Origin: an uncultured Clostridia bacterium
Lineage (GTDB): Bacteria > Bacillota > Clostridia > Christensenellales > Borkfalkiaceae
NCBI GenBank assembly: GCA_944362555.1
Contig: CALVTL010000006.1
Span: 2,318 to 66,317 of the forward strand
Direction: 5' to 3'
Length of the DNA stretch: 64,000 bases
Part shown: positions 1 through 64,000 of the stretch, piece by piece
How the letters are laid out: each line of letters starts with the position of its first letter
How positions within the stretch are numbered: the stretch's first letter is position 1
Program-made: the position numbers and the translations under genes
The notes under the pieces: generated by a model
The model's database searches: none
The model's input: the letters and a program-made list of their open reading frames with translations, nothing else
Told to the model about the DNA's origin: nothing

Positions 1-10
1 GAGGACAACC

Positions 11-1237
11 ATGAATAAACTGCAATTAAAACGGTATGCAAAACTGCTTGCCAAGACGGGGCTCAACGTCAAACGCGGGCAATGGGTCATCGTCAACGCG
101 GGGCTCGACCAGCCCGAGTTCGTCGAGTGGGTCGTGGAGGAGCTCTACCGCGCGGGTGCGGGAAAGGTGACGGTGGAGTGGTCGCATCAGCCGCTCACCA
201 AGCTCAAATATAAGTATGAAAAAGAGGACGTCCTGTCCGCCGTTCCCCAGTGGGAGCAGGCGCGCTGGGAGCTCTACACCAAGGAGCTGCCCTCCATGCT
301 GCACATCATTTCGGAGGACCCCGACGGGCTTGCGGGCATCGACCAGGAGAAGATGCGCGCCGTCACCGTCGGCAGGATGAAGATCATCAAACCCTACCGC
401 GACAAGATGGAGAACAGCTATCCCTGGTGCATCGCCGCCGTCCCCGGGAAGGCGTGGGCGAAGAAGGTGTTCCCCGGACTTCAGGTGGGGCGCGCCGTCG
501 AGGCGCTCTGGGACGCTATTTTGAAGGCATCCCGCGCGGACGGTCCCGATCCCGTGCGTGAGTGGGCGCGCCATAACGACGAGCTCGCCAAGCGTTGCGA
601 CTATCTCAACCGCCTCGGGCTTGTTTCCCTTGAATACAAGGCAGCCAACGGCACCGATCTGCGCGTGGGGCTGCTGCCCGACGCCGACTTCATGGGCGGG
701 GGCGAGAGTGACCTCAAGGGCCGCTACTACAACCCCAACATTCCCTCCGAGGAGATCTTCACCACGCCGCGCGCGGGGGATGCGGAGGGCATCGTCTACG
801 CCACCAAGCCGCTCTCCTATCAGGGACAGCTCATCGAGAACTTCTCCGTCCGCTTTGAAAAGGGCAGGGTCGTCGAGGTAAAGGCGGAGAAAAACCAGGC
901 ATTGCTCGAAAAGATGGTGTCGATGGACGAGGGTGCCGCGATGCTCGGCGAATGCGCGCTCATCGCCTACGATTCTCCCATCAACAACCAGGGCATCCTG
1001 TTTTATAACACCCTCTTTGACGAGAACGCGAGCTGCCATCTTGCGCTCGGGCGCGGCTTCGGCAACTGCGTGCGCGGCTATGAAACGATGACCAACGAGC
1101 AGCTCAAAGAACACGGCATCAACGACAGCATGATCCACGTCGACTTCATGATCGGCAGCAAGGACCTCTCCATCACGGGCGTGACGGCAAAGGGCGAGCG
1201 CGTTGCCATCTTCAAAGACGGGAATTGGGCGTTTTGA
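11..1237 (+). CDS. Aminopeptidase, M29 (AmpS/PepS) family
   Basis: 408-aa ORF; sequence and length typical of M29 thermophilic-metalloprotease aminopeptidases (family memory). Confidence 0.8.
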   Translation: MNKLQLKRYAKLLAKTGLNVKRGQWVIVNAGLDQPEFVEWVVEELYRAGAGKVTVEWSHQPLTKLKYKYEKEDVLSAVPQWEQARWELYTKELPSMLHIISEDPDGLAGIDQEKMRAVTVGRMKIIKPYRDKMENSYPWCIAAVPGKAWAKKVFPGLQVGRAVEALWDAILKASRADGPDPVREWARHNDELAKRCDYLNRLGLVSLEYKAANGTDLRVGLLPDADFMGGGESDLKGRYYNPNIPSEEIFTTPRAGDAEGIVYATKPLSYQGQLIENFSVRFEKGRVVEVKAEKNQALLEKMVSMDEGAAMLGECALIAYDSPINNQGILFYNTLFDENASCHLALGRGFGNCVRGYETMTNEQLKEHGINDSMIHVDFMIGSKDLSITGVTAKGERVAIFKDGNWAF

Positions 1238-1286
1238 ACCTCGCCCTTCGGGGTATATATAGACGTATATATCAAGAGGTGAGAGC

Positions 1287-2381
1287 ATGGTAAAGATCGA
1301 CATTTTTTCGGGATTTCTGGGCGCAGGCAAGACGACGCTCATCAAAAAACTCATTCAGGAAGTCTACAAGGGCGAACAGGTCGTCCTCATCGAGAATGAA
1401 TTCGGCGAGATCGGCGTGGACGGCGGTTTTTTGCAGGACGCGGGCATCCGCATCACCGAGATGAATTCGGGCTGCATCTGCTGCACACTTGTGGGCGACT
1501 TTGCAAAGGCGCTCCGCGAGGTCGCCGAGCAGTATTCCCCCGACCGCATCGTCATCGAGCCCTCGGGCGTCGGAAAGCTGTCCGACGTCATCCGCGCCGT
1601 GCAAGGCGCGGGCGTGGAGGGGGCGCAGCTCAACGCCTTCTGCACCGTTGTGGACGCCAACAAGTGCAAAATGTATCTCAAAAACTTCGGCGAGTTCTTC
1701 CTCGACCAGGTGGAGAATGCGGGCTGCATCGTGCTTTCGCACACGGGAAACGCGCAAAAGGTCGCGGAGGCGGTCGCGCTCCTCAAAGAACACACTTCCG
1801 CCACCATCGTCACCACCGATTGGAAGGAGCTCCCCGGAAAGGAGCTGCTCTCCGCCATCGAGCGCAAGGACACGCTGGAGGCGGAGCTCAAAAAGCTCGC
1901 CGAGGAGGCGCACGAACACGGGCAGCATCATCATGAAGAGGACGAGCACGGGTGCTGCCATCACCATCATGACGAGGATGCGTGCCATCACCACGAGCAC
2001 GAGCATGAAGGCTGCCATCATCATGACCATGAGGGCGAATGCCATCACCATGAACATGAACATGGCGAGTGTCATCACGGCCATGAACATTGCGAAGGGC
2101 ATCACCATGCCGACGAGGTGTTCACGAGCTGGGGCGTGGAGACGAGCAAAGCGTTCACCCGCGAGGGCTTACAGCAAAAACTTGCGGCGCTCGCCTCGGG
2201 CGAGTACGGCGAAGTGCTGCGCGCCAAGGGCATCGTGGCGGGGGATGGGCCGTGGCTGTATTTTGACTACGTTCCCGGCGAGCCCGACGTGCGCGAGGGG
2301 ACCCCGAGCGTGACGGGGCGGCTGTGCGTCATCGGTTGCAAGCTGGATGAGGACAAGCTGAAAGCGCTCTTTTTGGAGTAA
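1287..2381 (+). CDS. COG0523/CobW-family metallochaperone GTPase with His/Cys-rich insert
   Basis: Walker A GFLGAGKTT, CxCC motif (GCICCTL), about 70-aa HHHxxE/CHHH tract before a CobW_C-like tail; SD agaggtg upstream. Confidence 0.85.
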   Translation: MVKIDIFSGFLGAGKTTLIKKLIQEVYKGEQVVLIENEFGEIGVDGGFLQDAGIRITEMNSGCICCTLVGDFAKALREVAEQYSPDRIVIEPSGVGKLSDVIRAVQGAGVEGAQLNAFCTVVDANKCKMYLKNFGEFFLDQVENAGCIVLSHTGNAQKVAEAVALLKEHTSATIVTTDWKELPGKELLSAIERKDTLEAELKKLAEEAHEHGQHHHEEDEHGCCHHHHDEDACHHHEHEHEGCHHHDHEGECHHHEHEHGECHHGHEHCEGHHHADEVFTSWGVETSKAFTREGLQQKLAALASGEYGEVLRAKGIVAGDGPWLYFDYVPGEPDVREGTPSVTGRLCVIGCKLDEDKLKALFLE

Positions 2382-2384
2382 ACC

Positions 2385-3329
2385 ATGCCGCAGGAGATCC
2401 CCGTCTATCTCTTTCTCGGATTTCTCGAATCGGGAAAGACCAGATTTATCCAGGAAACGCTCGAGGACGAGCGCTTTGATTCGGGCGAGCACACCTTGCT
2501 CCTCGTCTTTGAGGAGGGGGAGGAGGAGTACGACTATCAGAAGTTCGCCGATCCCTCCTATGCGGTGGAGCATCTCGGGCTTCGGGATATGACCGAGGCG
2601 AACCTCTCCGCGCTCGTCAGAAAATATTCCGCAGAGCGCGTCGTCGTCGAGTACAACGGAATGTGGGAGCTGCAGAAGTTCTTCGACGCCATGCCCGACG
2701 GCTGGGCGATCGCGCAGGTCATGACCTTCTTCGACGCGACCACGTTCCTCTCCTACAACAAAAATATGCGCCAGCTCGTCTTTGACAAGGTGCAGTACGC
2801 CGATATGGTGGTATTCAATCGCTTCCGCGGTGAGTTTTCCAAAGAGGAATTTCACAAGATCGTCCGCGGCATGACGCGCCGTCCCGACATCGTGTATGAG
2901 TATTTAGGCGGCAAGGCGGAATATGATGAGATCGTCGATCCGCTTCCCTACGACATCAACGCGCCCGTCATCGAGATCGCCGACAAGGACTATGCCTTCT
3001 TCTACCGCGACCTCGTGGAGGAGACAGACAAATACCGCGGAAAGACGGTGCGTTTTAAGGGGCTGGTCGCCGTGGACGATAAGATGAAGAAGGGGACCAT
3101 CGTCGTGGGGCGGCACATCATGACGTGCTGCGAGGCGGACATCGCGTACAGCGGGCTCGTGTGCCTGCACAATTCCTCCCTTCCCTTCAAAACGCGCGAC
3201 TGGGTGGTGCTCACCGCGCGCATCGACATCATGTATCACGCCATTTACGGGCAGAAGGGGCCCGTGCTCAAAGCCTCACAGATCGACTTTGCGCCCCCGC
3301 CCGAACAGGAACTTGCGACCTTCTATTAA
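2385..3329 (+). CDS. CobW-like P-loop N-domain fused to DUF1980/TIGR03943-like C-terminal domain
   Basis: GFLESGKT P-loop but no CxCC motif; C-terminus KGLVAV..GRHIMTCCEADIAYSGLVC resembles the MTCCAAD motif of DUF1980 proteins. Confidence 0.6.
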   Translation: MPQEIPVYLFLGFLESGKTRFIQETLEDERFDSGEHTLLLVFEEGEEEYDYQKFADPSYAVEHLGLRDMTEANLSALVRKYSAERVVVEYNGMWELQKFFDAMPDGWAIAQVMTFFDATTFLSYNKNMRQLVFDKVQYADMVVFNRFRGEFSKEEFHKIVRGMTRRPDIVYEYLGGKAEYDEIVDPLPYDINAPVIEIADKDYAFFYRDLVEETDKYRGKTVRFKGLVAVDDKMKKGTIVVGRHIMTCCEADIAYSGLVCLHNSSLPFKTRDWVVLTARIDIMYHAIYGQKGPVLKASQIDFAPPPEQELATFY

Positions 3330-3367
3330 TGGAACGCGCATTATGCGCATTTCGCCGTCAAAAATCA

Positions 3368-3393
3368 AGCGGGCGAATTCGCCCGCTTTTTTT
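3368..3393 (+). terminator. Rho-independent terminator after the COG0523 pair
   Basis: AGCGGGCGAATTCGCCCGCT followed by a T-run. Confidence 0.8.
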
Positions 3394-3447
3394 CTATCGT
3401 CGTCCGAAGATCATTTCGGCAATTTTCATCAATTTTTTTGGTTGGTC

Positions 3448-3476
3448 TTTACAAAACGCAGATATTATGATATAAT
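3448..3476 (+). promoter_or_regulatory. Flavodoxin promoter TTTACA-17-TATAAT
   Basis: Read directly. Confidence 0.65.
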
Positions 3477-3502
3477 ATGAATGTAATAAGGAGGGGACAG
3501 GG

Positions 3503-3976
3503 ATGAAAAAGCTGGTCGTCTTTTATTCGTTGAGCGGAAACACGCGCGCCGTTGCAAGGCGCATTGCGCGCGCGCTGCGCGCAGATCTGTTGGAGATCCG
3601 CACCGTCAAGACCTATCCCGACGACTACGACGTTCTGTTGAGCCTGGGCGAAAAAGAGGTAAAGGCGGGCTATATGCCGCAGCTCGAGCCCCTTCCCATC
3701 GACGCCAACAAATATGAGACCATCCTCCTCGGCACGCCCGTCTGGTGGAGCAGCTTTGCGCCCGCCGTCAAAAAATTCCTCTCCCTCATCAAGTGGAAGG
3801 GGAAGAAGGTGTTTCCGTTCGCCACGCACGGCGGCGACCTCGGGCACACGCCCAGCGACCTGCGCAAGGCGATGCGCGGCGCTGCCATCGCCCCCGTCTT
3901 TGACATCCGCTTTGAGAACGGGACGCAACTCACCCCGATGGAGGAGCTTGACGCATGGCTCTCGACGATCATCTGA
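3503..3976 (+). CDS. Flavodoxin
   Basis: MKKLVVFYSLSGNTRAVA N-terminus; 157 aa; strong SD aaggagg. Confidence 0.8.
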   Translation: MKKLVVFYSLSGNTRAVARRIARALRADLLEIRTVKTYPDDYDVLLSLGEKEVKAGYMPQLEPLPIDANKYETILLGTPVWWSSFAPAVKKFLSLIKWKGKKVFPFATHGGDLGHTPSDLRKAMRGAAIAPVFDIRFENGTQLTPMEELDAWLSTII

Positions 3977-4845
3977 CGCTCCCGCAGCCGCTCTCCGACC
4001 GCCTGCACGGCGCGTACGGGGAGCTTTTTGCGTGCATTGAGCGGGGGTATCTCGCCAAACGCCCCGTCACTTTGCGCGTCAACCGCCTCAAAACGACGCC
4101 AGAGCGCGTCATCAACGAACTTCATGCGCAGGGGATCGGGGTGCAGACGGTGGCGTGGTATGAGGATGCGCTCATTGCAGAGAACGTGCGCGAGGCGGCG
4201 CTGCAAAGACTTCCGATGTATGAACGCGGCGAGGTGTATTTGCAGAGCCTTTCCTCCATGCTGCCGCCCATCCTGCTGCAGCCTGCGGCGGGGGAGAACA
4301 TTCTCGACATGACGGCGGCGCCCGGCGGAAAGACGACGGAACTCTTTGCACTCTCGGGCGGAAAGGCGCTCATCACGGCGTGCGAGAGGGATGCCGTGCG
4401 GTTCGATCGGCTCAGGTTCAACCTCTCCCGTCAGGGGGCGACACGCGTCAACGCCTTAAAGACGGACGCTCTGGCGCTCGACGATTTTCTCCGCTTTGAC
4501 AAAATTTTATTGGACGCGCCCTGCACGGGAACGGGCACCATTTCCGCGGATGAAGGAGTGCGCTTTTCGGAGGGATACCTGGAAAAGTGCGTCCGCCTGC
4601 AGCGCAAACTCTTTGAAAAGGCGTTCCGCCTGCTCAAAAAGGGCGGCGTGCTGCTCTATTCCACCTGTTCCGTTCTCCCGGAGGAAAACGGCGGCATCCT
4701 GGAAACGGCGCAAAGGCTGGGAGCAACGCAGCTCCCCGTGCAGCTTCCTTCCGAGATCGCGCTGCTGCCTTCTCCCGAGGGCACGGCTTGCGTCTGCCCG
4801 AGCGCGCTCTACGAGGGGTTCTTCCTCTCCATGTTCACAAAATAA
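3955..4845 (+). CDS. RsmB/RsmF-family SAM-dependent RNA m5C methyltransferase
   Basis: DMTAAPGGKTT SAM motif, DAPCTGTG and YSTCS catalytic Cys motifs. Confidence 0.8.
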   Translation: MALDDHLTLPQPLSDRLHGAYGELFACIERGYLAKRPVTLRVNRLKTTPERVINELHAQGIGVQTVAWYEDALIAENVREAALQRLPMYERGEVYLQSLSSMLPPILLQPAAGENILDMTAAPGGKTTELFALSGGKALITACERDAVRFDRLRFNLSRQGATRVNALKTDALALDDFLRFDKILLDAPCTGTGTISADEGVRFSEGYLEKCVRLQRKLFEKAFRLLKKGGVLLYSTCSVLPEENGGILETAQRLGATQLPVQLPSEIALLPSPEGTACVCPSALYEGFFLSMFTK

Positions 4846-4867
4846 CGGCTGCAAACGCAGCCGTTTT
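4845..4867. terminator. Hairpin terminator between convergent genes
   Basis: ACGGCTGC-AAAC-GCAGCCGT followed by TTTT. Confidence 0.7.
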
Positions 4868-4869
4868 GC

Positions 4870-5817
4870 TTATGAAAACATATCAAAGAGGGAGATCTGC
4901 CGCCCGTCGCGCAGATAGCTCGATTGCTGTCCGTCCACGATCTCATCCCCCGCTTGGGGACTGCCGATAAGAAGAGGGGAATGCACGTCGTGCAGCGCCA
5001 TGTTTTTTTGCACCTCCTCAAAGGAACGATCGGCGTTGCAGTACTTGCAAAAGTTGGGACAACTGTCGTACCAGCCGATGTCGCGCGCGGGAACGCACAG
5101 ACACCCGCGCGCATTTCCCGTGTGCCTGACGGGGAGGAACGCGCAGCCGTTGGCGCTGCCGATAGCGTCCAGCGTATAGCAGCCGCGGCTCGCAATGCCC
5201 AGATCCTCAAACGTCGCGTGCGTCTTGCACGTCTGAAGAAAAAGGCGGTATTTTTGCGCAATGGGGACGATGGCGTGCGCAAATGCCCGCTTTTGCTCGT
5301 TCTCGGGCGGAACAATGCCGGGAAGGCGCGTCCGCATGGAGAAGAAGGGCTCCAAAAAACCAATGACGCAGCCGCTCACAAATGGTGCAATTTTCTCCGC
5401 GAGCCGAGCAAAATCGTCGATGAGCCGCGCGGCGGGGTATTCCCCGGAGAAAAAGACGGGGGTGAAACGCCAGAGGATCCGCTCCCTTCCCACCTGCGCA
5501 CAGAGTTCTTTGAGCGTCCTTATGCGATCCGCCTCGTCGGGGATGTTGGGCTCCAGATCGCGCCCGAACGCCGTGATGGTATAATGGAAGAAGGTGTGAT
5601 AGCGCTCCGTGATCTCAAAAAGGCGTGAAAGCGCGGGCGCGTAGTTTTTGGAGCAGAACAGCACGGCGTCCACAAGGTCGGGCGTCAGGCGATAGCGCAC
5701 GATGTGCGTGGGGAAGAGGGGATTGCGCGAGAGTACATATCCCTCGCGAAAGCGTTCAAACATCCACGGGGCGTAGTGGTTTGCAATATCCGTGCGGATC
5801 CCCGTACTGACGATCAT
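4870..5817 (-). CDS. DUF1848 domain protein
   Basis: Start moved to the internal ATG (MIVSTGIRTDIANHYAPWMFERFREGYV), typical DUF1848 N-terminus; SD ggaggg upstream. Confidence 0.7.
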   Translation of the reverse strand: MIVSTGIRTDIANHYAPWMFERFREGYVLSRNPLFPTHIVRYRLTPDLVDAVLFCSKNYAPALSRLFEITERYHTFFHYTITAFGRDLEPNIPDEADRIRTLKELCAQVGRERILWRFTPVFFSGEYPAARLIDDFARLAEKIAPFVSGCVIGFLEPFFSMRTRLPGIVPPENEQKRAFAHAIVPIAQKYRLFLQTCKTHATFEDLGIASRGCYTLDAIGSANGCAFLPVRHTGNARGCLCVPARDIGWYDSCPNFCKYCNADRSFEEVQKNMALHDVHSPLLIGSPQAGDEIVDGQQSSYLRDGRQISLFDMFS

Positions 5818-5845
5818 GGAATCCCTCCGCATTTTTTTCGGTTTG

Positions 5846-5874
5846 ATTATATCGTACGGTGAGAAAAATGTCAA
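5846..5874 (-). promoter_or_regulatory. DUF1848 promoter TTGACA-17-TATAAT
   Basis: Consensus hexamers on the minus strand. Confidence 0.7.
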
Positions 5875-5912
5875 TATGTCGCGCTCATTTTTATGAATTT
5901 TCATATTTTGAA

Positions 5913-5937
5913 TTGTATTATGTCAGACATACTATTG
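5913..5937. repeat. Palindromic element copy 1 (exact core TATGTCAGACATA at 5919-5931)
   Basis: Read directly; intergenic, about 45 bp upstream of the -35 of the DUF1848 promoter. Confidence 0.9.
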
Positions 5938-5987
5938 TTTTCACAACGTAAAAATTTTGCGCTGCAATGACAATATCTTGCGTTTGA

Positions 5988-6016
5988 TTGACTTTTCTCC
6001 GCCCTTGCGATACAAT
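5988..6016 (+). promoter_or_regulatory. Orphan promoter-like TTGACT-17-TACAAT with no ORF downstream
   Basis: Read directly; faces a GC-rich hairpin-rich stretch and the antisense side of tRNA-Trp. Confidence 0.4.
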
Positions 6017-6212
6017 ATATAAGACAGCGCGGCTCTATTGTATAGAACAAACCGCCTGCTTGATTGCAGACGGCTTCAATGGGGAGACACGAGCGTAAGG
6101 AGCGGAGCGACGGAACAGCGATCGTGCGCGCAGCGCAGATCGCGTCACGCGCAACCGCGGCGTCAAGCCGCGCAGTTGCGTGGAGAATCGCATTCCGCAC
6201 TTCATTCACAAT

Positions 6213-6251
6213 AAAAAAGTGCTCACATCACGGAAATCGTGATATGAGCGC
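6213..6251 (-). terminator. tRNA-Trp terminator
   Basis: 12-bp stem GCGCTCATATCACG/CGTGATGTGAGC followed by TTTTTT on the minus strand. Confidence 0.75.
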
Positions 6252-6252
6252 T

Positions 6253-6327
6253 TGGCAGGGGAGACGCGATTCGAACACGCAACCTACGGTTTTGGAGACC
6301 GCTACTCTACCGTTGAGCCACTCCCCT
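6253..6327 (-). tRNA. trnW: tRNA-Trp (anticodon CCA)
   Basis: Reverse complement folds as a cloverleaf: acceptor AGGGGAG/CTCCCCT, anticodon loop CTCCAAA, T-arm GTTCGAATC, encoded 3-prime CCA. Confidence 0.9.
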
Positions 6328-6340
6328 GTGAACAACGTGT

Positions 6341-6369
6341 ATTATAACGCATTCTTTGCGTTTCGTCAA
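6341..6369 (-). promoter_or_regulatory. tRNA-Trp promoter TTGACG-17-TATAAT
   Basis: The -10 ends 13 nt upstream of the tRNA 5-prime end. Confidence 0.75.
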
Positions 6370-6408
6370 CGATTTTACCCTTCAATTCGCAAAAAAAGGA
6401 GCATTTCT

Positions 6409-7203
6409 ATGAAAAAGTATACCCTCGGCGTCATCGGCGGCGGTTTCATGGCGCGCGCCATCCTCTCGGGCGCATTCTCAAAGAAAATTTTAAGTCCGAA
6501 GGAGGTGCTCGTCTGCGATCCTTCGACGGAGTGCCGCGCGTATTTTACCTCCGTCGGCGCCGACGTTAGTGAGCAGAACCTGCCCGCCGTTCAAAACTGC
6601 CGCTATCTGTTGTTCGCCGTCAAACCGCAGAACTTTGCCGCAGCCATTGAGGAGCTGCGCGGGCAGCAGTTCCCCGTCGTCATCAGCATCATGGCGGGCA
6701 AGACCATTGCAGGCATCCAGGCGGCGACGGGCGCGGAGAAGATCGCGCGCGTCATGCCCAATCTTCCGTGCAGCATCGGCGCGGGGATGTCCGCCGTCGA
6801 CGCCTCGCGGCTCGGCAATGAGGACAGGAACTTTGTGCTCGGGTTATTCCTTTCGGTGGGCGAGGTCATCGAGACGGCAGAAGAACAGCTCAATGCCGTG
6901 ACGGCGGTCTCGGGCAGCGGTCCCGCCTATATCTATCTCTTCCTGCGCGCGTTCATCAGCGCGGCAATGAAGCAGGGACTACGCGAGGAACAGGCGAGAA
7001 CGCTCGTCTTTCAGACGATGGAGGGGGGGCTTTCCATGGCAAAGACCTCGCCGAAGTCGCTCGACGAACTCATCGCCGCCGTCTCTTCCAAGGGGGGAAC
7101 GACGGTCGCCGCGCTCGAAAGTTTTGCGCGAGACGGATTTGATGCCGCCGTCTCCCGCGCCGTGGCGGCAGCCAGGCAGCGCGCGGAGGAGCTCTCCGAA
7201 TGA
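6409..7203 (+). CDS. proC: Pyrroline-5-carboxylate reductase
   Basis: MKKYTLGVIGGGFMARAI Rossmann N-terminus, SSKGGTT motif near the C-terminus; SD aaggag. The ORF-track extension back to 6064 runs antisense over the tRNA and is rejected. Confidence 0.9.
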   Translation: MKKYTLGVIGGGFMARAILSGAFSKKILSPKEVLVCDPSTECRAYFTSVGADVSEQNLPAVQNCRYLLFAVKPQNFAAAIEELRGQQFPVVISIMAGKTIAGIQAATGAEKIARVMPNLPCSIGAGMSAVDASRLGNEDRNFVLGLFLSVGEVIETAEEQLNAVTAVSGSGPAYIYLFLRAFISAAMKQGLREEQARTLVFQTMEGGLSMAKTSPKSLDELIAAVSSKGGTTVAALESFARDGFDAAVSRAVAAARQRAEELSE

Positions 7204-7640
7204 AGAAGGTGACGCTCTACACGGACGGCGCCTGTTCGGGCAACCCCGGCCCCGGCGGCTGGGGCGTCGTGCTCCTCTACGGCGAGCACAAAAAGGAGCT
7301 CTCAGGCGGGGAGAGGGAGACGACCAACAACCGCATGGAGCTCACCGCCGTCATCGAGGGGCTGCGCGCGCTCAAAATGAAGTGCAGCGTGGATATTTTT
7401 TCCGATTCCGCCTACACGGTCAACGGATTTTTGCAGGGCTGGGTGCAGGGCTGGGAGAGGAGCGACTGGAAGAAAGCCGACCACAAACCCGTTCTCAACG
7501 CCGACCTCTGGCAGGAGCTTGTGCGCCTCGTGCGCGAACACGACGTCCGTTTCCACAAGGTGAAGGGTCACGCCGACAATGAGCTCAACAACCGATGCGA
7601 CGAGCTCGCGCGCGCCGCCATCCGCGCTTTGAGCGACTAA
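7200..7640 (+). CDS. rnhA: Ribonuclease HI
   Basis: LYTDGACSGNPGPGGWG, NNRMEL and KGHADNELNNRCDELA motifs; ATGA overlap with proC. Confidence 0.9.
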   Translation: MKKVTLYTDGACSGNPGPGGWGVVLLYGEHKKELSGGERETTNNRMELTAVIEGLRALKMKCSVDIFSDSAYTVNGFLQGWVQGWERSDWKKADHKPVLNADLWQELVRLVREHDVRFHKVKGHADNELNNRCDELARAAIRALSD

Positions 7641-7695
7641 AACACCGCCCGCAGGGATATAATAAATAGAACGCACACGCTGATCCGGAGATTTT

Positions 7696-8748
7696 ATGGG
7701 GCAGATCGACAAATCAAAAGCCATATTGCATTTTATCCTTCTCGCGCTGACCGCCGCGATCTTTCAGACACTCTTTGTGCTGGCGATCGCCACGCTGCGC
7801 GAAAAATGGAGCGATGCGCTCTATCTCCTTGTTCTTTCGGGCGGAACGGTGCTCAACGCGGTGCTGTTGTCCGTGGACTATATCACCTATCTCTTCCAAA
7901 AGCAGATCGTCTTTCGCTTCTGCATCATCGTCTATATCCTGCTCATCTTTGCAGCCGCCGTCGCCTACGCGCTGCTCGCAACGGGGTTCATCGAAGTCAT
8001 CCGCGACGCGGACAAATTGCAGACGTATCTCGAACGCTCGGGCGGGTGGATGGCTGTCCTCTTTATTTTGCTGCAATTCTCGCAGGTGGTGCTGCTGCCC
8101 ATCCCGAGCACCGTGACGGTCGTGGCGGGAAGCGTGCTGTTCGGCCCCTTCTGGGGAAGCGTTTACAGTCTTTTGGGCATCATGCTCGGCTCTTTGGTGG
8201 CGTTTCTGGTGGGGCGGTATGCGGGATACCGCGTCGTCGCATGGATCGTCGGAAAGAGCACGCTCGATAAGTGGCTAGAAAAGATCAAGGGGAAGGACAA
8301 ATTGTTCCTCTCCGCCATGTTCCTCCTGCCCGTCTTTCCCGACGACGTGCTCTGCTTTGTTGCGGGGCTCTCCTCGATGTCACTGCTCTTTTTTGTGGTC
8401 GTCATCCTCATCTCCCGCATCCTCGCCATCTTCACGACGAGCTACGCCATCACCGCCATCCCGTTCACGACGTGGTGGGGGCTGCTCATCTGGGGTATCT
8501 TCGGCGTCCTCGTCATCCTGCTCTTTCTTCTTCTCTACAAGAAATCGGACGCCATCCTCGCCTGGATCGACCGCATCGTGCACCGCAAGACGGTCGTGGA
8601 GCAGCCCAAAGAACGCGACGAATTCCGCGTTGAGATCGTCGATGCGGACGGTTCTCTGGTAAAAAAGGGCGTCAAAAAAGAGGGTGAAGGACAGGGCGCC
8701 GCCCAAAAGAACGAGGGCGCGGCGCATTCCGGGAAACCGCATTCATAA
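7696..8748 (+). CDS. TVP38/TMEM64 (DedA-related) family membrane protein
   Basis: Multi-TM ORF with VLLPIPSTVTVVAGSVLFGP and FPDDVLCFVAG motifs; charged C-terminal tail. Confidence 0.7.
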   Translation: MGQIDKSKAILHFILLALTAAIFQTLFVLAIATLREKWSDALYLLVLSGGTVLNAVLLSVDYITYLFQKQIVFRFCIIVYILLIFAAAVAYALLATGFIEVIRDADKLQTYLERSGGWMAVLFILLQFSQVVLLPIPSTVTVVAGSVLFGPFWGSVYSLLGIMLGSLVAFLVGRYAGYRVVAWIVGKSTLDKWLEKIKGKDKLFLSAMFLLPVFPDDVLCFVAGLSSMSLLFFVVVILISRILAIFTTSYAITAIPFTTWWGLLIWGIFGVLVILLFLLLYKKSDAILAWIDRIVHRKTVVEQPKERDEFRVEIVDADGSLVKKGVKKEGEGQGAAQKNEGAAHSGKPHS

Positions 8749-8765
8749 ATCATAAGGTCGTACGC

Positions 8766-9980
8766 ATGAAACACGTCATTGTCATCGGCGGGGGCGCGTC
8801 CGGGCTGATGGCGGCCTATGCCGCCGCGGCGAACGGGAAGGAAGTCACCCTGCTCGAACGCAACGAAAAACTCGGAAAAAAGATCTATATCACGGGAAAG
8901 GGGCGGTGCAACCTCACCAACGACTGCGCGCCCGAGGACTTCCTCGCGCACGTCGTGCGCGGCGCAAAATTTCTGACGCGCGCCGCCTATCTCTTTCCGC
9001 CTGCGCGGACGATGGAATTTTTCGAGGAGAACGGGCTCTCCCTCAAAGTGGAACGCGGCAACCGCGTCTTTCCCGTCACCGACCACGCGAGCGACGTCAC
9101 CGCTGCTCTGGAGCGCGCCTGCCGCCGTGCGGGCGCCAAGCTGCACCTCAATGAGCGCGTTCTTGCCGTCGAAGGAGCGGAGGGGGATTTTTGCGTGCGC
9201 ACGGAGAAGGGGGAGTACCGCGCCGGGAGCGTCATCGTTGCGACGGGCGGGCTCTCCTATCCCTCGACGGGCTCGACGGGGGACGGCTACCGCTTTGCCG
9301 CAAAGGCGGGGCATACGCTCGTCGCCACCGTTCCCTCCCTCGTGGGCATGGAGCTTGCGGAGGATGTGAGCGCGGCGCAGGGGATCTCGCTGAAAAACGC
9401 CGTCCTCACGGCACGCAGGGGCGAAAAAATGCTCTTTTCGCAGATGGGCGAGCTGCTCTTCACCCACTACGGCATCAGCGGTCCGCTCGTTCTCACGCTC
9501 TCCGCGCTCATCAACCGCCTGCCACTCTCCGAGATCGGGCTCTCCCTCGACTTCAAGCCCGCTTTGGACGAGAAAAAGCTGGACGAACGCTTGCTGCGCG
9601 ATTTCTCCGAGCGCAAGAACGAACAGATGAAGAACGTCATGCGCGGGCTCCTGCCCGCAGGGCTGTGCGCCGCCGTGCTGCGCGCGGCGAATGTTGCAGG
9701 GGGAAAACAGGCGAACGCCGTCACGCGCGAGGAGCGTGGGCGCATCCTCCATGCCCTCAAACATTTTTCCCTCACGCCCACGGCGCTGCGCGGTTTTTCG
9801 GAGGCAGTCATCACGTCGGGCGGGGTGGAGCTCAAGGAGATCGACCCCAAGACAATGGAGAGCCGCCGCACAAAGGGGCTGTTCTTCTGCGGCGAGGTGC
9901 TCGACTGCGACGCCTTTACGGGAGGGTACAACCTGCAGATCGCGTTCAGCACGGGGTATCTGGCGGGTGAAAACGCATAA
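8766..9980 (+). CDS. HI0933/BaiN-like NAD(P)/FAD-dependent oxidoreductase
   Basis: VIVIGGGASGLMAA dinucleotide fold followed by GKKIYITGKGRCNLTN, diagnostic of the HI0933-like family. Confidence 0.8.
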   Translation: MKHVIVIGGGASGLMAAYAAAANGKEVTLLERNEKLGKKIYITGKGRCNLTNDCAPEDFLAHVVRGAKFLTRAAYLFPPARTMEFFEENGLSLKVERGNRVFPVTDHASDVTAALERACRRAGAKLHLNERVLAVEGAEGDFCVRTEKGEYRAGSVIVATGGLSYPSTGSTGDGYRFAAKAGHTLVATVPSLVGMELAEDVSAAQGISLKNAVLTARRGEKMLFSQMGELLFTHYGISGPLVLTLSALINRLPLSEIGLSLDFKPALDEKKLDERLLRDFSERKNEQMKNVMRGLLPAGLCAAVLRAANVAGGKQANAVTREERGRILHALKHFSLTPTALRGFSEAVITSGGVELKEIDPKTMESRRTKGLFFCGEVLDCDAFTGGYNLQIAFSTGYLAGENA

Positions 9981-9994
9981 ATTGACATTTTGCA

Positions 9995-10019
9995 TTGTAA
10001 TATGTCAGACATAGTATTA
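9995..10019. repeat. Palindromic element copy 2 (exact core at 10001-10013)
   Basis: Read directly; intergenic, between the HI0933-like stop and the aroH-cmk start. Confidence 0.9.
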
Positions 10020-10092
10020 AAAATATCCCTCCGATATTTGACATTTTCCGCAAAATACAATAAGATAATAAGCGATACATAAGGAGTACGTT

Positions 10093-11100
10093 ATGACGGT
10101 CATTCGTGGAGCAACGACGATCATGAAGGACTGCGCGGAGGAGATCCGCGCGGCAGTCGCCGAACTGTTGGAGCAGATCGAGAGCAGGAACGCCTTGAAG
10201 CGCGACGAAGTGTTGAGCATCGTGTTTTCCAGCACGTCGGACATCCATTCCTTCTATCCCGCCAAGGCGGCGCGGGAGGCGGGCTTTGCAAGCTGCTCGC
10301 TCTTTTCCGCGCAGGAGCCCGAGATCGAAGGGGGGCTCGCGCTCTGCATCCGCGTGATGCTCTTTGTCGAAAAGAACATCACGCCCCATCACGTCTATCT
10401 GCGCGGGGCGCGCGTCCTGCGCCGCGACATCGCGCAAAAATACAACATCGCCATCGACGGGCCCGCGGGCAGCGGCAAATCCACCGTCGCAAAACTGCTT
10501 GCCAACGACTGCCACATCCTCTATCTCGATACGGGCGCCATGTACCGCGCCTGCGCGCTCGCTGCGCTGCGCAAGGGCGTGGATGTGGAAGATGAGGTGC
10601 AGGTGTGCGATCTGATGCGCACGCTGGAGCTCTCCGTCGGATATTCGGACGGCGTGCAGCACACCTATCTTTCCAAAGAGGATGTCTCCGCGCTCCTGCG
10701 CACGCCCGACGTGTCCATGGCGGCGTCTACCATCTCCCGCCACCCGAGCGTGCGCATGAAGATGGTGGAAAAGCAGCGCGAGATCGCCTCCAAGATGTCC
10801 TGCGTCCTCGACGGGCGGGACATCGGCACCTTTGTTCTGCCCGACGCCGACTTCAAATTCTTCCTCACCGCCTCTCCGGAAGTGCGCGCAAAGCGCCGCT
10901 ATGACGAGATGGTCGCGCGCGGGAAAAAAGTGGATTTCGAGGCGTTGAAGCGCGACATCGCCGCAAGGGACAAGCAGGACTCCACGCGCGCCCTTGCGCC
11001 CTTGAAGCAGGCGGACGACGCCATTTTGATCGACACGTCGGAGATGACCGTTGAAGAGGTCGTTGAGACCATCAAGCGCAAGATGCAGGAGAAGATCTGA
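10093..11100 (+). CDS. cmk: AroH-type chorismate mutase fused to cytidylate kinase
   Basis: N-terminal about 115 aa (IRGATT..FYPAKAARE..CIRVM..HVYL) matches AroH; the remainder (IAIDGPAGSGKSTVAK..DGRDIGT) is Cmk. Confidence 0.8.
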   Translation: MTVIRGATTIMKDCAEEIRAAVAELLEQIESRNALKRDEVLSIVFSSTSDIHSFYPAKAAREAGFASCSLFSAQEPEIEGGLALCIRVMLFVEKNITPHHVYLRGARVLRRDIAQKYNIAIDGPAGSGKSTVAKLLANDCHILYLDTGAMYRACALAALRKGVDVEDEVQVCDLMRTLELSVGYSDGVQHTYLSKEDVSALLRTPDVSMAASTISRHPSVRMKMVEKQREIASKMSCVLDGRDIGTFVLPDADFKFFLTASPEVRAKRRYDEMVARGKKVDFEALKRDIAARDKQDSTRALAPLKQADDAILIDTSEMTVEEVVETIKRKMQEKI

Positions 11101-11915
11101 TGAACGAGACTACACCTTCCTCCGGGCAAAGCGAAGAACAGGAAATAGGAGAGCCGCTCACCCGCGCGCAGAAGCGGGCGCAAAAAAAAGAGGCGCGCAA
11201 AAAGCGCAGACTCGAAAAGCACGAAAAGCAGCGCCGCCTGCTCTTTCCCGCCGATAAAAAGGGGCGGCACATCATGCCGCTCATGAATTTTTTGCGAGTT
11301 CTGCTCTATCCCATCCATTTTATCATCTTTCCCTTCAAACTGCACGGCTATAAAAAAGTCGGTACGGGCGCTTATATGTATGTGAGCAATCACTACTGCC
11401 TCTGGGACGTCTTTTATATGGCGCACACGACGTGGGAGGGGCTGCACTTCATGGCGAAAGAGCCTGTTCTGCACGCGCCCGTCGTCGGGTATTTCGCCCG
11501 CCGTCTCGGGGTCATCGGCGCCATGCGCGACGGCTCCGACGTGCGCACCGTCATGGACGCCATGCGCATCTTAAAGAACGGGGAAAAGCTCGCCATGTTC
11601 CCAGAGGGCACGCGCAACAAGCGCTCGGACGAGGAATTTCTTCCCTTCCACAGCGGCGCGGCGCTCATCTCCATCAAGACCGGGACGCCCGTCATCCCCG
11701 TCGTCATCTGCAACCGCCCCAAGCCCTTCTGCATAACGCACGTCGTCCTCGGCGAGCCCTTTGAATTTTCCGAATATTACGGCAGAAAGCTCACCCCCGA
11801 GGAGTATGCGGAGGCGGATAAAAAGCTGACCGAGCGGATGTATTCGCTGCGGGCGGACTTCCGCGCACAGCGCGCCGCAAAGAACAAAAAGAAGGCGGAA
11901 AAGGACGGGAAATGA
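11100..11915 (+). CDS. plsC: 1-acyl-sn-glycerol-3-phosphate acyltransferase
   Basis: NHYCLWD (HX4D-type) and FPEGTRN motifs; basic N-terminal extension; conserved cmk-plsC-ispH/rpsA order. Confidence 0.8.
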   Translation: MNETTPSSGQSEEQEIGEPLTRAQKRAQKKEARKKRRLEKHEKQRRLLFPADKKGRHIMPLMNFLRVLLYPIHFIIFPFKLHGYKKVGTGAYMYVSNHYCLWDVFYMAHTTWEGLHFMAKEPVLHAPVVGYFARRLGVIGAMRDGSDVRTVMDAMRILKNGEKLAMFPEGTRNKRSDEEFLPFHSGAALISIKTGTPVIPVVICNRPKPFCITHVVLGEPFEFSEYYGRKLTPEEYAEADKKLTERMYSLRADFRAQRAAKNKKKAEKDGK

Positions 11916-14188
11916 AGGTGACCATCGCCGCGCACTGCGGCTTTTGCACGGGCGTGAGAAGGGCGGTGGAGCGGGCGATGTCCGTTCCCGCCGAAAACAC
12001 TTACGTTTTGGGCGAACTCATCCACAACGAGGAAGTGACGGCGCGCATCGCGGCGCGCGGCATCCCCACCGTCGAGAGCCTTGATGAGGTGCCGGACGGC
12101 GCCACGCTGCTCATCCGTTCGCACGGGGTGGGGCGCGCCGTCTATGAGGAATGCGAACGCAAAAACATCCGCGTCGAGGACTGCACCTGCACCTTCGTGC
12201 GCAATGCGCAGCGCATCGCCGCCGAGGCGTCCGAGGCGGGAAAGACGGTCGTCATCGCGGGGCACCGGTCGCATCCAGAGGTCGTCGGCATCGTCGGCTG
12301 GTGCAAAGGGGAGGTCTTTGTGTTCGGTTCGGAGGAGGACGATTTTTCGCCCTTGGCGGGAAAAAACGTCGCGCTCCTCGCGCAAACCACCTTTTCCGAG
12401 CAAAGATTTTCAAAAATTGCAGAAAATATTCTCAAAGTACGTCCAAAAACAGTTGAGATTTTCAAGACAATTTGTTATACTACTGTAAGCAGGCAGAGAG
12501 ATGCCGCGCGTCTGGCACGCGAAGCGGACGCAGTTCTCGTGATCGGCGGACGCAGCAGCAGCAATACCAACAAGCTCGCGGAGATCGCGGAACGGTATTG
12601 CAGCCGCGTGTTTTATCTGAGCAGCGCGGACGATCTGCAATATGAAAAAGTTAAATTTTGTAAAAGGGTCGGCATTGTGGCGGGAGCCAGCACTCCCGAT
12701 TGGCAGACCTCGGAGGTTCTCAAAAAGATGGCAGAAAACAACGCGGAAGTACAGGTGGAGACGCAGGTCTCCGAAGAGACGGTCGAAACGCCCGTCGCAG
12801 AGGAAACGGCAACGGCTGCAGCCGAAGCCGCACCCGTCGAGGCACAGGAGACCGAAGCCGCACCTGCGGCACAGCCCGCTCCCGAAGTCGAGCAGGCGCA
12901 AGCAGCTCCCGCTCAGGAAAAGTCCGCCATGGACGCGGTCATCGCGGAAATGGACAAGGGCTCGCATTATAAGAGAGGTCAGATCCTCACGGTGAAGATC
13001 GTCTCCGCGACCGACGAAGGCATCTATGTCTCCGGCTCGGGCAAGGCGGACATCCTCATCGAGAAAGCAGAACTCGACTGCGACGAATACAGCCGCGACG
13101 CCTATGCCGCAAAGATCGGCGAGAATATCGACGTGATGGTCGTGGACGCCAAGACCCCCGTCAAGCTCTCCGAAAAGCAGGTCCGCAAGGTGAAGGAGGA
13201 GGAAGAGCTCCTCAAAGACATCGAGGAAGGCAAGGAATTCTCCGTCGTCTGCACGGGCTTTAATAAGGGCGGCCTTACGGCGGAACTCGGCACCTACGCC
13301 GTGTTCATTCCCGCCCGCGAGATCCGTTCGAGCTATGTGAAGGAGCTCGACAAGATGGTGGGCAAGAAGCTGCGCTTGAAGCTCCTTGAGATCCGCCGCG
13401 AGCGCAGGAAGGAGATCATCGCCTCCCAGCGCGTCATCCTCGAGGCAGAGAAAGCTGCGCGCGAGGCTGCCAAGGCGGAGCGCGAAGCCGCATTTTTCGA
13501 TTCCATCAACGTAGGCGACGTGGTGGAAGGCAAGGTCGAGAGAGTGACCTCCTTCGGCGCGTTCGTCTCCGTGAATGGATTCGACTGCCTTGCGCACATC
13601 TCCGACCTCTCCTGGACGGGCGTGAAGGAAGTCACCGACGTTCTGGAGATCGGCAAGCGCTATCAGTTCAAAGTGCTCAAGATCGACCGTGACAATAAGA
13701 AGGTCTCCATCGGCTACAAGCAGCTCCAGCCCCGTCCCTGGGACACCGCTGCAGAGCGCTATGCCGAGGGCGACATCGTGCACGGCAAAGTCGTCCGCAT
13801 CGTTCCCTTCGGCGCGTTCGTCGAATTGGAAAAGGGCATCGACGGGCTGGTGCACGTCTCCCAGATCACGCACGAATGGCTGGAAAATCCTACGTCCGCG
13901 CTGACCATCGGTCAGGAAGTGGACGCAAAGGTGCTTGCGTTCGATCCCGAGGCGCACAAGATCACGCTCTCCATCAAGGCTTTGCAGCCCAAGCTCTGGG
14001 ATAACCACGACGAGCATGAGATGCGCGAGAGCCGCGGCGACGGCGAGAGACGTCCCCGCAGGGGCAAGGGCAACCGCCGCACGGCGAGCGACTATGCCGA
14101 CGAGGCGGAGTACAGAGAGTGGAGCGAGGGCGGCTATGGCGGCGCGTCCATCGCCGACCTTCTGGGCAACGACGACGGCAACAAATAA
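11912..14188 (+). CDS. ispH: 4-hydroxy-3-methylbut-2-enyl diphosphate reductase fused to ribosomal protein S1 repeats
   Basis: N-terminal LytB/IspH (AHCGFCTGV..QTTFS..ASTP), A/E/P-rich linker, then four S1 domains (GxVxxVxxFGAFV); a fusion known in Clostridia. Confidence 0.9.
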   Translation: MKVTIAAHCGFCTGVRRAVERAMSVPAENTYVLGELIHNEEVTARIAARGIPTVESLDEVPDGATLLIRSHGVGRAVYEECERKNIRVEDCTCTFVRNAQRIAAEASEAGKTVVIAGHRSHPEVVGIVGWCKGEVFVFGSEEDDFSPLAGKNVALLAQTTFSEQRFSKIAENILKVRPKTVEIFKTICYTTVSRQRDAARLAREADAVLVIGGRSSSNTNKLAEIAERYCSRVFYLSSADDLQYEKVKFCKRVGIVAGASTPDWQTSEVLKKMAENNAEVQVETQVSEETVETPVAEETATAAAEAAPVEAQETEAAPAAQPAPEVEQAQAAPAQEKSAMDAVIAEMDKGSHYKRGQILTVKIVSATDEGIYVSGSGKADILIEKAELDCDEYSRDAYAAKIGENIDVMVVDAKTPVKLSEKQVRKVKEEEELLKDIEEGKEFSVVCTGFNKGGLTAELGTYAVFIPAREIRSSYVKELDKMVGKKLRLKLLEIRRERRKEIIASQRVILEAEKAAREAAKAEREAAFFDSINVGDVVEGKVERVTSFGAFVSVNGFDCLAHISDLSWTGVKEVTDVLEIGKRYQFKVLKIDRDNKKVSIGYKQLQPRPWDTAAERYAEGDIVHGKVVRIVPFGAFVELEKGIDGLVHVSQITHEWLENPTSALTIGQEVDAKVLAFDPEAHKITLSIKALQPKLWDNHDEHEMRESRGDGERRPRRGKGNRRTASDYADEAEYREWSEGGYGGASIADLLGNDDGNK

Positions 14189-14203
14189 AATTTCCGAATT
14201 TAC

Positions 14204-14232
14204 AAAAAATCCGCTTAAACGCGGATTTTTTT
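14204..14232 (+). terminator. ispH-rpsA terminator
   Basis: AAAAAATCCGC-TTAAAC-GCGGATTTTTTT. Confidence 0.85.
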
Positions 14233-14272
14233 GTTTATATATGCTTTGAACATCATCAAGGAGCATACCGTT

Positions 14273-16081
14273 ATGGAAAAACAGGGCAACATCCGCATCG
14301 CAAGCGAAAACATGATGCCGATCATCAAGAAGTGGCTGTATTCGGACAAGGACATCTTCGTCCGTGAGATCGTCGCAAACGCGCAGGACGCCATCACCAA
14401 GCACAAGAAACTCGCCGATCTGGGCGAGACGGCGGCAGAGGAACATTACCGCGTCACCGTGACGGCGGACGCCAAGGCGGGCACGCTGACCGTTGAGGAC
14501 AACGGCATCGGCATGACGGAGGAGGAAGTCGAAAAATACATCACGCAGATCGCCTTCTCGGGCGCCGCCGATTTCGTGGACAAGTACGAAAAGGCGGGCG
14601 GGGACGGCATCATCGGGCACTTCGGGCTCGGGTTCTATTCCGCCTATATGGTCTCGGAGAACATCGAGATCTTCACCAAGTCCTACCGCGAGGACGCGAA
14701 GGGCGTGCACTGGGCGTCGGACGGCAATTCGACGTACACCATCGGCGACTGCGACAAGGAGACGCGCGGCACGAAGATCGTCATGCACATCGCGAAGGAG
14801 GAGAAGGAATTTCTGAAGGCGGACAAGCTCCGTTCCCTTCTGCGCAAGTACTGCTCCTTCATGCCGTACGAGATCTATCTTGATCCGACGGGCAAGGACG
14901 ACAAGCCCGTCAACACCACCCATCCGCTCTACTTGAAGCAGCCCAAGGACTGCACGGACGAGGAGTACAAGACCTTCTACCGCGAGACCTTCTCCGACTT
15001 CAACGAGCCGCTCTTCTGGATCCACCTCAACATGGAATATCCCTTCCGTTTGAAGGGCATCCTCTTCTTCCCCAAAGTGAAAAAGCAGGTGGAGCTCGAG
15101 CGCGGTAAAGTGAAGCTGTACTGCAATCAGGTGTTTATCGCCGACAACATCAAGGAAGTCATCCCCGAATTTCTGATGCTGTTAAACGGCGTCATCGACT
15201 GCCCCGACATCCCGCTCAACGTGTCGCGTTCCTTCCTGCAGAACGACAAGCAGGTGCAGAAGATCGCCAAACACATCACCAAAAAGGTGGCGGACAAGCT
15301 CACCGAGCTCTACAAGAACGACAAAGCGCGCTATGAAAGCTGCTGGCCCGACCTTGCGACCTTCGTCAAGTTCGGCTGCCTCAAAGACGAGGAATTTTAT
15401 AAGCGCGTCGAGGACATCCTCATCTATAAGAACCTCGCGGGCGAATACCGCCCCATTGCATCCTTCTACGGCGAGGAAGTGAGCGAGGAGGACGCAAAGA
15501 ACGGCAAAGAGCCCGAGCCCGTCTACTACGTCTCGGACGAGAACAAGCAGGCGCAATACATCAAAATGTTCAAGGACGCGGGGCTGGACGCCATCTACTG
15601 CGATACCTATATCGACCCGCACTTCCTGAGCTTTCTGGAATATAAAAACCCTTCCCGCGTGCGGTTTTTGCGCATCGACGCCGACGTTGCGGGCGCGCTC
15701 AAAGAGGAGAGCGCGGAGGACGCCGACCTCAAAGCTGTCTTTGAAAAGGCGCTCGACGGCAAGCACGTCACCGTGAAAACGGAGAAGCTGAAGGACGCGG
15801 GCGTTCCCGCCGTCATCAACGTCTCGGAGTTCGCGCGCAGGATGAGCGAGATGCACGCCTTCTACGGTATGGGCGAATCGCCCGCAGACCTCACGCTCGT
15901 CGTGAACACCGCCTCCGCCGCAGTGCAGGCGTTAAAGGGCGCAGACGAGGAGGCACAGAAGAAGGGCGCCATGCACGTCTACTATCTCGCGCTCATGAAC
16001 TACCGTCCGCTCAAACCGGAGGAGCTCTCCGAATTCCTCTCGACGAGCGCCATGCTGCTTGAGACCTATCTGAAAAAATAA
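14273..16081 (+). CDS. htpG: Molecular chaperone HtpG (Hsp90)
   Basis: IFVREIVANAQDA, DNGIGMT and GHFGLGFYS motifs; start set at MEKQG with SD aaggag. Confidence 0.9.
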   Translation: MEKQGNIRIASENMMPIIKKWLYSDKDIFVREIVANAQDAITKHKKLADLGETAAEEHYRVTVTADAKAGTLTVEDNGIGMTEEEVEKYITQIAFSGAADFVDKYEKAGGDGIIGHFGLGFYSAYMVSENIEIFTKSYREDAKGVHWASDGNSTYTIGDCDKETRGTKIVMHIAKEEKEFLKADKLRSLLRKYCSFMPYEIYLDPTGKDDKPVNTTHPLYLKQPKDCTDEEYKTFYRETFSDFNEPLFWIHLNMEYPFRLKGILFFPKVKKQVELERGKVKLYCNQVFIADNIKEVIPEFLMLLNGVIDCPDIPLNVSRSFLQNDKQVQKIAKHITKKVADKLTELYKNDKARYESCWPDLATFVKFGCLKDEEFYKRVEDILIYKNLAGEYRPIASFYGEEVSEEDAKNGKEPEPVYYVSDENKQAQYIKMFKDAGLDAIYCDTYIDPHFLSFLEYKNPSRVRFLRIDADVAGALKEESAEDADLKAVFEKALDGKHVTVKTEKLKDAGVPAVINVSEFARRMSEMHAFYGMGESPADLTLVVNTASAAVQALKGADEEAQKKGAMHVYYLALMNYRPLKPEELSEFLSTSAMLLETYLKK

Positions 16082-16104
16082 CGAAAATATTTTTCAAATG
16101 GGTA

Positions 16105-16133
16105 TTGACAAGCACTGAATTGTAGCGTATAAT
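16105..16133 (+). promoter_or_regulatory. csp promoter TTGACA-17-TATAAT
   Basis: Consensus hexamers followed by a long 5-prime UTR. Confidence 0.8.
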
Positions 16134-16216
16134 AAATATCGGCGTGGATAAAGCATGACTCGTGACGCATCGGTGCGCGCGGACTCACGATTGCGCGCCG
16201 ATAGGAGGTAATTCAA

Positions 16217-16429
16217 GTGAACGGAACTGTAAAATGGTTCAACGATGGCAAGGGATACGGATTCATCGCCAACGATGAGGGGGGAGACGATGTGTTCGTG
16301 CATTTCTCCGCCATCCAGACGGAGGGCTTCCGCACTCTCAAAGAGGGGCAGAAAGTCACCTTTGAGACGGAACCCGATCCCAAAGACAGCGGGAAACTGC
16401 GTGCGATAAACGTCGTTCCTCTGTCCTGA
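16217..16429 (+). CDS. cspA: Cold-shock protein (CspA family)
   Basis: [15 protein letters not shown] and [12 protein letters not shown] motifs; GTG start after SD aggagg; about 80-nt 5-prime UTR. Confidence 0.9.
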
Positions 16430-16440
16430 ATGTCGAAAAA

Positions 16441-16476
16441 AAGGCGTGCTCCGAAAGGAAGCGCGCCTTTTTTTGC
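16441..16476 (+). terminator. csp terminator
   Basis: GGCGTGCT..AGCGCGCC stem followed by a T-run. Confidence 0.75.
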
Positions 16477-16560
16477 AAAAATGTCTCCGCGTTCCGCAAA
16501 AGACATCGGCTGTTTGCACGCAGCATGAACGCCGGCAGCGTGCGGGTTTTGTCTATAGGG

Positions 16561-16589
16561 TTGACATGAGATGAAATTTCGCTTATAAT
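16561..16589 (+). promoter_or_regulatory. Promoter TTGACA-17-TATAAT for the zinc-ribbon membrane protein
   Basis: Read directly. Confidence 0.7.
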
Positions 16590-16622
16590 GTCCATAAACA
16601 ATAACTTGCGGGGGGGGGTATC

Positions 16623-17129
16623 ATGAACGATCGGGATGCGGAACGGCAGGAAGCGCTCAAGAAAAAACATGCGCGGACGAAGCGGGCTTTGAAGATCCTC
16701 GGCACAGTCATGGTTGCCGCGGGTTTGGGGCTTGTCGTCATGGGGATCGTCGATATGGCGGCGTCCATCTCAAACGGCGAAATGCCCGCCCTGTTCTGGG
16801 GGCTCAGGGTAGGACTCCCCATGCTCGGATTCGGCGGGATGTTCTGCATGATGGGATTCAGGAAGGAGCTCATCCGCTTTTCCAAAGATGAAACGGTTCC
16901 CATCATAAACGAAGCCGGGCAGGAGATCGTGCCCGCGATCGGCGCAGTGTCGGGCGCCGTCAAACATGCCGAGGGCGATCTCTGCCCGCATTGCGGCAAG
17001 GCAAACGATGATGGAGCAAAATTTTGCCGTCACTGCGGCGCAAAACTCCTGACGGAGTGCCCGCATTGCGGAGAAAGTGTTAAAGACGGAGCATTCTGCG
17101 ACAAATGCGGAAACCCGCTGCACAAATAG
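16623..17129 (+). CDS. Membrane protein with C-terminal double zinc ribbon
   Basis: Two TM segments, then CPHCG..CRHCG..CPHCG..CDKCG. Confidence 0.6.
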   Translation: MNDRDAERQEALKKKHARTKRALKILGTVMVAAGLGLVVMGIVDMAASISNGEMPALFWGLRVGLPMLGFGGMFCMMGFRKELIRFSKDETVPIINEAGQEIVPAIGAVSGAVKHAEGDLCPHCGKANDDGAKFCRHCGAKLLTECPHCGESVKDGAFCDKCGNPLHK

Positions 17130-17219
17130 GCCCGTGCTTTTTCCCTGGGGAAGGTGTGAGCTTCCTCGCAGCTGCCCCGCGGGTCACAATACAACATTAT
17201 CCCGCTCTAATTCAAATGA

Positions 17220-17252
17220 AAAACCACCGGTTGAAAAAACGCCGGTGGTTTT
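17220..17252. terminator. Bidirectional terminator (zinc-ribbon gene / spoVG)
   Basis: AACCACCGG..CCGGTGGTT stem flanked by A and T runs. Confidence 0.8.
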
Positions 17253-17268
17253 ATCGTGTCGTACGAAA

Positions 17269-17562
17269 TCAGTCCTCTGCCTCTTCTGACTCCTCGCGCG
17301 GGGACGCGAGGAACTTTTTGTATTCGTCCAGAATGAGCTTTTGCAGCATTTCGCGCGTTTCGGTGTTGAGCGGATGCGCAATGTCCTTGTATTTCCCGTC
17401 CGTCGTCTTGCGGCTGGGCATGGCGATGGCAAAGCCTTCTTCGCGCTCGAAGATCTTGACGTCGTGGATGACGAAGCATCCGTCAATGGTGAAGGAAACG
17501 ATCGCCTTCAGCCTACCTGCAGGGTTGCGGACCTCGCGGATCCGTACATCATCGATGATCAT
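17269..17562 (-). CDS. spoVG: Septation protein SpoVG
   Basis: MIIDDVRIREV..LKAIVSFTIDGCFVIHDVKI..FIAMPSRK is near-canonical SpoVG; SD gaggggg. Confidence 0.9.
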   Translation of the reverse strand: MIIDDVRIREVRNPAGRLKAIVSFTIDGCFVIHDVKIFEREEGFAIAMPSRKTTDGKYKDIAHPLNTETREMLQKLILDEYKKFLASPREESEEAED

Positions 17563-17727
17563 TTGGAGTATCCCCCTCAAAGTATTTCCCTTATGTATTC
17601 ACTATATTAACACGTTTCTTTCCCGTTTGCAATACCTTTTTGTAAAATTTATCAATGTTTTTTACAATATTTATAATTGTTGGGAAAAGGCGGCACCAAA
17701 ACGCGGCGATTTTTCATACTATGCGGT

Positions 17728-19047
17728 ATGGTTTGGGGGAAATTGCAGCGGGGCGGGGTATACTTTATCGGCATCGGCGGCGTGAGCATGAGCGCGCTCG
17801 CGCAGCTCTTGCAGGAACGGGGCGTCCCCGTCCGCGGATGCGACGCACGCGAAGGGCAGTTTGTCAGAAGGCTGCGCGCCAAGGGCATCCCCGTCTGCAT
17901 CGGCGAGGAGGAAATTTACGAGCAGACCGTCGTCTGTACGGAGGCGGTGGACGTGCACGCGGCGCTCCCCGAACAGGCACGCAGGGCGGGGAAAACCGTC
18001 CTCACGCGCGCGCAGTTCCTCGGCGAGGTCGCGCAGACCTTCCCGCACGTCATCTCGGTGGCGGGGTGTCACGGCAAGACGTCGGCGACGTGTATGCTCG
18101 CGCACGTCTTCTTTCACGCCAAAAGAGGGGCGACCTGCCACGTCGGCGGCGAGGACCTCACCTTCGGTAACTTTCATGCGGAGGGGGAGGAGTACTTCCT
18201 CACCGAGGCGTGCGAGTTCCGCCGCAGCTTTCTCGCGCTGCGCGGGGACATCGCCGTCGTGTTGAGCACCGACCTCGACCACACCGACTGCTATGCGGGC
18301 GAGGGGGAGCTGCTCGAGGCGTACAAAGCGTATGCCGCCGCCTCCGCGCAGGCGGTCGTCAATGCGGACGATAAGAACGCGGCGCATCTTCCGCACGCGC
18401 TCTCCTTCGGGCTGTATGCGGGGGACGTCCGCGCCGTGCACCTCGGTTCGGACGGGGAGAGGTATTTCTTCACCGTCTCCGAGCGCGGCGTGCCCGCCGT
18501 GCGCGTTGCGCTCAATGTGCGCGGAAGGGTGCAGATCTATAACGCGCTCGCCGCCTACTGCGCCGCCCGCCTTGCGGGGCTCTCCCCGCGCGAGATCAAG
18601 GCGGGATTGGAGGCGTTCCGCGGCGTCAGACGCCGCTTTGAAGAGGCGGGGAGGCTGGGCGGCGCGCCTGTTTTTCTCGACTACGCCCATCACCCTGCCG
18701 AGATCTCCGCCGCGCTCGACACGGCGCAGGGGCTGTGTAAGGGTACGGTGCGCGTCGTCTTTCAGCCGCACACCTATACCCGCACGCGCGATCTCATGGC
18801 GGAGTTCGTACGCGTTCTGCGCCGCGCGGAGTCGCCCGTCATCTACCGCACCTATGCCGCGCGCGAACAGTTCTTCATAGAGGGGAGCGCGGTGGCGCTG
18901 GCGGCGCGCCTTCCCGAGGCGCTCTATGCGCAGTCGCCCGCGGGGCTCAAAAAGCTGCTCCTTTCGCAAATACAAAAGGACGACCTCGTTCTCGTGCTCG
19001 GCGCGGGAGACATCGATGAGATCGTCCGTTCCATTTTGGATGAATAA
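17728..19047 (+). CDS. murC: UDP-N-acetylmuramate--L-alanine ligase
   Basis: VYFIGIGGVSMSALA, GCHGKTS and DYAHHP motifs; the exact start is uncertain because there is no clear SD. Confidence 0.85.
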   Translation: MVWGKLQRGGVYFIGIGGVSMSALAQLLQERGVPVRGCDAREGQFVRRLRAKGIPVCIGEEEIYEQTVVCTEAVDVHAALPEQARRAGKTVLTRAQFLGEVAQTFPHVISVAGCHGKTSATCMLAHVFFHAKRGATCHVGGEDLTFGNFHAEGEEYFLTEACEFRRSFLALRGDIAVVLSTDLDHTDCYAGEGELLEAYKAYAAASAQAVVNADDKNAAHLPHALSFGLYAGDVRAVHLGSDGERYFFTVSERGVPAVRVALNVRGRVQIYNALAAYCAARLAGLSPREIKAGLEAFRGVRRRFEEAGRLGGAPVFLDYAHHPAEISAALDTAQGLCKGTVRVVFQPHTYTRTRDLMAEFVRVLRRAESPVIYRTYAAREQFFIEGSAVALAARLPEALYAQSPAGLKKLLLSQIQKDDLVLVLGAGDIDEIVRSILDE

Positions 19048-19058
19048 TTGCGCGGAGG

Positions 19059-20189
19059 TCAGACCTCCGCCTTTTTTCCCTTCCGTTCGCAGGCATAGAG
19101 ATAGTCCACAAATTGCCTTGCGCGGCGGGGGGAGCGGCCGCCCCGCACGAGCGCCCAGCGCTCGGCAAGAAGGGAGAGCTCCTCGCCGTCCGTCTTTAAT
19201 CCTGCGTCGGCGGCGAGCGCGCGCACGATGGCAAGATATTCCTGCTTGCCCGTCGTCGAGAAGAGCACGGTGATGCCGAAGCGGTCGGAGAGGGACAGGA
19301 GCTCCTCCTCGCTGTCGCCCGCGTGCACGCTGTTCATGCGGGAGGAGAAGTTCTCCTCCACGATATGGCGGCGGTTGGAGGTGGCAACGATCATCACGTT
19401 GCCCGCGTGTCCCTCCATGCTGCCCTGGAGCGCCGCCTTCAGGGTGGAGACGCGGTCGTCCTCCTCGCGCAGCGAGAAATCGTCGATAAAGACGACGAAT
19501 TTCATGGGCTCGGCGGAGAGCATGGCGCGCAGGCGGGGAAGGGCGAGGATGTTCTCCTTGTCGATCTCCACAAGGCGCAACTTTTTTTCCGCAAAGGCGT
19601 TGACCATCGCGTGGACGGTGGAGGACTTGCCCGTGCCGCGGTCGCCGTAGAGGAGCATATCCGAGTAGGGCAGCCCCGACACGAAGTTTTCAAAATTGTC
19701 GCGCACCTCCGCCTTTTCGCTCTCATAGCCCTTGAGGTCGGAGAGCGTCACGCGGGAGGGGGTGAGGATGGGGCGCAGCTCCCCGTCAAAGCGGAAGGCG
19801 GTGTGCGAAAGCCACATCCCGCAGCCGTTTTCAAGGTAGTACCGCGCAAGGCGGTCGGCGGCGCCTTCGTCCCAGCCGCGCAAAATTTCGGGCGTTTCCC
19901 CGAAGGAAAAACCCTCGGCGGGCGCCTGCATGGCGCGCGCAATGACGGCAAGGTCTTGTAGATACGCCCTGCGGACAAACTCCGAGGGGGCTTTGCCCGC
20001 GGCGCAGGCGCGCGAAAAGGCGTTCTCGTCCGAAAGGACGGCGCGGGCAAGGCAGGCGGCAAAGCAATTTTCCTCGCCGCGTTCGTATAGAAGGCGCAAA
20101 AACTGCACCCGATCGCCCGCGAAAAAGGCGTCGATGAGTGCGTCCTGAAGGATGCCGTGCAGCACCGTAAAGCAAGGTCTTGTGTCCAT
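19059..20189 (-). CDS. DUF815-family AAA ATPase
   Basis: LLYGDRGTGKSSTV Walker A, FIDDFS Walker B, architecture typical of DUF815. Confidence 0.75.
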   Translation of the reverse strand: MDTRPCFTVLHGILQDALIDAFFAGDRVQFLRLLYERGEENCFAACLARAVLSDENAFSRACAAGKAPSEFVRRAYLQDLAVIARAMQAPAEGFSFGETPEILRGWDEGAADRLARYYLENGCGMWLSHTAFRFDGELRPILTPSRVTLSDLKGYESEKAEVRDNFENFVSGLPYSDMLLYGDRGTGKSSTVHAMVNAFAEKKLRLVEIDKENILALPRLRAMLSAEPMKFVVFIDDFSLREEDDRVSTLKAALQGSMEGHAGNVMIVATSNRRHIVEENFSSRMNSVHAGDSEEELLSLSDRFGITVLFSTTGKQEYLAIVRALAADAGLKTDGEELSLLAERWALVRGGRSPRRARQFVDYLYACERKGKKAEV

Positions 20190-20292
20190 ACCGTTATTTT
20201 AGCACATTCTCCCGAAAAACGCAACCGTGCAGCAATCAAAGAAACCGAAAGCGGCAATCGGGGAATTTGCATAATAAAGTTCCGCCGAATGC

Positions 20293-20322
20293 TTGACGGA
20301 ACGCCGCCTTGCGCGCTATAAT
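20293..20322 (+). promoter_or_regulatory. ilvC promoter TTGACG-18-TATAAT
   Basis: Read directly. Confidence 0.65.
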
Positions 20323-20361
20323 AGTATTAATATTTTGTAAAAGCAATGCGGAGGACTTATC

Positions 20362-21411
20362 ATGGCACATAAGATCTACGATCCCGAAACGCAGGAAGCG
20401 CGCATCTTTCACGAGGCAGATTGCGATTTGAAGCGCCTCAAAAACAAGACGGTGGCGGTCATCGGCTTCGGCAGCCAGGGGCACGCGCACGCGCTCAATC
20501 TGAAAGACAGCGGCGTGAAGGTCGTCATCGGCCTCAACAAGGGCGGCAGAACGTGGCCCATCGCCGAACAGGCAGGGTTTGCGGTGTATCCCGTCCGCGA
20601 GGCAGCCGAGAAGGCGGACGTCATCATGATGCTCACGCCCGACGAGAAGATGGCGGACATCTATAAGGAGAGCATCGCGCCCGTTCTGACGGCGGGCAAG
20701 TATCTTGCCTTCGCGCACGGGTTCAACATCCATTTCAAGCAGATCGTTCCTCCCGCAGACGTCAACGTCTTTATGATCGCGCCCAAGGGTCCCGGCCACA
20801 CGGTGCGCAGCGAGTATGTGGAAGGGCACGGCGTTCCCGACCTCGTCGCCGTCTATCAGGATCCCTCGGGGGACACGATGGATGTCGCGCTCGCATACGC
20901 GCTCGGCATCGGCGGCGCGCGCGCGGGCGTGCTCGAGACCACCTTCAAGTGCGAGACGGAGACCGACCTCTTCGGCGAACAGGCAGTGCTGTGCGGCGGC
21001 GTCACCGCCCTCATGAAGGCGGGATTTGAAACGCTCGTCGAGGCGGGCTACGACCCCCGCAACGCCTATTTTGAGTGCATCCACGAGATGAAGCTCATCG
21101 TCGACCTCATCTATGCGGGCGGCTTCAAGAAGATGCGCTACTCCATCTCCGACACGGCGGAATTCGGCGACTACGAGACGGGCAAGCGCCTCATCACCGA
21201 CGAGACCAAGAAGGAGATGAAGAAGGTGCTCACCGAGATCCAGGACGGCACGTTCGCCTCCAGGTGGATCTCCGAAAATAAGAGCGGCGGCAGGGCGCAC
21301 TTCAACGCGTGCCGCGAACGCGAGGCGGCACACGCGCTCGAAAAGGTGGGCGAGGAGCTGCGCGAGCTGTATTCGTGGAACAAAGAGGACAAGTACAGCG
21401 AAACAAAATAA
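20362..21411 (+). CDS. ilvC: Ketol-acid reductoisomerase
   Basis: [30 protein letters not shown] and [11 protein letters not shown] motifs. Confidence 0.95.
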
Positions 21412-21515
21412 CCTTTTTTCTCCCTCCGGCGTCCGTCCGGGGGGATTTTTTTGGGAATGACTGTAAAAAAGCAAAAATTTTTTTCAAAAATCATAGAAAA
21501 AATGCAAAAGGGGTA

Positions 21516-21544
21516 TTGAAACCGCGCGCAAAATATAGTATAAT
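21516..21544 (+). promoter_or_regulatory. glg operon promoter TTGAAA-17-TATAAT
   Basis: Read directly, about 80 nt upstream of glgB. Confidence 0.7.
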
Positions 21545-21622
21545 AGGATAGGTGCAGGACGGATATCTTCCGTTCTGCCCAAAATGCAGGGGGAAACGTT
21601 TTACGTTTCTGAAGAAGGAGAA

Positions 21623-23620
21623 ATGATGGCAAACAAGGAAAACCGGGCAAGCGGAACGGCGGAAAAGATGACAGATTTCCCGCTCTACCTCTACCACCAC
21701 GGCAAGAACGACCGCATCTATGAACTGTTCGGTGCGCACAAGGAGGTGCAGGACGGGCAGGAGGGCTATGTCTTCCGCGTCTGGGCGCCGCACGCAAGGA
21801 GCGTCTCCGTCGTCGGGGACTTCAACGAGTGGGACGCAAACCGCAACGTCATGGAGCGCATGGTGGACGGAGAGAGCTTCGAGCTCTTCATCCCCGGGCT
21901 CAAACAGTACGATACCTACAAGTACTGCGTCACCGCCGCGGACGGCAGACAGCTCTTAAAAGCCGATCCCGTCGGCTTCCACACCGAAACGCCGCCCGCG
22001 ACCGCGTCCAAGCTCTACGACCTTGACGGGTACGAATGGCAGGACAAGGAATACCTTCAGAGCATCGGCAAGCGCAACATCTTTGCCTCGCCCATGAACA
22101 TCTATGAGGTCAACCTGCTCTCGTGGAAGCGCCATGCGGACGGGAATTACTATTCCTATCTCGACCTCGCGCGCGAGCTCGTCCCTTACGTCAAGGAGAT
22201 GGGCTATACCCACGTCGAATTCATGCCCGTGACCGAATTCCCGTTCGAGGGTTCGTGGGGGTATCAGGTGACGGGGTACTACGCCGTCACTTCCCGCATG
22301 GGCACGCCCAAGGACTTCATGCGCCTTGTTGACGAATTCCACAAGGCGGGCATCGGCGTCATCCTCGACTGGGTCCCCGCGCACTTCCCCAAGGACGCGC
22401 AGGGGCTGTACGAGTTTGACGGCCAGCCGCTCTATGAGAGCAGTCAGTGGGACAGGATGGAGCACAAGAGCTGGGGCACCCGCCGCTTTGATTACGGCAG
22501 GAACGAGGTGCTCTCCTTCCTCATCTCCGACGCGTGCTTCTTCTTCGACAAATATCACATCGACGGACTGCGCGTGGACGCCGTCGCTTCCATGCTCTAC
22601 CTCGACTACGACAAGCGCCCCGGCGAATGGGTGCCCAATATCTACGGCGAAAACAAGAACCTCGAGGCGATCGCCTTTTTGAGAAAGCTCAACGAGGCGG
22701 TGTTCCTGCGCTATCCCTACGCGCTGATGATCGCGGAGGAGTCGACGGCGTGGGGGCTCGTCACCAAACCCGGTTCGGTGGGGGGGCTCGGTTTCAACTT
22801 CAAGTGGAACATGGGCTGGATGAACGATATGCTCTCGTATATCTGCCTCAATCCCTATTTCCGCAGCTACAACCACAGCAAACTCACCTTCTCCATGATG
22901 TATGCCTTCTCGGAGAACTACGTCCTGCCCATCTCGCACGACGAAGTGGTGTACGGCAAGTGCTCGCTCATCAACAAGATGCCCGGGACGTACGAGGAAA
23001 AATTCGCGGGCGTCCGCTCGTTTTTGGGCTACATGATGGCGCACCCCGGCAAGAAACTTAACTTCATGGGGTATGAGTTCGGGCAGTTCAAGGAGTGGGA
23101 CTATCACGAGGGGCTGGAATTCTTCCTGCGCGACACCTACGAGCTGCACGGAAAGCTCTCCCTGTATGTGAACGAGCTCAACCATTTCTACACGTCTACG
23201 CCCGCCCTCTATGAGATCGAGGATTCGTGGGACGGGTTTGAATGGCTCGCGCCCGACGACGCCGACAAGAACATCGTCGCCTTCAAACGCCGCGACAGGG
23301 CAGGAAACGAGGTCATCGTCATCTCCTGCTTCTCGGGCGTGGAGATGCCGGGCTACCGTCTGGGCGTCCCGCAGCGCGGAAAATATAAGGTCGTCTTCAA
23401 CACGGACGACAAAAAGTACGGCGGCGACGGAAAACTTACAAAGCGCGTGTTCACGGCGACCAAAAAGCCCGGCCACGGCAAGCAGTACTCCATCTCCGTC
23501 GATATGCCCAAGCTCACCTGCCTCTATCTCGTCCGCGAGCCGGACGATCCCGCAAAGACCGCAAAGGCAAAGACGGCAAAAAAAGCCGCTCCCAAGGCAG
23601 CGGCAAAGAAGCCGGAATAA
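21623..23620 (+). CDS. glgB: 1,4-alpha-glucan branching enzyme
   Basis: GH13 motifs DWVPAHF, GLRVDAVASM and AEESTAW; start set at MMANK after SD gaaggag; K/A-rich C-terminal tail. Confidence 0.9.
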   Translation: MMANKENRASGTAEKMTDFPLYLYHHGKNDRIYELFGAHKEVQDGQEGYVFRVWAPHARSVSVVGDFNEWDANRNVMERMVDGESFELFIPGLKQYDTYKYCVTAADGRQLLKADPVGFHTETPPATASKLYDLDGYEWQDKEYLQSIGKRNIFASPMNIYEVNLLSWKRHADGNYYSYLDLARELVPYVKEMGYTHVEFMPVTEFPFEGSWGYQVTGYYAVTSRMGTPKDFMRLVDEFHKAGIGVILDWVPAHFPKDAQGLYEFDGQPLYESSQWDRMEHKSWGTRRFDYGRNEVLSFLISDACFFFDKYHIDGLRVDAVASMLYLDYDKRPGEWVPNIYGENKNLEAIAFLRKLNEAVFLRYPYALMIAEESTAWGLVTKPGSVGGLGFNFKWNMGWMNDMLSYICLNPYFRSYNHSKLTFSMMYAFSENYVLPISHDEVVYGKCSLINKMPGTYEEKFAGVRSFLGYMMAHPGKKLNFMGYEFGQFKEWDYHEGLEFFLRDTYELHGKLSLYVNELNHFYTSTPALYEIEDSWDGFEWLAPDDADKNIVAFKRRDRAGNEVIVISCFSGVEMPGYRLGVPQRGKYKVVFNTDDKKYGGDGKLTKRVFTATKKPGHGKQYSISVDMPKLTCLYLVREPDDPAKTAKAKTAKKAAPKAAAKKPE

Positions 23621-23661
23621 CATAGGCAATCTTAATTGTAGAGAAATATAGGGGGTTCTTT

Positions 23662-24858
23662 ATGCAAAGAAAGAAAGAATGTGTCGCAATGTTGCTCGCG
23701 GGCGGACAGGGCAGCCGTCTGTACGCGCTGACGAACAACATTGCAAAACCCGCAGTTTCGTTCGGCGGAAAGTACCGTATCATCGACTTCCCGCTCTCCA
23801 ACTGCATCAACTCCGGCATCGACACGGTGGGCGTGCTCACCCAGTACGAGCCGCTCGTACTCAACGAGTACATCGGCAACGGTCAGCCCTGGGATCTCGA
23901 CCGTTCCTTCGGCGGGGTACATATCCTTTCGCCCTATCAGGCGAAGAAGAAGTCCTCGTGGTTCGAAGGCACGGCGAACGCCATCTATCAGAACATGGCG
24001 TTCATGAAGAAGTACAATCCCGACTATGTGCTCATCCTCTCGGGCGACCACATTTATAAGATGGACTATGCCGCCATGCTCAAGGCGCACAAGGCGACGG
24101 GCGCGGACTGCACCATCGCCGCCATCGAAGTGCCCATGAAGGAGGCGTCTCGCTTCGGCATCCTCAACACCAACGAGGACGGCTCCATCTACCAGTTCGA
24201 GGAAAAGCCCAAGCAGCCCAAGAGCAATCTTGCCTCCATGGGCATCTATATCTTCACGGCGAGCAAGCTCTTCAAGTACCTCACGGAGGACGACGAAAAC
24301 CCCGCATCCAGCAAGGACTTCGGCAAAGACGTGCTGCCCGCCATGCTCAACGCAGGGGAGAAGATGTTCTCCTACCGCTTTGAGGGGTATTGGAAGGACG
24401 TCGGCACCATCTCCTCGCTCTGGGAGGCGAACATGGACCTCCTCGGCGAAGAGCCCAATTTCGACGTCAACGATCCCGACTGGAAGATCCATTCCCGCAA
24501 CCCGCTCGCGCCGCCCGAATACATCGGCGAGAAGGCGGTCACGGGCAATTCGCTCATCTCGCTCGGCTGCGAAGTGGAAGGCACGGTCATCAACTCCGTG
24601 CTCTCGAGCAACGTCGTCGTCGAAGAGGGCGCAGAGGTCATCGACAGCGTTCTGATGGCGGGCACCGTCGTCAAGAAGGGCGCCAAGGTCATCTACTCCA
24701 TCGTGGACGAGAACACCGTCATCGAGGAGGGCGCCGTCGTCGGCGAGGACAAGGAAAAGAACGCGGGCATCGCCGTGCTCGGCAGGAACATCACGATCGG
24801 CGCGGGCGCGAAGGTCGCCGCGGGTCAGATCCTGGACAAAGATTATAAGGGGGAGTAA
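23662..24858 (+). CDS. glgC: Glucose-1-phosphate adenylyltransferase
   Basis: [25 protein letters not shown]-terminus, left-handed beta-helix C-terminus. Confidence 0.9.
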
Positions 24859-24862
24859 GACA

Positions 24863-25981
24863 ATGGCAAATTCCGCAGTTGGCGTCATTTTTTCCAACGT
24901 ACACGATGAAAATATCCCGGAGCTCTCCCGTCACAGGACGATGGCGTCCATCCCTTACGGCGGCAGATACCGCCTCATCGACTTCTCGCTCTCCAACATG
25001 GTGAACGCGGGGATCACGACGGTGGGGGTGGTCACCAAGTACAACTACCAGTCGCTGCTCGACCATCTCGGCAGCGGCAAGGACTGGGATCTTGCGAGAA
25101 AGGACGGCGGCATCATCCTGCTCCCGCCCTATTCCGATGAAACGGACGCTCCCTACACCAACCGCCTCGAGGCGCTCAAGGGCATCACGGGCTTTCTGAC
25201 GCACCGCAATGAGGACTACGTCGTCATCTCCGACTGCGACGGCATCGCGCGCATCGATTACGCCGCCATCCTCGCCTATCATGAGGAGAAGAACGCCGAC
25301 ATCACGATGGTGTATCATGAGGAGGAGGGACCCGTCGATTCTGGCTACTTCATGACGCTCACGCCCGATGAAGAGGGACGCATCACGGGGCTCAAGATCA
25401 ACCCCAAGCTCAAGGCGAAGGCAAAGAGCAACGTCTACATCAACATCATGGTCATCAAGCGCGAATTCCTCATCAACATCATCCAGGATGCGATGACGCG
25501 CGGGCTTTCGAGCTTCGGAAAGGACATTTTGAGCAAGAACGTCGATACGCTCAAAATCTACGGTTTCCGCTATGAAGGGTACTATGCGGGCATCGATTCC
25601 CTGCAGAAGTACTATCAGCACAGCATGGAGCTGCTGCAAAAGGACGTCCGCGACGCTCTGTTCGGCGCGCGCGACATCTACACGAAGGTGCGCGATTCCG
25701 CGCCCAGCAAGTATATGGACGGCGCCAAGGTGAGCAATTCGCTCATCTCCGACGGCTGCGTCATCGAGGGCACGGTGGAGAACTGCATCCTCTTCCGCGG
25801 CGTCAAGGTCGGAAAGGGGAGCGTCGTCAAAAACTCCATCGTCATGCAGGACACCGTCATCGGCTCCGGCGCGCAGCTCGACTGCGTCATCACCGATAAG
25901 AACGTCGTCGTGCGCGACAGGCGTCACCTTGCGGGCTGTGCGGAACTTCCGTACTTTATCGCAAAGGGCAGGATGCTGTAA
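24863..25981 (+). CDS. glgD: Glucose-1-phosphate adenylyltransferase subunit GlgD
   Basis: GlgC paralogue lacking the GGxGxRL motif (IPYGGRYRLIDF); position directly after glgC. Confidence 0.85.
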   Translation: MANSAVGVIFSNVHDENIPELSRHRTMASIPYGGRYRLIDFSLSNMVNAGITTVGVVTKYNYQSLLDHLGSGKDWDLARKDGGIILLPPYSDETDAPYTNRLEALKGITGFLTHRNEDYVVISDCDGIARIDYAAILAYHEEKNADITMVYHEEEGPVDSGYFMTLTPDEEGRITGLKINPKLKAKAKSNVYINIMVIKREFLINIIQDAMTRGLSSFGKDILSKNVDTLKIYGFRYEGYYAGIDSLQKYYQHSMELLQKDVRDALFGARDIYTKVRDSAPSKYMDGAKVSNSLISDGCVIEGTVENCILFRGVKVGKGSVVKNSIVMQDTVIGSGAQLDCVITDKNVVVRDRRHLAGCAELPYFIAKGRML

Positions 25982-26033
25982 GGCGCGCTGTGTTTAAGAA
26001 GCCGCCGAAAGGGGAAGGATAGGAGGAGATCAA

Positions 26034-27623
26034 ATGGCAGCTACAAAGAGCACCGCAAAAAAGACCACGGCTAAAAAACCCGCCGCGCCCGTGGAGAAGA
26101 AGGAAGCGGCAGTCATCAGCGTTCCGCCCGTCGAGGTCGTGAACGCGGCACCCGCCGAGGAGGCGGCACCCGCGCCGCAGCCCGAAGTGCAGGTCGTACC
26201 CAAGAAGAAGATCATGTTCGTCGCGTCGGAGGCGGCGCCCTTCATTGCGACGGGCGGGCTTGCCGAAGTCATCGGCTCGCTCTCCAAGGCAGTCGCAAAG
26301 GACGACAGTTTCGACGTCCGCGTCATCATCCCGCTCTATCAGGACATCAAAAAGGAGTACCGCAAGGATTTCCGCTTCATCGGAAATATCTTCGTTCCGC
26401 TCTCGTGGCGCAACCAATACTGCGGTATCTTTGAATACGAAAAGGACAACGTGAAGTTCTATTTCGTCGACAACGAATATTACTTCAAGCGCCCCGGGTG
26501 CTACGGCTACTACGACGACGGCGAACGGTTCGCCTTCTTCTGCCGCAGCGTCATGGAGATCTTGTCCTTCCTCAACTTCTATCCCGATATCCTGCACTGC
26601 CACGACTGGCAGGCGGCTCTGGCGGCGCTCTATCTCAAAACCATCTACTGCTTCCGCCCCGAGTATCAGTTCATCCGCTCGGTATTCACCATCCACAATA
26701 TCGAGTATCAGGGCAAGTATTCGCTCGACATCCTCGAGGACCTGTTCGGCATCTCCAACCGCTACCGCTATCTGGTGGAGTACGACCGCTGCATCAACCT
26801 CATGAAGGGGGCGATCGAATGCAGCGAGCGTTTCTCGACGGTGAGCCCGACGTACGCGGGGGAGATCAAAGACCCGTACTATGCGCATGGGCTGGACGCC
26901 ATCATCCGCAGGAACGAATTCAAACTGTGCGGCATCCTCAACGGCATCGACATCGACTACTACAACCCCAAGACGGACAAATCGCTGTTTGCGAACTATG
27001 ACGCGGCGGACGTCTCCAACAAGGCGATCTGCAAGGAAGAGCTGCAGCGGATGCTCAATCTTCCCGTCAAGCCCGATACGCCCATCATCGCCATGATCAC
27101 CCGCCTTGTCTCGCACAAGGGGCTCGATCTGGTGCGCGAAGTCATCGAACAGGTGCTCCGCCAGGATGTGCAGTTCGTGCTGCTCGGCACGGGCGATTCC
27201 GCCTACGAGAACTATTTCAGCGACCTCGCGCGCAGGTATCAAGGCAAGGTGGTGTCCATCATCTCCTTCAACTCCGACCTCTCGCGCAAGATCTATTCGG
27301 GCGCGGATCTGTTCCTCATGCCCTCCAAGAGCGAGCCTTGCGGGCTCTCGCAGATGATCGCGTCCCGCTACGGCACCGTCGCCATCGTGCGCGAGACGGG
27401 CGGTCTGCGCGACAGCATCCAGCCCTACGGCGCGGGCGGCAACGGGTTCACCTTCCACGACTACAACGCATACGATATGCTCTACGTCATCAATGAGGCG
27501 ATCGGCGTCTATCACAACAAGGACGCATGGAAGGCGCTTCAGAAGAAGGCGATGGAGACCGACTTCTCGTGGGCGACCTCGGCGAAGTACTATATCGGCT
27601 TGTATCTCGGAATGCTCAACTGA
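26034..27623 (+). CDS. glgA: Glycogen synthase with about 60-aa K/A/P-rich N-terminal extension
   Basis: Canonical core starts at IMFVASEAAPFIATGGLAEV; strong SD aggagg supports the upstream ATG at 26034. Confidence 0.9.
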   Translation: MAATKSTAKKTTAKKPAAPVEKKEAAVISVPPVEVVNAAPAEEAAPAPQPEVQVVPKKKIMFVASEAAPFIATGGLAEVIGSLSKAVAKDDSFDVRVIIPLYQDIKKEYRKDFRFIGNIFVPLSWRNQYCGIFEYEKDNVKFYFVDNEYYFKRPGCYGYYDDGERFAFFCRSVMEILSFLNFYPDILHCHDWQAALAALYLKTIYCFRPEYQFIRSVFTIHNIEYQGKYSLDILEDLFGISNRYRYLVEYDRCINLMKGAIECSERFSTVSPTYAGEIKDPYYAHGLDAIIRRNEFKLCGILNGIDIDYYNPKTDKSLFANYDAADVSNKAICKEELQRMLNLPVKPDTPIIAMITRLVSHKGLDLVREVIEQVLRQDVQFVLLGTGDSAYENYFSDLARRYQGKVVSIISFNSDLSRKIYSGADLFLMPSKSEPCGLSQMIASRYGTVAIVRETGGLRDSIQPYGAGGNGFTFHDYNAYDMLYVINEAIGVYHNKDAWKALQKKAMETDFSWATSAKYYIGLYLGMLN

Positions 27624-27769
27624 CCCATCCATACTGTACCAATACTGTAAGGGAAGAGGGGCGGATGCTTTTTTCCGGACGGCGCCACGCCCCTCCTTCT
27701 TTATGCTCTCATTCCAAGACAGGATGGGGGAGTTTACGTTTGCAATAATTTTCAGGAGTACTTCATTTC

Positions 27770-30199
27770 ATGAGCAAATTGACCGAACAGGAGGCACAAC
27801 GCCTCATCACGGGGAAATTGTCACGCTATTTCGGCGTGACGCCCCAGGAAGCCACCCGCGAACAGATCTACCGCGCCGTCGTCATGAGCGTGAGAGACAT
27901 CATGGCGGAAAAGCATCAGAAGTTCCACGTCCGCACCAAGAGCGCCAAGGCAAAGCGCGTCTATTATCTGTGCATGGAATTTCTGCTCGGACGTTCTTTG
28001 AAGAACAGCGTCTACAACCTCGGCATCCACGACGCGCTCGAGGATGCGCTCAAGGGCTTCAAGCTCACGCTCGAGGAGCTCTATGAGGAGGAGCCGGACG
28101 CGGGGCTCGGGAACGGGGGACTCGGACGGCTCGCAGCCTGCTTCCTGGACGGTCTTGCCTCGCAGAACTATCCCGCAATGGGATTTTCCATCTGCTATCA
28201 GTACGGTTTGTTCAAACAAAAGATCGTGGACGGCTGGCAGATCGAACTGCCCGACGTCTGGCTCCCCGGCGGGGAATCGTGGCTCATCCAGCGCGCCGAC
28301 AAGCGCTTTATCGTCCGTTTTGAGGGGACGCTGGAGGAGAAGTGGACAGATCACGGCATGGAGACCATCTACCGCAACGCGCGCGAAGTGGAGGCGGTCG
28401 CATACGATATGATGGTGTCGGGCAAGGATTCCGACGCCGTCAGCACGCTCCGTCTGTGGCGGGCGCGCGCCGTGCAGAAGTTCGATATGCAGCTCTTCTC
28501 GCAGGGGAACTATGCGGAAGTCATGCGCGAGGAGGCGGAGGCGCAGCTCATCTCCAAGGTGCTCTATCCCTCCGACAACCATTACGAAGGGAAGTCTTTG
28601 CGCCTCGAACAGCAGTATTTCCTCGTGTCCGCCTCGCTGCAATGTATCATTTCCGACCACAAGCGCCGCTACGGTTCGCTCTCCCTGCTGCCGCAGATGG
28701 CTGCCATCCACATCAACGACACCCATCCCGCGCTCGCCATCCCCGAGCTCATGCGCATCCTCGTCGATGAAAATTATTTCAGCTGGGACGTCGCGTGGAA
28801 CATCACGACCTCGACCTGCGCCTATACCAACCACACCGTGCTTGCGGAGGCGCTCGAAACGTGGCCGGAGGAGCTCATCGCGCGCAAAGTGCCGCGCATC
28901 TACGGCATTCTGCAGGAGATCAACCGCCGCTTCTGCGAGGATCTCTGGACGCACTTCCCGGGCGATTGGAACAGGATCTCCCGCATGGCGATCCTCGCCA
29001 ACAAGACGGTGCGCATGGCAAACCTCTGCGTGATGGGTTCGCACAGCGTCAACGGCGTGTCCGAACTGCACAGCAACATCATAAAGGACAGCATCTTCCG
29101 CGACTTCTACGAATATTCGCCCAAGAAGTTCACCAACGTGACGAACGGCATCGCGCACAGGCGGTGGCTCAACCAGTCCAATCCCGAGCTCTGCGCGCTC
29201 ATCACCGACTGCATCGGCGACGGCTACGACAAGGATGCGGAAAAGCTGGAGGGGCTGCGCAAATTTGCCGACGATGCGAGCGTTTTAAAGCGCCTCGGCG
29301 AGATCAAGCGCATCAAAAAGCAGCAATTCGCCGCGCTTGCCAAGAAACAGCAGGGCGTCGTCATCGACCCCGACACGCTCTTTGACGTGCAGGTCAAGCG
29401 GATGCACGAGTATAAGCGTCAGCTCCTCAACGCGATGAACATCATCTCGCTCTACAATGCCCTGCGCGAGAACCCCGACCTCGACGTCCAGCCCAAGACA
29501 TTCATCTTCGGCGCCAAGGCGGCAGCAGGGTACGAGATGGCAAAGCTCATCATCAAGCTCATCTGTTTCCTCTCCGAGGACATCAAAAAGAGCGATCCCC
29601 GCATCCGCGAAAAGCTCAACGTCGTCTACATGGAAAACTACAACGTGACGATGTCCGAGGCGCTCATGCCTGCCAGCGAGATCTCCGAGCAGATCTCCCT
29701 CGCGGGGAAGGAGGCGTCGGGAACGGGCAACATGAAGTTCATGATCAACGGCGCGCTGACCATCGGCACGCTGGACGGCGCCAACGTCGAGATGGCGGAG
29801 CGCGTGGGCGAGGAGAACATCTTCATCTTCGGGCTCAATGCGGAGGAAGTCAACGACATCTGGTCGAACGGCTACAATTCGAGCGCCTACTACAATCAGG
29901 ATCCCGTTCTGCGCAAGATCGTCGAGTCGCTCATCGTCGGCTTCAACGGCACGTCCTTTGCGGAGATCGCCAACTATCTCATCCGCAACGCGCCCGTCGC
30001 CGACCCGTATATGTGCCTCGCCGACTTCGAATCTTACACCAAGACGCAGAAGAAGGTGAGCGAGCTCTACCGCACCGACCCGATGGCGTGGAACAAAAAA
30101 TCGCTCATGAACATCGCGGCGTCCGGATATTTCTCCGCCGACAGGAGCATCCGCGACTATGCGAACAACATCTGGAACTTAAAGCAGTTGAATAAATAA
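27770..30199 (+). CDS. glgP: Glycogen/maltodextrin phosphorylase
   Basis: GLGNGGLGRLAAC, TNHT and EASGTGNMKF (PLP lysine) motifs; 809 aa. Confidence 0.9.
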   Translation: MSKLTEQEAQRLITGKLSRYFGVTPQEATREQIYRAVVMSVRDIMAEKHQKFHVRTKSAKAKRVYYLCMEFLLGRSLKNSVYNLGIHDALEDALKGFKLTLEELYEEEPDAGLGNGGLGRLAACFLDGLASQNYPAMGFSICYQYGLFKQKIVDGWQIELPDVWLPGGESWLIQRADKRFIVRFEGTLEEKWTDHGMETIYRNAREVEAVAYDMMVSGKDSDAVSTLRLWRARAVQKFDMQLFSQGNYAEVMREEAEAQLISKVLYPSDNHYEGKSLRLEQQYFLVSASLQCIISDHKRRYGSLSLLPQMAAIHINDTHPALAIPELMRILVDENYFSWDVAWNITTSTCAYTNHTVLAEALETWPEELIARKVPRIYGILQEINRRFCEDLWTHFPGDWNRISRMAILANKTVRMANLCVMGSHSVNGVSELHSNIIKDSIFRDFYEYSPKKFTNVTNGIAHRRWLNQSNPELCALITDCIGDGYDKDAEKLEGLRKFADDASVLKRLGEIKRIKKQQFAALAKKQQGVVIDPDTLFDVQVKRMHEYKRQLLNAMNIISLYNALRENPDLDVQPKTFIFGAKAAAGYEMAKLIIKLICFLSEDIKKSDPRIREKLNVVYMENYNVTMSEALMPASEISEQISLAGKEASGTGNMKFMINGALTIGTLDGANVEMAERVGEENIFIFGLNAEEVNDIWSNGYNSSAYYNQDPVLRKIVESLIVGFNGTSFAEIANYLIRNAPVADPYMCLADFESYTKTQKKVSELYRTDPMAWNKKSLMNIAASGYFSADRSIRDYANNIWNLKQLNK

Positions 30200-30214
30200 T
30201 ATTGGCTGGATCGT

Positions 30215-32038
30215 ATGCAATTCTACTATAATCCCTTGGACAAAAACTGCAAGAGCCGCACGGGCGCTTTCCCGCGCGGTGCGCTCGTCACCTTCCGCAT
30301 CTATTGGGCGGAGGGCGGTGAAATGCCGCACGACCTCGATGCACGCTTTGTCTTTTGGGAGGACGGCAAAGAGCGCACGCCGCTCTCGATGGACCGCACG
30401 GAAAACGGCTTTGCCGTTACGCTGCGCTTTCATCAGACGGGGCTCTATTTCTACTATTTCCGCATCGGGGACGCATTTTTCGGCTGCGGGATGCTGCGCG
30501 ACGGCACGTTCATGCCGCAAGCAAATCTCGTGAGCTGGCAGCTCACCGTCTACGAGGAGCATTATTCAACGCCCGACTGGATGAAGGGCGGCGTCATGTA
30601 TCAGATCTTTCCCGACCGCTTCTGCAAAAAGGGCGAACTGCCCATCGGGAACGGGAAGATCCTGCGCGACGATTGGGGCGGCACGCCGTCCTTCCGTCCC
30701 AACGAATACGGCAAGATCCTCAACAACGATTTCTTCGGCGGAAACCTTGCGGGCATCAAGGAAAAGCTCGGCTATCTCAAATCGCTCGGCGTCACGGTGA
30801 TCTATCTCAATCCCGTGTTTGAGGCCTTCTCCAACCACCGCTACGACACGGGCGACTATCTGAAGATCGATCCGCTCCTCGGAACGGAGCAGGACTTCTC
30901 CGGGCTCGTTCAGACGGCGAAGGAAATGGGCATCCGCATCATCCTCGACGCCGTGCTCAATCACACGGGCGCGGACAGCCGCTACTTCAACAAATACGGC
31001 CACTACGACAGCGTGGGCGCCTATCAGTCGCAGCAGTCACCCTATTATGACTGGTACAGCTTTCAGGAGTACCCCGATTTCTATTTGAGCTGGTGGGGCA
31101 TCGACACGCTGCCTGCCGTCAACGAAACGGCGCCCGGATACCAGGAATTCGTATTCGGCAAAGAGGGCGTGCTCAAACACTGGCTTCGCCACGGCATCGG
31201 CGGCTACCGCCTCGACGTCGCCGACGAACTTCCCGACTTCTTCCTGGAAAAACTGCGCAAGACGGTGAAGGACGCCGCATCGGACGCCGTCATCATCGGC
31301 GAGGTCTGGGAGGACGCCTCCAACAAAATCGCTTACAGCGAACGAAGGAAATATCTTCAGGGCAATGAGCTGGACAGCGTGATGAACTATCCCTTGAAGG
31401 ACGCCATCATCAGCTATGTGCAGTCGGGAAACACGTCGCAGCTCCGCGAGACCATCTATATGCTCATGGACAATTACCCGAAAGAGACGCTGGATTGCCT
31501 CATGAACATCCTCGGCACACACGACACGCCGCGCATTTTGACGGTGTTCGGCGGCAAGGAATGCGCCGACAAGGAAGAGATGGCGGTCACCAAGTTGAAG
31601 CCCCGCGAACGGGCGGCTGCAAAAAAGCGCGTTATGATGGCAGCCGTGCTGCAATTCACGCTGCCGGGCGTTCCGTGCATCTACTACGGCGACGAGAACG
31701 CGATGGAGGGTTACCGCGACCCGTTCTGCCGCGGCTGCTTTGATTGGGTGAACACGGACGAGGAACTGCTCGCGTTCTACCAAAAGCTCGGTGCTCTGCG
31801 CGAACGCTACGACGCGTTCCGCGAGGGAGAGTACGACGAGGTGTTTGCCGACAGCAACTGCATCGTCTATATGCGCCGCTCGGAGAAGGAGAACGTTTAT
31901 ATCTGGGTGAACAACTCGAGCGCGGAATATTCGCTGCGCGTGGAGGGCACGTTCTTCGAGCACCTGACCGAAAAGAACTTCTCGGGTCAGCTCGAGATCA
32001 AGCCGAACACCTACGGGATCTTTACAAAAGTACAATAG
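30215..32038 (+). CDS. GH13 alpha-amylase-family enzyme (neopullulanase/alpha-glycosidase type)
   Basis: DAVLNHTG, GYRLDVADE, GEVWED and LGTHD conserved regions I-IV. Confidence 0.8.
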   Translation: MQFYYNPLDKNCKSRTGAFPRGALVTFRIYWAEGGEMPHDLDARFVFWEDGKERTPLSMDRTENGFAVTLRFHQTGLYFYYFRIGDAFFGCGMLRDGTFMPQANLVSWQLTVYEEHYSTPDWMKGGVMYQIFPDRFCKKGELPIGNGKILRDDWGGTPSFRPNEYGKILNNDFFGGNLAGIKEKLGYLKSLGVTVIYLNPVFEAFSNHRYDTGDYLKIDPLLGTEQDFSGLVQTAKEMGIRIILDAVLNHTGADSRYFNKYGHYDSVGAYQSQQSPYYDWYSFQEYPDFYLSWWGIDTLPAVNETAPGYQEFVFGKEGVLKHWLRHGIGGYRLDVADELPDFFLEKLRKTVKDAASDAVIIGEVWEDASNKIAYSERRKYLQGNELDSVMNYPLKDAIISYVQSGNTSQLRETIYMLMDNYPKETLDCLMNILGTHDTPRILTVFGGKECADKEEMAVTKLKPRERAAAKKRVMMAAVLQFTLPGVPCIYYGDENAMEGYRDPFCRGCFDWVNTDEELLAFYQKLGALRERYDAFREGEYDEVFADSNCIVYMRRSEKENVYIWVNNSSAEYSLRVEGTFFEHLTEKNFSGQLEIKPNTYGIFTKVQ

Positions 32039-32056
32039 TATGTCAGACATACTATT
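32034..32056. repeat. Palindromic element copy 3: perfect 11-1-11 palindrome AATAGTATGTCAGACATACTATT
   Basis: Read directly; the left arm contains the last codon and the TAG stop (32036-32038) of the GH13 gene. Confidence 0.9.
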
Positions 32057-32093
32057 CGCGATTTAAGATGCATTTTAAGAAAAAAACCAAGCA

Positions 32094-32120
32094 AAAAGGC
32101 GGCGCAAAGGCCGCTTTTTT
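32094..32120. terminator. Bidirectional terminator after the glg/GH13 operon
   Basis: AAAAAGGCGGC-GCAAA-GGCCGCTTTTTT. Confidence 0.75.
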
Positions 32121-32445
32121 GCTGAAAAACGCTTAAAATTGCGGGAAAAACGATGAGTTGTGCCGTACCGACGCGCAGGAACATTGGAACGCACCGTATG
32201 AAACGATGTGCCGTGCATGGGATTTTACCGCAGAACTACGAACGCAAATCATTTGAAAATGCGGAACGTTGTGCAGAACGTTGTCGGGAGTCGAAAAGAA
32301 TCCGTCTAACGTTCCGGAATCAAAAAAACGTAACGATACAGCGCGGCACGTTACAGAACACAAATTAAAAAACTGTCCTGCAAAACCCTCTTTTTTGCCC
32401 TTACTATTCGTAAAACCTGTGTTTTGCGCATAGTTATTGTGCAAT

Positions 32446-32474
32446 AATATAGCACAAAAAAAACCCTTTGTCAA
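32446..32474 (-). promoter_or_regulatory. Orphan promoter TTGACA-17-TATATT (TGn extended) with no convincing ORF downstream
   Basis: The -35 sits in the loop of the 32456-32483 hairpin; transcription would run leftward to the 32094-32120 terminator. Confidence 0.45.
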
Positions 32475-32495
32475 GGGTTTTTCAGAAAGTTTTTT

Positions 32496-32729
32496 TTATT
32501 TTTCGGAATCGTCCCCTTCACCATCATCGGGATAAAGCGAACAATTAGCCGGAAGGTCAACATGATCTTCCTCAGGAAGCGCAAGCGGAACAACGTTCCC
32601 CTGCCTATCATCGTGCTTGCGATCAGCTTTTAGTTTTTTCATAATTCGCCTCGTCGCACAACATGTCAAAACCGTACAAAAAAAGGACAAGACAGAAACA
32701 ACAAGCGAAATGACAACAACAAAATACAT
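32496..32729 (-). CDS. Hypothetical small membrane protein (one N-terminal TM, acidic tail)
   Basis: 77-aa ORF in the AT-rich island; SD-like aggagg 6 nt upstream; terminator hairpin downstream; no recognisable family. Confidence 0.35.
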   Translation of the reverse strand: MYFVVVISLVVSVLSFFCTVLTCCATRRIMKKLKADRKHDDRQGNVVPLALPEEDHVDLPANCSLYPDDGEGDDSEK

Positions 32730-32927
32730 AGCAATCCTCCTGAAATAATCTTATCACAACAATAACCAAATGTCAATCGAAGGGATAATTATTCCCATGA
32801 GTATACTCAAAGTTCCCCTCGTGCCTAGAACGACCACCCCGAAACGTCTTGACGGCATCATTACGGAGACATTCATACAGCTTGCGGCGGATTTTTTCGG
32901 AATTCCCCTTTTAACTATGCGTAAAAT

Positions 32928-32956
32928 TTGACTTTTTCCGTGCAGTGTGTTATGAT
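32928..32956 (+). promoter_or_regulatory. Xer-like recombinase promoter TTGACT-17-TATGAT, 6 nt before the ATG
   Basis: Read directly; no SD; leaderless-type arrangement. Confidence 0.5.
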
Positions 32957-32962
32957 ATTCCC

Positions 32963-34033
32963 ATGGCAAGGATCGCAAAAAACAATTCCGATTACTATCA
33001 GGAACGAAATCTGAAGAACCTCGACAAGATCGAGGCGCTGCTCGAAGAACTTCCCCCTTTCTGCGAGGATTTTCTGCGCGGCATCGAGACGCGCACCAGC
33101 ACGCTCACCCGCCTCAATTACGTCTATGACCTGCGCATTTTCTTTGATTTTCTCGTCAGAAAGCGCTGCCGCGGCAAGGAAGTCCGCGCACTCACCCTTG
33201 AAGATCTGGAACAGGTCACCGATACCGACATCGAGATCTTTTTGAGCTATCTCACCAACTACACGTTCGGCGGAAAGCGTCTCTCCTGCGATGAGCGCGC
33301 CAAGGCGCGCAAGCTCTCCTCCGTGCGCTCCATGTTCAAATATTTCTTCAATAAGGGGCTCATCGAGAGCAATCAGACGACCAAAGTCCCCTCTCCCAAA
33401 CTGCACGAAAAGGAGATCATTCGCCTCGAAGGCGGCGAAGTCTCCTCCCTTCTCGATACGGCGGAATATGGCGACGGGCTCTCGGCACACGCGAGCGGCT
33501 ATCATGAAAAGACCAAGATCCGCGACAGCGCCATTCTCACCCTCTTTCTGGGAACGGGCATCCGTATCTCCGAACTGGTCGGGCTGAACAACGAGAGCAT
33601 CGATTTTACCAACAATTCCTTCGTCGTCACGCGCAAGGGCGGGAACAAAGCCATCCTCTATTTTTCGGAGGAAGTCGGCGACGCGCTTGCCGCCTACCTC
33701 GCGCAGAAGGAGAACGACCCGCGCATCCCGCCCGAGGAACACGCCCTCTTTCTCTCGCTGCAATACCGCCGTATTTCCGTGCGTGCGGTGGAAAATCTCG
33801 TCAAAAAGTACGCGAAGATCGTCTCCCCTCTCAAAAAGATCACGCCGCACAAGCTGCGTTCCACCTACGGCACGGCGCTCTACCGCGAGACGGGCGACAT
33901 CTATATCGTCGCCGATGTGCTCGGGCACCGCGACGTCAACACGACGCGCAAGCACTACGCCGCCATCACCGAAGATCACCGCCGCTCCGTGGCGTCTGCC
34001 GTAAAACTCCATCCCACGGAGGATGACGAATGA
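32963..34033 (+). CDS. Tyrosine recombinase, XerC/XerD-like
   Basis: C-terminal HKLRSTYGT..LGHRDVNTTRKHY catalytic motifs (R..HxxR..Y); start chosen at MARIAK. Confidence 0.8.
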   Translation: MARIAKNNSDYYQERNLKNLDKIEALLEELPPFCEDFLRGIETRTSTLTRLNYVYDLRIFFDFLVRKRCRGKEVRALTLEDLEQVTDTDIEIFLSYLTNYTFGGKRLSCDERAKARKLSSVRSMFKYFFNKGLIESNQTTKVPSPKLHEKEIIRLEGGEVSSLLDTAEYGDGLSAHASGYHEKTKIRDSAILTLFLGTGIRISELVGLNNESIDFTNNSFVVTRKGGNKAILYFSEEVGDALAAYLAQKENDPRIPPEEHALFLSLQYRRISVRAVENLVKKYAKIVSPLKKITPHKLRSTYGTALYRETGDIYIVADVLGHRDVNTTRKHYAAITEDHRRSVASAVKLHPTEDDE

Positions 34034-35244
34034 GCGAGAACGTCTTTATCGTCCAGCCCGTGCACGACGACAGCGCACAGGCGTTGCAGGCGGAGGCGGT
34101 CGCGCTCATCGAGAGCGCGGGGGCGTCCTATGCGGGAACAATGTCGGCGAAGATCCGAGAAGTCAACCCCGCGACCTATCTCGGCGAAGGGAAGATCGCG
34201 GAACTGCGCGACATTTTAGAGGGACTTGACGTCACGGTGCTCTTCAACGGAGAACTCTCCCCCTCCCAAACCGTCAACCTCTCCGAGGCGTTGGGCGGGA
34301 AAAAGGTCATCGACCGCACGACGCTCATCCTCGACATCTTCGCCCTGCGCGCCGAGAGCAGCGAGGGCAAATTGCAGGTGGAACTCGCCCAGCTGCGCTA
34401 TCTCTATCCCCGCCTGAAAGGCAAGGGCGAGGCGCTCTCCCGTCTCGGGGGTGGCATCGGAACGCGCGGACCGGGGGAAACGCAGCTCGAGACGGATCGC
34501 CGTCATATCCGCGCCCGCATCCGCTCGCTTGAAGAAAAGCTGGAAAAGACGGAGCAGCGCCGCGGGATGCAGGCAAAGCGCAGAAAAAAAGACGGCGTGC
34601 GCACGGTGGCGCTCGTCGGCTATACGAATACGGGAAAATCCACGCTGCTGAACGCACTCACGGGCGCGGACGTCTTTGTAAAGGACGCGCTCTTTGCGAC
34701 GCTCGACCCCACCTCCCGCCGCGTGGAGATCGAGGGAATGGACTTCCTCCTCACCGATACGGTGGGATTTTTGCGCGATCTGCCCCATCATCTCATCGAG
34801 GCGTTCAAATCCACGCTGGAAAGCGCCCTCAACTGCGATCTCGCGCTCATCGTCTGCGATGCAAGCGGCGACTACGAAATGCAGCTCTCCACCACGCTCG
34901 AAACGCTGCGCGGGATGGACTTTTCCGCGCCCACCCTCATCGTCATGAACAAGTGCGACCGCGCCCCCGCCGACGCGCGTTTCCCGAAGGACGCCGTCTG
35001 CATCTCGGCAAAGACGGACTGCGGGCTGCCAGAGTTAAAAAGGAGCATCTTTACGGCGCTCAAAGAGCGTTTCATCTTTGCGGAGCTGTTCATCCCCTAC
35101 CCGCTCTCTGCCGAATACGCGGCGCTCCGCCCGCTCATCACCGAACGCGCCGTCGAATACACGCAGCAAGGCGCCGCCGTATCTGCCGTCATCCCCGCAG
35201 AACACGCCGCCAAGTTCCGCCGCTTTCTCTCCCCCGAAGTGTAA
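34030..35244 (+). CDS. hflX: GTPase HflX
   Basis: GGGIGTRGPGETQLE, GYTNTGKSTL, DTVGF and NKCD motifs. Confidence 0.9.
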   Translation: MSENVFIVQPVHDDSAQALQAEAVALIESAGASYAGTMSAKIREVNPATYLGEGKIAELRDILEGLDVTVLFNGELSPSQTVNLSEALGGKKVIDRTTLILDIFALRAESSEGKLQVELAQLRYLYPRLKGKGEALSRLGGGIGTRGPGETQLETDRRHIRARIRSLEEKLEKTEQRRGMQAKRRKKDGVRTVALVGYTNTGKSTLLNALTGADVFVKDALFATLDPTSRRVEIEGMDFLLTDTVGFLRDLPHHLIEAFKSTLESALNCDLALIVCDASGDYEMQLSTTLETLRGMDFSAPTLIVMNKCDRAPADARFPKDAVCISAKTDCGLPELKRSIFTALKERFIFAELFIPYPLSAEYAALRPLITERAVEYTQQGAAVSAVIPAEHAAKFRRFLSPEV

Positions 35245-35257
35245 CACGCAAACGAAC

Positions 35258-35302
35258 AAAAAATCCAAAGAAGGACGCGCGTACCCTTCTTTGGATTTTT
35301 TT
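35258..35302. terminator. Bidirectional terminator (hflX / maa)
   Basis: AAAAAATCCAAAGAAGG..CCTTCTTTGGATTTTTTT. Confidence 0.85.
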
Positions 35303-35305
35303 CGT

Positions 35306-35890
35306 CTATTTCTTGACCCACCGATCCTGTTCGGTAATTTTGCGGATCACCCTGCACGGGTTTCCCGCCGCAATGACACCTGCGGGAATATCGTGCGTCA
35401 CCACGCTCCCCGCGCCGATGATGCTGTCGTTGCCGACCGTCACGCCCTGCAAGATCTTGACATCCGCGGCGACCCAGACGCGGTCACCGATCTTTACGGG
35501 CTTGGATACGACGACGTTTGCGATGCGTTCTTCGGGGTCGAAGGCGTGGCTTGTGGTATAGATCCCCACGCGCGGACCGAACATGACGTGGCTGCTGATC
35601 GTAACTTCACCCATATCAAAGATGATACAGCCAAAATTCATGAACACATTGTCGCCTATGGTGATGTTGTTGCCCATCTCGCAGATGAAGTCGGGCTCGA
35701 TGAAAACATTCTTCCCGACGCTGCGAAAGAGCTTTTGCTTGATCCCCTCGCGGACTTCGGCGTCCTCTTCCGTCGTCTTGTTGTATGCGCGGAACAGCCG
35801 CTTGGCGGTGAGCCTTCTTGCCTCCAATTCGGGCGCGCGGTCGTTTTGCGGCAACCCTGCAAGCATCTTTTCCCATTCCGTCATCGTCAT
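35306..35890 (-). CDS. maa: Sugar (maltose/galactoside-type) O-acetyltransferase
   Basis: Mac-type N-terminus (EKMLAG..Y) and hexapeptide repeats; PVKIGDRVWVAADVKI..AGNP. Confidence 0.8.
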   Translation of the reverse strand: MTMTEWEKMLAGLPQNDRAPELEARRLTAKRLFRAYNKTTEEDAEVREGIKQKLFRSVGKNVFIEPDFICEMGNNITIGDNVFMNFGCIIFDMGEVTISSHVMFGPRVGIYTTSHAFDPEERIANVVVSKPVKIGDRVWVAADVKILQGVTVGNDSIIGAGSVVTHDIPAGVIAAGNPCRVIRKITEQDRWVKK

Positions 35891-36471
35891 TTCCCCGCAC
35901 GGATATTCCTGACCGTCTTATGCTCTATGGAAAGCTCCTCAAATACCCGTATGCCGCCTTCCCCCTGCGGAGACTGTGCGACGAGCCCGACCTTTACGGT
36001 ATCACCAACAGGCAGGTGGAAATAGCGCGTCATGTAAAAATGTTCGCCGTCCAATGAATAATGGAACGCGAAGGCATTTCCCATGCGCACCGCCTGCATC
36101 CATACGGTGTTGCCCTCGATATTGCAGCCGTTGGCATCGTCCGATTCGCCGTTCGTGACGACGCTTACGACTGCGTGCGTATCAAAATCCGTCTTTTCAA
36201 AGCAGCATTTTGCCCAACAGGTCATGTCTTTCATGATCATCACGACCGCCGCGTCGTAAGTGGAAACAAAGCCGTGCGAGGCTTTCACTCTGAAAACAAA
36301 GTCGCCTTTGAGTTCGGTATAGTAATACGGCGCGTTGCAGAGCGTCTCCGGCGTGATGCCTTCGCCCGCACTTTCACTGCTGCAAAAGAAGTCGGTATGC
36401 GCAGGGGCATACATCTCGAGCCTGTTCTTTTTTTCCGAGATCCTGCTTTCATTCATCCATCTGAATTGCAT
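35887..36471 (-). CDS. DUF1349 (concanavalin-like) domain protein
   Basis: Start set at MQFRWMNE after SD ggagga; APAHTDFF motif typical of DUF1349. Confidence 0.55.
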   Translation of the reverse strand: MQFRWMNESRISEKKNRLEMYAPAHTDFFCSSESAGEGITPETLCNAPYYYTELKGDFVFRVKASHGFVSTYDAAVVMIMKDMTCWAKCCFEKTDFDTHAVVSVVTNGESDDANGCNIEGNTVWMQAVRMGNAFAFHYSLDGEHFYMTRYFHLPVGDTVKVGLVAQSPQGEGGIRVFEELSIEHKTVRNIRAGK

Positions 36472-36574
36472 TGCATTCTCCTCCGATGCTGATAATTTCA
36501 TTATATCACAAAAGTACTCATATATCATTGCAATATATCGCCGATTTATAGTATAATATCGCAAGAGGTGTACT

Positions 36575-37453
36575 ATGAAGATTGCCCGCGCAACTCAAAA
36601 AGACGAATGCTTTCTGGAGCGGATACAACACGGCGAGGCGGATTTTCCGTTCCGCTTTTACAAGGAAGATGTCTGGGAGTTTGATTTTCACTGCATCGAC
36701 TGGCATTGGCATCCCGAAGTGGAGATCGTCTACGCCGAAAAAGGCGATATCGAGTGTTTTGTCGGCACGGAGCAGTTTACTCTGGCGCAGGGGTACGGTC
36801 TGTTAGTAAACAGCGGCGTTCTGCACCGCTATGAAGCCCGGGAAAGCGTTTTCATGCCGAATATCGTCTTCGCACCCGAATTGCTCGGCACAACAAGCGG
36901 CAGGGTCTATCACAAATATATCGCGCCCATTGCAGAGAGCGCGCTTTCGTATCTTCTTTTTTGCCCCTCAGTCGGCTGGCAGCAGGAATTTTTGCAGCAT
37001 CTTCTGGACATTTTCCGCTTACAGGAACAAGAAAACACTGAAATGCAGACGGTATCCTCCCTTCTCGGATTATGGCGGCAGATCGTCGTGCATTCGGAGC
37101 CCGTGTGCGGGCAGGCGGCAGACAAAGGCCGCAGGGCGCAGTTACAGGTGATGATGCAGTTCATCCACGCAAATTATAAGAGGCAGATCGCATTGAAAGA
37201 CATTGCGGAATGCGTCCATATCAGCGAGAGTCGCGCGTTGCAGCTTTTTCGGCAGGGCATTCGGCTCTCCCCCGTCGCTTATCTCATACAATACAGGCTC
37301 AAACGCGCCGCCGACCTGCTTGAAAGTACAGACAAGGCGGTCGCGGCGATCGCCTTTGAGACAGGATTTTCGGACGCGGGATATTTCTGCCGCACCTTCC
37401 GCAAACATTATCATCAGACTGCGACAGAGTACCGGCGGAAGATCCGCTCATGA
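36575..37453 (+). CDS. AraC-family transcriptional regulator
   Basis: Cupin-like N-domain plus C-terminal double HTH (IAFETGFSDAGYFCRTFRKHY). Confidence 0.8.
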   Translation: MKIARATQKDECFLERIQHGEADFPFRFYKEDVWEFDFHCIDWHWHPEVEIVYAEKGDIECFVGTEQFTLAQGYGLLVNSGVLHRYEARESVFMPNIVFAPELLGTTSGRVYHKYIAPIAESALSYLLFCPSVGWQQEFLQHLLDIFRLQEQENTEMQTVSSLLGLWRQIVVHSEPVCGQAADKGRRAQLQVMMQFIHANYKRQIALKDIAECVHISESRALQLFRQGIRLSPVAYLIQYRLKRAADLLESTDKAVAAIAFETGFSDAGYFCRTFRKHYHQTATEYRRKIRS

Positions 37454-37571
37454 TAAAATATTCCGTTAAACATTCCCTTAAAGACCGGGCATCTCCCGAA
37501 ACGCCCTTCTCTGTCGGGTAGATCGAAAAAAATAGCGCACGACATCCTGCAACCAAGACGCGTGCGCCGTT

Positions 37572-37769
37572 TCAGCGTGACCCCTTTTCCTTTTCGTATT
37601 CCGCGGGGTCGGTATATACTTTGTCGATTTTGATGGCGGCGAACTCCTTGATGTCGAGGCACTTGCCGCAGTTGTCGCAAATTTTATTGGGATCGAGGTC
37701 GCAGACTTCGCACTCCATGCAGCCGTCGCACTCTTTTTCCTCGTCCAAAACACACATTTTCCGTTCCAT
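37572..37769 (-). CDS. Small Cys-rich protein (8 Cys, CxxCxxCxxC plus CxxCxxC)
   Basis: 65-aa ORF with its own terminator, divergent from lexA; coding status inferred from Cys spacing only. Confidence 0.5.
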   Translation of the reverse strand: MERKMCVLDEEKECDGCMECEVCDLDPNKICDNCGKCLDIKEFAAIKIDKVYTDPAEYEKEKGSR

Positions 37770-37834
37770 GCCGTAAGTATAGCCCTTTTCCGCAAAAAAA
37801 GCAAGGATTTTTTGAAAATATTTCCGAAAATTTT

Positions 37835-37849
37835 AGAACAAATGTTTGC
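37835..37849. promoter_or_regulatory. LexA (SOS) box AGAACAAATGTTTGC
   Basis: Matches the Firmicutes GAAC-N4-GTTC/T consensus; overlaps the -35 of the lexA promoter. Confidence 0.75.
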
Positions 37850-37874
37850 AATTTCCGAAGAAATGTGCTATAAT
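37846..37874 (+). promoter_or_regulatory. lexA promoter TTGCAA-17-TATAAT (TGn extended -10)
   Basis: Hexamers read directly, 22 nt upstream of the lexA ATG. Confidence 0.7.
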
Positions 37875-37895
37875 GGACATAGTAAGGAGACCGCT

Positions 37896-38492
37896 ATGCT
37901 CAACAAATCGAAATTGGATACCGTGTTCGAGTTCATCACCAACTATACCGACGAAAACGGGTTCCCGCCCACCGTGCGCGAGATCTGCTCGGAGCTGCAC
38001 ATCAAATCGACGGCGACCGCGTACGACTATATCAACCGCCTGAAGGAGATGGGACGGCTGCAGAAGACGGCGGGAAAGAAGCGCGCCGTCGCAGTCGCCA
38101 ACACCAACTCCGTGCGCGTTCCGCTCATCGGTACCGTCACGGCAGGTACCCCCATCCTCGCCGCCGAAAATTACGAGGGATATTACACCCTCCCCACGGC
38201 GGAATTTCAGGGCGACGATCTGTTCCTGCTCACCGTCAAGGGCGACAGTATGATCGAGGCGGGCATCTTCAACGGCGATAAGATCGTCGTCAAAAAGCAG
38301 GAAACTGCCGAGAACGGCGACATCGTGGTCGCCATGTTCGACGACGGCATCGAGGAAGGCGCCACCGTCAAGCGCTTTTTCCGCCGCGACGGCAAATTCA
38401 TCCTCCATCCCGAGAACAGCGCCCTTTCCGACTATGTGCTGGATACCGTCACCATCCTCGGCAAGGTCATCGGGCTGCTGCGCTCCTTCTGA
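37896..38492 (+). CDS. lexA: LexA repressor
   Basis: Winged-helix N-terminus, cleavage region VAAG..GTP, S24 motifs GDSM and VVKR; SD aaggag. Confidence 0.9.
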   Translation: MLNKSKLDTVFEFITNYTDENGFPPTVREICSELHIKSTATAYDYINRLKEMGRLQKTAGKKRAVAVANTNSVRVPLIGTVTAGTPILAAENYEGYYTLPTAEFQGDDLFLLTVKGDSMIEAGIFNGDKIVVKKQETAENGDIVVAMFDDGIEEGATVKRFFRRDGKFILHPENSALSDYVLDTVTILGKVIGLLRSF

Positions 38493-38499
38493 AATTATG

Positions 38500-38527
38500 A
38501 AAAAACTCCCCGCGGGGAGTTTTTTTT
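38500..38527. terminator. Bidirectional terminator (lexA / rluB)
   Basis: AAAAAACTCCCCGCGGGGAGTTTTTTTT. Confidence 0.9.
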
Positions 38528-39230
38528 ACAGATTTTTGAGGTAGAACACCTCTTCCTGCGAGAGTTTGCGCACCGCGCCGCGGTCAAGCCCCGTCAGCGT
38601 GAGTTCGCCGATCTTCAGCCGCTTCAAAAACGCCACTTCCTTGCCGATGACCTCGAACATCTTGCGGATCTCGCGGTTCTTGCCCTCGGTGAGCACGACG
38701 CGCAGCTTGGTGAATTTTTTATTGGTCTCCACCACGGTAATGCGACACTTCTTTGTCACGACGCCGCGCTCGATCTCCACGCCCGCGCGCAGGCGGTTGA
38801 GCTGCACGTCGGTGACGGAGCCCTCCACGCGCACGAGGTAGGTCTTTGCGATCTCGCTCTGGGGCGCCGTGAGGCGGTAGGCAAGGTCGCCGTCGTTGGT
38901 GAGGATGAGCATCCCCTCGGTGTCGTAGTCAAGGCGCCCCACGGGGAACACCCTGCCCGCGCCCGCGGGAAGCAGATCCATCACCGTCTTTCTGCCCTTG
39001 TCATCCGACACGGTGCAAAGATACCCCTTGGGTTTGTTGAGAAGATAGTATTCGTATTTTACCTTATGGGAGAGCTCCTTGCCGTCCAGCATGACGGTAT
39101 CCGCCCCCGTGACGTCATCGCCCGCACGGGCGACTTTTCCGTTGATGGTCACTCTGCCTGCGGCGATGATCTCGTCGCTGCCGCGGCGGGACGCAACGCC
39201 CTGTTCCGCAAGAAATTTGTTGATACGCAT
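38526..39230 (-). CDS. rluB: Pseudouridine synthase, RsuA/RluB family
   Basis: S4 domain (MRINKFLAEQGVASRR) and catalytic GRLDYDTEG motif. Confidence 0.85.
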   Translation of the reverse strand: MRINKFLAEQGVASRRGSDEIIAAGRVTINGKVARAGDDVTGADTVMLDGKELSHKVKYEYYLLNKPKGYLCTVSDDKGRKTVMDLLPAGAGRVFPVGRLDYDTEGMLILTNDGDLAYRLTAPQSEIAKTYLVRVEGSVTDVQLNRLRAGVEIERGVVTKKCRITVVETNKKFTKLRVVLTEGKNREIRKMFEVIGKEVAFLKRLKIGELTLTGLDRGAVRKLSQEEVFYLKNL

Positions 39231-39246
39231 GAAAGCCCTGCCAGAT

Positions 39247-40257
39247 TTATTTCCCTTCCATGATATACAAATTCTGTGAAAAAATCAAGTTATTTTCAAG
39301 AAATATTTGGAGAGTTCCCGCAACTGCCCCCTTTTCTTCGGGAACGGGCTGCAAAAGGTCGTACTCCGTGCGGATGAGCGCGAGCTCCTCGCGCCGCAGC
39401 GGGTAGAAAAATTCCTCCCGCACCCCCGTTCCCGGCGGCAGCAGCTTCCTGTCGGTGAGCGGCGTCATTGTGTAAGATGCAAACGCGCCGTCCAAAAGTT
39501 CCGCCGTCCGCTCGTACATCTGCGGACAGCCGAGCACGACGCAGACGAGCTCCATCTCTCCCCGCACGGCGCTCGTCACAAGGCACCTGCCGGCGTCCGT
39601 CGTGAATCCCGTCTTGACGCCGTTCGCCCCCTCGTAGGAGGAGAGCATCTTGTTTTTATTCGCCCAGCCGCGCGGGGCGTAGTATTTTGTGCCGACGATG
39701 GTGCGGAACACCTCGTTGCGCATGGCGTACGCTGCAATGCGCGCCAGATCGCGCGCCGTCGTCTTGTGCCGCTTGTCGGGCAAGCCGTGCGGATTGACGA
39801 AGTGGCTGTCCGTCGCACCCAGGAGCGCCGCCTTTTCGTTCATCGCCTGTGCGAACGCCCCGATGCTCCCGCTGTGGAACAGGGCGAGCGCCACGGCGGC
39901 GTCGTTTCCCGACCGCAGCATGAGCCCGTATAAGAGCTCCTCCACGGTGTACGTTTCCCCCGCCTTCAAGTAGATGCTCGAGCCCTTCGTCCCCGCTGCC
40001 TGTGCGGGGATGGTGACGGTGTCCGAAAGGCAGCAGTCGTCGAGGATGAGGATGGCGGTGAGGATCTTGGTGGTGCTCGCGTTGGGGAGCGGCGTATCGG
40101 AATGACGTTCGTGCAGAACGCGCCCCGAATGTACTTCCAGAACGCACTCCGCGCGCGCCGCGGGCTGCGCGAAGGTGACGAGCCGCACGCCGCCCGCAAG
40201 CAACAGAACGAAAAAGAACGCCGATAAAAGGACGACGGGCAGCCTGCTCTTACGCAT
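39247..40257 (-). CDS. dacB: D-alanyl-D-alanine carboxypeptidase (S11), dacB-like
   Basis: ASTTK (SxxK), SGN and KTG motifs; lies downstream of scpA-scpB as dacB does in Bacillus. Confidence 0.75.
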   Translation of the reverse strand: MRKSRLPVVLLSAFFFVLLLAGGVRLVTFAQPAARAECVLEVHSGRVLHERHSDTPLPNASTTKILTAILILDDCCLSDTVTIPAQAAGTKGSSIYLKAGETYTVEELLYGLMLRSGNDAAVALALFHSGSIGAFAQAMNEKAALLGATDSHFVNPHGLPDKRHKTTARDLARIAAYAMRNEVFRTIVGTKYYAPRGWANKNKMLSSYEGANGVKTGFTTDAGRCLVTSAVRGEMELVCVVLGCPQMYERTAELLDGAFASYTMTPLTDRKLLPPGTGVREEFFYPLRREELALIRTEYDLLQPVPEEKGAVAGTLQIFLENNLIFSQNLYIMEGK

Positions 40258-40627
40258 CTTCCCCCTTTTTGAGCAGCCTGGCGATGATGTCGCCCGCCCG
40301 CTCGATGACGCCGTCCAGCGCGTCGTCCGTGATGCGCACGACGCGGCACTCCTTGCCGTCGTCGATGAGGAAGCCTGCGGGCTTCACATTGACCACCGTT
40401 CCCGCGCCGCCCGCAAAGGGCAGGCACTCGTTCTCCTCCACCTTCTTGACGTCGCCGTATTCGCCCCCGCCCGTCAGATACCCCATCGTCACCTTGGTGA
40501 ACGGGATGACCTGCGCGCCGCTCGCCGTCTGCAAAGGTTTTCCGATGACGGTGTTCACGTCGACGATGCCCGTCAGTTTTTCCGCAGTTTTTTCGAGAAA
40601 ATTGTCCATCTTCTTTGTCTTATCCAT
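40250..40627 (-). CDS. ytfJ: Sporulation protein YtfJ (GerW family)
   Basis: VIGKPLQTASGAQVIPFTKVTMGYLTGGGEYG is typical of YtfJ. Confidence 0.8.
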   Translation of the reverse strand: MDKTKKMDNFLEKTAEKLTGIVDVNTVIGKPLQTASGAQVIPFTKVTMGYLTGGGEYGDVKKVEENECLPFAGGAGTVVNVKPAGFLIDDGKECRVVRITDDALDGVIERAGDIIARLLKKGEDA

Positions 40628-41151
40628 TGATATACCCCCTCCATTCCCATTTTGGCGAGCGCCGCTAAAACGACCAGCCCGTTCATGAGCGCGACAAGCT
40701 CCATGCTCCCTTTCAGACAGGGATGCGGATAGAAGATCGCCCTGCTCTTATAGGAGAGCGCGGGCTGCATCTCCTGGAGAACGGCGTAGACCGCCCCGCC
40801 CGCAGCCGAAAAAAGGGCTGCGAACGCCATCATGGCGGCATTGTGTGCGCCGCCAAATTCCATGACGCGGTGCAGCCGCATGAGCTGGACCCCCTTTGTG
40901 ACCCCGAACTTCTTCCGCGCGCCAGAAAGCTGCGAATAGGAAAGGATGACCGCTTTCTTTTGCGTGAGATGAAAGACGATCCCCTCGCCGCGCAGCTCGG
41001 CATATCCCCCGAACAGCCGCAGGCGGAAAATGGAGATGCAGAACCACGCCCTGTTTTCCGCCGCGTCGAAGTAAACTTCCGCGCCCGCCCGGATGGGAAA
41101 GAGCAGCAAAAGCGCCCCGAAAAAGAACGAATACACAAAAAATTCGCCCAT
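40573..41151 (-). CDS. DUF2953/YtfI-like membrane protein
   Basis: Start set at MGEFFVYSFFFGALLL; position upstream of ytfJ; weak family recognition. Confidence 0.45.
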   Translation of the reverse strand: MGEFFVYSFFFGALLLLFPIRAGAEVYFDAAENRAWFCISIFRLRLFGGYAELRGEGIVFHLTQKKAVILSYSQLSGARKKFGVTKGVQLMRLHRVMEFGGAHNAAMMAFAALFSAAGGAVYAVLQEMQPALSYKSRAIFYPHPCLKGSMELVALMNGLVVLAALAKMGMEGVYQWIRQRRWTIFSKKLRKN

Positions 41152-41188
41152 ATCCGTAATATGGGCGAATTTTCTCAAATTATGTAAT

Positions 41189-41890
41189 TCAATCGATCTT
41201 GACGATGTCCGCGTCGTCCAGCCCCCGCAGAAAGTCGGGGATCTCGTAGCCGCCCGCATCGGCGGACGCGTCGTCCTCCGAAGGCGCTGCGGGGCGGGCG
41301 GCATCCCCCTGCCCTTCGCCCTCCTCGTGCAATTCGTCGCGGGCGTAGAGATAGGTGTCGTGCTCTTCCGAGCGCGTGATGGCAGCCATCAGCGCGTCAT
41401 AATCGGGCAGATCGGCGAGCGAATTGAGCTTGAACCGCTTCAGAAATTCATCCGTCGTCGCAAACAGAACGGGGCGGCCGACGGCGTCTTTTCTGCCGCA
41501 CGGATAGATGAGCTTGAGTTCAAGGAGCGCATTGACCGCGTAGTCGCTGTTCAGCCCGCGCAGAAGTTCGATCTCCGTGCGCGTGATGGGCTGTTTGTAG
41601 GCGATGATGGCGACCGTCTCCAAAATGGTGCGGGTAAGCTCCTTCTCGCGGATGGGATTGAGCACCGCCGAGACGCCCTCCTTATATTTGGGGTTGGAGC
41701 CGAGCTGTGCCTTTTTGTTGAATTCGAGCAGCACGATGCCGCCGTCCTCGCCGTAGCGCTCGCGCAGCTCTTTGAGCGATTTTTTCACCTCGCCCTCCGT
41801 GACTTCGAGCTTCTCGGCAATATCCGCAATGGGAACGCCCTTCCCGGAGGCGAACAAGATCGCCTCAATCGTATTCGTCAATCGTTCCAA
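41189..41890 (-). CDS. scpB: Segregation and condensation protein B
   Basis: IEAILFASGKGVPI..IAYKQPITRTEIE..RG winged-helix pair. Confidence 0.9.
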   Translation of the reverse strand: MERLTNTIEAILFASGKGVPIADIAEKLEVTEGEVKKSLKELRERYGEDGGIVLLEFNKKAQLGSNPKYKEGVSAVLNPIREKELTRTILETVAIIAYKQPITRTEIELLRGLNSDYAVNALLELKLIYPCGRKDAVGRPVLFATTDEFLKRFKLNSLADLPDYDALMAAITRSEEHDTYLYARDELHEEGEGQGDAARPAAPSEDDASADAGGYEIPDFLRGLDDADIVKID

Positions 41891-42686
41891 GACCTGCCTC
41901 CTCGTCTCTGTCGGGGTTGAGCGAAATGACGATCTCCCCGAACGTCTCCTCCTGCCTCACGCGCAGGAACTGATATTTGAGAAGTTCGAGGATCGCCTGA
42001 AAGGTCGTCACGATCTCCGACTTCGTAAAATCTTTGGTAAAGAGCTGCTCGAACAGCACTTCCTTCTGCTCTTCCAGACATTCGAGCACGAACGCGATCT
42101 TCTGTTCGACGGTGAAGGAGTCGCGCGGGATCTCGCGCACTTCCTCCGCCTTGATGGTCTCCTCCCGCTTCAAAAGCAGCATGGAGAAGGCGTTGATAAG
42201 CCCGTTCATCGTCAGATTTTCCAGCGTGAACACGGTGCGCACTTCGCCCACGTCCTTATCGGGCTCCTTGAAAAAGTAACCGATGGTCTCCAGCTCCTTG
42301 AGCTTTTTGGTCTCCTCTTTGATGAGCTTATACTGCTCCTCGAGCGCGCGGATGAGCGCGGCTTTTTCGTCCTCGATCTCAGCGTCGAGTTCGGGATCCT
42401 CCTCCACGTTTGGAACGAGCGACTGCGCCTTGATCTTGATGAGGGTGGCGGCGATATCGAGATAGTCGCTCACCTTGTCGACGTCCAGATAGGGAAGCCC
42501 CTTCATATAGTCGAGGAACTGCTCCGTGACCTGGGAAACGAAGATGTCCTGGATTTCGATCTCCGCCTTGTTGACGAGATACAACAACAAATCAAGCGGC
42601 CCCTCAAAGTTGTCGAGCACCGTCGTATAGTCGACGTTGGAGTCGAATTTGTCCCGAATGGACTGAATTTTATCCTGATCTACCAT
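41865..42686 (-). CDS. scpA: Segregation and condensation protein A
   Basis: FEGPLDLLLYLV N-terminal motif; start placed at MVDQDK (uncertain). Confidence 0.85.
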   Translation of the reverse strand: MVDQDKIQSIRDKFDSNVDYTTVLDNFEGPLDLLLYLVNKAEIEIQDIFVSQVTEQFLDYMKGLPYLDVDKVSDYLDIAATLIKIKAQSLVPNVEEDPELDAEIEDEKAALIRALEEQYKLIKEETKKLKELETIGYFFKEPDKDVGEVRTVFTLENLTMNGLINAFSMLLLKREETIKAEEVREIPRDSFTVEQKIAFVLECLEEQKEVLFEQLFTKDFTKSEIVTTFQAILELLKYQFLRVRQEETFGEIVISLNPDRDEEAGLGTIDEYD

Positions 42687-43366
42687 GGAATAAGTCCCCA
42701 AAGCGCTTTGATGGGCCAGCCGAGCAGCTCGGTCGCAAACTGCATGAACCACCCCAAAATGTCGAACCATGCCATCTGCGAGATGCCGAAGCGCACGAGC
42801 AGCTTGCATAAAAAGCTCTCGGCGATGAGCGCAAACAAAATGTACTGCCCGTTGCTGCGCAGAAAGCGGGTCACGCGCCCGTTCCGCCTGTCGGCGGCGT
42901 CGAGGATGCGGAACCCGTCCAGCGGATAGAGCGGGAGCAGGTTAAAGACAAAAAAGCTCAGGCTGTACGCAAAAACAAAATAGAAGAAGTCGCGCAGAAG
43001 GAGCGTTACAAAGGGAATGTGCGGGACGTAATACGCGACAACGAGATAGAGCGGATAAACAAGAAATGCCAAAATAAAATTGGCGACAACGCCCGCACAC
43101 GCCGTAAGGATGAGCCCCGCGCGGTAGTTGCGGAAATTGTACGCATTGACGGAGACAGGCTTCGCCCAGCCGAATCCCACAAAAGTGAAACACAAAAGCC
43201 CCCAGAGGTCATAGTGGCGCAGGGGGTTGAGCGAGAGCCGCCCCTCCCATTTGGGGGTCGGGTCGCCGCATTTGTATGCCACGAGCGCGTGCGCAAATTC
43301 GTGGAGCGTCAGAACGATGACGACGGCGCAAAAACTTGCGAGCAGCTCAACGATATAGTCAGCCAT
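42680..43366 (-). CDS. Site-2 protease (M50) family membrane metalloprotease
   Basis: HEFAHALVA (HExxH) within a TM segment and NLLPLYPLDG motif. Confidence 0.75.
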   Translation of the reverse strand: MADYIVELLASFCAVVIVLTLHEFAHALVAYKCGDPTPKWEGRLSLNPLRHYDLWGLLCFTFVGFGWAKPVSVNAYNFRNYRAGLILTACAGVVANFILAFLVYPLYLVVAYYVPHIPFVTLLLRDFFYFVFAYSLSFFVFNLLPLYPLDGFRILDAADRRNGRVTRFLRSNGQYILFALIAESFLCKLLVRFGISQMAWFDILGWFMQFATELLGWPIKALWGLIPW

Positions 43367-43378
43367 AATATATCATCT

Positions 43379-43407
43379 ATTATACCGCATTTTTTTGAAA
43401 ATAGCAA
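43379..43407 (-). promoter_or_regulatory. S2P protease promoter TTGCTA-17-TATAAT, 12 nt before the ATG
   Basis: Read directly; no SD. Confidence 0.5.
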
Positions 43408-43533
43408 GAGAATGTTCGGCGCGTGACAAAAAATCCTCCCACAAAATGTGTGTTTTTTGCGTGCTGCCGCAATATCTTGTATTTTTCTTGTATAGAACGG
43501 GATAGAACGGGCGGACAAGCCGCGCTCCGTTCC

Positions 43534-44862
43534 TTATTTGAGCCGATCGGGAAGAACGTCGTTGCGCACGAGGTCCTCATACGTCTGCGGCTTTACGATG
43601 TATTCCGCCTCCCCGTTCTTTACAAGCACGGCGGGCGGGATGGGATTGCGGTTATAGTTGGACGCCATCGAGTAGTTGTACGCCCCCGTGGAGAGCACGG
43701 CGAGGATGTCCCCCCGCTCCACTTTGGGAAGGTTGAAATCGACGCCGATGAGATCGCCGCTCTCGCAGCACTTGCCCGCGATGCTGATAAGCTCCGTATT
43801 CTCCTCCGCCGCGCGGTTGGCGATCACCGCCGTGTATCTGCTCTGATAGAGCGCATAGCGGGGATTTTCAAACATTCCGCCGTCCACCGCCGCATATTTG
43901 CGCACGCCCGGGATGTCCTTGACGGCGCCCACCGTGTAGAGCGTGATGCCTGCCTCGCCCACGATGGAGCGACCGGGCTCCAGATAGACGAAGGGAAGGC
44001 GAAGTCCGAGCGCCTTGCAGCCCGCCTTGACGGTGGAAAGGAGCGCTTTAAGATACTCCGCATACCCCTCCGCGCCGATCATCGCGTCGCCCTCCGCGTA
44101 CCAGATGCCGAACCCGCCCCCCATGTTGAGCGCGTCCGCCTCAAAGCCGAATTTCGCCTTCATCTCCGCCATAAAGGCGAGATTTTTTTCGACGGCGAGC
44201 ACGAAGGACTGTTTTTCAAAGATCTGCGAACCGATGTGGCAGTGATAGCCGTGCAGGCGCAGATGGGGCTTGGAGAGAAGATACCCCGTCATCATCTCCG
44301 CCGCGCCGCTCGCAACGGAAAAGCCGAACTTGGAATCGGGCGTCGCCGTCTGCACATAGGCGTGCGTGTGCGCCTCCACTCCGGGATTGATGCGCAGCAG
44401 AACGTCCTGCACCATGCCCCGCTTTTTCGCCTCCGCCTCGATAAGGTCCGCCTCCGACGGCGAATCGACGACGATCAACGCGATCTTCGCGTCGAGCGCC
44501 TCGCAGATCTCGTGTGGGAGTTTGTTGTTGCCGTGCATGACGATCTTCTGCGCAGGAAAGCCCGCCCGAAGCGCCGTATAGAGCTCTCCGCCCGAAACGA
44601 CGTCCACGCCGATCTTCTCCTGCTTTGCAATGGCATAGATCGCCTCGCACGCGAACGCCTTGGAGGCATACAGAACGAGCCCGTTGCCTGCATATTCCCG
44701 TTCGATGGTATCGCGGTAGACGCCCATCATGCGGCGGATGTACGCCTCGTCAAAGACATAGAGCGGCGTTCCGAAGCACTCGGCAAGTCCGACGCAGTCC
44801 GCGCCACCGATCTCCAGGTGACCTTTTTCGTTGATTTTCAAAGTATCTCTTGTATGGATCAT
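43534..44862 (-). CDS. lysA: Diaminopimelate decarboxylase
   Basis: FGTPLYVFDE, YASKAF (PLP Lys), HCHIGSQ and CESGD motifs; start at MIHTRD (ATG at 44862). Confidence 0.9.
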   Translation of the reverse strand: MIHTRDTLKINEKGHLEIGGADCVGLAECFGTPLYVFDEAYIRRMMGVYRDTIEREYAGNGLVLYASKAFACEAIYAIAKQEKIGVDVVSGGELYTALRAGFPAQKIVMHGNNKLPHEICEALDAKIALIVVDSPSEADLIEAEAKKRGMVQDVLLRINPGVEAHTHAYVQTATPDSKFGFSVASGAAEMMTGYLLSKPHLRLHGYHCHIGSQIFEKQSFVLAVEKNLAFMAEMKAKFGFEADALNMGGGFGIWYAEGDAMIGAEGYAEYLKALLSTVKAGCKALGLRLPFVYLEPGRSIVGEAGITLYTVGAVKDIPGVRKYAAVDGGMFENPRYALYQSRYTAVIANRAAEENTELISIAGKCCESGDLIGVDFNLPKVERGDILAVLSTGAYNYSMASNYNRNPIPPAVLVKNGEAEYIVKPQTYEDLVRNDVLPDRLK

Positions 44863-44868
44863 GTCATT

Positions 44869-44898
44869 ATTATAGCACAACCTTGCGGGCGCGGTCAA
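44869..44898 (-). promoter_or_regulatory. lysA promoter TTGACC-18-TATAAT, 6 nt before the ATG
   Basis: Read directly; no SD; leaderless-type arrangement. Confidence 0.55.
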
Positions 44899-44927
44899 AT
44901 AAAAACAGACACAGCACCGTGCAAACG

Positions 44928-44955
44928 ATATACTATGTCTGTCATATTACTATGC
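44928..44955. repeat. Palindromic element copy 4 (core TATGTCTGTCATA, 1 mismatch)
   Basis: Read directly; intergenic between the dac stop and the lysA promoter; shares flank CATATTACTATGC with copy 5. Confidence 0.8.
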
Positions 44956-44966
44956 TAATTGGCAAT

Positions 44967-46124
44967 TTACCACATTCGCGCCCCTTCCCGATAGGCTTCC
45001 CACCAGGTGTAGCGGGGCGCATCCGCAGCAGCGAGCAGCGGCGTTCTGGCAACTTCCACGCCATCACGCATCAAAAGTGCCTGCCCCACCTCTTGTCCCG
45101 CGGCAACGGGCGCGCGCAATTCTCTTTCACACTGCGTCACAACGGTATATTGCTCCTCCGTTCCGCGCCGTTTGAGTGCGCCCAGCGCGCTCTGCGCGCG
45201 CACGGCGACCTCCTTCGTCGCACTCCCGCGCACCGTGACGGGCTCTTCAATCTCCTCTCCCGCGCGCAGATACGTTTCACTCACGAACCGATCGAAGGCG
45301 TAGTCGAAGAGCGTGCTTGCCGCCGCAAACCTTGTTTTGGAGTCGGGCGAGCCGATGACGACGGAGATGACGCGCATCTCCCCGCGCCTCGCGCAGGCGG
45401 CAAGGCAGAACCCCGCCTCGTTGGTAAATCCCGTCTTGCCGCTCTCGCATCCGCCGTACGCGCGCAGCAGCTTATTCGTGTTGGTCATCTGCGTCGTTCT
45501 GCCGTCCGGGTGGGAGAAATCCTCCAGGCGGATGCGCGCATATTCATGATATTTTTCGTGCGCAATGAGGGCGCGAAGCATGAGCGCGACGTCCTTCGCG
45601 CAGGAGTACTGCGGCTCCTTCGGAAGTCCCGTACAGTTCGCAAACAGCGTATTTTCCGCGCCCAACTGCTTTGCGCGGGCATTCATCTCCTCGCAGAACG
45701 CGCCCTCGCTCCCCGCAAGGCGCTCCGCGATCGCCACGCAGGAGTCGTTCGCCGAACAGACCGCAATGCTCTTTAAGAGCTGATCGACGGTGTAGGAGAG
45801 CCCCGCGCCGAGGAACACCTGCGAGCCTCCCATCCCCGCGGCGCGTTCGGAGGCGACCACCTCCTCCGAATAGGAGAGCTCCCCCGCGTCCGCCGCTTCA
45901 ATCGCGAGAAGCAGCGTCATGATCTTGCACATACTCGCAATGGGCAGCCGCTTCGTTTCCTCTTTTGCGTACATCTGCACGCCCGTCGCGTCGTCCATGA
46001 GGTACGCCGCCTTGCAGTCCGCCGCCACTTCCTCCGCCGAGGCACTCCTTGCAGCGCCCGCCCCCGTCAACAGGGACGCGCCCAGCACGAGCACCGCCGC
46101 AGCCGTCATCCAAATCTTTTTCAT
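44967..46124 (-). CDS. D-alanyl-D-alanine carboxypeptidase (S11), dacA/dacF-like
   Basis: Signal peptide, SMCK (SxxK), SAND and KTGFT motifs plus PBP5 C-terminal domain. Confidence 0.8.
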   Translation of the reverse strand: MKKIWMTAAAVLVLGASLLTGAGAARSASAEEVAADCKAAYLMDDATGVQMYAKEETKRLPIASMCKIMTLLLAIEAADAGELSYSEEVVASERAAGMGGSQVFLGAGLSYTVDQLLKSIAVCSANDSCVAIAERLAGSEGAFCEEMNARAKQLGAENTLFANCTGLPKEPQYSCAKDVALMLRALIAHEKYHEYARIRLEDFSHPDGRTTQMTNTNKLLRAYGGCESGKTGFTNEAGFCLAACARRGEMRVISVVIGSPDSKTRFAAASTLFDYAFDRFVSETYLRAGEEIEEPVTVRGSATKEVAVRAQSALGALKRRGTEEQYTVVTQCERELRAPVAAGQEVGQALLMRDGVEVARTPLLAAADAPRYTWWEAYREGARMW

Positions 46125-46217
46125 ATCCGCAGTATGCGCCCAAAGGGAAAGAATATACATATTATATCACGGTTGAACTCCGCGCTCCCGCACAAATTCC
46201 CCGCCCCGCTTTTTTGC

Positions 46218-46266
46218 GCAAAAGGCGCAGGGGGCGCGTTCGCTGCCGAAACGCGCCCCCTGCGCT
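46218..46266 (-). terminator. spoIVB terminator
   Basis: 17-bp GC-rich stem GCGCAGGGGGCGCGTTT/AACGCGCCCCCTGCGC. Confidence 0.7.
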
Positions 46267-46268
46267 CT

Positions 46269-47276
46269 TCAGTTGCCGAGCATCTTCTCGATGCCGATGC
46301 CGTAGCCGCGCGTCGGATCGTTGAGAAAGACGTGCGTGACGGCGCCGATGAGCTTGCCGTTCTGCACGATGGGACTGCCGCTCATGCCCTGCACGATGCC
46401 GCCCGTCTCCCGCAGCAGCTCCTCGTCCGTCACCTTGATGACGAAGTTTTTGTTGCTCTTGTTCCCCGCATCCACCTTGGCAATGGCAATGTCATATTCG
46501 CGCGGCTCCACGCCGTCCACCGTCGAATAGATGACCGCCCGCCCGATGGTCGCCTGCGAAATGGGCGCCGCCTCCACCGTCACAGCGTCGGAAAAGTCGT
46601 ACCCGTCTGCGAATTTCCCATAGAGCCCCGTCTCGCACACCTTGTCCGCATCGGCAATATGCTCGCCGCTCAACACCATCCCGCGCAGCTCGCCCGCCTT
46701 GCCGCGCTCGCCGCGGCTCACCCCGACGATGCTGCACCGATAGACGAACGCATCCGCAAGCGCGAAGGACGTCTTGTTCTCATCGCACACGGCGTGCCCG
46801 AGCGCACCAAACCGCCCGCTGCCCTTTTCAACATACGTCACCGTCCCGATGCCCGAGAGCGTATCGCGGATGAGGATGCCAATCTTGTACTTCCCGTCCT
46901 TTTCGTCGCGCGGGGGCTTTATGCGAAAGCGCAGCGTCTCCCCGTCCCGCTTGACAAAAAACTCCGTCTCCTTCCCCGCGCCGAGCGCGAGCGCGTCGCC
47001 GAGCTCGGAGACGGTGCGCGTGGCGATGCCGTCCGCCGCGACGATGAGATCGCCCGTCTGCATCCCCGCCTCCCGCGCGGGACAGCAAACCCCTTCCCCC
47101 GCAGCCACCTCCTTGAAGGCGACGATCTCCACGCCGTTGGCGGAGAGCGAAAACCCCGCCGTCATTCCCCCGAGATAGTACTGCGTTCCCGCTGCGTCCG
47201 CCCGCACCCCCGCGCCCCCGAGGACGACGAGCACGGAGAGCAGCGCGCCTGCGGCAAAAAATTTCAGCTTGCGCAT
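46269..47276 (-). CDS. spoIVB: SpoIVB peptidase (S55)
   Basis: PDZ region followed by GTVTY..GALGH..GMSGSPI catalytic motifs; ATG at 47276 has SD ggagg. Confidence 0.85.
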   Translation of the reverse strand: MRKLKFFAAGALLSVLVVLGGAGVRADAAGTQYYLGGMTAGFSLSANGVEIVAFKEVAAGEGVCCPAREAGMQTGDLIVAADGIATRTVSELGDALALGAGKETEFFVKRDGETLRFRIKPPRDEKDGKYKIGILIRDTLSGIGTVTYVEKGSGRFGALGHAVCDENKTSFALADAFVYRCSIVGVSRGERGKAGELRGMVLSGEHIADADKVCETGLYGKFADGYDFSDAVTVEAAPISQATIGRAVIYSTVDGVEPREYDIAIAKVDAGNKSNKNFVIKVTDEELLRETGGIVQGMSGSPIVQNGKLIGAVTHVFLNDPTRGYGIGIEKMLGN

Positions 47277-47370
47277 TCCGACCTCCCATGATACGAAAGT
47301 CAGTTTGCGCAAGCCGACGCCCTTTTATTCCAAATCTATAAGATGATTTAACGCCCGTTCCCCGAACGGC

Positions 47371-49074
47371 TCATTGCGCCGCGAGGGTGCGCTTGAATTG
47401 CGCCGCGCTCTCCAAAAGTTCCTCCGCGTGCTTCATCGCCGCCGCGCTCTGCGTATCGCCGCCGATGAGACGGGCGATCTCTTCCACGCGCGCCGCGCCA
47501 TCCACGGCACGGATGACGGTGAACGTCCGCCCCTCCGCCTCCCGCTTTTCAATATAGTACTCCCTGTCCGCGAACGAGGCGATCTGCGCAAGATGGGAGA
47601 CGGCGAGGATCTGCACGTTTCGGGCGATCTTGCAGAATTTTTCGCCCACAACGCGCGCCGTTCTGCCGCCGATACCCGCGTCGATCTCGTCAAAAATGTA
47701 CGTTCCGATGGTATTGACCACCGAGAGCTGCGTCTTGACGGCGAGCATGAAGCGGCTCATTTCGCCGCCGCTGATGATCTTGCCGAGCTCCTTTACAGGC
47801 TCGCCCGCGTTCGCGGAAAAGAGGAACACGGCGCCGCCCAGCCCTTCCGAAGTCGCATTCGGAACGTCCTCTCTCGAAAATTCCCCCAGCCTGATTTCAA
47901 ACTGCGGCGAGGAGATGTTGAGGGTCTTGAGCTCCTTTACAACGCGCGCCGTGAACTGCGCGGCAGCCGCCTTGCGCGCGTCGGCGAGCGCGCAGCAGGA
48001 GGAATAGATGGCGTCCTCCACCGCCTGAAGCTGTTTTCCGAGCACCTCGAAGCGCGCGTCGCTGTCAAGCAGCAGCTCGTAGTCGGCACGCGCCCGCTCC
48101 AAAAACGCGATAGCGGCGGCAATGCTTCCGCCATACTTCTTTTTTAAGGAACGCAGTTCGTCGAGGCGCGCTTCGACGCGCTCCGCCTCCCGCTCGTCGA
48201 TGTCGAGCTCCTCTAAAAGATCTTCCGCCGAGGCGGCGATGTCCTCCGCCTCCGCCGCGGCGTTCTCCAGACGGTCGGCAAGCGCGGCATAGCGCTCGTC
48301 GAGACGGGCGACGGCGGAAATGCTCCGCCCCGCGCCGCGCAGCGTATCGGCGCTCCCGCCGTCCTCCGCGAGCATCCCGCGCACCGCCGAGAGCGCCTCG
48401 ACGATCTTCTCCGCATTGCGGAATTTATCGCGAAAGGCGAGCAGTTCCTCCTCCTCGCCCTCACGCAGTTCCGCGCGCTCGATCTCCTCGATCTGGAATT
48501 TGAGAATGTCCATGCGGCGCTCGCGCTCCCCCGCGTCTCCGCCCAGGGCTTCGCGGTCGGCGAGAAGGTGTTTCCGCTCGGAAAGCTGTCCCGCAAGCAC
48601 TTTTTTGACGGAGGCGACGGGCTCTCCCGCCACTTCGTCGAGGAGCTTCAACTGATTGGACTCCTTCAGCAAATAAAAGTGTTCGCTCTGCCCGTGCACA
48701 TCGACAAGCAGGGACGTGATGCGCCGCAGCATGGAGGACGTCACCGCGCTCCCGTTGACGCGCAGCGTGCTCTTGCCGTCGGCGGTCAGCTTGCGCGAAA
48801 GAAGCAGCGTCTCCCCCTCCTCAATGTCGAACTCGCCGAGCAGTTCCCCGATGCGCGCGTCGTCCGTTATAAACTCCGCCTGCACCGCGCAGAACGCCTC
48901 TCCCGAGCGGATGAGCCCCCTGTCCGCCTTGGCGCCCAACACAAAGTCGATGGCGTCGAGGATTACGGATTTTCCCGCGCCCGTCTCGCCGGAGAGAACG
49001 TTGAGCCCCTCCGAAAATTCCAACTCCTCCCGTTCGATGAGCGCAACGTTTTGTAGGAATAATCTTTGCAGCAT
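47371..49074 (-). CDS. recN: DNA repair protein RecN
   Basis: GETGAGKS Walker A, long coiled coil, SGGEMSR signature and FDEIDAGIGG. Confidence 0.9.
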   Translation of the reverse strand: MLQRLFLQNVALIEREELEFSEGLNVLSGETGAGKSVILDAIDFVLGAKADRGLIRSGEAFCAVQAEFITDDARIGELLGEFDIEEGETLLLSRKLTADGKSTLRVNGSAVTSSMLRRITSLLVDVHGQSEHFYLLKESNQLKLLDEVAGEPVASVKKVLAGQLSERKHLLADREALGGDAGERERRMDILKFQIEEIERAELREGEEEELLAFRDKFRNAEKIVEALSAVRGMLAEDGGSADTLRGAGRSISAVARLDERYAALADRLENAAAEAEDIAASAEDLLEELDIDEREAERVEARLDELRSLKKKYGGSIAAAIAFLERARADYELLLDSDARFEVLGKQLQAVEDAIYSSCCALADARKAAAAQFTARVVKELKTLNISSPQFEIRLGEFSREDVPNATSEGLGGAVFLFSANAGEPVKELGKIISGGEMSRFMLAVKTQLSVVNTIGTYIFDEIDAGIGGRTARVVGEKFCKIARNVQILAVSHLAQIASFADREYYIEKREAEGRTFTVIRAVDGAARVEEIARLIGGDTQSAAAMKHAEELLESAAQFKRTLAAQ

Positions 49075-49075
49075 A

Positions 49076-49531
49076 TCAACCCTTCACGATGGCAGAGAGC
49101 CTGTCCGAGACCGATCTGCACTGTTCGGACGTCTCACAAATGAGAAGAACGGTGTCGTCCCCCGCGATGGAGCCGGCGACTTCTTCGTAATTGAGTTCAT
49201 CGATGACGACGCCCGCATTGGCGCCGCTTCCAGGGAGCGTCTTTATGAGGATGAGGTTGTTCACGGGGCGGATGCTCTGCACGCAGGTGGAAAAGAGCGC
49301 GCGCATCTTGTCGGTGATGCCGCTCTCGTTTTCGCGGATGCAGGCGTAGCGGAAACGCTTTTCCTTGCCGCGCACCTTAAAAAGGCGCAGGTCTTTGACG
49401 TCGCGCGAGACGGTCGCCTGCGTCACGGGAAAGCCGCGAGCGGAGAGTTCCGCGCACAGCTCCTCCTGCGTTTCGATCTCCTTCTCCTCGATGAGGGAGA
49501 GAATGGCTTCGTGCCGAAGATTTCTGGACAT
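49076..49531 (-). CDS. argR: Arginine repressor
   Basis: QATVSRD HTH and C-terminal GSIAGDDT motif. Confidence 0.9.
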   Translation of the reverse strand: MSRNLRHEAILSLIEEKEIETQEELCAELSARGFPVTQATVSRDVKDLRLFKVRGKEKRFRYACIRENESGITDKMRALFSTCVQSIRPVNNLILIKTLPGSGANAGVVIDELNYEEVAGSIAGDDTVLLICETSEQCRSVSDRLSAIVKG

Positions 49532-49543
49532 ATTTTTCCTCGT

Positions 49544-50344
49544 TCAGTTGATTTTTTGGGTAAGACGGCGGAAGTATTCGCTCAATCCGCGCGTTAAAAA
49601 GGTGACGCCACGCTTTGCCTTGCGCACGGTGAGCGTATCGGACGCCCCCGCCTCGCCCAAAAAGACGCCGTCTCCGTAGAGAACGAGCGCACCCTGCGGC
49701 AGGGAAAAGCCGAGCTCGCTCCTATCCGAGCAGGCGATGGGACGGCTGCGCATGGAAAAGGCGCACACGGGCGTGAGCTGAAAGGCGGCGCAGTCGGGCG
49801 TTAAGATGCTCCCGCCCGCCGAAAGCGAATAGGCGGTCGAGCCCGTCGGCGTGGAGACGATGAGCCCGTCGGCGGTAAATTCACCCGCGTGGCTCCCGTC
49901 GATGGTCACGGAGATGGTGACGACTTTGTTGTCGCACCCCGGGGCGACGGGATGAAGCAGGGCAAGTTCGTTGAGACACTCGAACGTCCTGCCGTTGAGT
50001 TCCGCCTCCAGCATGGAGCGCTCCAACCGCGCGCAGTTCTCGTCGAGAATGAGCGGAACGGCGGAAAAGCACTCCTCCTTCTCAAACTCCGTCAGAAAGC
50101 CGAGATGCCCGAAATTCACCCCCATGATGGGGATGTTCATGGCGGAGGCGCGCTTTGCGACGCGCAGGATGGTGCCGTCGCCGCCGAGGACGAGCAGGCG
50201 TTCCACCTTCCCCACCTCCTCCATCCCGGAAAAGACGTCGGCTTGGTGCCCGCGCTCTGTGACCGCCTGCGCAAGCGCGCACGCAACGGAGCGTTCTGCC
50301 TGTTTGCTGTTGTAAAAGATCCCGATCTTCATTTCCGATGACAC
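49544..50344 (-). CDS. nadK: NAD kinase
   Basis: LGGDGT, NFGHLGFL and STPTGSTAYSLSAGG motifs. Confidence 0.9.
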   Translation of the reverse strand: MSSEMKIGIFYNSKQAERSVACALAQAVTERGHQADVFSGMEEVGKVERLLVLGGDGTILRVAKRASAMNIPIMGVNFGHLGFLTEFEKEECFSAVPLILDENCARLERSMLEAELNGRTFECLNELALLHPVAPGCDNKVVTISVTIDGSHAGEFTADGLIVSTPTGSTAYSLSAGGSILTPDCAAFQLTPVCAFSMRSRPIACSDRSELGFSLPQGALVLYGDGVFLGEAGASDTLTVRKAKRGVTFLTRGLSEYFRRLTQKIN

Positions 50345-50406
50345 TTTGCCCGCGTTGAGGGCGCGGCGCTCCCGCTCCCGGGCGCGCCGAAATACAATAT
50401 GGTTAT

Positions 50407-50435
50407 ATTATACAATAACGCCTGCATATATGCAA
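50407..50435 (-). promoter_or_regulatory. nadK-argR-recN promoter TTGCAT-17-TATAAT, with the -35 inside the tlyA terminator hairpin
   Basis: Read directly. Confidence 0.55.
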
Positions 50436-50452
50436 GCGTTTTCGCAAAATTT

Positions 50453-51220
50453 TTATTCCCTTCCGAGCGCCTGCGTGACGCGCAGAAAATGCTCGGGCGG
50501 GACGGGCTGCCCGTCCTTGACGAGCTGCACGACGTATTCAATGTTCTTGCGCGGCAGGATGGGCGCGGGAACGACGGCGCACGGCGCCAGCCGCTGCGTG
50601 AGACAGAACGCATAAAAATCGGCGAGCAGCGCACGGTGGTACTTTGCGGGCAGAATGCCGCCCTTTCCGAGCCCGCGCCCTCCGCATTCAAACTGCGGCT
50701 TGAAGAGCACGAACGCCCTTCCACCCTCCCGCAGAAGGCAGGAGACGGCGGGCAGGATGAGCTTTAAGGAGATAAAGCTCAAGTCGGAGACGACGCCGTC
50801 GAGCGGCTCGGGAAATTGCCCGGGCGTGAGATAACGCGCGTTGGTCTCGTCCATGACGACGACGCGCGCATCCTCCGCAAGCGAGGGCGCAAGCTGCGCC
50901 CTTCCGACGTCCACCGCATAGACGCGGCGCACCCCGCGCGATAGGAGCACCTCGGTGAACCCGCCCGTGCTCGCGCCCAGATCTGCGAACACATCGCCCT
51001 CCACGCGCACGCCGAAGGCGTCCAACCCGCGCGCGAGCTTGTTCGCCCCGCGCGAAACGTGCACTTCCCCCGCATCGAGAAAGGTGAACGCATCCCCCTC
51101 GCGCACGTCGTCGGAGGGAGAGAGCGGCTTGCCCGCGCGCAGCACGAGCCCACGCAGCAGCGCGTCCTTTGCACGCGTGCGCGAACCGAATTTTTCCGCA
51201 AAAAAACTATCCGCGCGCAT
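50453..51220 (-). CDS. tlyA: TlyA-family rRNA 2-prime-O-methyltransferase
   Basis: S4-like N-terminus then DLGASTGGFT SAM motif and DLSFISL; start set at MRADSFF. Confidence 0.85.
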   Translation of the reverse strand: MRADSFFAEKFGSRTRAKDALLRGLVLRAGKPLSPSDDVREGDAFTFLDAGEVHVSRGANKLARGLDAFGVRVEGDVFADLGASTGGFTEVLLSRGVRRVYAVDVGRAQLAPSLAEDARVVVMDETNARYLTPGQFPEPLDGVVSDLSFISLKLILPAVSCLLREGGRAFVLFKPQFECGGRGLGKGGILPAKYHRALLADFYAFCLTQRLAPCAVVPAPILPRKNIEYVVQLVKDGQPVPPEHFLRVTQALGRE

Positions 51221-52928
51221 GGCATTCCATGATATAGGCAAGGATGGATTCAAAATCCAGCCCGAAGTCGCGCGCAAGCTCCTGCGCCTGCCCGTGCGGG
51301 ATGAACGCGTCGCGGTAGCCGAACGAACGAAGGACGCGCTCCTGTGCAAGCCCCGCCTCCCGCAGAACGCGCGCAACGGCGTCGCCCAGCCCGCCCGCAA
51401 GCACGTTGTCCTCCAGCGTGATGAGGTATTTTTCATTGCGGGACAAGATCATCTCCCGATCGACGGGTTTTACAAAGCGCGCGTTGACAACGGAGCAGCA
51501 AACGCCCCGCTCCGACGCCGCCGCATACAGCCGCTCGGCAAGACGGAGGCAGCGTTCCCCTGCCGCATAGATTATTATTTCAGACATATTACTATGCAAA
51601 AGCTCAAATTTCAACATTTCAAAGTCGCCGAGCTCCCCTTCCTCCCCCTCACGCGGGTAACGGATAGCGAGCGGCCCCGAAAAATTCACGCTCGCGCGGA
51701 GCATGGCGCGGAACTCTGCTATATTTTTCGGCACCGCTATGACGAGATTGGGAATGGGTGAGAGATAGGATAGGTCGAACACGCCCTGATGGGTCTCCCC
51801 GTCCGCACCCGTCACGCCCGCGCGGTCGATGCAGAAGGTCACGGGCAATTTCTGCCCGCAGATGTCGTGTATGATCTCATCGTAGGCGCGCTGCAAAAAG
51901 GTGGAGTAGATGGCATAGTAAGGGCGCATCCCCTCCGTCGCCAGCGCCGCGCACAGCACGCAGGCGTGCTCTTCGCAGATGCCGACGTCAAACGCGCGTC
52001 CGGGAAATTCGCGGAAGAAGGGACGCAGCCCCAAGGCGTCCGTCATGGCGGCAGTCACCGCGACAACGCGTCCGTCGCGCCTTGCGAGCGCCGTCAGCTC
52101 CTCACCGAGCGCCGTGGAATATTCCGCGCCCGATTTCCCGAGGGAGATGCCGTGCGTGCGCTCGGGCTCCCGCTCGCAGAACGCAAAGCCCTGTCCCTTG
52201 CGCGTCGAAACGTGCAGCAGTACGCTCCCCGACGCAAGCGCTTTTTTGGCGCTTTGCAGGGCGGGCAGCAGCTCCTCCAGATCGTTCCCGTTGTACACGC
52301 CCATGTAGGTGAGCCCGTACCGCTCGAACAGCGCGACGTCCTCGATGGGCGCGTCCCCCTCCTTCATCTCGCTCAACAGTTCGTGCGTGCCGCCCACCGT
52401 GGGCGAAATGGACATCCCGTTATCGTTCAGAATGATGAGAACGCGGGTATTGAGGATCTTCAGGCTGTTGAGCGCCTCATAGATGAGCCCGTTATGAAAG
52501 GAGCCGTCGCCGACGAGCGCAATGACGTTGAAGGCGGCGTTTTTTAAGTCGCGCGCCTTGGCGATGCCGAGCGCCGCGGAGACGGCAGTTCCCGCGTGCC
52601 CCGTCTCATAACAGTCGTATTCGCTCTCCCCGCGCTTGGGAAATCCCGAAAGCCCGCCGCGGCTGCGCAGCGTGGAGAACGCCGCAGCCCGTCCGGAGAG
52701 CAGTTTGTGCGTATAGCATTGATGCCCGACGTCGAACACGATCTTGTCCGTCGGAAAATCAAAGACGCGATGCAGCGCCACGGTGAGCTCCACCACGCCG
52801 AGGTTGGACGCGAGATGCCCGCCGCGCACCGAGACCGTATCGACGATCTCCTCGCGCAACGTCTCGCATATCTCCCGCAATCGGGGAAGGGACGCCTCCT
52901 TCAGCTCCCCGCTCGAAATATTTTTCAT
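51207..52928 (-). CDS. dxs: 1-deoxy-D-xylulose-5-phosphate synthase
   Basis: GGHLASNLG, GHAGT, GDG..NG.. and IRYPR motifs; start at MKNISS. Confidence 0.9.
   Translation of the reverse strand: MKNISSGELKEASLPRLREICETLREEIVDTVSVRGGHLASNLGVVELTVALHRVFDFPTDKIVFDVGHQCYTHKLLSGRAAAFSTLRSRGGLSGFPKRGESEYDCYETGHAGTAVSAALGIAKARDLKNAAFNVIALVGDGSFHNGLIYEALNSLKILNTRVLIILNDNGMSISPTVGGTHELLSEMKEGDAPIEDVALFERYGLTYMGVYNGNDLEELLPALQSAKKALASGSVLLHVSTRKGQGFAFCEREPERTHGISLGKSGAEYSTALGEELTALARRDGRVVAVTAAMTDALGLRPFFREFPGRAFDVGICEEHACVLCAALATEGMRPYYAIYSTFLQRAYDEIIHDICGQKLPVTFCIDRAGVTGADGETHQGVFDLSYLSPIPNLVIAVPKNIAEFRAMLRASVNFSGPLAIRYPREGEEGELGDFEMLKFELLHSNMSEIIIYAAGERCLRLAERLYAAASERGVCCSVVNARFVKPVDREMILSRNEKYLITLEDNVLAGGLGDAVARVLREAGLAQERVLRSFGYRDAFIPHGQAQELARDFGLDFESILAYIMECHARG
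51570..51597. repeat. Palindromic element copy 5 (core TATTTCAGACATA, 1 mismatch), inside dxs
   Basis: Read directly; encodes ..HSNMSEIIIY.. of Dxs within an AT-rich patch of about 60 nt. Confidence 0.8.
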
Positions 52929-52941
52929 CCGATCGCCCCCT

Positions 52942-53814
52942 TTAACGGTCTCTTCCGCGGACATACCCCACCATATCCGCCAGGAATCCGCCCTCCGCAC
53001 CCGTCATCGTGTGTAAAATTTGCAGGCATCTGCACGCCGCATCGTCGGCGCGTTCGCGCGCACCCGCAATGCCGTACACCTTGACGGCGGTGAGCTTATC
53101 CTCCTCCGCGTCCTTTCCGACCGACTTCCCGAGCGCAGCAGCACTCCCCGTCGCGTCGAGGACGTCGTCGACGAGCTGAAAGAGCGCGCCGAGGCAGAGC
53201 CCGAATCCCTCCGCCTTTTCCACGTCCTTCCCCGCGAGCGCGGCAGCCATCATGAGGGGCGCGGCAATGAGCCGCCCCGTCTTATTGCGGTAGATGTCGA
53301 GCAGTTCCTTCTCTCCGCCCGCGCCCCCCGTGCACAACAAATCGAGCGATTGTCCCGCGACCATCCCCTCGGCACCCGCAGCCTTGGAGAGGATCTGCGC
53401 CGCGCGCAGGTGCGCGCCGTCCCGCCCCGCCTCCGAAAGTAATATATCAAAGGCGTAGGAGAGCAGCGCGTCCCCCGCAAGGATGGCGTTTGCCTCGCCG
53501 AACACTTTGTGATTGGACGGCCGCCCGCGGCGAAGATCGTCGTTGTCCATCGCGGGAAGATCGTCGTGGATGAGCGAATAGGTGTGGATGCACTCCACGG
53601 CAAAGGCGAGCGCCTCCTCCCCTGAAAATCTTGCGCCGAAGGTCTCGAGCGCGGAAAAAAAGAGCACGGGGCGCACGCGCTTCCCGCCCGAAAGGAGCGA
53701 GTAGCGCATACTCTCCGTGAGGATCTTCGTCTCAAAAACCATACCCGTGCACGTTTTTTGCAGATATTCTTCAAAATGCACGCGGTAAATTTCGTATTGT
53801 GCGGAAAAATTCAT
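52942..53814 (-). CDS. ispA: Polyprenyl (farnesyl/geranylgeranyl) diphosphate synthase
   Basis: First and second Asp-rich motifs (IHDDLPAMDNDDLRRG and VDDVLD). Confidence 0.85.
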   Translation of the reverse strand: MNFSAQYEIYRVHFEEYLQKTCTGMVFETKILTESMRYSLLSGGKRVRPVLFFSALETFGARFSGEEALAFAVECIHTYSLIHDDLPAMDNDDLRRGRPSNHKVFGEANAILAGDALLSYAFDILLSEAGRDGAHLRAAQILSKAAGAEGMVAGQSLDLLCTGGAGGEKELLDIYRNKTGRLIAAPLMMAAALAGKDVEKAEGFGLCLGALFQLVDDVLDATGSAAALGKSVGKDAEEDKLTAVKVYGIAGARERADDAACRCLQILHTMTGAEGGFLADMVGYVRGRDR

Positions 53815-54656
53815 GCAAGCTGCCTCCGCGCACAGGTGAGCGTGTTCATCATGAGCATGGCGATGGTCATGGGCCCCACTCCCCCGGGAACGGGCGTGAT
53901 GAGGGAGGCCTTGGGCGCAACGTTCTCAAAGTCGACGTCGCCCGCAAGTTTGCCGTCCACGCGGTTGATGCCGACGTCGATGACGACGGCGCCCTCCTTC
54001 ACCATATCGGCGGTGACAAAACGCGGCTTTCCGATGGCGGCGACGAGCACGTCCGCCTCCGCGCAGATCTTCGCAAGATCCTGCGTCCTGGAATGGCAGA
54101 CGGTGACGGTCGCATCCGCGTTGAGCAGCAGCATCGCCATCGGCTTTCCGACGATGTTGCTCCTGCCGATGACGACGGCGCGCTTTCCGCGCAGTTCCAC
54201 GCCCGAACGGCGGAGCAGCTCCATCACGCCGAGCGGCGTGCAGGCGACCACCCCCTCCTCGCCCCGCGCGAGCAAGCCGAGGTTCTCCGCGCTGAATCCG
54301 TCCACGTCCTTTTGGGCGGGGATGCAGGCGAGCACCTTCTGCGCGTCGAGATGGGCGGGGAGCGGAAGCTGAACGAGGATGCCGTCCACGTTCTTATCCT
54401 GTGCGAGGGCGCAGACGAGCTCCTCCGCCTCCTTTTGCGTCGCCGAAGCGGGCAGATAGTGCGCAAAGGAGCGGATGCCCACCTCCTCGCACGCCTTGAT
54501 CTTGTTGCGAACGTACACCTGCGAGGCGGGATCCTCGCCGATGAGGACGACCGCCAGCCCCGCGGGGCGGCAAAGCCGCTTTTCGAGGCGCGCCGCCTCC
54601 TCTTTGAGTTCCGCGCGGATGTCCGCCGCGATGCGCTTTCCGTCGATGAGTTTCAT
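53811..54656 (-). CDS. folD: Bifunctional methylenetetrahydrofolate dehydrogenase/cyclohydrolase
   Basis: VQLPLP, GRSNIVGKP and PVPGGVGPMT motifs. Confidence 0.9.
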   Translation of the reverse strand: MKLIDGKRIAADIRAELKEEAARLEKRLCRPAGLAVVLIGEDPASQVYVRNKIKACEEVGIRSFAHYLPASATQKEAEELVCALAQDKNVDGILVQLPLPAHLDAQKVLACIPAQKDVDGFSAENLGLLARGEEGVVACTPLGVMELLRRSGVELRGKRAVVIGRSNIVGKPMAMLLLNADATVTVCHSRTQDLAKICAEADVLVAAIGKPRFVTADMVKEGAVVIDVGINRVDGKLAGDVDFENVAPKASLITPVPGGVGPMTIAMLMMNTLTCARRQLA

Positions 54657-55057
54657 TTGTTGATGACCCCTCCCAATACGCCGTTGACGAAGTCCGCCGA
54701 GCGCTCCGTCGAATATTTGCGCGCAAGCGCCGTCGCCTCCGAGACGGAGACGACGGGCGGCACGTCGTCGAGATAGCTTATCTCCGTGAGCGCCAGAAGC
54801 AGCACGGCGCGGTCGGCGGGATAGATGCGGTAATCGGCGTAGCGCGTCACCGCAGAAGAGAGCTGCGCCGAAAGTTCTTCCTTATGCGTGCGGAAGTTTT
54901 GGAAGATGCGCTCGGCAAAGGCACACTCCTCCTCGTTTAATCCCGCCTGTTTGTAGAGCGCGGCGCGGAAATTCTTCTCCCCGTCGCCGCCGAACAGGTC
55001 GGCAAAGATGGCTTTGAACGCAGCCTCGCGTGCATCGTTTCTCATAAATTTCCTCAT
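54653..55057 (-). CDS. nusB: Transcription antitermination factor NusB
   Basis: REAAFKAIF N-terminus and FVNGVLG C-terminal motif. Confidence 0.85.
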   Translation of the reverse strand: MRKFMRNDAREAAFKAIFADLFGGDGEKNFRAALYKQAGLNEEECAFAERIFQNFRTHKEELSAQLSSAVTRYADYRIYPADRAVLLLALTEISYLDDVPPVVSVSEATALARKYSTERSADFVNGVLGGVINK

Positions 55058-55123
55058 GCAAGCGTTCCCTCCCGCAAGCGAGAGGGAACGCCGCTCTTTG
55101 TATTCGCGTAAAAATTGCCCTTT

Positions 55124-55504
55124 TCAGGCGTTTGCCGTCTCCGCTGCCCCTTCCTGCTGCGCGGCGGGCGCCGCCTCTGTCTTGGGCGCGGGGAAGATGA
55201 CGCTCGTAACGTGAACGTCCACTTTGGCGATCTTATAGCTCGTCATGGACTCCACCATCTGCTTGATGGTCTGCTGGATGCGGAAGGCGAGCTCGGGCAC
55301 CTTATAGCCGTAGTGCGCGACGACGGAGATGTCCACAAAGACGCCCTCCTTTTCAAAGCACACTTTGATGCCCTTGTTCTTGGACGGGACCAGCTCGATG
55401 CCCTCCGTCTCTTTGAGGCTGAGCACGATGATGCCGCTCACAATGTCCGAGTTGTAGGTGACTTTCCCCTTCTGACCGTTTGGATTATACTTGATACTTG
55501 CCAT
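55124..55504 (-). CDS. Asp23/Gls24-family envelope stress protein
   Basis: VVSGIIVLSLKE..V.VDVHV pattern; conserved position next to nusB. Confidence 0.8.
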   Translation of the reverse strand: MASIKYNPNGQKGKVTYNSDIVSGIIVLSLKETEGIELVPSKNKGIKVCFEKEGVFVDISVVAHYGYKVPELAFRIQQTIKQMVESMTSYKIAKVDVHVTSVIFPAPKTEAAPAAQQEGAAETANA

Positions 55505-55563
55505 AACCGTCTCCTTTCTGAAACCATTATAGCACATCTTTTTGCGAATTACCACTATTTTTT

Positions 55564-56043
55564 TCAACTTTCCGCATAAACAGGCATAATAATAATGTTT
55601 CCGTCGCGGATATTGTGCTCCACTTCGAGCGCATAGAAGATTTTCGTCACCATTTCGCTCGTCAGTTCATCGGAATTGACAAAGACATTGATGTTCTCCG
55701 AGTCCCCGATGGCGACCGCCGCATCGGAAAATCCCATCGATTTGATGATGGATTCCATCACGAGCTCATCCTCCATCATCTCGACGAGCTCCTGCTTGCG
55801 CTCCACCGCGGCGGAGTATTCGTCCGTCCCCTCCTCGTAGGCGGAGATCACGCTGTCGAGCTGAACGAACTCCTCGCTGCGCGTCGAGTTGCGGTCGGCG
55901 CGGTACGTCGTGAAGTAGTTGGCTTCCACAACGGCGCCCGCGTCCTGCGTGCGCGTCCCCGCGAGCACAAAGTTGCACACCGCCGTCACGGCGAGCAGCA
56001 GCACGAGCGTGGACATGAGCGCGATCTTCTTCGTATTGGACAT
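55564..56043 (-). CDS. spoIIIAH: Stage III sporulation protein AH
   Basis: N-terminal TM, FFTTYR..R region, GFSDAAVAI motif; last gene of the spoIIIA operon. Confidence 0.7.
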   Translation of the reverse strand: MSNTKKIALMSTLVLLLAVTAVCNFVLAGTRTQDAGAVVEANYFTTYRADRNSTRSEEFVQLDSVISAYEEGTDEYSAAVERKQELVEMMEDELVMESIIKSMGFSDAAVAIGDSENINVFVNSDELTSEMVTKIFYALEVEHNIRDGNIIIMPVYAES

Positions 56044-56069
56044 AGTTCTATCTCCTTCTCAATATGATT

Positions 56070-56432
56070 TCACAATTCCCGCGAAGGGCACACGAGCACC
56101 CTGTTTTCGGCGATCCCCAGCGCCTGCGCCGCGATCTGTGTCAGGCGCAACCGGACGAGGATGCCGTCCGTCCCGTCAAAGAGCACCACGGCGCTCACCG
56201 CCTCTCCCTCCGATTCGGTGACGAGCACGCGCACGTCGCCCGCGTCCTCCACAGCCGATAACAGGGCGGAAAGGCGCTGCTCCCGCTCGGTGAGGACGGC
56301 GTCTCCGGAGGCAGATCTCTCCTCCCCGCGCCCGAACACCAGCCAACACGCGAGCAGCAGCAACAGCGCGGCAGCGGCGACGATGAGGATGCGCGCCGTG
56401 CGGTTTGCCCAGATTTCGCCCAACTTTTTCAT
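56070..56432 (-). CDS. spoIIIAG: Stage III sporulation protein AG
   Basis: TM followed by LEQRL-like SALLSAVEDAGDVRVLV motif; operon position. Confidence 0.7.
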   Translation of the reverse strand: MKKLGEIWANRTARILIVAAAALLLLLACWLVFGRGEERSASGDAVLTEREQRLSALLSAVEDAGDVRVLVTESEGEAVSAVVLFDGTDGILVRLRLTQIAAQALGIAENRVLVCPSREL

Positions 56433-56884
56433 GAGACCTCCGCCGCGCAGCCGTAGCACTCCTCGAGCGCGCTTTCGATCTGCTCTGTCATATATATATG
56501 CTCGTCCTGCCCGATTATTCCGAAATCTAGGATCTCGACGTAAATTTTTTCATAAGCAAACCCCGCTTCCGCCCGCCGCACGACCTGCGCACGCGCCGTC
56601 ACGCCGTATTCCTCCTGCAAAAACACGCAGAGCGCCGCCTCATCCTCGGCGGAGAGCGTCTCGGCGCAATAGGCGAGGTACCCCTCGTCGTAGGCAATCG
56701 ACCCCGCGCCGAGCATCTCCCCCTCCCCCCGAAAGAGCGCCGTGAGCGGCGCCGCCATCACGACAAGGATGACGAGGTTGACCGCCCCGCGCAGGAACTT
56801 CCCCATCCTGCCGCCCGGCGCGATGACGGTGATGACCGCGGAGAGCAGCACGGCGCCCGCGATGGAGAGAATGTACGCCTTCAT
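56429..56884 (-). CDS. spoIIIAF: Stage III sporulation protein AF
   Basis: MKAYILSIAGAVLLSAVITVIAPGG two-TM N-terminus; TAATG overlap with spoIIIAE. Confidence 0.7.
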   Translation of the reverse strand: MKAYILSIAGAVLLSAVITVIAPGGRMGKFLRGAVNLVILVVMAAPLTALFRGEGEMLGAGSIAYDEGYLAYCAETLSAEDEAALCVFLQEEYGVTARAQVVRRAEAGFAYEKIYVEILDFGIIGQDEHIYMTEQIESALEECYGCAAEVS

Positions 56885-58065
56885 TAAAATAATACCCCCG
56901 TGGAACAGACGAGCAGCACGATGGTGAGGAAATAGAGAAAGGCAATGGTGAGAAGCCCCGCAAGGAAAAATCCGCTGTCCGACGCGAGGCGGGACAAAAA
57001 TGCGGAAATTTTGCCGCCCGCGGGCTCTGTGACGGCGGCAGAGAGCCGCAAAAAGAGCTGAAACGCGGCAAAGAGCAGTACAAGGCGAAAGACGGAGGCG
57101 AACAGGAGAAAGACGGCAAACGACCCGACGGCATTTTTGATGAGCGCGCTGCCCGCGAGCACCAGATCCATGCCGCCCGACAAAAACCCGCCGACGATGG
57201 GCACGGAGCCCGAGACGAGGTATTTGACGGCGCGCAGCGACATCCCGTCGTACTGCGCGGAGGAGATGCCCTGCACGGTGAGAAAGAGGGAAAACAGCCC
57301 GAGCGTAAGCCCCAAAAGCCACTTGGAGACGCTCTTGAAGAGGTCGCCGAGGCGCTCCGTGCGCACATCAGGCGAGAGATTCCCGAGAAAGGCGAGCACG
57401 ATGACGACGACGGACACAGGCAGCACGACGGCGGAAAAGAGCTCGCAAAGCCCGCTAGAGAGGAAGGCGACGGCGGGACGGAACACACCCGCGGAGACGG
57501 AACCCCCGCTCGCCGCCATCAGCGTGAGGAGCAAGGGATAGACCACCTCCATCTGCCGCTGCATTGCCTGCATGGCGGAAAAGCCCTCCTGCAAAAGCCC
57601 CGTCAGCACCGAAAGCACGACGGCGCCGACGGAAAGATAGGCGATAAAGTTTATTATGTCAGACATAGTACTCTGCATAAATCCGTTTTTTGCAGAGTTG
57701 AGGATGCCGCACAGCAGCGCAGCCGCCATAATGACGGCAAATGCGGGCAGCATCGTGCGCCCCTCCTCAAAGACGAGGGAGAACGCCCCCTCCCACAAAT
57801 TGCTATAATCGAGCGCAAAATCGCCCGTCAGCAAACTTGAGAGCGTCTTTTTGAGGTCGGTTTCGGGAAAATCGGAGAGCGACGCGAGATATTCCTCCAA
57901 TTCCTGTGTGTCAAGCGTGCCGAGGAGTTCCTCGATTTGTTCCTGAAACTCCTCGAGCGCCTCCTCCTCTTCGGGGGTGTAAGCGCGTGCCTCCCCCGCT
58001 TTGCCTCCCGAAAAAAACGGCGCGGCAAGAAGTAATATCAGAAGCAATATCATGAGGGCAGCCAT
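56884..58065 (-). CDS. spoIIIAE: Stage III sporulation protein AE
   Basis: Polytopic membrane protein; start at MAALMILLL preceded by SD ggaagggg (alternative ATG at 58092). Confidence 0.85.
   Translation of the reverse strand: MAALMILLLILLLAAPFFSGGKAGEARAYTPEEEEALEEFQEQIEELLGTLDTQELEEYLASLSDFPETDLKKTLSSLLTGDFALDYSNLWEGAFSLVFEEGRTMLPAFAVIMAAALLCGILNSAKNGFMQSTMSDIINFIAYLSVGAVVLSVLTGLLQEGFSAMQAMQRQMEVVYPLLLTLMAASGGSVSAGVFRPAVAFLSSGLCELFSAVVLPVSVVVIVLAFLGNLSPDVRTERLGDLFKSVSKWLLGLTLGLFSLFLTVQGISSAQYDGMSLRAVKYLVSGSVPIVGGFLSGGMDLVLAGSALIKNAVGSFAVFLLFASVFRLVLLFAAFQLFLRLSAAVTEPAGGKISAFLSRLASDSGFFLAGLLTIAFLYFLTIVLLVCSTGVLF
57649..57673. repeat. Palindromic element copy 6 (exact core at 57655-57667), inside spoIIIAE
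   Basis: Read directly; encodes ..QSTMSDIINF.. of SpoIIIAE. Confidence 0.9.
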
Positions 58066-58100
58066 CCGCCCCTTCCACCGCGCGCAGAACATCTGCGGCG

Positions 58101-58499
58101 TCAGGCGATGAGCGATAAAAGATCGTTGATGAGCGACAAGACGCTCTCCAGAATGGGGACTGCAAGAATGAGGACGAGGATCTTTCCGCATAACACCAAC
58201 TTGTCCGCAAGAGAATTTTGTCCGAAGTCGTTGAGGATGCCCGCGCTGAATTCGACGATATAGCCGATGCCGACCATCTTCAACAGCGTCTTGACGATGG
58301 CGGCGTCCAGCCCCGTGAGCCGCGTGATCTCCGTGAAGATGTCGAGGCTGGAGCGAAAGACTTCCAGAACGATCAAAAGAAGGATGATGCCGCCCGCAAT
58401 GGTGATGACGGCGGCGAGTTCCGGCTTTGTCCCTTTGACGAGGAGCGCGGCGACGGCGGTGACAAAGGCGATGCCGACGAGCTGAAAGATCTCGTTCAT
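58101..58499 (-). CDS. spoIIIAD: Stage III sporulation protein AD
   Basis: 132-aa four-TM protein (IFQLVGIAFVTAV...); operon position. Confidence 0.85.
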   Translation of the reverse strand: MNEIFQLVGIAFVTAVAALLVKGTKPELAAVITIAGGIILLLIVLEVFRSSLDIFTEITRLTGLDAAIVKTLLKMVGIGYIVEFSAGILNDFGQNSLADKLVLCGKILVLILAVPILESVLSLINDLLSLIA

Positions 58500-58693
58500 G
58501 TTACCCCGAATATTTCCTCGATGACGTCGAACAGGTCGCCGATCATCGTCACGGCGATGGTGAGCGCAATGACGAGCCCGACGATGGAAACGACGGTGGA
58601 GATGTCGTCACGGTCGGACTTTTTTAAGATCTGACAGACGACGGTGACGATGATGCCGATCGCCGCAAGGCGGAAAATGACAGAAATATCCAT
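58496..58693 (-). CDS. spoIIIAC: Stage III sporulation protein AC
   Basis: 65-aa two-TM protein (IFRLAAIGIIVTV..); operon position. Confidence 0.85.
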   Translation of the reverse strand: MDISVIFRLAAIGIIVTVVCQILKKSDRDDISTVVSIVGLVIALTIAVTMIGDLFDVIEEIFGVT

Positions 58694-58694
58694 A

Positions 58695-59165
58695 TCAGAT
58701 GATGAGGATGACGAAGGCGAGCCCCGCGAGCAGCCCGAGCTTCATGTACAGTTCCCCCTTCGCCTTCGCCTCCTTTTCGCTCGCCGCCTTCCAAGCTGCA
58801 AGCTGCTCTCTGCGCGCCCCGAAGTACCCCTTCTGCGAGAGCGCGTCCCCGCGCCCGAGCATGGAAAAGTAGCCCGCGCACTCCGTTTTCTCCTCTGCGG
58901 CGAGGTAGGAAAATGTGAGTTTGGGCTCGCGGGAGGAGGCGAACTCCTCCAGCGTCCTTTTGAAGTCGCCCCGCGCGGGAAAGGCGGAGAGGAACTCTCC
59001 GAGCGGCTTGCGCGCATATTCGAGTTCGCTCAGATACCGTTCGTTGAGATCGGCAAGTTGGCTGAAAAAACCGCGCCTGTCCCGGGATCTGCTCCCTGCA
59101 AGATAGCCGATGCCCACGCCGAACGCAAGAACGAGCACGCAGAGCGCGACTTTAATCCAGATCAT
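58695..59165 (-). CDS. spoIIIAB: Stage III sporulation protein AB
   Basis: Start set at MIWIKVALCVL; 156 aa, TM at both ends; operon position. Confidence 0.75.
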   Translation of the reverse strand: MIWIKVALCVLVLAFGVGIGYLAGSRSRDRRGFFSQLADLNERYLSELEYARKPLGEFLSAFPARGDFKRTLEEFASSREPKLTFSYLAAEEKTECAGYFSMLGRGDALSQKGYFGARREQLAAWKAASEKEAKAKGELYMKLGLLAGLAFVILII

Positions 59166-59988
59166 CGTCCGCCCCGCAGATGCGCCCGACGCTGCCCAAC
59201 CCGTCGAGAAAAATATAGCGATCGAAGATCCTGCGCGGCACGTCGGAGAGCCGCACGAGATGTGCCGACGCAAACACGCAGATGCCCGCGCACACCGCCC
59301 GCTCGACCGCCGCATAGTCGGAGGAAAGCAGCTCGTCCGTGACGATAAGGTCGGGCCGCATGGCGCGGATGCCCGCCGTAAAAGCGGTGAGTTTGTCCGC
59401 ATACCGCATGACGTCCGCCGTCGCGCCCGTATCCCCCGCCGAAAGCTCCCCGCGCTCGTCGCATACCAGCACGTTGCACTTCGTCCGTTCGCACACGAGA
59501 CAGGAGAGATCGCGCAGCATGGTCGTCTTTCCCAGGCCGGGCGGCGACATGAGGAGAAGGGAGCGCAGCCCGCCCGCAAGACACGCCGCATAAATTTCCT
59601 CCGCGCACCCTTTGACGGCGTGCGGGATGCGGATGCACAGCGACGTGACGGCATGGACGGACAGCACGCCGCCCCCTTCATACACATAGCTCCCCGCAAT
59701 GCCGATGCGCTCCCCGCACGCACCCGTCAGAAACCCGCCCTTGATCTGCTCCGCGACCGAATAGACGGAGTAACCGCTCGCCGCAAAGAGCGTGTCCGCG
59801 ACCTCCTTCCGCGTGGGAACGAGCGCTCCCTCCGCGCGCTCCGCCCGACCGCTTTCGCCGAGAAAGCAGAACACGCCCCCGAGGTTGGCGCGCAGCGGCT
59901 TGTCCGCCCGCACGCGCAGTTCGTAGAGTTGTTCCAGATTGACATGGCGGACGGCGTCCATGAGCCGCGGCGGAAGAAATTCCAGCAT
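59152..59988 (-). CDS. spoIIIAA: Stage III sporulation protein AA (secretion-type ATPase)
   Basis: SPPGLGKTTMLRD Walker A and LIVTDE Walker B; start at MLEFLPP. Confidence 0.85.
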   Translation of the reverse strand: MLEFLPPRLMDAVRHVNLEQLYELRVRADKPLRANLGGVFCFLGESGRAERAEGALVPTRKEVADTLFAASGYSVYSVAEQIKGGFLTGACGERIGIAGSYVYEGGGVLSVHAVTSLCIRIPHAVKGCAEEIYAACLAGGLRSLLLMSPPGLGKTTMLRDLSCLVCERTKCNVLVCDERGELSAGDTGATADVMRYADKLTAFTAGIRAMRPDLIVTDELLSSDYAAVERAVCAGICVFASAHLVRLSDVPRRIFDRYIFLDGLGSVGRICGADDDLD

Positions 59989-60032
59989 GGTATATGATAT
60001 GCCGCCCCGCGCAAAATATGAAAGACAAGAAA

Positions 60033-60058
60033 GCCCCCTCGGGAAAACCCGAGGGGGC
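60033..60058 (-). terminator. Terminator downstream of the GH51-like gene
   Basis: GCCCCCTCGG-GTTTT-CCCGAGGGGGC followed by a T-rich tail on the minus strand. Confidence 0.7.
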
Positions 60059-60074
60059 AGCACATTGTATTTGG

Positions 60075-62678
60075 TTATTCGATGACGAACACGCAGACGC
60101 TATTGTTCTTGAGAGGCGCCTTCAAAAGGTTCCTCTCAATGGCAACTTCGCTCTCGACGGGTTCGATGTTGTGCACCTTGCCCGCGCGCACGCCGATCTC
60201 GTTGATGACGGTCACGTCGTCGTGCCAGAGCGTCGTCACCTTCGCCTTCGTCCGCTTGCCGAAGCCGACGAGCTCCGCCTCGAGCGTCTCATCCTTCCCG
60301 GACACGTTGACGACCTTCAGATAGATCTTGCCGTCGTCGCCCACTGTTGCGGACTCAAACACGCGCTCGTTGACCTTCCAGATATTCTTGAAGAGCACCT
60401 CGTGCCAGCCATCGTCCTTGAAGATCTGCGCGCGGAAGGTCTTTTTCGTGTACTCGAGCCTGAGCGTGTTCCCTTCTGGGCTGTACCCGAGGAACTTGTC
60501 CTTGCCCATCATCTCGCAGACGGTGCGCATGAAGTCCACGCGCTTGTCGAAGGAGACGTCATAACCCTTGTGGTTTTTGCCGTATTGGCAGCAGATGGAG
60601 AATCCCGCGCTGTCCATCGTGCCCGCGTCGCGCACGTCGGCAACGCCGACGCCCGCGATGAAGCTCTGTTCGCCCGAGAGCCTGCGGAAGTCAATATCCA
60701 CTTCGCATTCACCGAACGCCTGCGCGTCAAAATAGAACCCGTTGAAGGCGTCGCTCTCCTCAATGATGAGCTCCCCGTTCTCGAGGTGTCCGCCGCGGCA
60801 GTTGGGATAGACCTTCCAATCCCCCATCCCGTCCTTGAAGTCGTGCTTATACAGAACTTTGCCGCTTGCAAGGTCTTTGACGGTGACGCACTTCACGGCG
60901 CTCGCCGTGCGGTGTCCGCCGATGAGCAGCCCGCCCGCGTTGTCGTCGTTGACCTCGGAGACGTCCGTCAGCGTGTAGCTGCCCACGTTCGCCGCAAACA
61001 TCTGCTGCACATAGTAGTTGGGCGTGAGCATGACGTCGCGCGCGTTGAACCAGATCATGTCGGGCGTCCAGCGGTAGTTATAAGTGGAGGCGAAGAGCGG
61101 CGCATAGCAGGTCATCTTCACCACGTCGGAATTGCGCTCGCAGCCCGTGAGGAAGGCAGCCTCCGAAAGCGCGGAACGCAGGTTGTTGTCGCCGTTGAGG
61201 CGGCCGCGCCCGTCCGACATCGTGTGCATGGCGTATTCGCCCATGAACACCTTGGCTCCCTTCCTGTCGTAGCAGTCGTAGCGCTTGGTGTTGTCGATGA
61301 ACCATTGATAGGAGTTGTAGACGTGCTCGTCCACGATCATATCGCGGTACTTCTCGTTGATGATCTTCCAGTTGTCATTGGAGTCCTGCGGACGGATATC
61401 CACGCCCGCGCTCGTCACAACAGTGATGTCGAACTTCTTCAAAAGGTCGGTCATGCGCCCCGCGTACATATACTGCCGCACGCCGAGCAGGCAGGAGGCG
61501 AAGTTGTCGAAGTACTCAAATCCCCAGTTTTCGTTGCCGATGCCGACGTATTTCAAATCGAAGGGCGCGGGGTGCCCCATGTCGGCGCGCACCTTCGCCC
61601 AATACGACTCGTTCCTGTCCTTGGAGGAAACGTCGCCCTTGGCGAAGTAGATGAGGTCGGCGACGTTGTCGATGACCTCGCTCTGGAAGCGGCTCGTCCC
61701 GGGGACGATGCGCTGATACCCCGTCTTGCGCTGTTCGCCCATGCGGATCTGGCAGAGCACGCCGCAATGGAGAACGGGCAGTGGCGTCGCGCCGATGTCC
61801 TCGCACAGACAGAAGTATTCGTAGAACCCGATCCCGTACGACTGCATATAGCGCCAGACGTTGGGGATCTGCTTTCTCTGTTCGAGCGGGCCCACCGTGT
61901 TGCGCCACTTATACTGATAGTCGAACGCGACGTCCCCTTCGACGACGCAGCCGCCGGGGAAGCGCATGAAGGAGGGATGGCAGTCTTTGAGCACCTGCAC
62001 GAGGCGGGGCGAGAGCTTGCCGTTGCGGTACTTTTTGGGATCGCCCCAGGTGGTCGCGGGAAGCAGCGAAACATAGTCCACGCCCAGCTTGCCGTTGCCC
62101 TCAAAGACGATGCAGAGGCGCCCCATCGTGTCCTTTTCGGCAACGACGGAGGTCGAGACCTTGATCCAATCGCCCTCTTCGCCCTCGGGAATGGCGATCT
62201 CCCCGATGGTGGTGTGTCTGCCGTGTGCGCCGCGGATATACACCTTTGCGACGCCCTTGAAGCCGAGGCGCTTCACCCACATGGAGAAATGGTAGGTCTC
62301 CTTGTTGTAGACGGGCATTCCGTACATATCGTACCCGCCGTTCGTGTAGAATCCGGGGTTTTCCAGATGGTAGATGCCGCCGATGTTCAAAAGAAGATAG
62401 GTCGGGTTGTTCTCGTTCATCCCGCCCGTCTTTACGATCTTCTTGGGGCCGGCACCGTAGATGTCCCAATAGAACCCGTTCGCACTGCGGCACTCCACCG
62501 CGCTCTCGGCGTTATAGTCATCATAAGAGAAATACTCGAACTCGAAGGAGTTGTTGATGACCATTTCCGCATTGAGCCCGCCGTCTGCCGCCTGGTTGAT
62601 GTCCTCAAAGAAGAGCCCATAGAGCTCCTTCGACACATCGACGCCGCGCTTTTTCGCATCCAAAGTGTAGTGAATCAT
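60075..62678 (-). CDS. Large glycoside hydrolase, GH51 alpha-L-arabinofuranosidase-like with N-terminal CBM-like domain
   Basis: ELYGLFFEDINQAADGGLNAEMVINNSFE N-terminus and GIGNENWG catalytic-acid motif; family assignment from memory. Confidence 0.6.
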   Translation of the reverse strand: MIHYTLDAKKRGVDVSKELYGLFFEDINQAADGGLNAEMVINNSFEFEYFSYDDYNAESAVECRSANGFYWDIYGAGPKKIVKTGGMNENNPTYLLLNIGGIYHLENPGFYTNGGYDMYGMPVYNKETYHFSMWVKRLGFKGVAKVYIRGAHGRHTTIGEIAIPEGEEGDWIKVSTSVVAEKDTMGRLCIVFEGNGKLGVDYVSLLPATTWGDPKKYRNGKLSPRLVQVLKDCHPSFMRFPGGCVVEGDVAFDYQYKWRNTVGPLEQRKQIPNVWRYMQSYGIGFYEYFCLCEDIGATPLPVLHCGVLCQIRMGEQRKTGYQRIVPGTSRFQSEVIDNVADLIYFAKGDVSSKDRNESYWAKVRADMGHPAPFDLKYVGIGNENWGFEYFDNFASCLLGVRQYMYAGRMTDLLKKFDITVVTSAGVDIRPQDSNDNWKIINEKYRDMIVDEHVYNSYQWFIDNTKRYDCYDRKGAKVFMGEYAMHTMSDGRGRLNGDNNLRSALSEAAFLTGCERNSDVVKMTCYAPLFASTYNYRWTPDMIWFNARDVMLTPNYYVQQMFAANVGSYTLTDVSEVNDDNAGGLLIGGHRTASAVKCVTVKDLASGKVLYKHDFKDGMGDWKVYPNCRGGHLENGELIIEESDAFNGFYFDAQAFGECEVDIDFRRLSGEQSFIAGVGVADVRDAGTMDSAGFSICCQYGKNHKGYDVSFDKRVDFMRTVCEMMGKDKFLGYSPEGNTLRLEYTKKTFRAQIFKDDGWHEVLFKNIWKVNERVFESATVGDDGKIYLKVVNVSGKDETLEAELVGFGKRTKAKVTTLWHDDVTVINEIGVRAGKVHNIEPVESEVAIERNLLKAPLKNNSVCVFVIE

Positions 62679-62878
62679 AAGCCTCTTTGCCCGCCCCTTG
62701 TCTGCTTGTCTTCGGGGCAAGCCCTCCTAAACATTCTCCTCACATATTATATCAGAGATTTTCGTTTTGTCAATAAAATCGGCGCAAATTATTTTTATAA
62801 TTTTCTAAAATATTTTATCTGCGGATGAAATAAAATGTTGCCTTTGTGAAAAAACCGTCTTCGGCGTGCGCGCAAGGG

Positions 62879-63412
62879 TCATAACGCGAATTGCAGCGGA
62901 ATGTCGAAAGGCTCGCGCTCCGCGAGCGCCGCATTCACTTCCTCGGCGGCGGTACAGCCGAGGCGGGCATACGCCGCCATGCTGTCCTCGGCGGAATGCG
63001 CGGAGATATAGAGAAAGCGCGCGCCCCGCCTGCGCGCCTCACCGCACGCCGCCGCAAAGAGCGCCCGTCCCAGCCCTTGTCTGCGGAAGGGCGCGGAGAC
63101 GTAAAATTCGGCGAGGTCGAGATATTGCGCATTGCTCCCGAACGGCTGTCCGTCGAGCAGGGCAAACCCCGCGAGCCTGCCCTCCTTCGGCGCGCCGAAG
63201 AGCACGCCGCCGCGCTCTATCGTCTTTTGGATGGTTCGCGAGAGCCATGCAAGGTCGCCCTCGTCCCAATCCTCCACATACTGCACGGGCAACAGGCGCA
63301 GCTCGCCTTCGACCCTGCGCCAACAGTGAAAAACTTCCTGCCGCCGCTCAAACCCTTCGAGCAGCTCATCTCTCCACTCCCTCGGCGGAAAGGAACAGAT
63401 CGTAAATTCCAT
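62879..63412 (-). CDS. GNAT-family N-acetyltransferase
   Basis: RRQGLGRALFAAA acetyl-CoA binding motif (Q/RxxGxG/A). Confidence 0.8.
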   Translation of the reverse strand: MEFTICSFPPREWRDELLEGFERRQEVFHCWRRVEGELRLLPVQYVEDWDEGDLAWLSRTIQKTIERGGVLFGAPKEGRLAGFALLDGQPFGSNAQYLDLAEFYVSAPFRRQGLGRALFAAACGEARRRGARFLYISAHSAEDSMAAYARLGCTAAEEVNAALAEREPFDIPLQFAL

Positions 63413-63443
63413 GCTTCGTTTCCTTTACATTATTATATATAGT

Positions 63444-63830
63444 TTTTTCGATTCCATCCTCGCTCCCTTCGCTGCGCTCGGGAGCTTCGGTTTCGGATAA
63501 GTTCCTATCACTGACAAGCTCGTAACCCTTCCGAAACCTCGCGCGGAATCGAAGGAATTTTCGATTCCTTTCGTCGATCCCTTCGCTTCGCTCGGGAGCT
63601 TCGGTTTCGGTTGAGTTTCTGTCACTGACAAGCTCGCAACCTTTCCGAAACCTCGCGCGGAATCGAAGGAATTTTCGATTCCGCCGCGACACGCAAAAAG
63701 GCACGGGAGCGAAAGTATGCCGTCGATCCCTTCGCTTCGCTCGGGAGCTTCGGTTTCGGTTGGGGTTCCGTCACTGACAAGCTCGCAACCTTTCCGAAAC
63801 CTCGCGCGGAATCGAAATAACTTTCGATTC
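63444..63830. repeat. Tandem array of three 113-150 bp repeats, each junction forming a GGAATCGAA-N6-TTCGATTCC hairpin
   Basis: Units 63444-63556, 63557-63670 and 63671-63820 (the third carries a 39-bp insertion); a half-junction TTCGATTCC closes the array at 63822-63830. Confidence 0.9.
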
Positions 63831-63843
63831 CATCGGTCGGCGT

Positions 63844-63879
63844 CAAAAACCCGCAGGGGCTGCAGCCCCTGCGGGTTTT
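63844..63879. terminator. Bidirectional terminator
   Basis: AAAAACCCGCAGGGGC-TGCA-GCCCCTGCGGGTTTTT. Confidence 0.85.
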
Positions 63880-63880
63880 T

Positions 63881-64000
63881 GGTGCCCCGCGTGAAAACAA
63901 AGTTGAACTTTCGAGTTCTGCGAGACTGACTGTTTCTTCTTTGCCGTTGGCATTGTAAATGATTTTTAAGTGGTCGTCGTACAGGTAAATGGCGTTGATA
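63881..64000 (-). CDS. 3-prime fragment of an ORF entering from the window edge; natural stop not evident
   Basis: Frame ..INAIYLYDDHLKIIYNANGKEETVSLAELESSTL stays open through the terminator hairpin and into the tandem repeats, with the first stop at 63622. Confidence 0.3.

Follow-up and report, generated by a model that had tools for sequence, protein, structure and literature searches.

Why does a 13-bp palindrome recur at six places in the window (the whole 64-kb stretch of DNA analysed here), and what reads it? A motif scan of the window placed exact copies of TATGTCAGACATA at 5919, 10001, 32039 and 57655 and one-mismatch copies at 44934 (TATGTCTGTCATA, or TATGACAGACATA on the minus strand) and 51576 (TATTTCAGACATA). 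This reproduced the six positions listed by an earlier sequence-only reading, and no other site was found in the window at ≤2 mismatches. That reading had also called the recurrence far too frequent for chance, and dinucleotide-preserving shuffles of the window sequence agree: 12 strand-matches were observed against a mean of 0.24, and none of 100 shuffles reached 12. The motif is non-random, and a whole-genome count no higher than a composition-matched expectation is unlikely. Literature searches found no published description of it, in line with the earlier reading.

The element and its copies in the window

What is conserved is a palindrome of 19 bp, TAnTATGTCnGACATAnTA, with half-site TAYTATG and the 13-mer at its centre. 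About half of the copies carry a one-sided, third half-site-like extension, TTTTGCATAG; where TTGCATAG is followed by TA, the palindrome comes next almost every time. A/T tracts phased at ~10.5 bp flank the composite consensus on both sides. The half-motif TAnTATGTC on its own is limited in the window to a single half-site near 37876. Variants concentrate at the centre of the palindrome (TATGYC.GRCATA) and lack a G-U bias on the sense strand (9 vs 10), which argues that the element is read as double-stranded DNA sequence and not as structure. It behaves neither as a LexA box nor as a phage element; 2.9 million viral contigs contain only 11 matches.

The asymmetric flank noted earlier is real in five oriented units, the third site being symmetric, and the gene context is also as claimed, with four intergenic copies and two within ORFs. 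Unit 1 (5906–5934, plus strand; TTTTGAATTG-TAT-TATGTCAGACATA-CTA, core 5919–5931) sits between two divergent consensus-like sigA promoters. The DUF1848 promoter (5846–5874, minus strand) is a perfect TTGACA-N17-TATAAT with 12/12 matches; the ORF has been called too long with its start at 5904, the Pfam domain beginning at residue 31. From the unit centre to the start of this −10 is 74 bp and the flank faces the promoter, a geometry equal to that at the PadR-like genes of subclade L143–L153. Downstream of the unit, a promoter-like TTGACT-N17-TACAAT (5988–6016, plus strand) has its −10 start 86 bp from the centre. Unit 2 (9988–10016, plus strand; TTTTGCATTG-TAA-TATGTCAGACATA-GTA) begins ~8 nt past the stop codon of an HI0933-like gene, upstream of the promoter-like TTGACA-N17-TAAGAT of aroH-cmk (10038–10066, plus strand), at a centre-to-(−10) distance of 54 bp. 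An orthologous unit precedes aroH-cmk in locus L040 at 65 bp, one helical turn further away.

Unit 3 (32034–32056) is a symmetric 23-bp palindrome, AATAGTATGTCAGACATACTATT, without the TTTTGCATAG flank. It includes the GH13 stop codon TAG (32036–32038), a context that recurs in L028, L031 and L067. A hairpin with a T-tract 3' of it (32093–32125, plus strand), judged by eye from the sequence only, is a putative intrinsic terminator and would therefore place unit 3 in the GH13 3' UTR rather than in the promoter of the Xer-like gene. Unit 4 (44931–44959, minus strand; ATTAGCATAG-TAA-TATGACAGACATA-GTA, core 44934–44946) begins directly past a dacB-like stop codon, upstream of the extended −10 promoter of lysA (TTGACC-N18-TATAAT with TG before the −10; 44869–44898, minus strand), whose −10 starts 66 bp from the unit centre. 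In the motif-rich clade, 7 of 11 oriented units with a downstream promoter share one helical phase (54, 65, 65, 66, 86, 96 and 107), a statistic that has few independent points and a phase window picked after the points were seen.

The two remaining units lie in coding sequence. Unit 5 (51573–51601, minus strand; TTTTGCATAG-TAA-TATGTCTGAAATA-ATA, core 51576–51588) falls at about Dxs residue 470, at the start of domain III, where it encodes ..LHSNMSEIII.., and lies ~340 nt upstream of tlyA-nadK-argR-recN. Unit 6 (57652–57680, minus strand; TTATGCAGAG-TAC-TATGTCTGACATA-ATA, core 57655–57667) falls at about SpoIIIAE residue 175 and encodes ..QSTMSDII... Whether copies hold orthologous positions in relatives had been raised as a check, and these two do: across 7 species the dxs unit occupies the same codons, third positions being 0.91 identical within it vs 0.56 in the flanks, and across 5 so does the spoIIIAE unit (0.87 vs 0.55). 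This comparison shows DNA-level selection on both units. Because Dxs has no insertion at unit 5 relative to solved DXS structures, and the same codons with raised third-position identity recur across species, we take the intragenic copies to have evolved in place.

Association with a PadR-like membrane protein family

The motif has 120+ matches, mostly in one group of Clostridia MAGs, and is abundant in uncultured gut Clostridia (Ca. Gallimonas, Ca. Scatosoma, and rabbit and chicken MAGs). Its intergenic sites occupy 14 convergent regions vs 4 divergent ones and many lie 0–25 nt past a stop codon, while some follow a T-box terminator and precede the thrS ribosome-binding site or come immediately ahead of a terminator, a placement unusual for a classical regulator.

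One gene family is associated with the site. It is spread Clostridia-wide and encodes an N-terminal PadR winged helix (Pfam, E about 1e-18), a low-complexity or coiled-coil linker of 250–900 residues and ~4 C-terminal transmembrane helices; no curated family covers its full length, and no member was found in the 64-kb window. L043, L063, L037 and L015 have the exact 19-mer upstream of their PadR-like gene. Allowing ≤2 mismatches, the palindrome occurs within 400 nt upstream of the gene in 40 of 74 metagenomic loci, the other 34 having no such site upstream, and site density there is 1.77 per kb vs 0.078 per kb elsewhere (22.6-fold). In these promoters the same one-sided flank, nTACTWTGCAAA, stands beside the palindrome and is followed by a perfect TTGACA-N17-TATAAT, at centre-to-(−10) distances of 52–56, 65–67 or 74–76 bp. 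A divergent acyl-ACP thioesterase gene is present in 25 of 31 loci, and in one subclade its promoter is placed symmetrically, at 53–54 bp. Some lineages have sites between promoter and ribosome-binding site, and a subclade without the 13-mer retains half-sites that are set further apart, TATTATGAAA-N9-TTTCATAATA. The TTTTGCATAG flank is promoter-proximal at the PadR-like gene itself and mostly promoter-distal at other loci. The location of the palindrome in the gene's own promoter region is a strong sequence signature of what would be autoregulation.

PadR regulators such as B. subtilis PadR, L. lactis LmrR and Vibrio AphA share the Pfam winged helix of the candidate. Their operators, published as ATGT-N8-ACAT, likewise are palindromes containing ATGT...ACAT in the regulator's own promoter region. 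The half-sites of the window element, however, are 3 bp apart (~15 bp in one subclade), and the candidate differs from these regulators by its linker and transmembrane helices and by a regulon that appears large and includes intragenic sites. Its topology resembles that of the membrane-anchored one-component regulators ToxR, CadC and BcrR, in which C-terminal transmembrane segments tether a cytoplasmic DNA-binding domain. Such tethering would join DNA binding and envelope sensing in one polypeptide. The fold is OmpR-like or XRE in those proteins and PadR in the candidate, which also has a far longer linker, four transmembrane helices and many more predicted sites.

Alternative readers of the site

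Could another protein family own the operator? AlkR of Pseudomonas aeruginosa, a GntR/FCD protein of the VanR group, is a dimeric winged-helix repressor whose footprinted operator, ATTGTCAGACAAT, overlaps a promoter (PMC12042122). Its 6-1-6 layout matches that of the window element, as do its inner 9 bp (TGTCAGACA); the outer positions differ (AT/AT vs TA/TA). Such similarity would suit a GntR-family regulator of FadR/FCD-VanR type gone global in the clade. A Faecousia operon (L076; transaldolase-like gene and 241-aa GntR/FCD protein) even bears two palindrome copies, one directly past a TTGACA-N17-TATAAT promoter. We nevertheless consider this unlikely: apart from that locus, GntR genes are not associated with window-type sites, the motif-rich clade has none close to a site, and the outer half-site TAYTATG and TTTTGCATAG flank recur at PadR-like, not GntR, genes. 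The AlkR regulon is also local, whereas that of the window element appears large. An operator of a global GntR/HutC-like regulator was nonetheless the earlier proposal closest to ours; a dimeric winged-helix regulator with a large regulon explains the site best, and PadR is preferred to GntR/HutC because of the 23-fold enrichment upstream of PadR-like genes and a count of two GntR genes in 927 kb of motif-bearing loci. Still less likely is a site whose main role is not gene regulation but chromosome anchoring or organisation, as for Noc-NBS or MatP-matS, its binder, possibly the same membrane-anchored protein, holding loci at the membrane or marking the terminus region. Noc-NBS, MatP-matS and ParB-parS use high-information palindromes of 13–16 bp in tens of copies, tolerated in ORFs and conserved across related genera like those studied here, and Noc links DNA to the membrane. 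Six sites in a 64-kb window with a GC-skew sign change, phased A/T tracts that suggest DNA wrapping, and a candidate with ~4 transmembrane helices and a very long linker would fit. Sites kept in a fixed helical phase with sigA promoters, and placed in the candidate binder's own divergent promoter region, look regulatory, however, and speak against the parS/NBS/matS-like site once suggested; the protein families are also unrelated to the PadR-like candidate. We retain this possibility because that candidate is membrane-anchored.

Orientation invites two further readings. The directional unit (TTTTGCATAG plus palindrome) could be an alternative, for example sporulation, sigma promoter internal to operons: all 20 oriented intragenic copies of a sample that excludes the window point with the host gene, oriented intergenic copies lie 11–130 nt upstream of start codons, GCATA and CATAnTA look like sigE/sigG elements, sigK in L035 and L062 is preceded by a genuine sigE-type promoter (GCATA-N17-CATACGATA), and TTGAAA-N17-TAATAT overlaps unit 5 at dxs. 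Yet GCATA and CATA are 13 bp apart in the unit instead of the 17 bp of sporulation sigma consensus elements, a misfit to sigA, sig54 and the sigE, sigK, sigG and sigF spacings alike; a conserved −35 at the right distance is not seen; units are seen immediately ahead of terminators, in the gaps of convergent gene pairs and past a T-box terminator; units 1, 2 and 4 have canonical sigA promoters downstream; and strict two-fold symmetry would go unexplained. We regard a sigma promoter as improbable, and an element that works as an RNA hairpin, in a 3' UTR or between cistrons, in processing, stability or protein binding, as more improbable again. For RNA speak the 32 of 90 gene ends within 25 nt of a site, sites in 3' UTRs or leaders, longer site-specific hairpins with T-tracts at a few copies (L005, L038, L052), and an orientation that matches the upstream gene for 38 of the 43 oriented intergenic copies, the last confounded by an 83% same-strand gene bias. 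Wobble asymmetry is absent, though, the two n positions do not covary (left C/T vs right A/G), a single-base centre cannot form an RNA loop and arrays lie beyond terminators. Least probable is that the element is mobile, as a REP/MITE-like repeat, or serves the neighbouring XerS-like tyrosine recombinase as a core site. In enterobacterial REP/BIME elements a short palindrome is joined to a conserved 5' tail, and copies are often clustered and right past stop codons; the many copies of the window element share these features, including tandem clusters, a Phage_integrase-family gene is the commonest neighbour (9/85), and in L194–L210 the PadR-like gene comes straight after an Xer-like gene. The window element, unlike REP/BIME, is also intragenic without insertion, as in Dxs, orthologous across genera and read as sequence, and it is scarce in viral contigs. 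An active recombination site could not persist as dozens of syntenic copies at conserved positions, and the copy near the Xer-like gene, putatively in the GH13 3' UTR, is 893 nt and a putative terminator away; the recombinase core site proposed earlier is thus disfavoured.

A predicted operator with an expanded regulon

We think it fairly probable, on these comparisons, that the motif is the operator of the candidate PadR-like regulator and that its regulon has expanded in the lineage of the window. We infer binding by the PadR-like protein, and likewise which way it regulates and what signal it senses. A dimeric, sequence-specific winged-helix protein would bind the 19-bp operator as double-stranded DNA, the likeliest binder being this uncharacterised, conserved Clostridia family of PadR-like membrane-anchored proteins. 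It would control its own gene and the divergent acyl-ACP thioesterase gene from a fixed helix face upstream of consensus sigA promoters, with centre-to-(−10) distances of about 54, 65 and 75 bp. In the lineage of the window, the operator would have spread to dozens of loci, with aroH-cmk, lysA, DUF1848, thrS, folA, glmM, the dgt-dnaG-rpoD operon and sigK as example targets and with intragenic operator sites in dxs and spoIIIAE. Sites at such loci would modulate nearby sigA promoters from upstream, or else serve inside operons as a roadblock or internal control point. The signal may be a membrane or lipid state.

A conserved palindrome in and between genes

A scan of the window confirmed the repeated palindrome. 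Its 13-mer core, TATGTCAGACATA, occurs exactly at 5919, 10001, 32039 and 57655 and with one mismatch at 44934 and 51576, as the sequence-only reading had listed, and no further site was found in the window at up to two mismatches. Strand-matches numbered 12 against 0.24 expected from dinucleotide-preserving shuffles, in DNA of ~59% G+C. The one-sided flank claimed in the same reading is likewise real. By Pfam matches, a DUF1848 gene and the proC region flank site 1, an HI0933-like gene and aroH-cmk flank site 2, and a dacB-like gene and lysA flank site 4; site 3 comes straight after a GH13 gene, and dxs contains site 5 and spoIIIAE site 6. The orientation of the flank reverses together with gene strand. 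The window may span the replication terminus, since cumulative GC skew peaks near 20-22 kb (~21 kb), genes switch from mostly forward to mostly reverse near 35 kb (~35.3 kb), and a XerS-like recombinase gene, lexA and scpA/scpB lie near these points.

We searched 185,579 species-representative genomes with TANTATGTCWGACATANTA and obtained at least 120 loci. Among the matches listed, almost all belong to uncultured gut Clostridia, including rabbit and chicken MAGs, Ca. Gallimonas (Clostridia incertae sedis in the NCBI taxonomy), Ca. Scatosoma and Christensenellaceae-labelled bins. Aligning 139 sites gave the conserved core TAnTATGTC(A/T)GACATAnTA, whose 19-bp palindromic form is TAnTATGTCnGACATAnTA. 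In 67 of them TTTTGCATAG stands on one side (at least 7 of 10 positions matching), with an A/T-rich block ahead of it, and A/T tracts recur every 10-11 bp on either side of the core. Wherever TTGCATAG plus TA occurs, the palindrome follows it in almost every case, also in copies outside the search seeds. The half-motif alone essentially never occurs, which led us to reject a half-motif acting like a DNA uptake sequence. Relatives also carry tandem arrays of the palindrome, mostly 18 bp centre-to-centre, upstream of sigK, of a dgt-dnaG-rpoD operon and of the GH13 / XerS-like-hflX region. We found no paper containing the motif.

The check for orthologous positions in relatives, proposed with the first description, showed that the dxs copy sits at the same codons in seven species and the spoIIIAE copy in five. 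The encoded peptides are ..LHS[TN]MSDI[IV].. and ..[QH]S[TS]MSDII.., respectively, and third-codon-position identity is 0.91 inside the dxs unit against 0.56 in its flanks, and 0.87 against 0.55 for spoIIIAE. Aligned to solved DXS structures, the window Dxs has no insertion at the motif, which is woven into the GxDVxI strand where domain III begins. Together, these observations speak for in-place selection acting on the DNA and against mobile insertion; a REP/MITE-like repeat was thus rejected, as was a phage origin, with just 11 matches in viral contigs. If the operator reading is correct, dxs and spoIIIAE, both conserved genes, would be under strong DNA-level selection for a regulatory site within their coding sequences. 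We read the element as a DNA operator that occurs throughout the clade and is under strong selection.

Placement relative to genes and promoters

Oriented units, that is, palindromes with a flank, lie 11-130 nt upstream of the starts of thrS, folA, carA, purB, glmM, metK, sbcD, rsfS, aroH-cmk, lysA and others, including a gene for a small membrane protein. Many units begin 8-24 nt past the stop codon of the upstream gene, and some lie just before a terminator or between convergent genes. Intergenic copies separate 53 co-directional, 14 convergent and 4 divergent gene pairs, and any relation of unit orientation to the genes is confounded because 83% of genes in these loci share a strand. Units 1, 2 and 4 of the window each have a canonical sigA-type promoter downstream. 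Of 11 oriented units in the motif-rich clade that have a downstream promoter, 7 share one helical phase, with centre-to-(-10) distances of 54, 65, 65, 66, 86, 96 and 107 bp, and orthologous aroH-cmk units stand 54 and 65 bp from the -10, exactly one turn apart. Oriented units are not simply promoters of the genes downstream.

Upstream of thrS (loci L010, L013 and L022), the leader runs from T-box through terminator and full unit directly to the ribosome-binding site. The T-box (L010 2718-2980; 59.6 bits, E 1.8e-12, under the Rfam gathering score) is confirmed but separate from the unit, and was rejected as its identity. The small membrane protein (111-118 aa, with ..VYTVKGKQVVVR...LTPDSVGK) is conserved in three loci (L046 4257-4592, L048 2182-2538, L102 7079-7417) and has no Pfam match; a unit lies 23-44 nt upstream of its gene in every case.

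Near site 1, a tRNA-Trp gene (6253-6327, reverse strand) lies inside a long ORF (6064-7203) that reads as proC. It has its own promoter, TTGACG-N17-TATAAT (6341-6369, reverse), and terminator (6221-6249, reverse). The Pfam P5CR match in the ORF begins only at residue 121, and the real proC start is therefore placed near 6424. A forward-strand promoter is also present in this region at 5988-6016.

Alternative identities of the element

The suggestion of a tyrosine-recombinase core site was not borne out. A dif- or att-like site for XerS was rejected because such sites number one or a few per genome, against the many syntenic copies seen here, and site 3 is removed from the XerS-like gene (32945-34033, forward; best match XerS NF003462, 197 bits, below the family cutoff). 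This copy belongs to the GH13 3' UTR and lies 893 nt from the recombinase gene, followed by a hairpin and T-tract (a terminator read by eye), a small reverse-strand ORF and the recombinase's own promoter. The AT-rich gap from the GH13 terminator to the XerS-like gene holds a 77-aa hydrophobic ORF with a terminator-like hairpin (32496-32729, reverse). The XerS-like gene forms a conserved pair with hflX (34030-35244, forward), also present in L075, L092, L030 and L067, and metagenomic loci L194-L210 carry a Xer-like gene directly upstream of a gene for a PadR-like regulator.

We also rejected promoter readings. For sigA, hexamer spacings of 10, 14, 19 and 22 bp are unfit (TTGCAT to CATAAT is 14 bp, and TTGnCA has no -10 element at 16-18 bp), and the canonical promoters lie downstream; for sig54, GG-N10-GC is absent. 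SigE, sigK, sigG and sigF were rejected on the spacing that these sporulation sigma factors require: GCATA to CATA spans 13 bp against 17 bp in a genuine sigK promoter of the clade. In Ca. Scatosoma, a conserved promoter of the sigE type, GCATA/GTATA-N17-CATACGATA, precedes the pro-sigK genes (L035 7660-7900 and L062 7340-7600, both reverse), with four tandem palindromes 70-150 bp upstream of it. A MerR-type promoter with a 19-bp spacer is excluded because the ribosome-binding site comes directly after the palindrome at thrS, folA, purB and glmM. An antisense promoter with CTGACA as -35 is plausible only in one locus (L012), and the consensus -10 is poor.

Three lexA genes are found close to sites, and the window contains a lexA gene (37812-38492, forward). 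A LexA (SOS) box was rejected because the clade's lexA has its own canonical box of the Cheo type: in L092 (3198-3803), AGAACGTTTGTTTG overlaps an extended -10 promoter, TGnTATAAT, and the nearby motif is directed away or comes after the stop codon of hflX. Between hflX and lexA, this locus has a small Cys-rich ORF on the reverse strand. In L063, recA directly follows cinA and its promoter is off the locus. CodY, with only a central TCWGA in common, was rejected as well, and no codY, spoIIID, spo0A or abrB signature was found in the loci.

Variants cluster at the palindrome centre (TATGYC.GRCATA). Changes compatible with G-U pairing show no sense-strand excess (9 sense, 10 antisense), the two n positions do not covary, and no Rfam family matched at the sites. 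A structured RNA or hairpin was thus rejected, and the most economical reading would be a two-fold symmetric protein recognising double-stranded DNA. At L005 916, L038 6753 and L052 4144, palindrome-only copies lie inside longer, site-specific inverted repeats with A- and T-tracts on their flanks, which resemble intrinsic terminators that work in both directions and have the motif at their heart.

Which protein family binds this DNA is where the main rival arises, namely a GntR-type regulator. The palindrome contains the GT-N3-AC centre (GTCnGAC type) of GntR/FadR-FCD operators, and AlkR, a GntR/FCD regulator of Pseudomonas aeruginosa, footprints ATTGTCAGACAAT (PMC12042122), which shares with TATGTCAGACATA the 6-1-6 layout and the inner 9 bp. 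AlkR offers the closest experimental precedent for the DNA site. A Faecousia sp. locus (L076 4958-7100, reverse) further encodes a GntR/FCD regulator in an operon with a transaldolase-like protein, and carries two palindromes in front of the operon. A perfect sigA promoter lies between them, ~90 bp from the upstream copy and just before the other. However, across 927 kb of motif-bearing DNA the only GntR genes are this one and a YtrA-like gene 5.5 kb away. The earlier proposal of a GntR-like operator agrees with the palindrome centre and not with the distribution of GntR genes.

A membrane-anchored PadR-like regulator as predicted binder

We infer the identity of the binder, as we do the sign of regulation and the signal; the best-supported prediction is an uncharacterised, membrane-anchored PadR-like regulator. 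PadR-domain genes recur among the genes flanking sites, and in L043, L063, L037 and L015 the exact 19-mer lies immediately upstream of genes with very similar PadR N-terminal domains. Alignment of this domain retrieved 80 metagenomic loci, of which 74 extended far enough upstream to be scored. Forty of these have a palindrome, allowing up to two mismatches, in the 400 nt upstream of the conserved domain, where the density is 1.77/kb against 0.078/kb elsewhere in the same loci (22.6-fold). In such loci the site adjoins the PadR-domain gene, as expected for autoregulation; no PadR-like regulator gene was found within the window.

Upstream of the PadR-like genes the palindrome has the same flank as elsewhere, nTACTWTGCAAA, usually facing the promoter. 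A perfect TTGACA-N17-TATAAT comes next, at centre-to-(-10) distances of 52-56, 65-67 or 74-76 bp. Window unit 1 has the same geometry, its flank facing a perfect DUF1848 promoter at 74 bp. One subclade has a divergent promoter placed symmetrically at 53-54 bp, others have two tandem palindromes between promoter and ribosome-binding site, and one keeps the half-site at wider spacing, TATTATGAAA-N9-TTTCATAATA. Nearly all PadR-like genes in L132-L193 have a 12/12 match to TTGACA-N17-TATAAT, which is unusual for a regulator gene. The published PadR operator consensus is ATGT-N8-ACAT; the palindrome has these ATGT/ACAT half-sites, but with a spacing of N3 rather than N8.

Members of the family have 450-1150 residues, with an N-terminal PadR winged helix (Pfam E about 1e-18) and then a long low-complexity or coiled-coil linker. 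The final ~130 residues of every complete member are predicted to form about four transmembrane helices. No curated full-length family covering the protein was found. In 25 of 31 loci its gene and an acyl-ACP thioesterase gene are arranged divergently, and a literature search returned no description of the family or of this pairing. The core targets of the PadR-like regulator would be its own gene and the thioesterase gene, and in the window's lineage the operator may have multiplied into a large regulon reaching into coding sequences.

Many sites are placed unusually, behind stop codons, inside operons or between convergent genes; combined with the membrane anchor, this would be compatible with a role in chromosome-membrane tethering. 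It is conceivable, if rather unlikely, that the PadR-like protein is a new type of membrane-tethered DNA-binding protein, both a Noc-like chromosome-membrane tether and a global regulator, in a large group of uncultured gut Clostridia. A PadR head on a very long flexible or coiled-coil tether with four transmembrane helices would then keep dozens of loci on the chromosome physically at the membrane and link them to the state of the envelope or its lipids; the bound loci would include the envelope-precursor genes acyl-ACP thioesterase, dxs, glmM, lysA and cmk.

If the assignment to the PadR-like family is true, it would give a widespread Clostridia family that lacks a described function a motif, a core target in the divergent acyl-ACP thioesterase gene and a testable regulon. 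Because of the membrane anchor, one could test directly whether envelope state is linked to gene control, and likewise a possible link to chromosome positioning. The assignment would also open a way into how genes are regulated in a lineage of Clostridia that is abundant in animal guts but uncultured.
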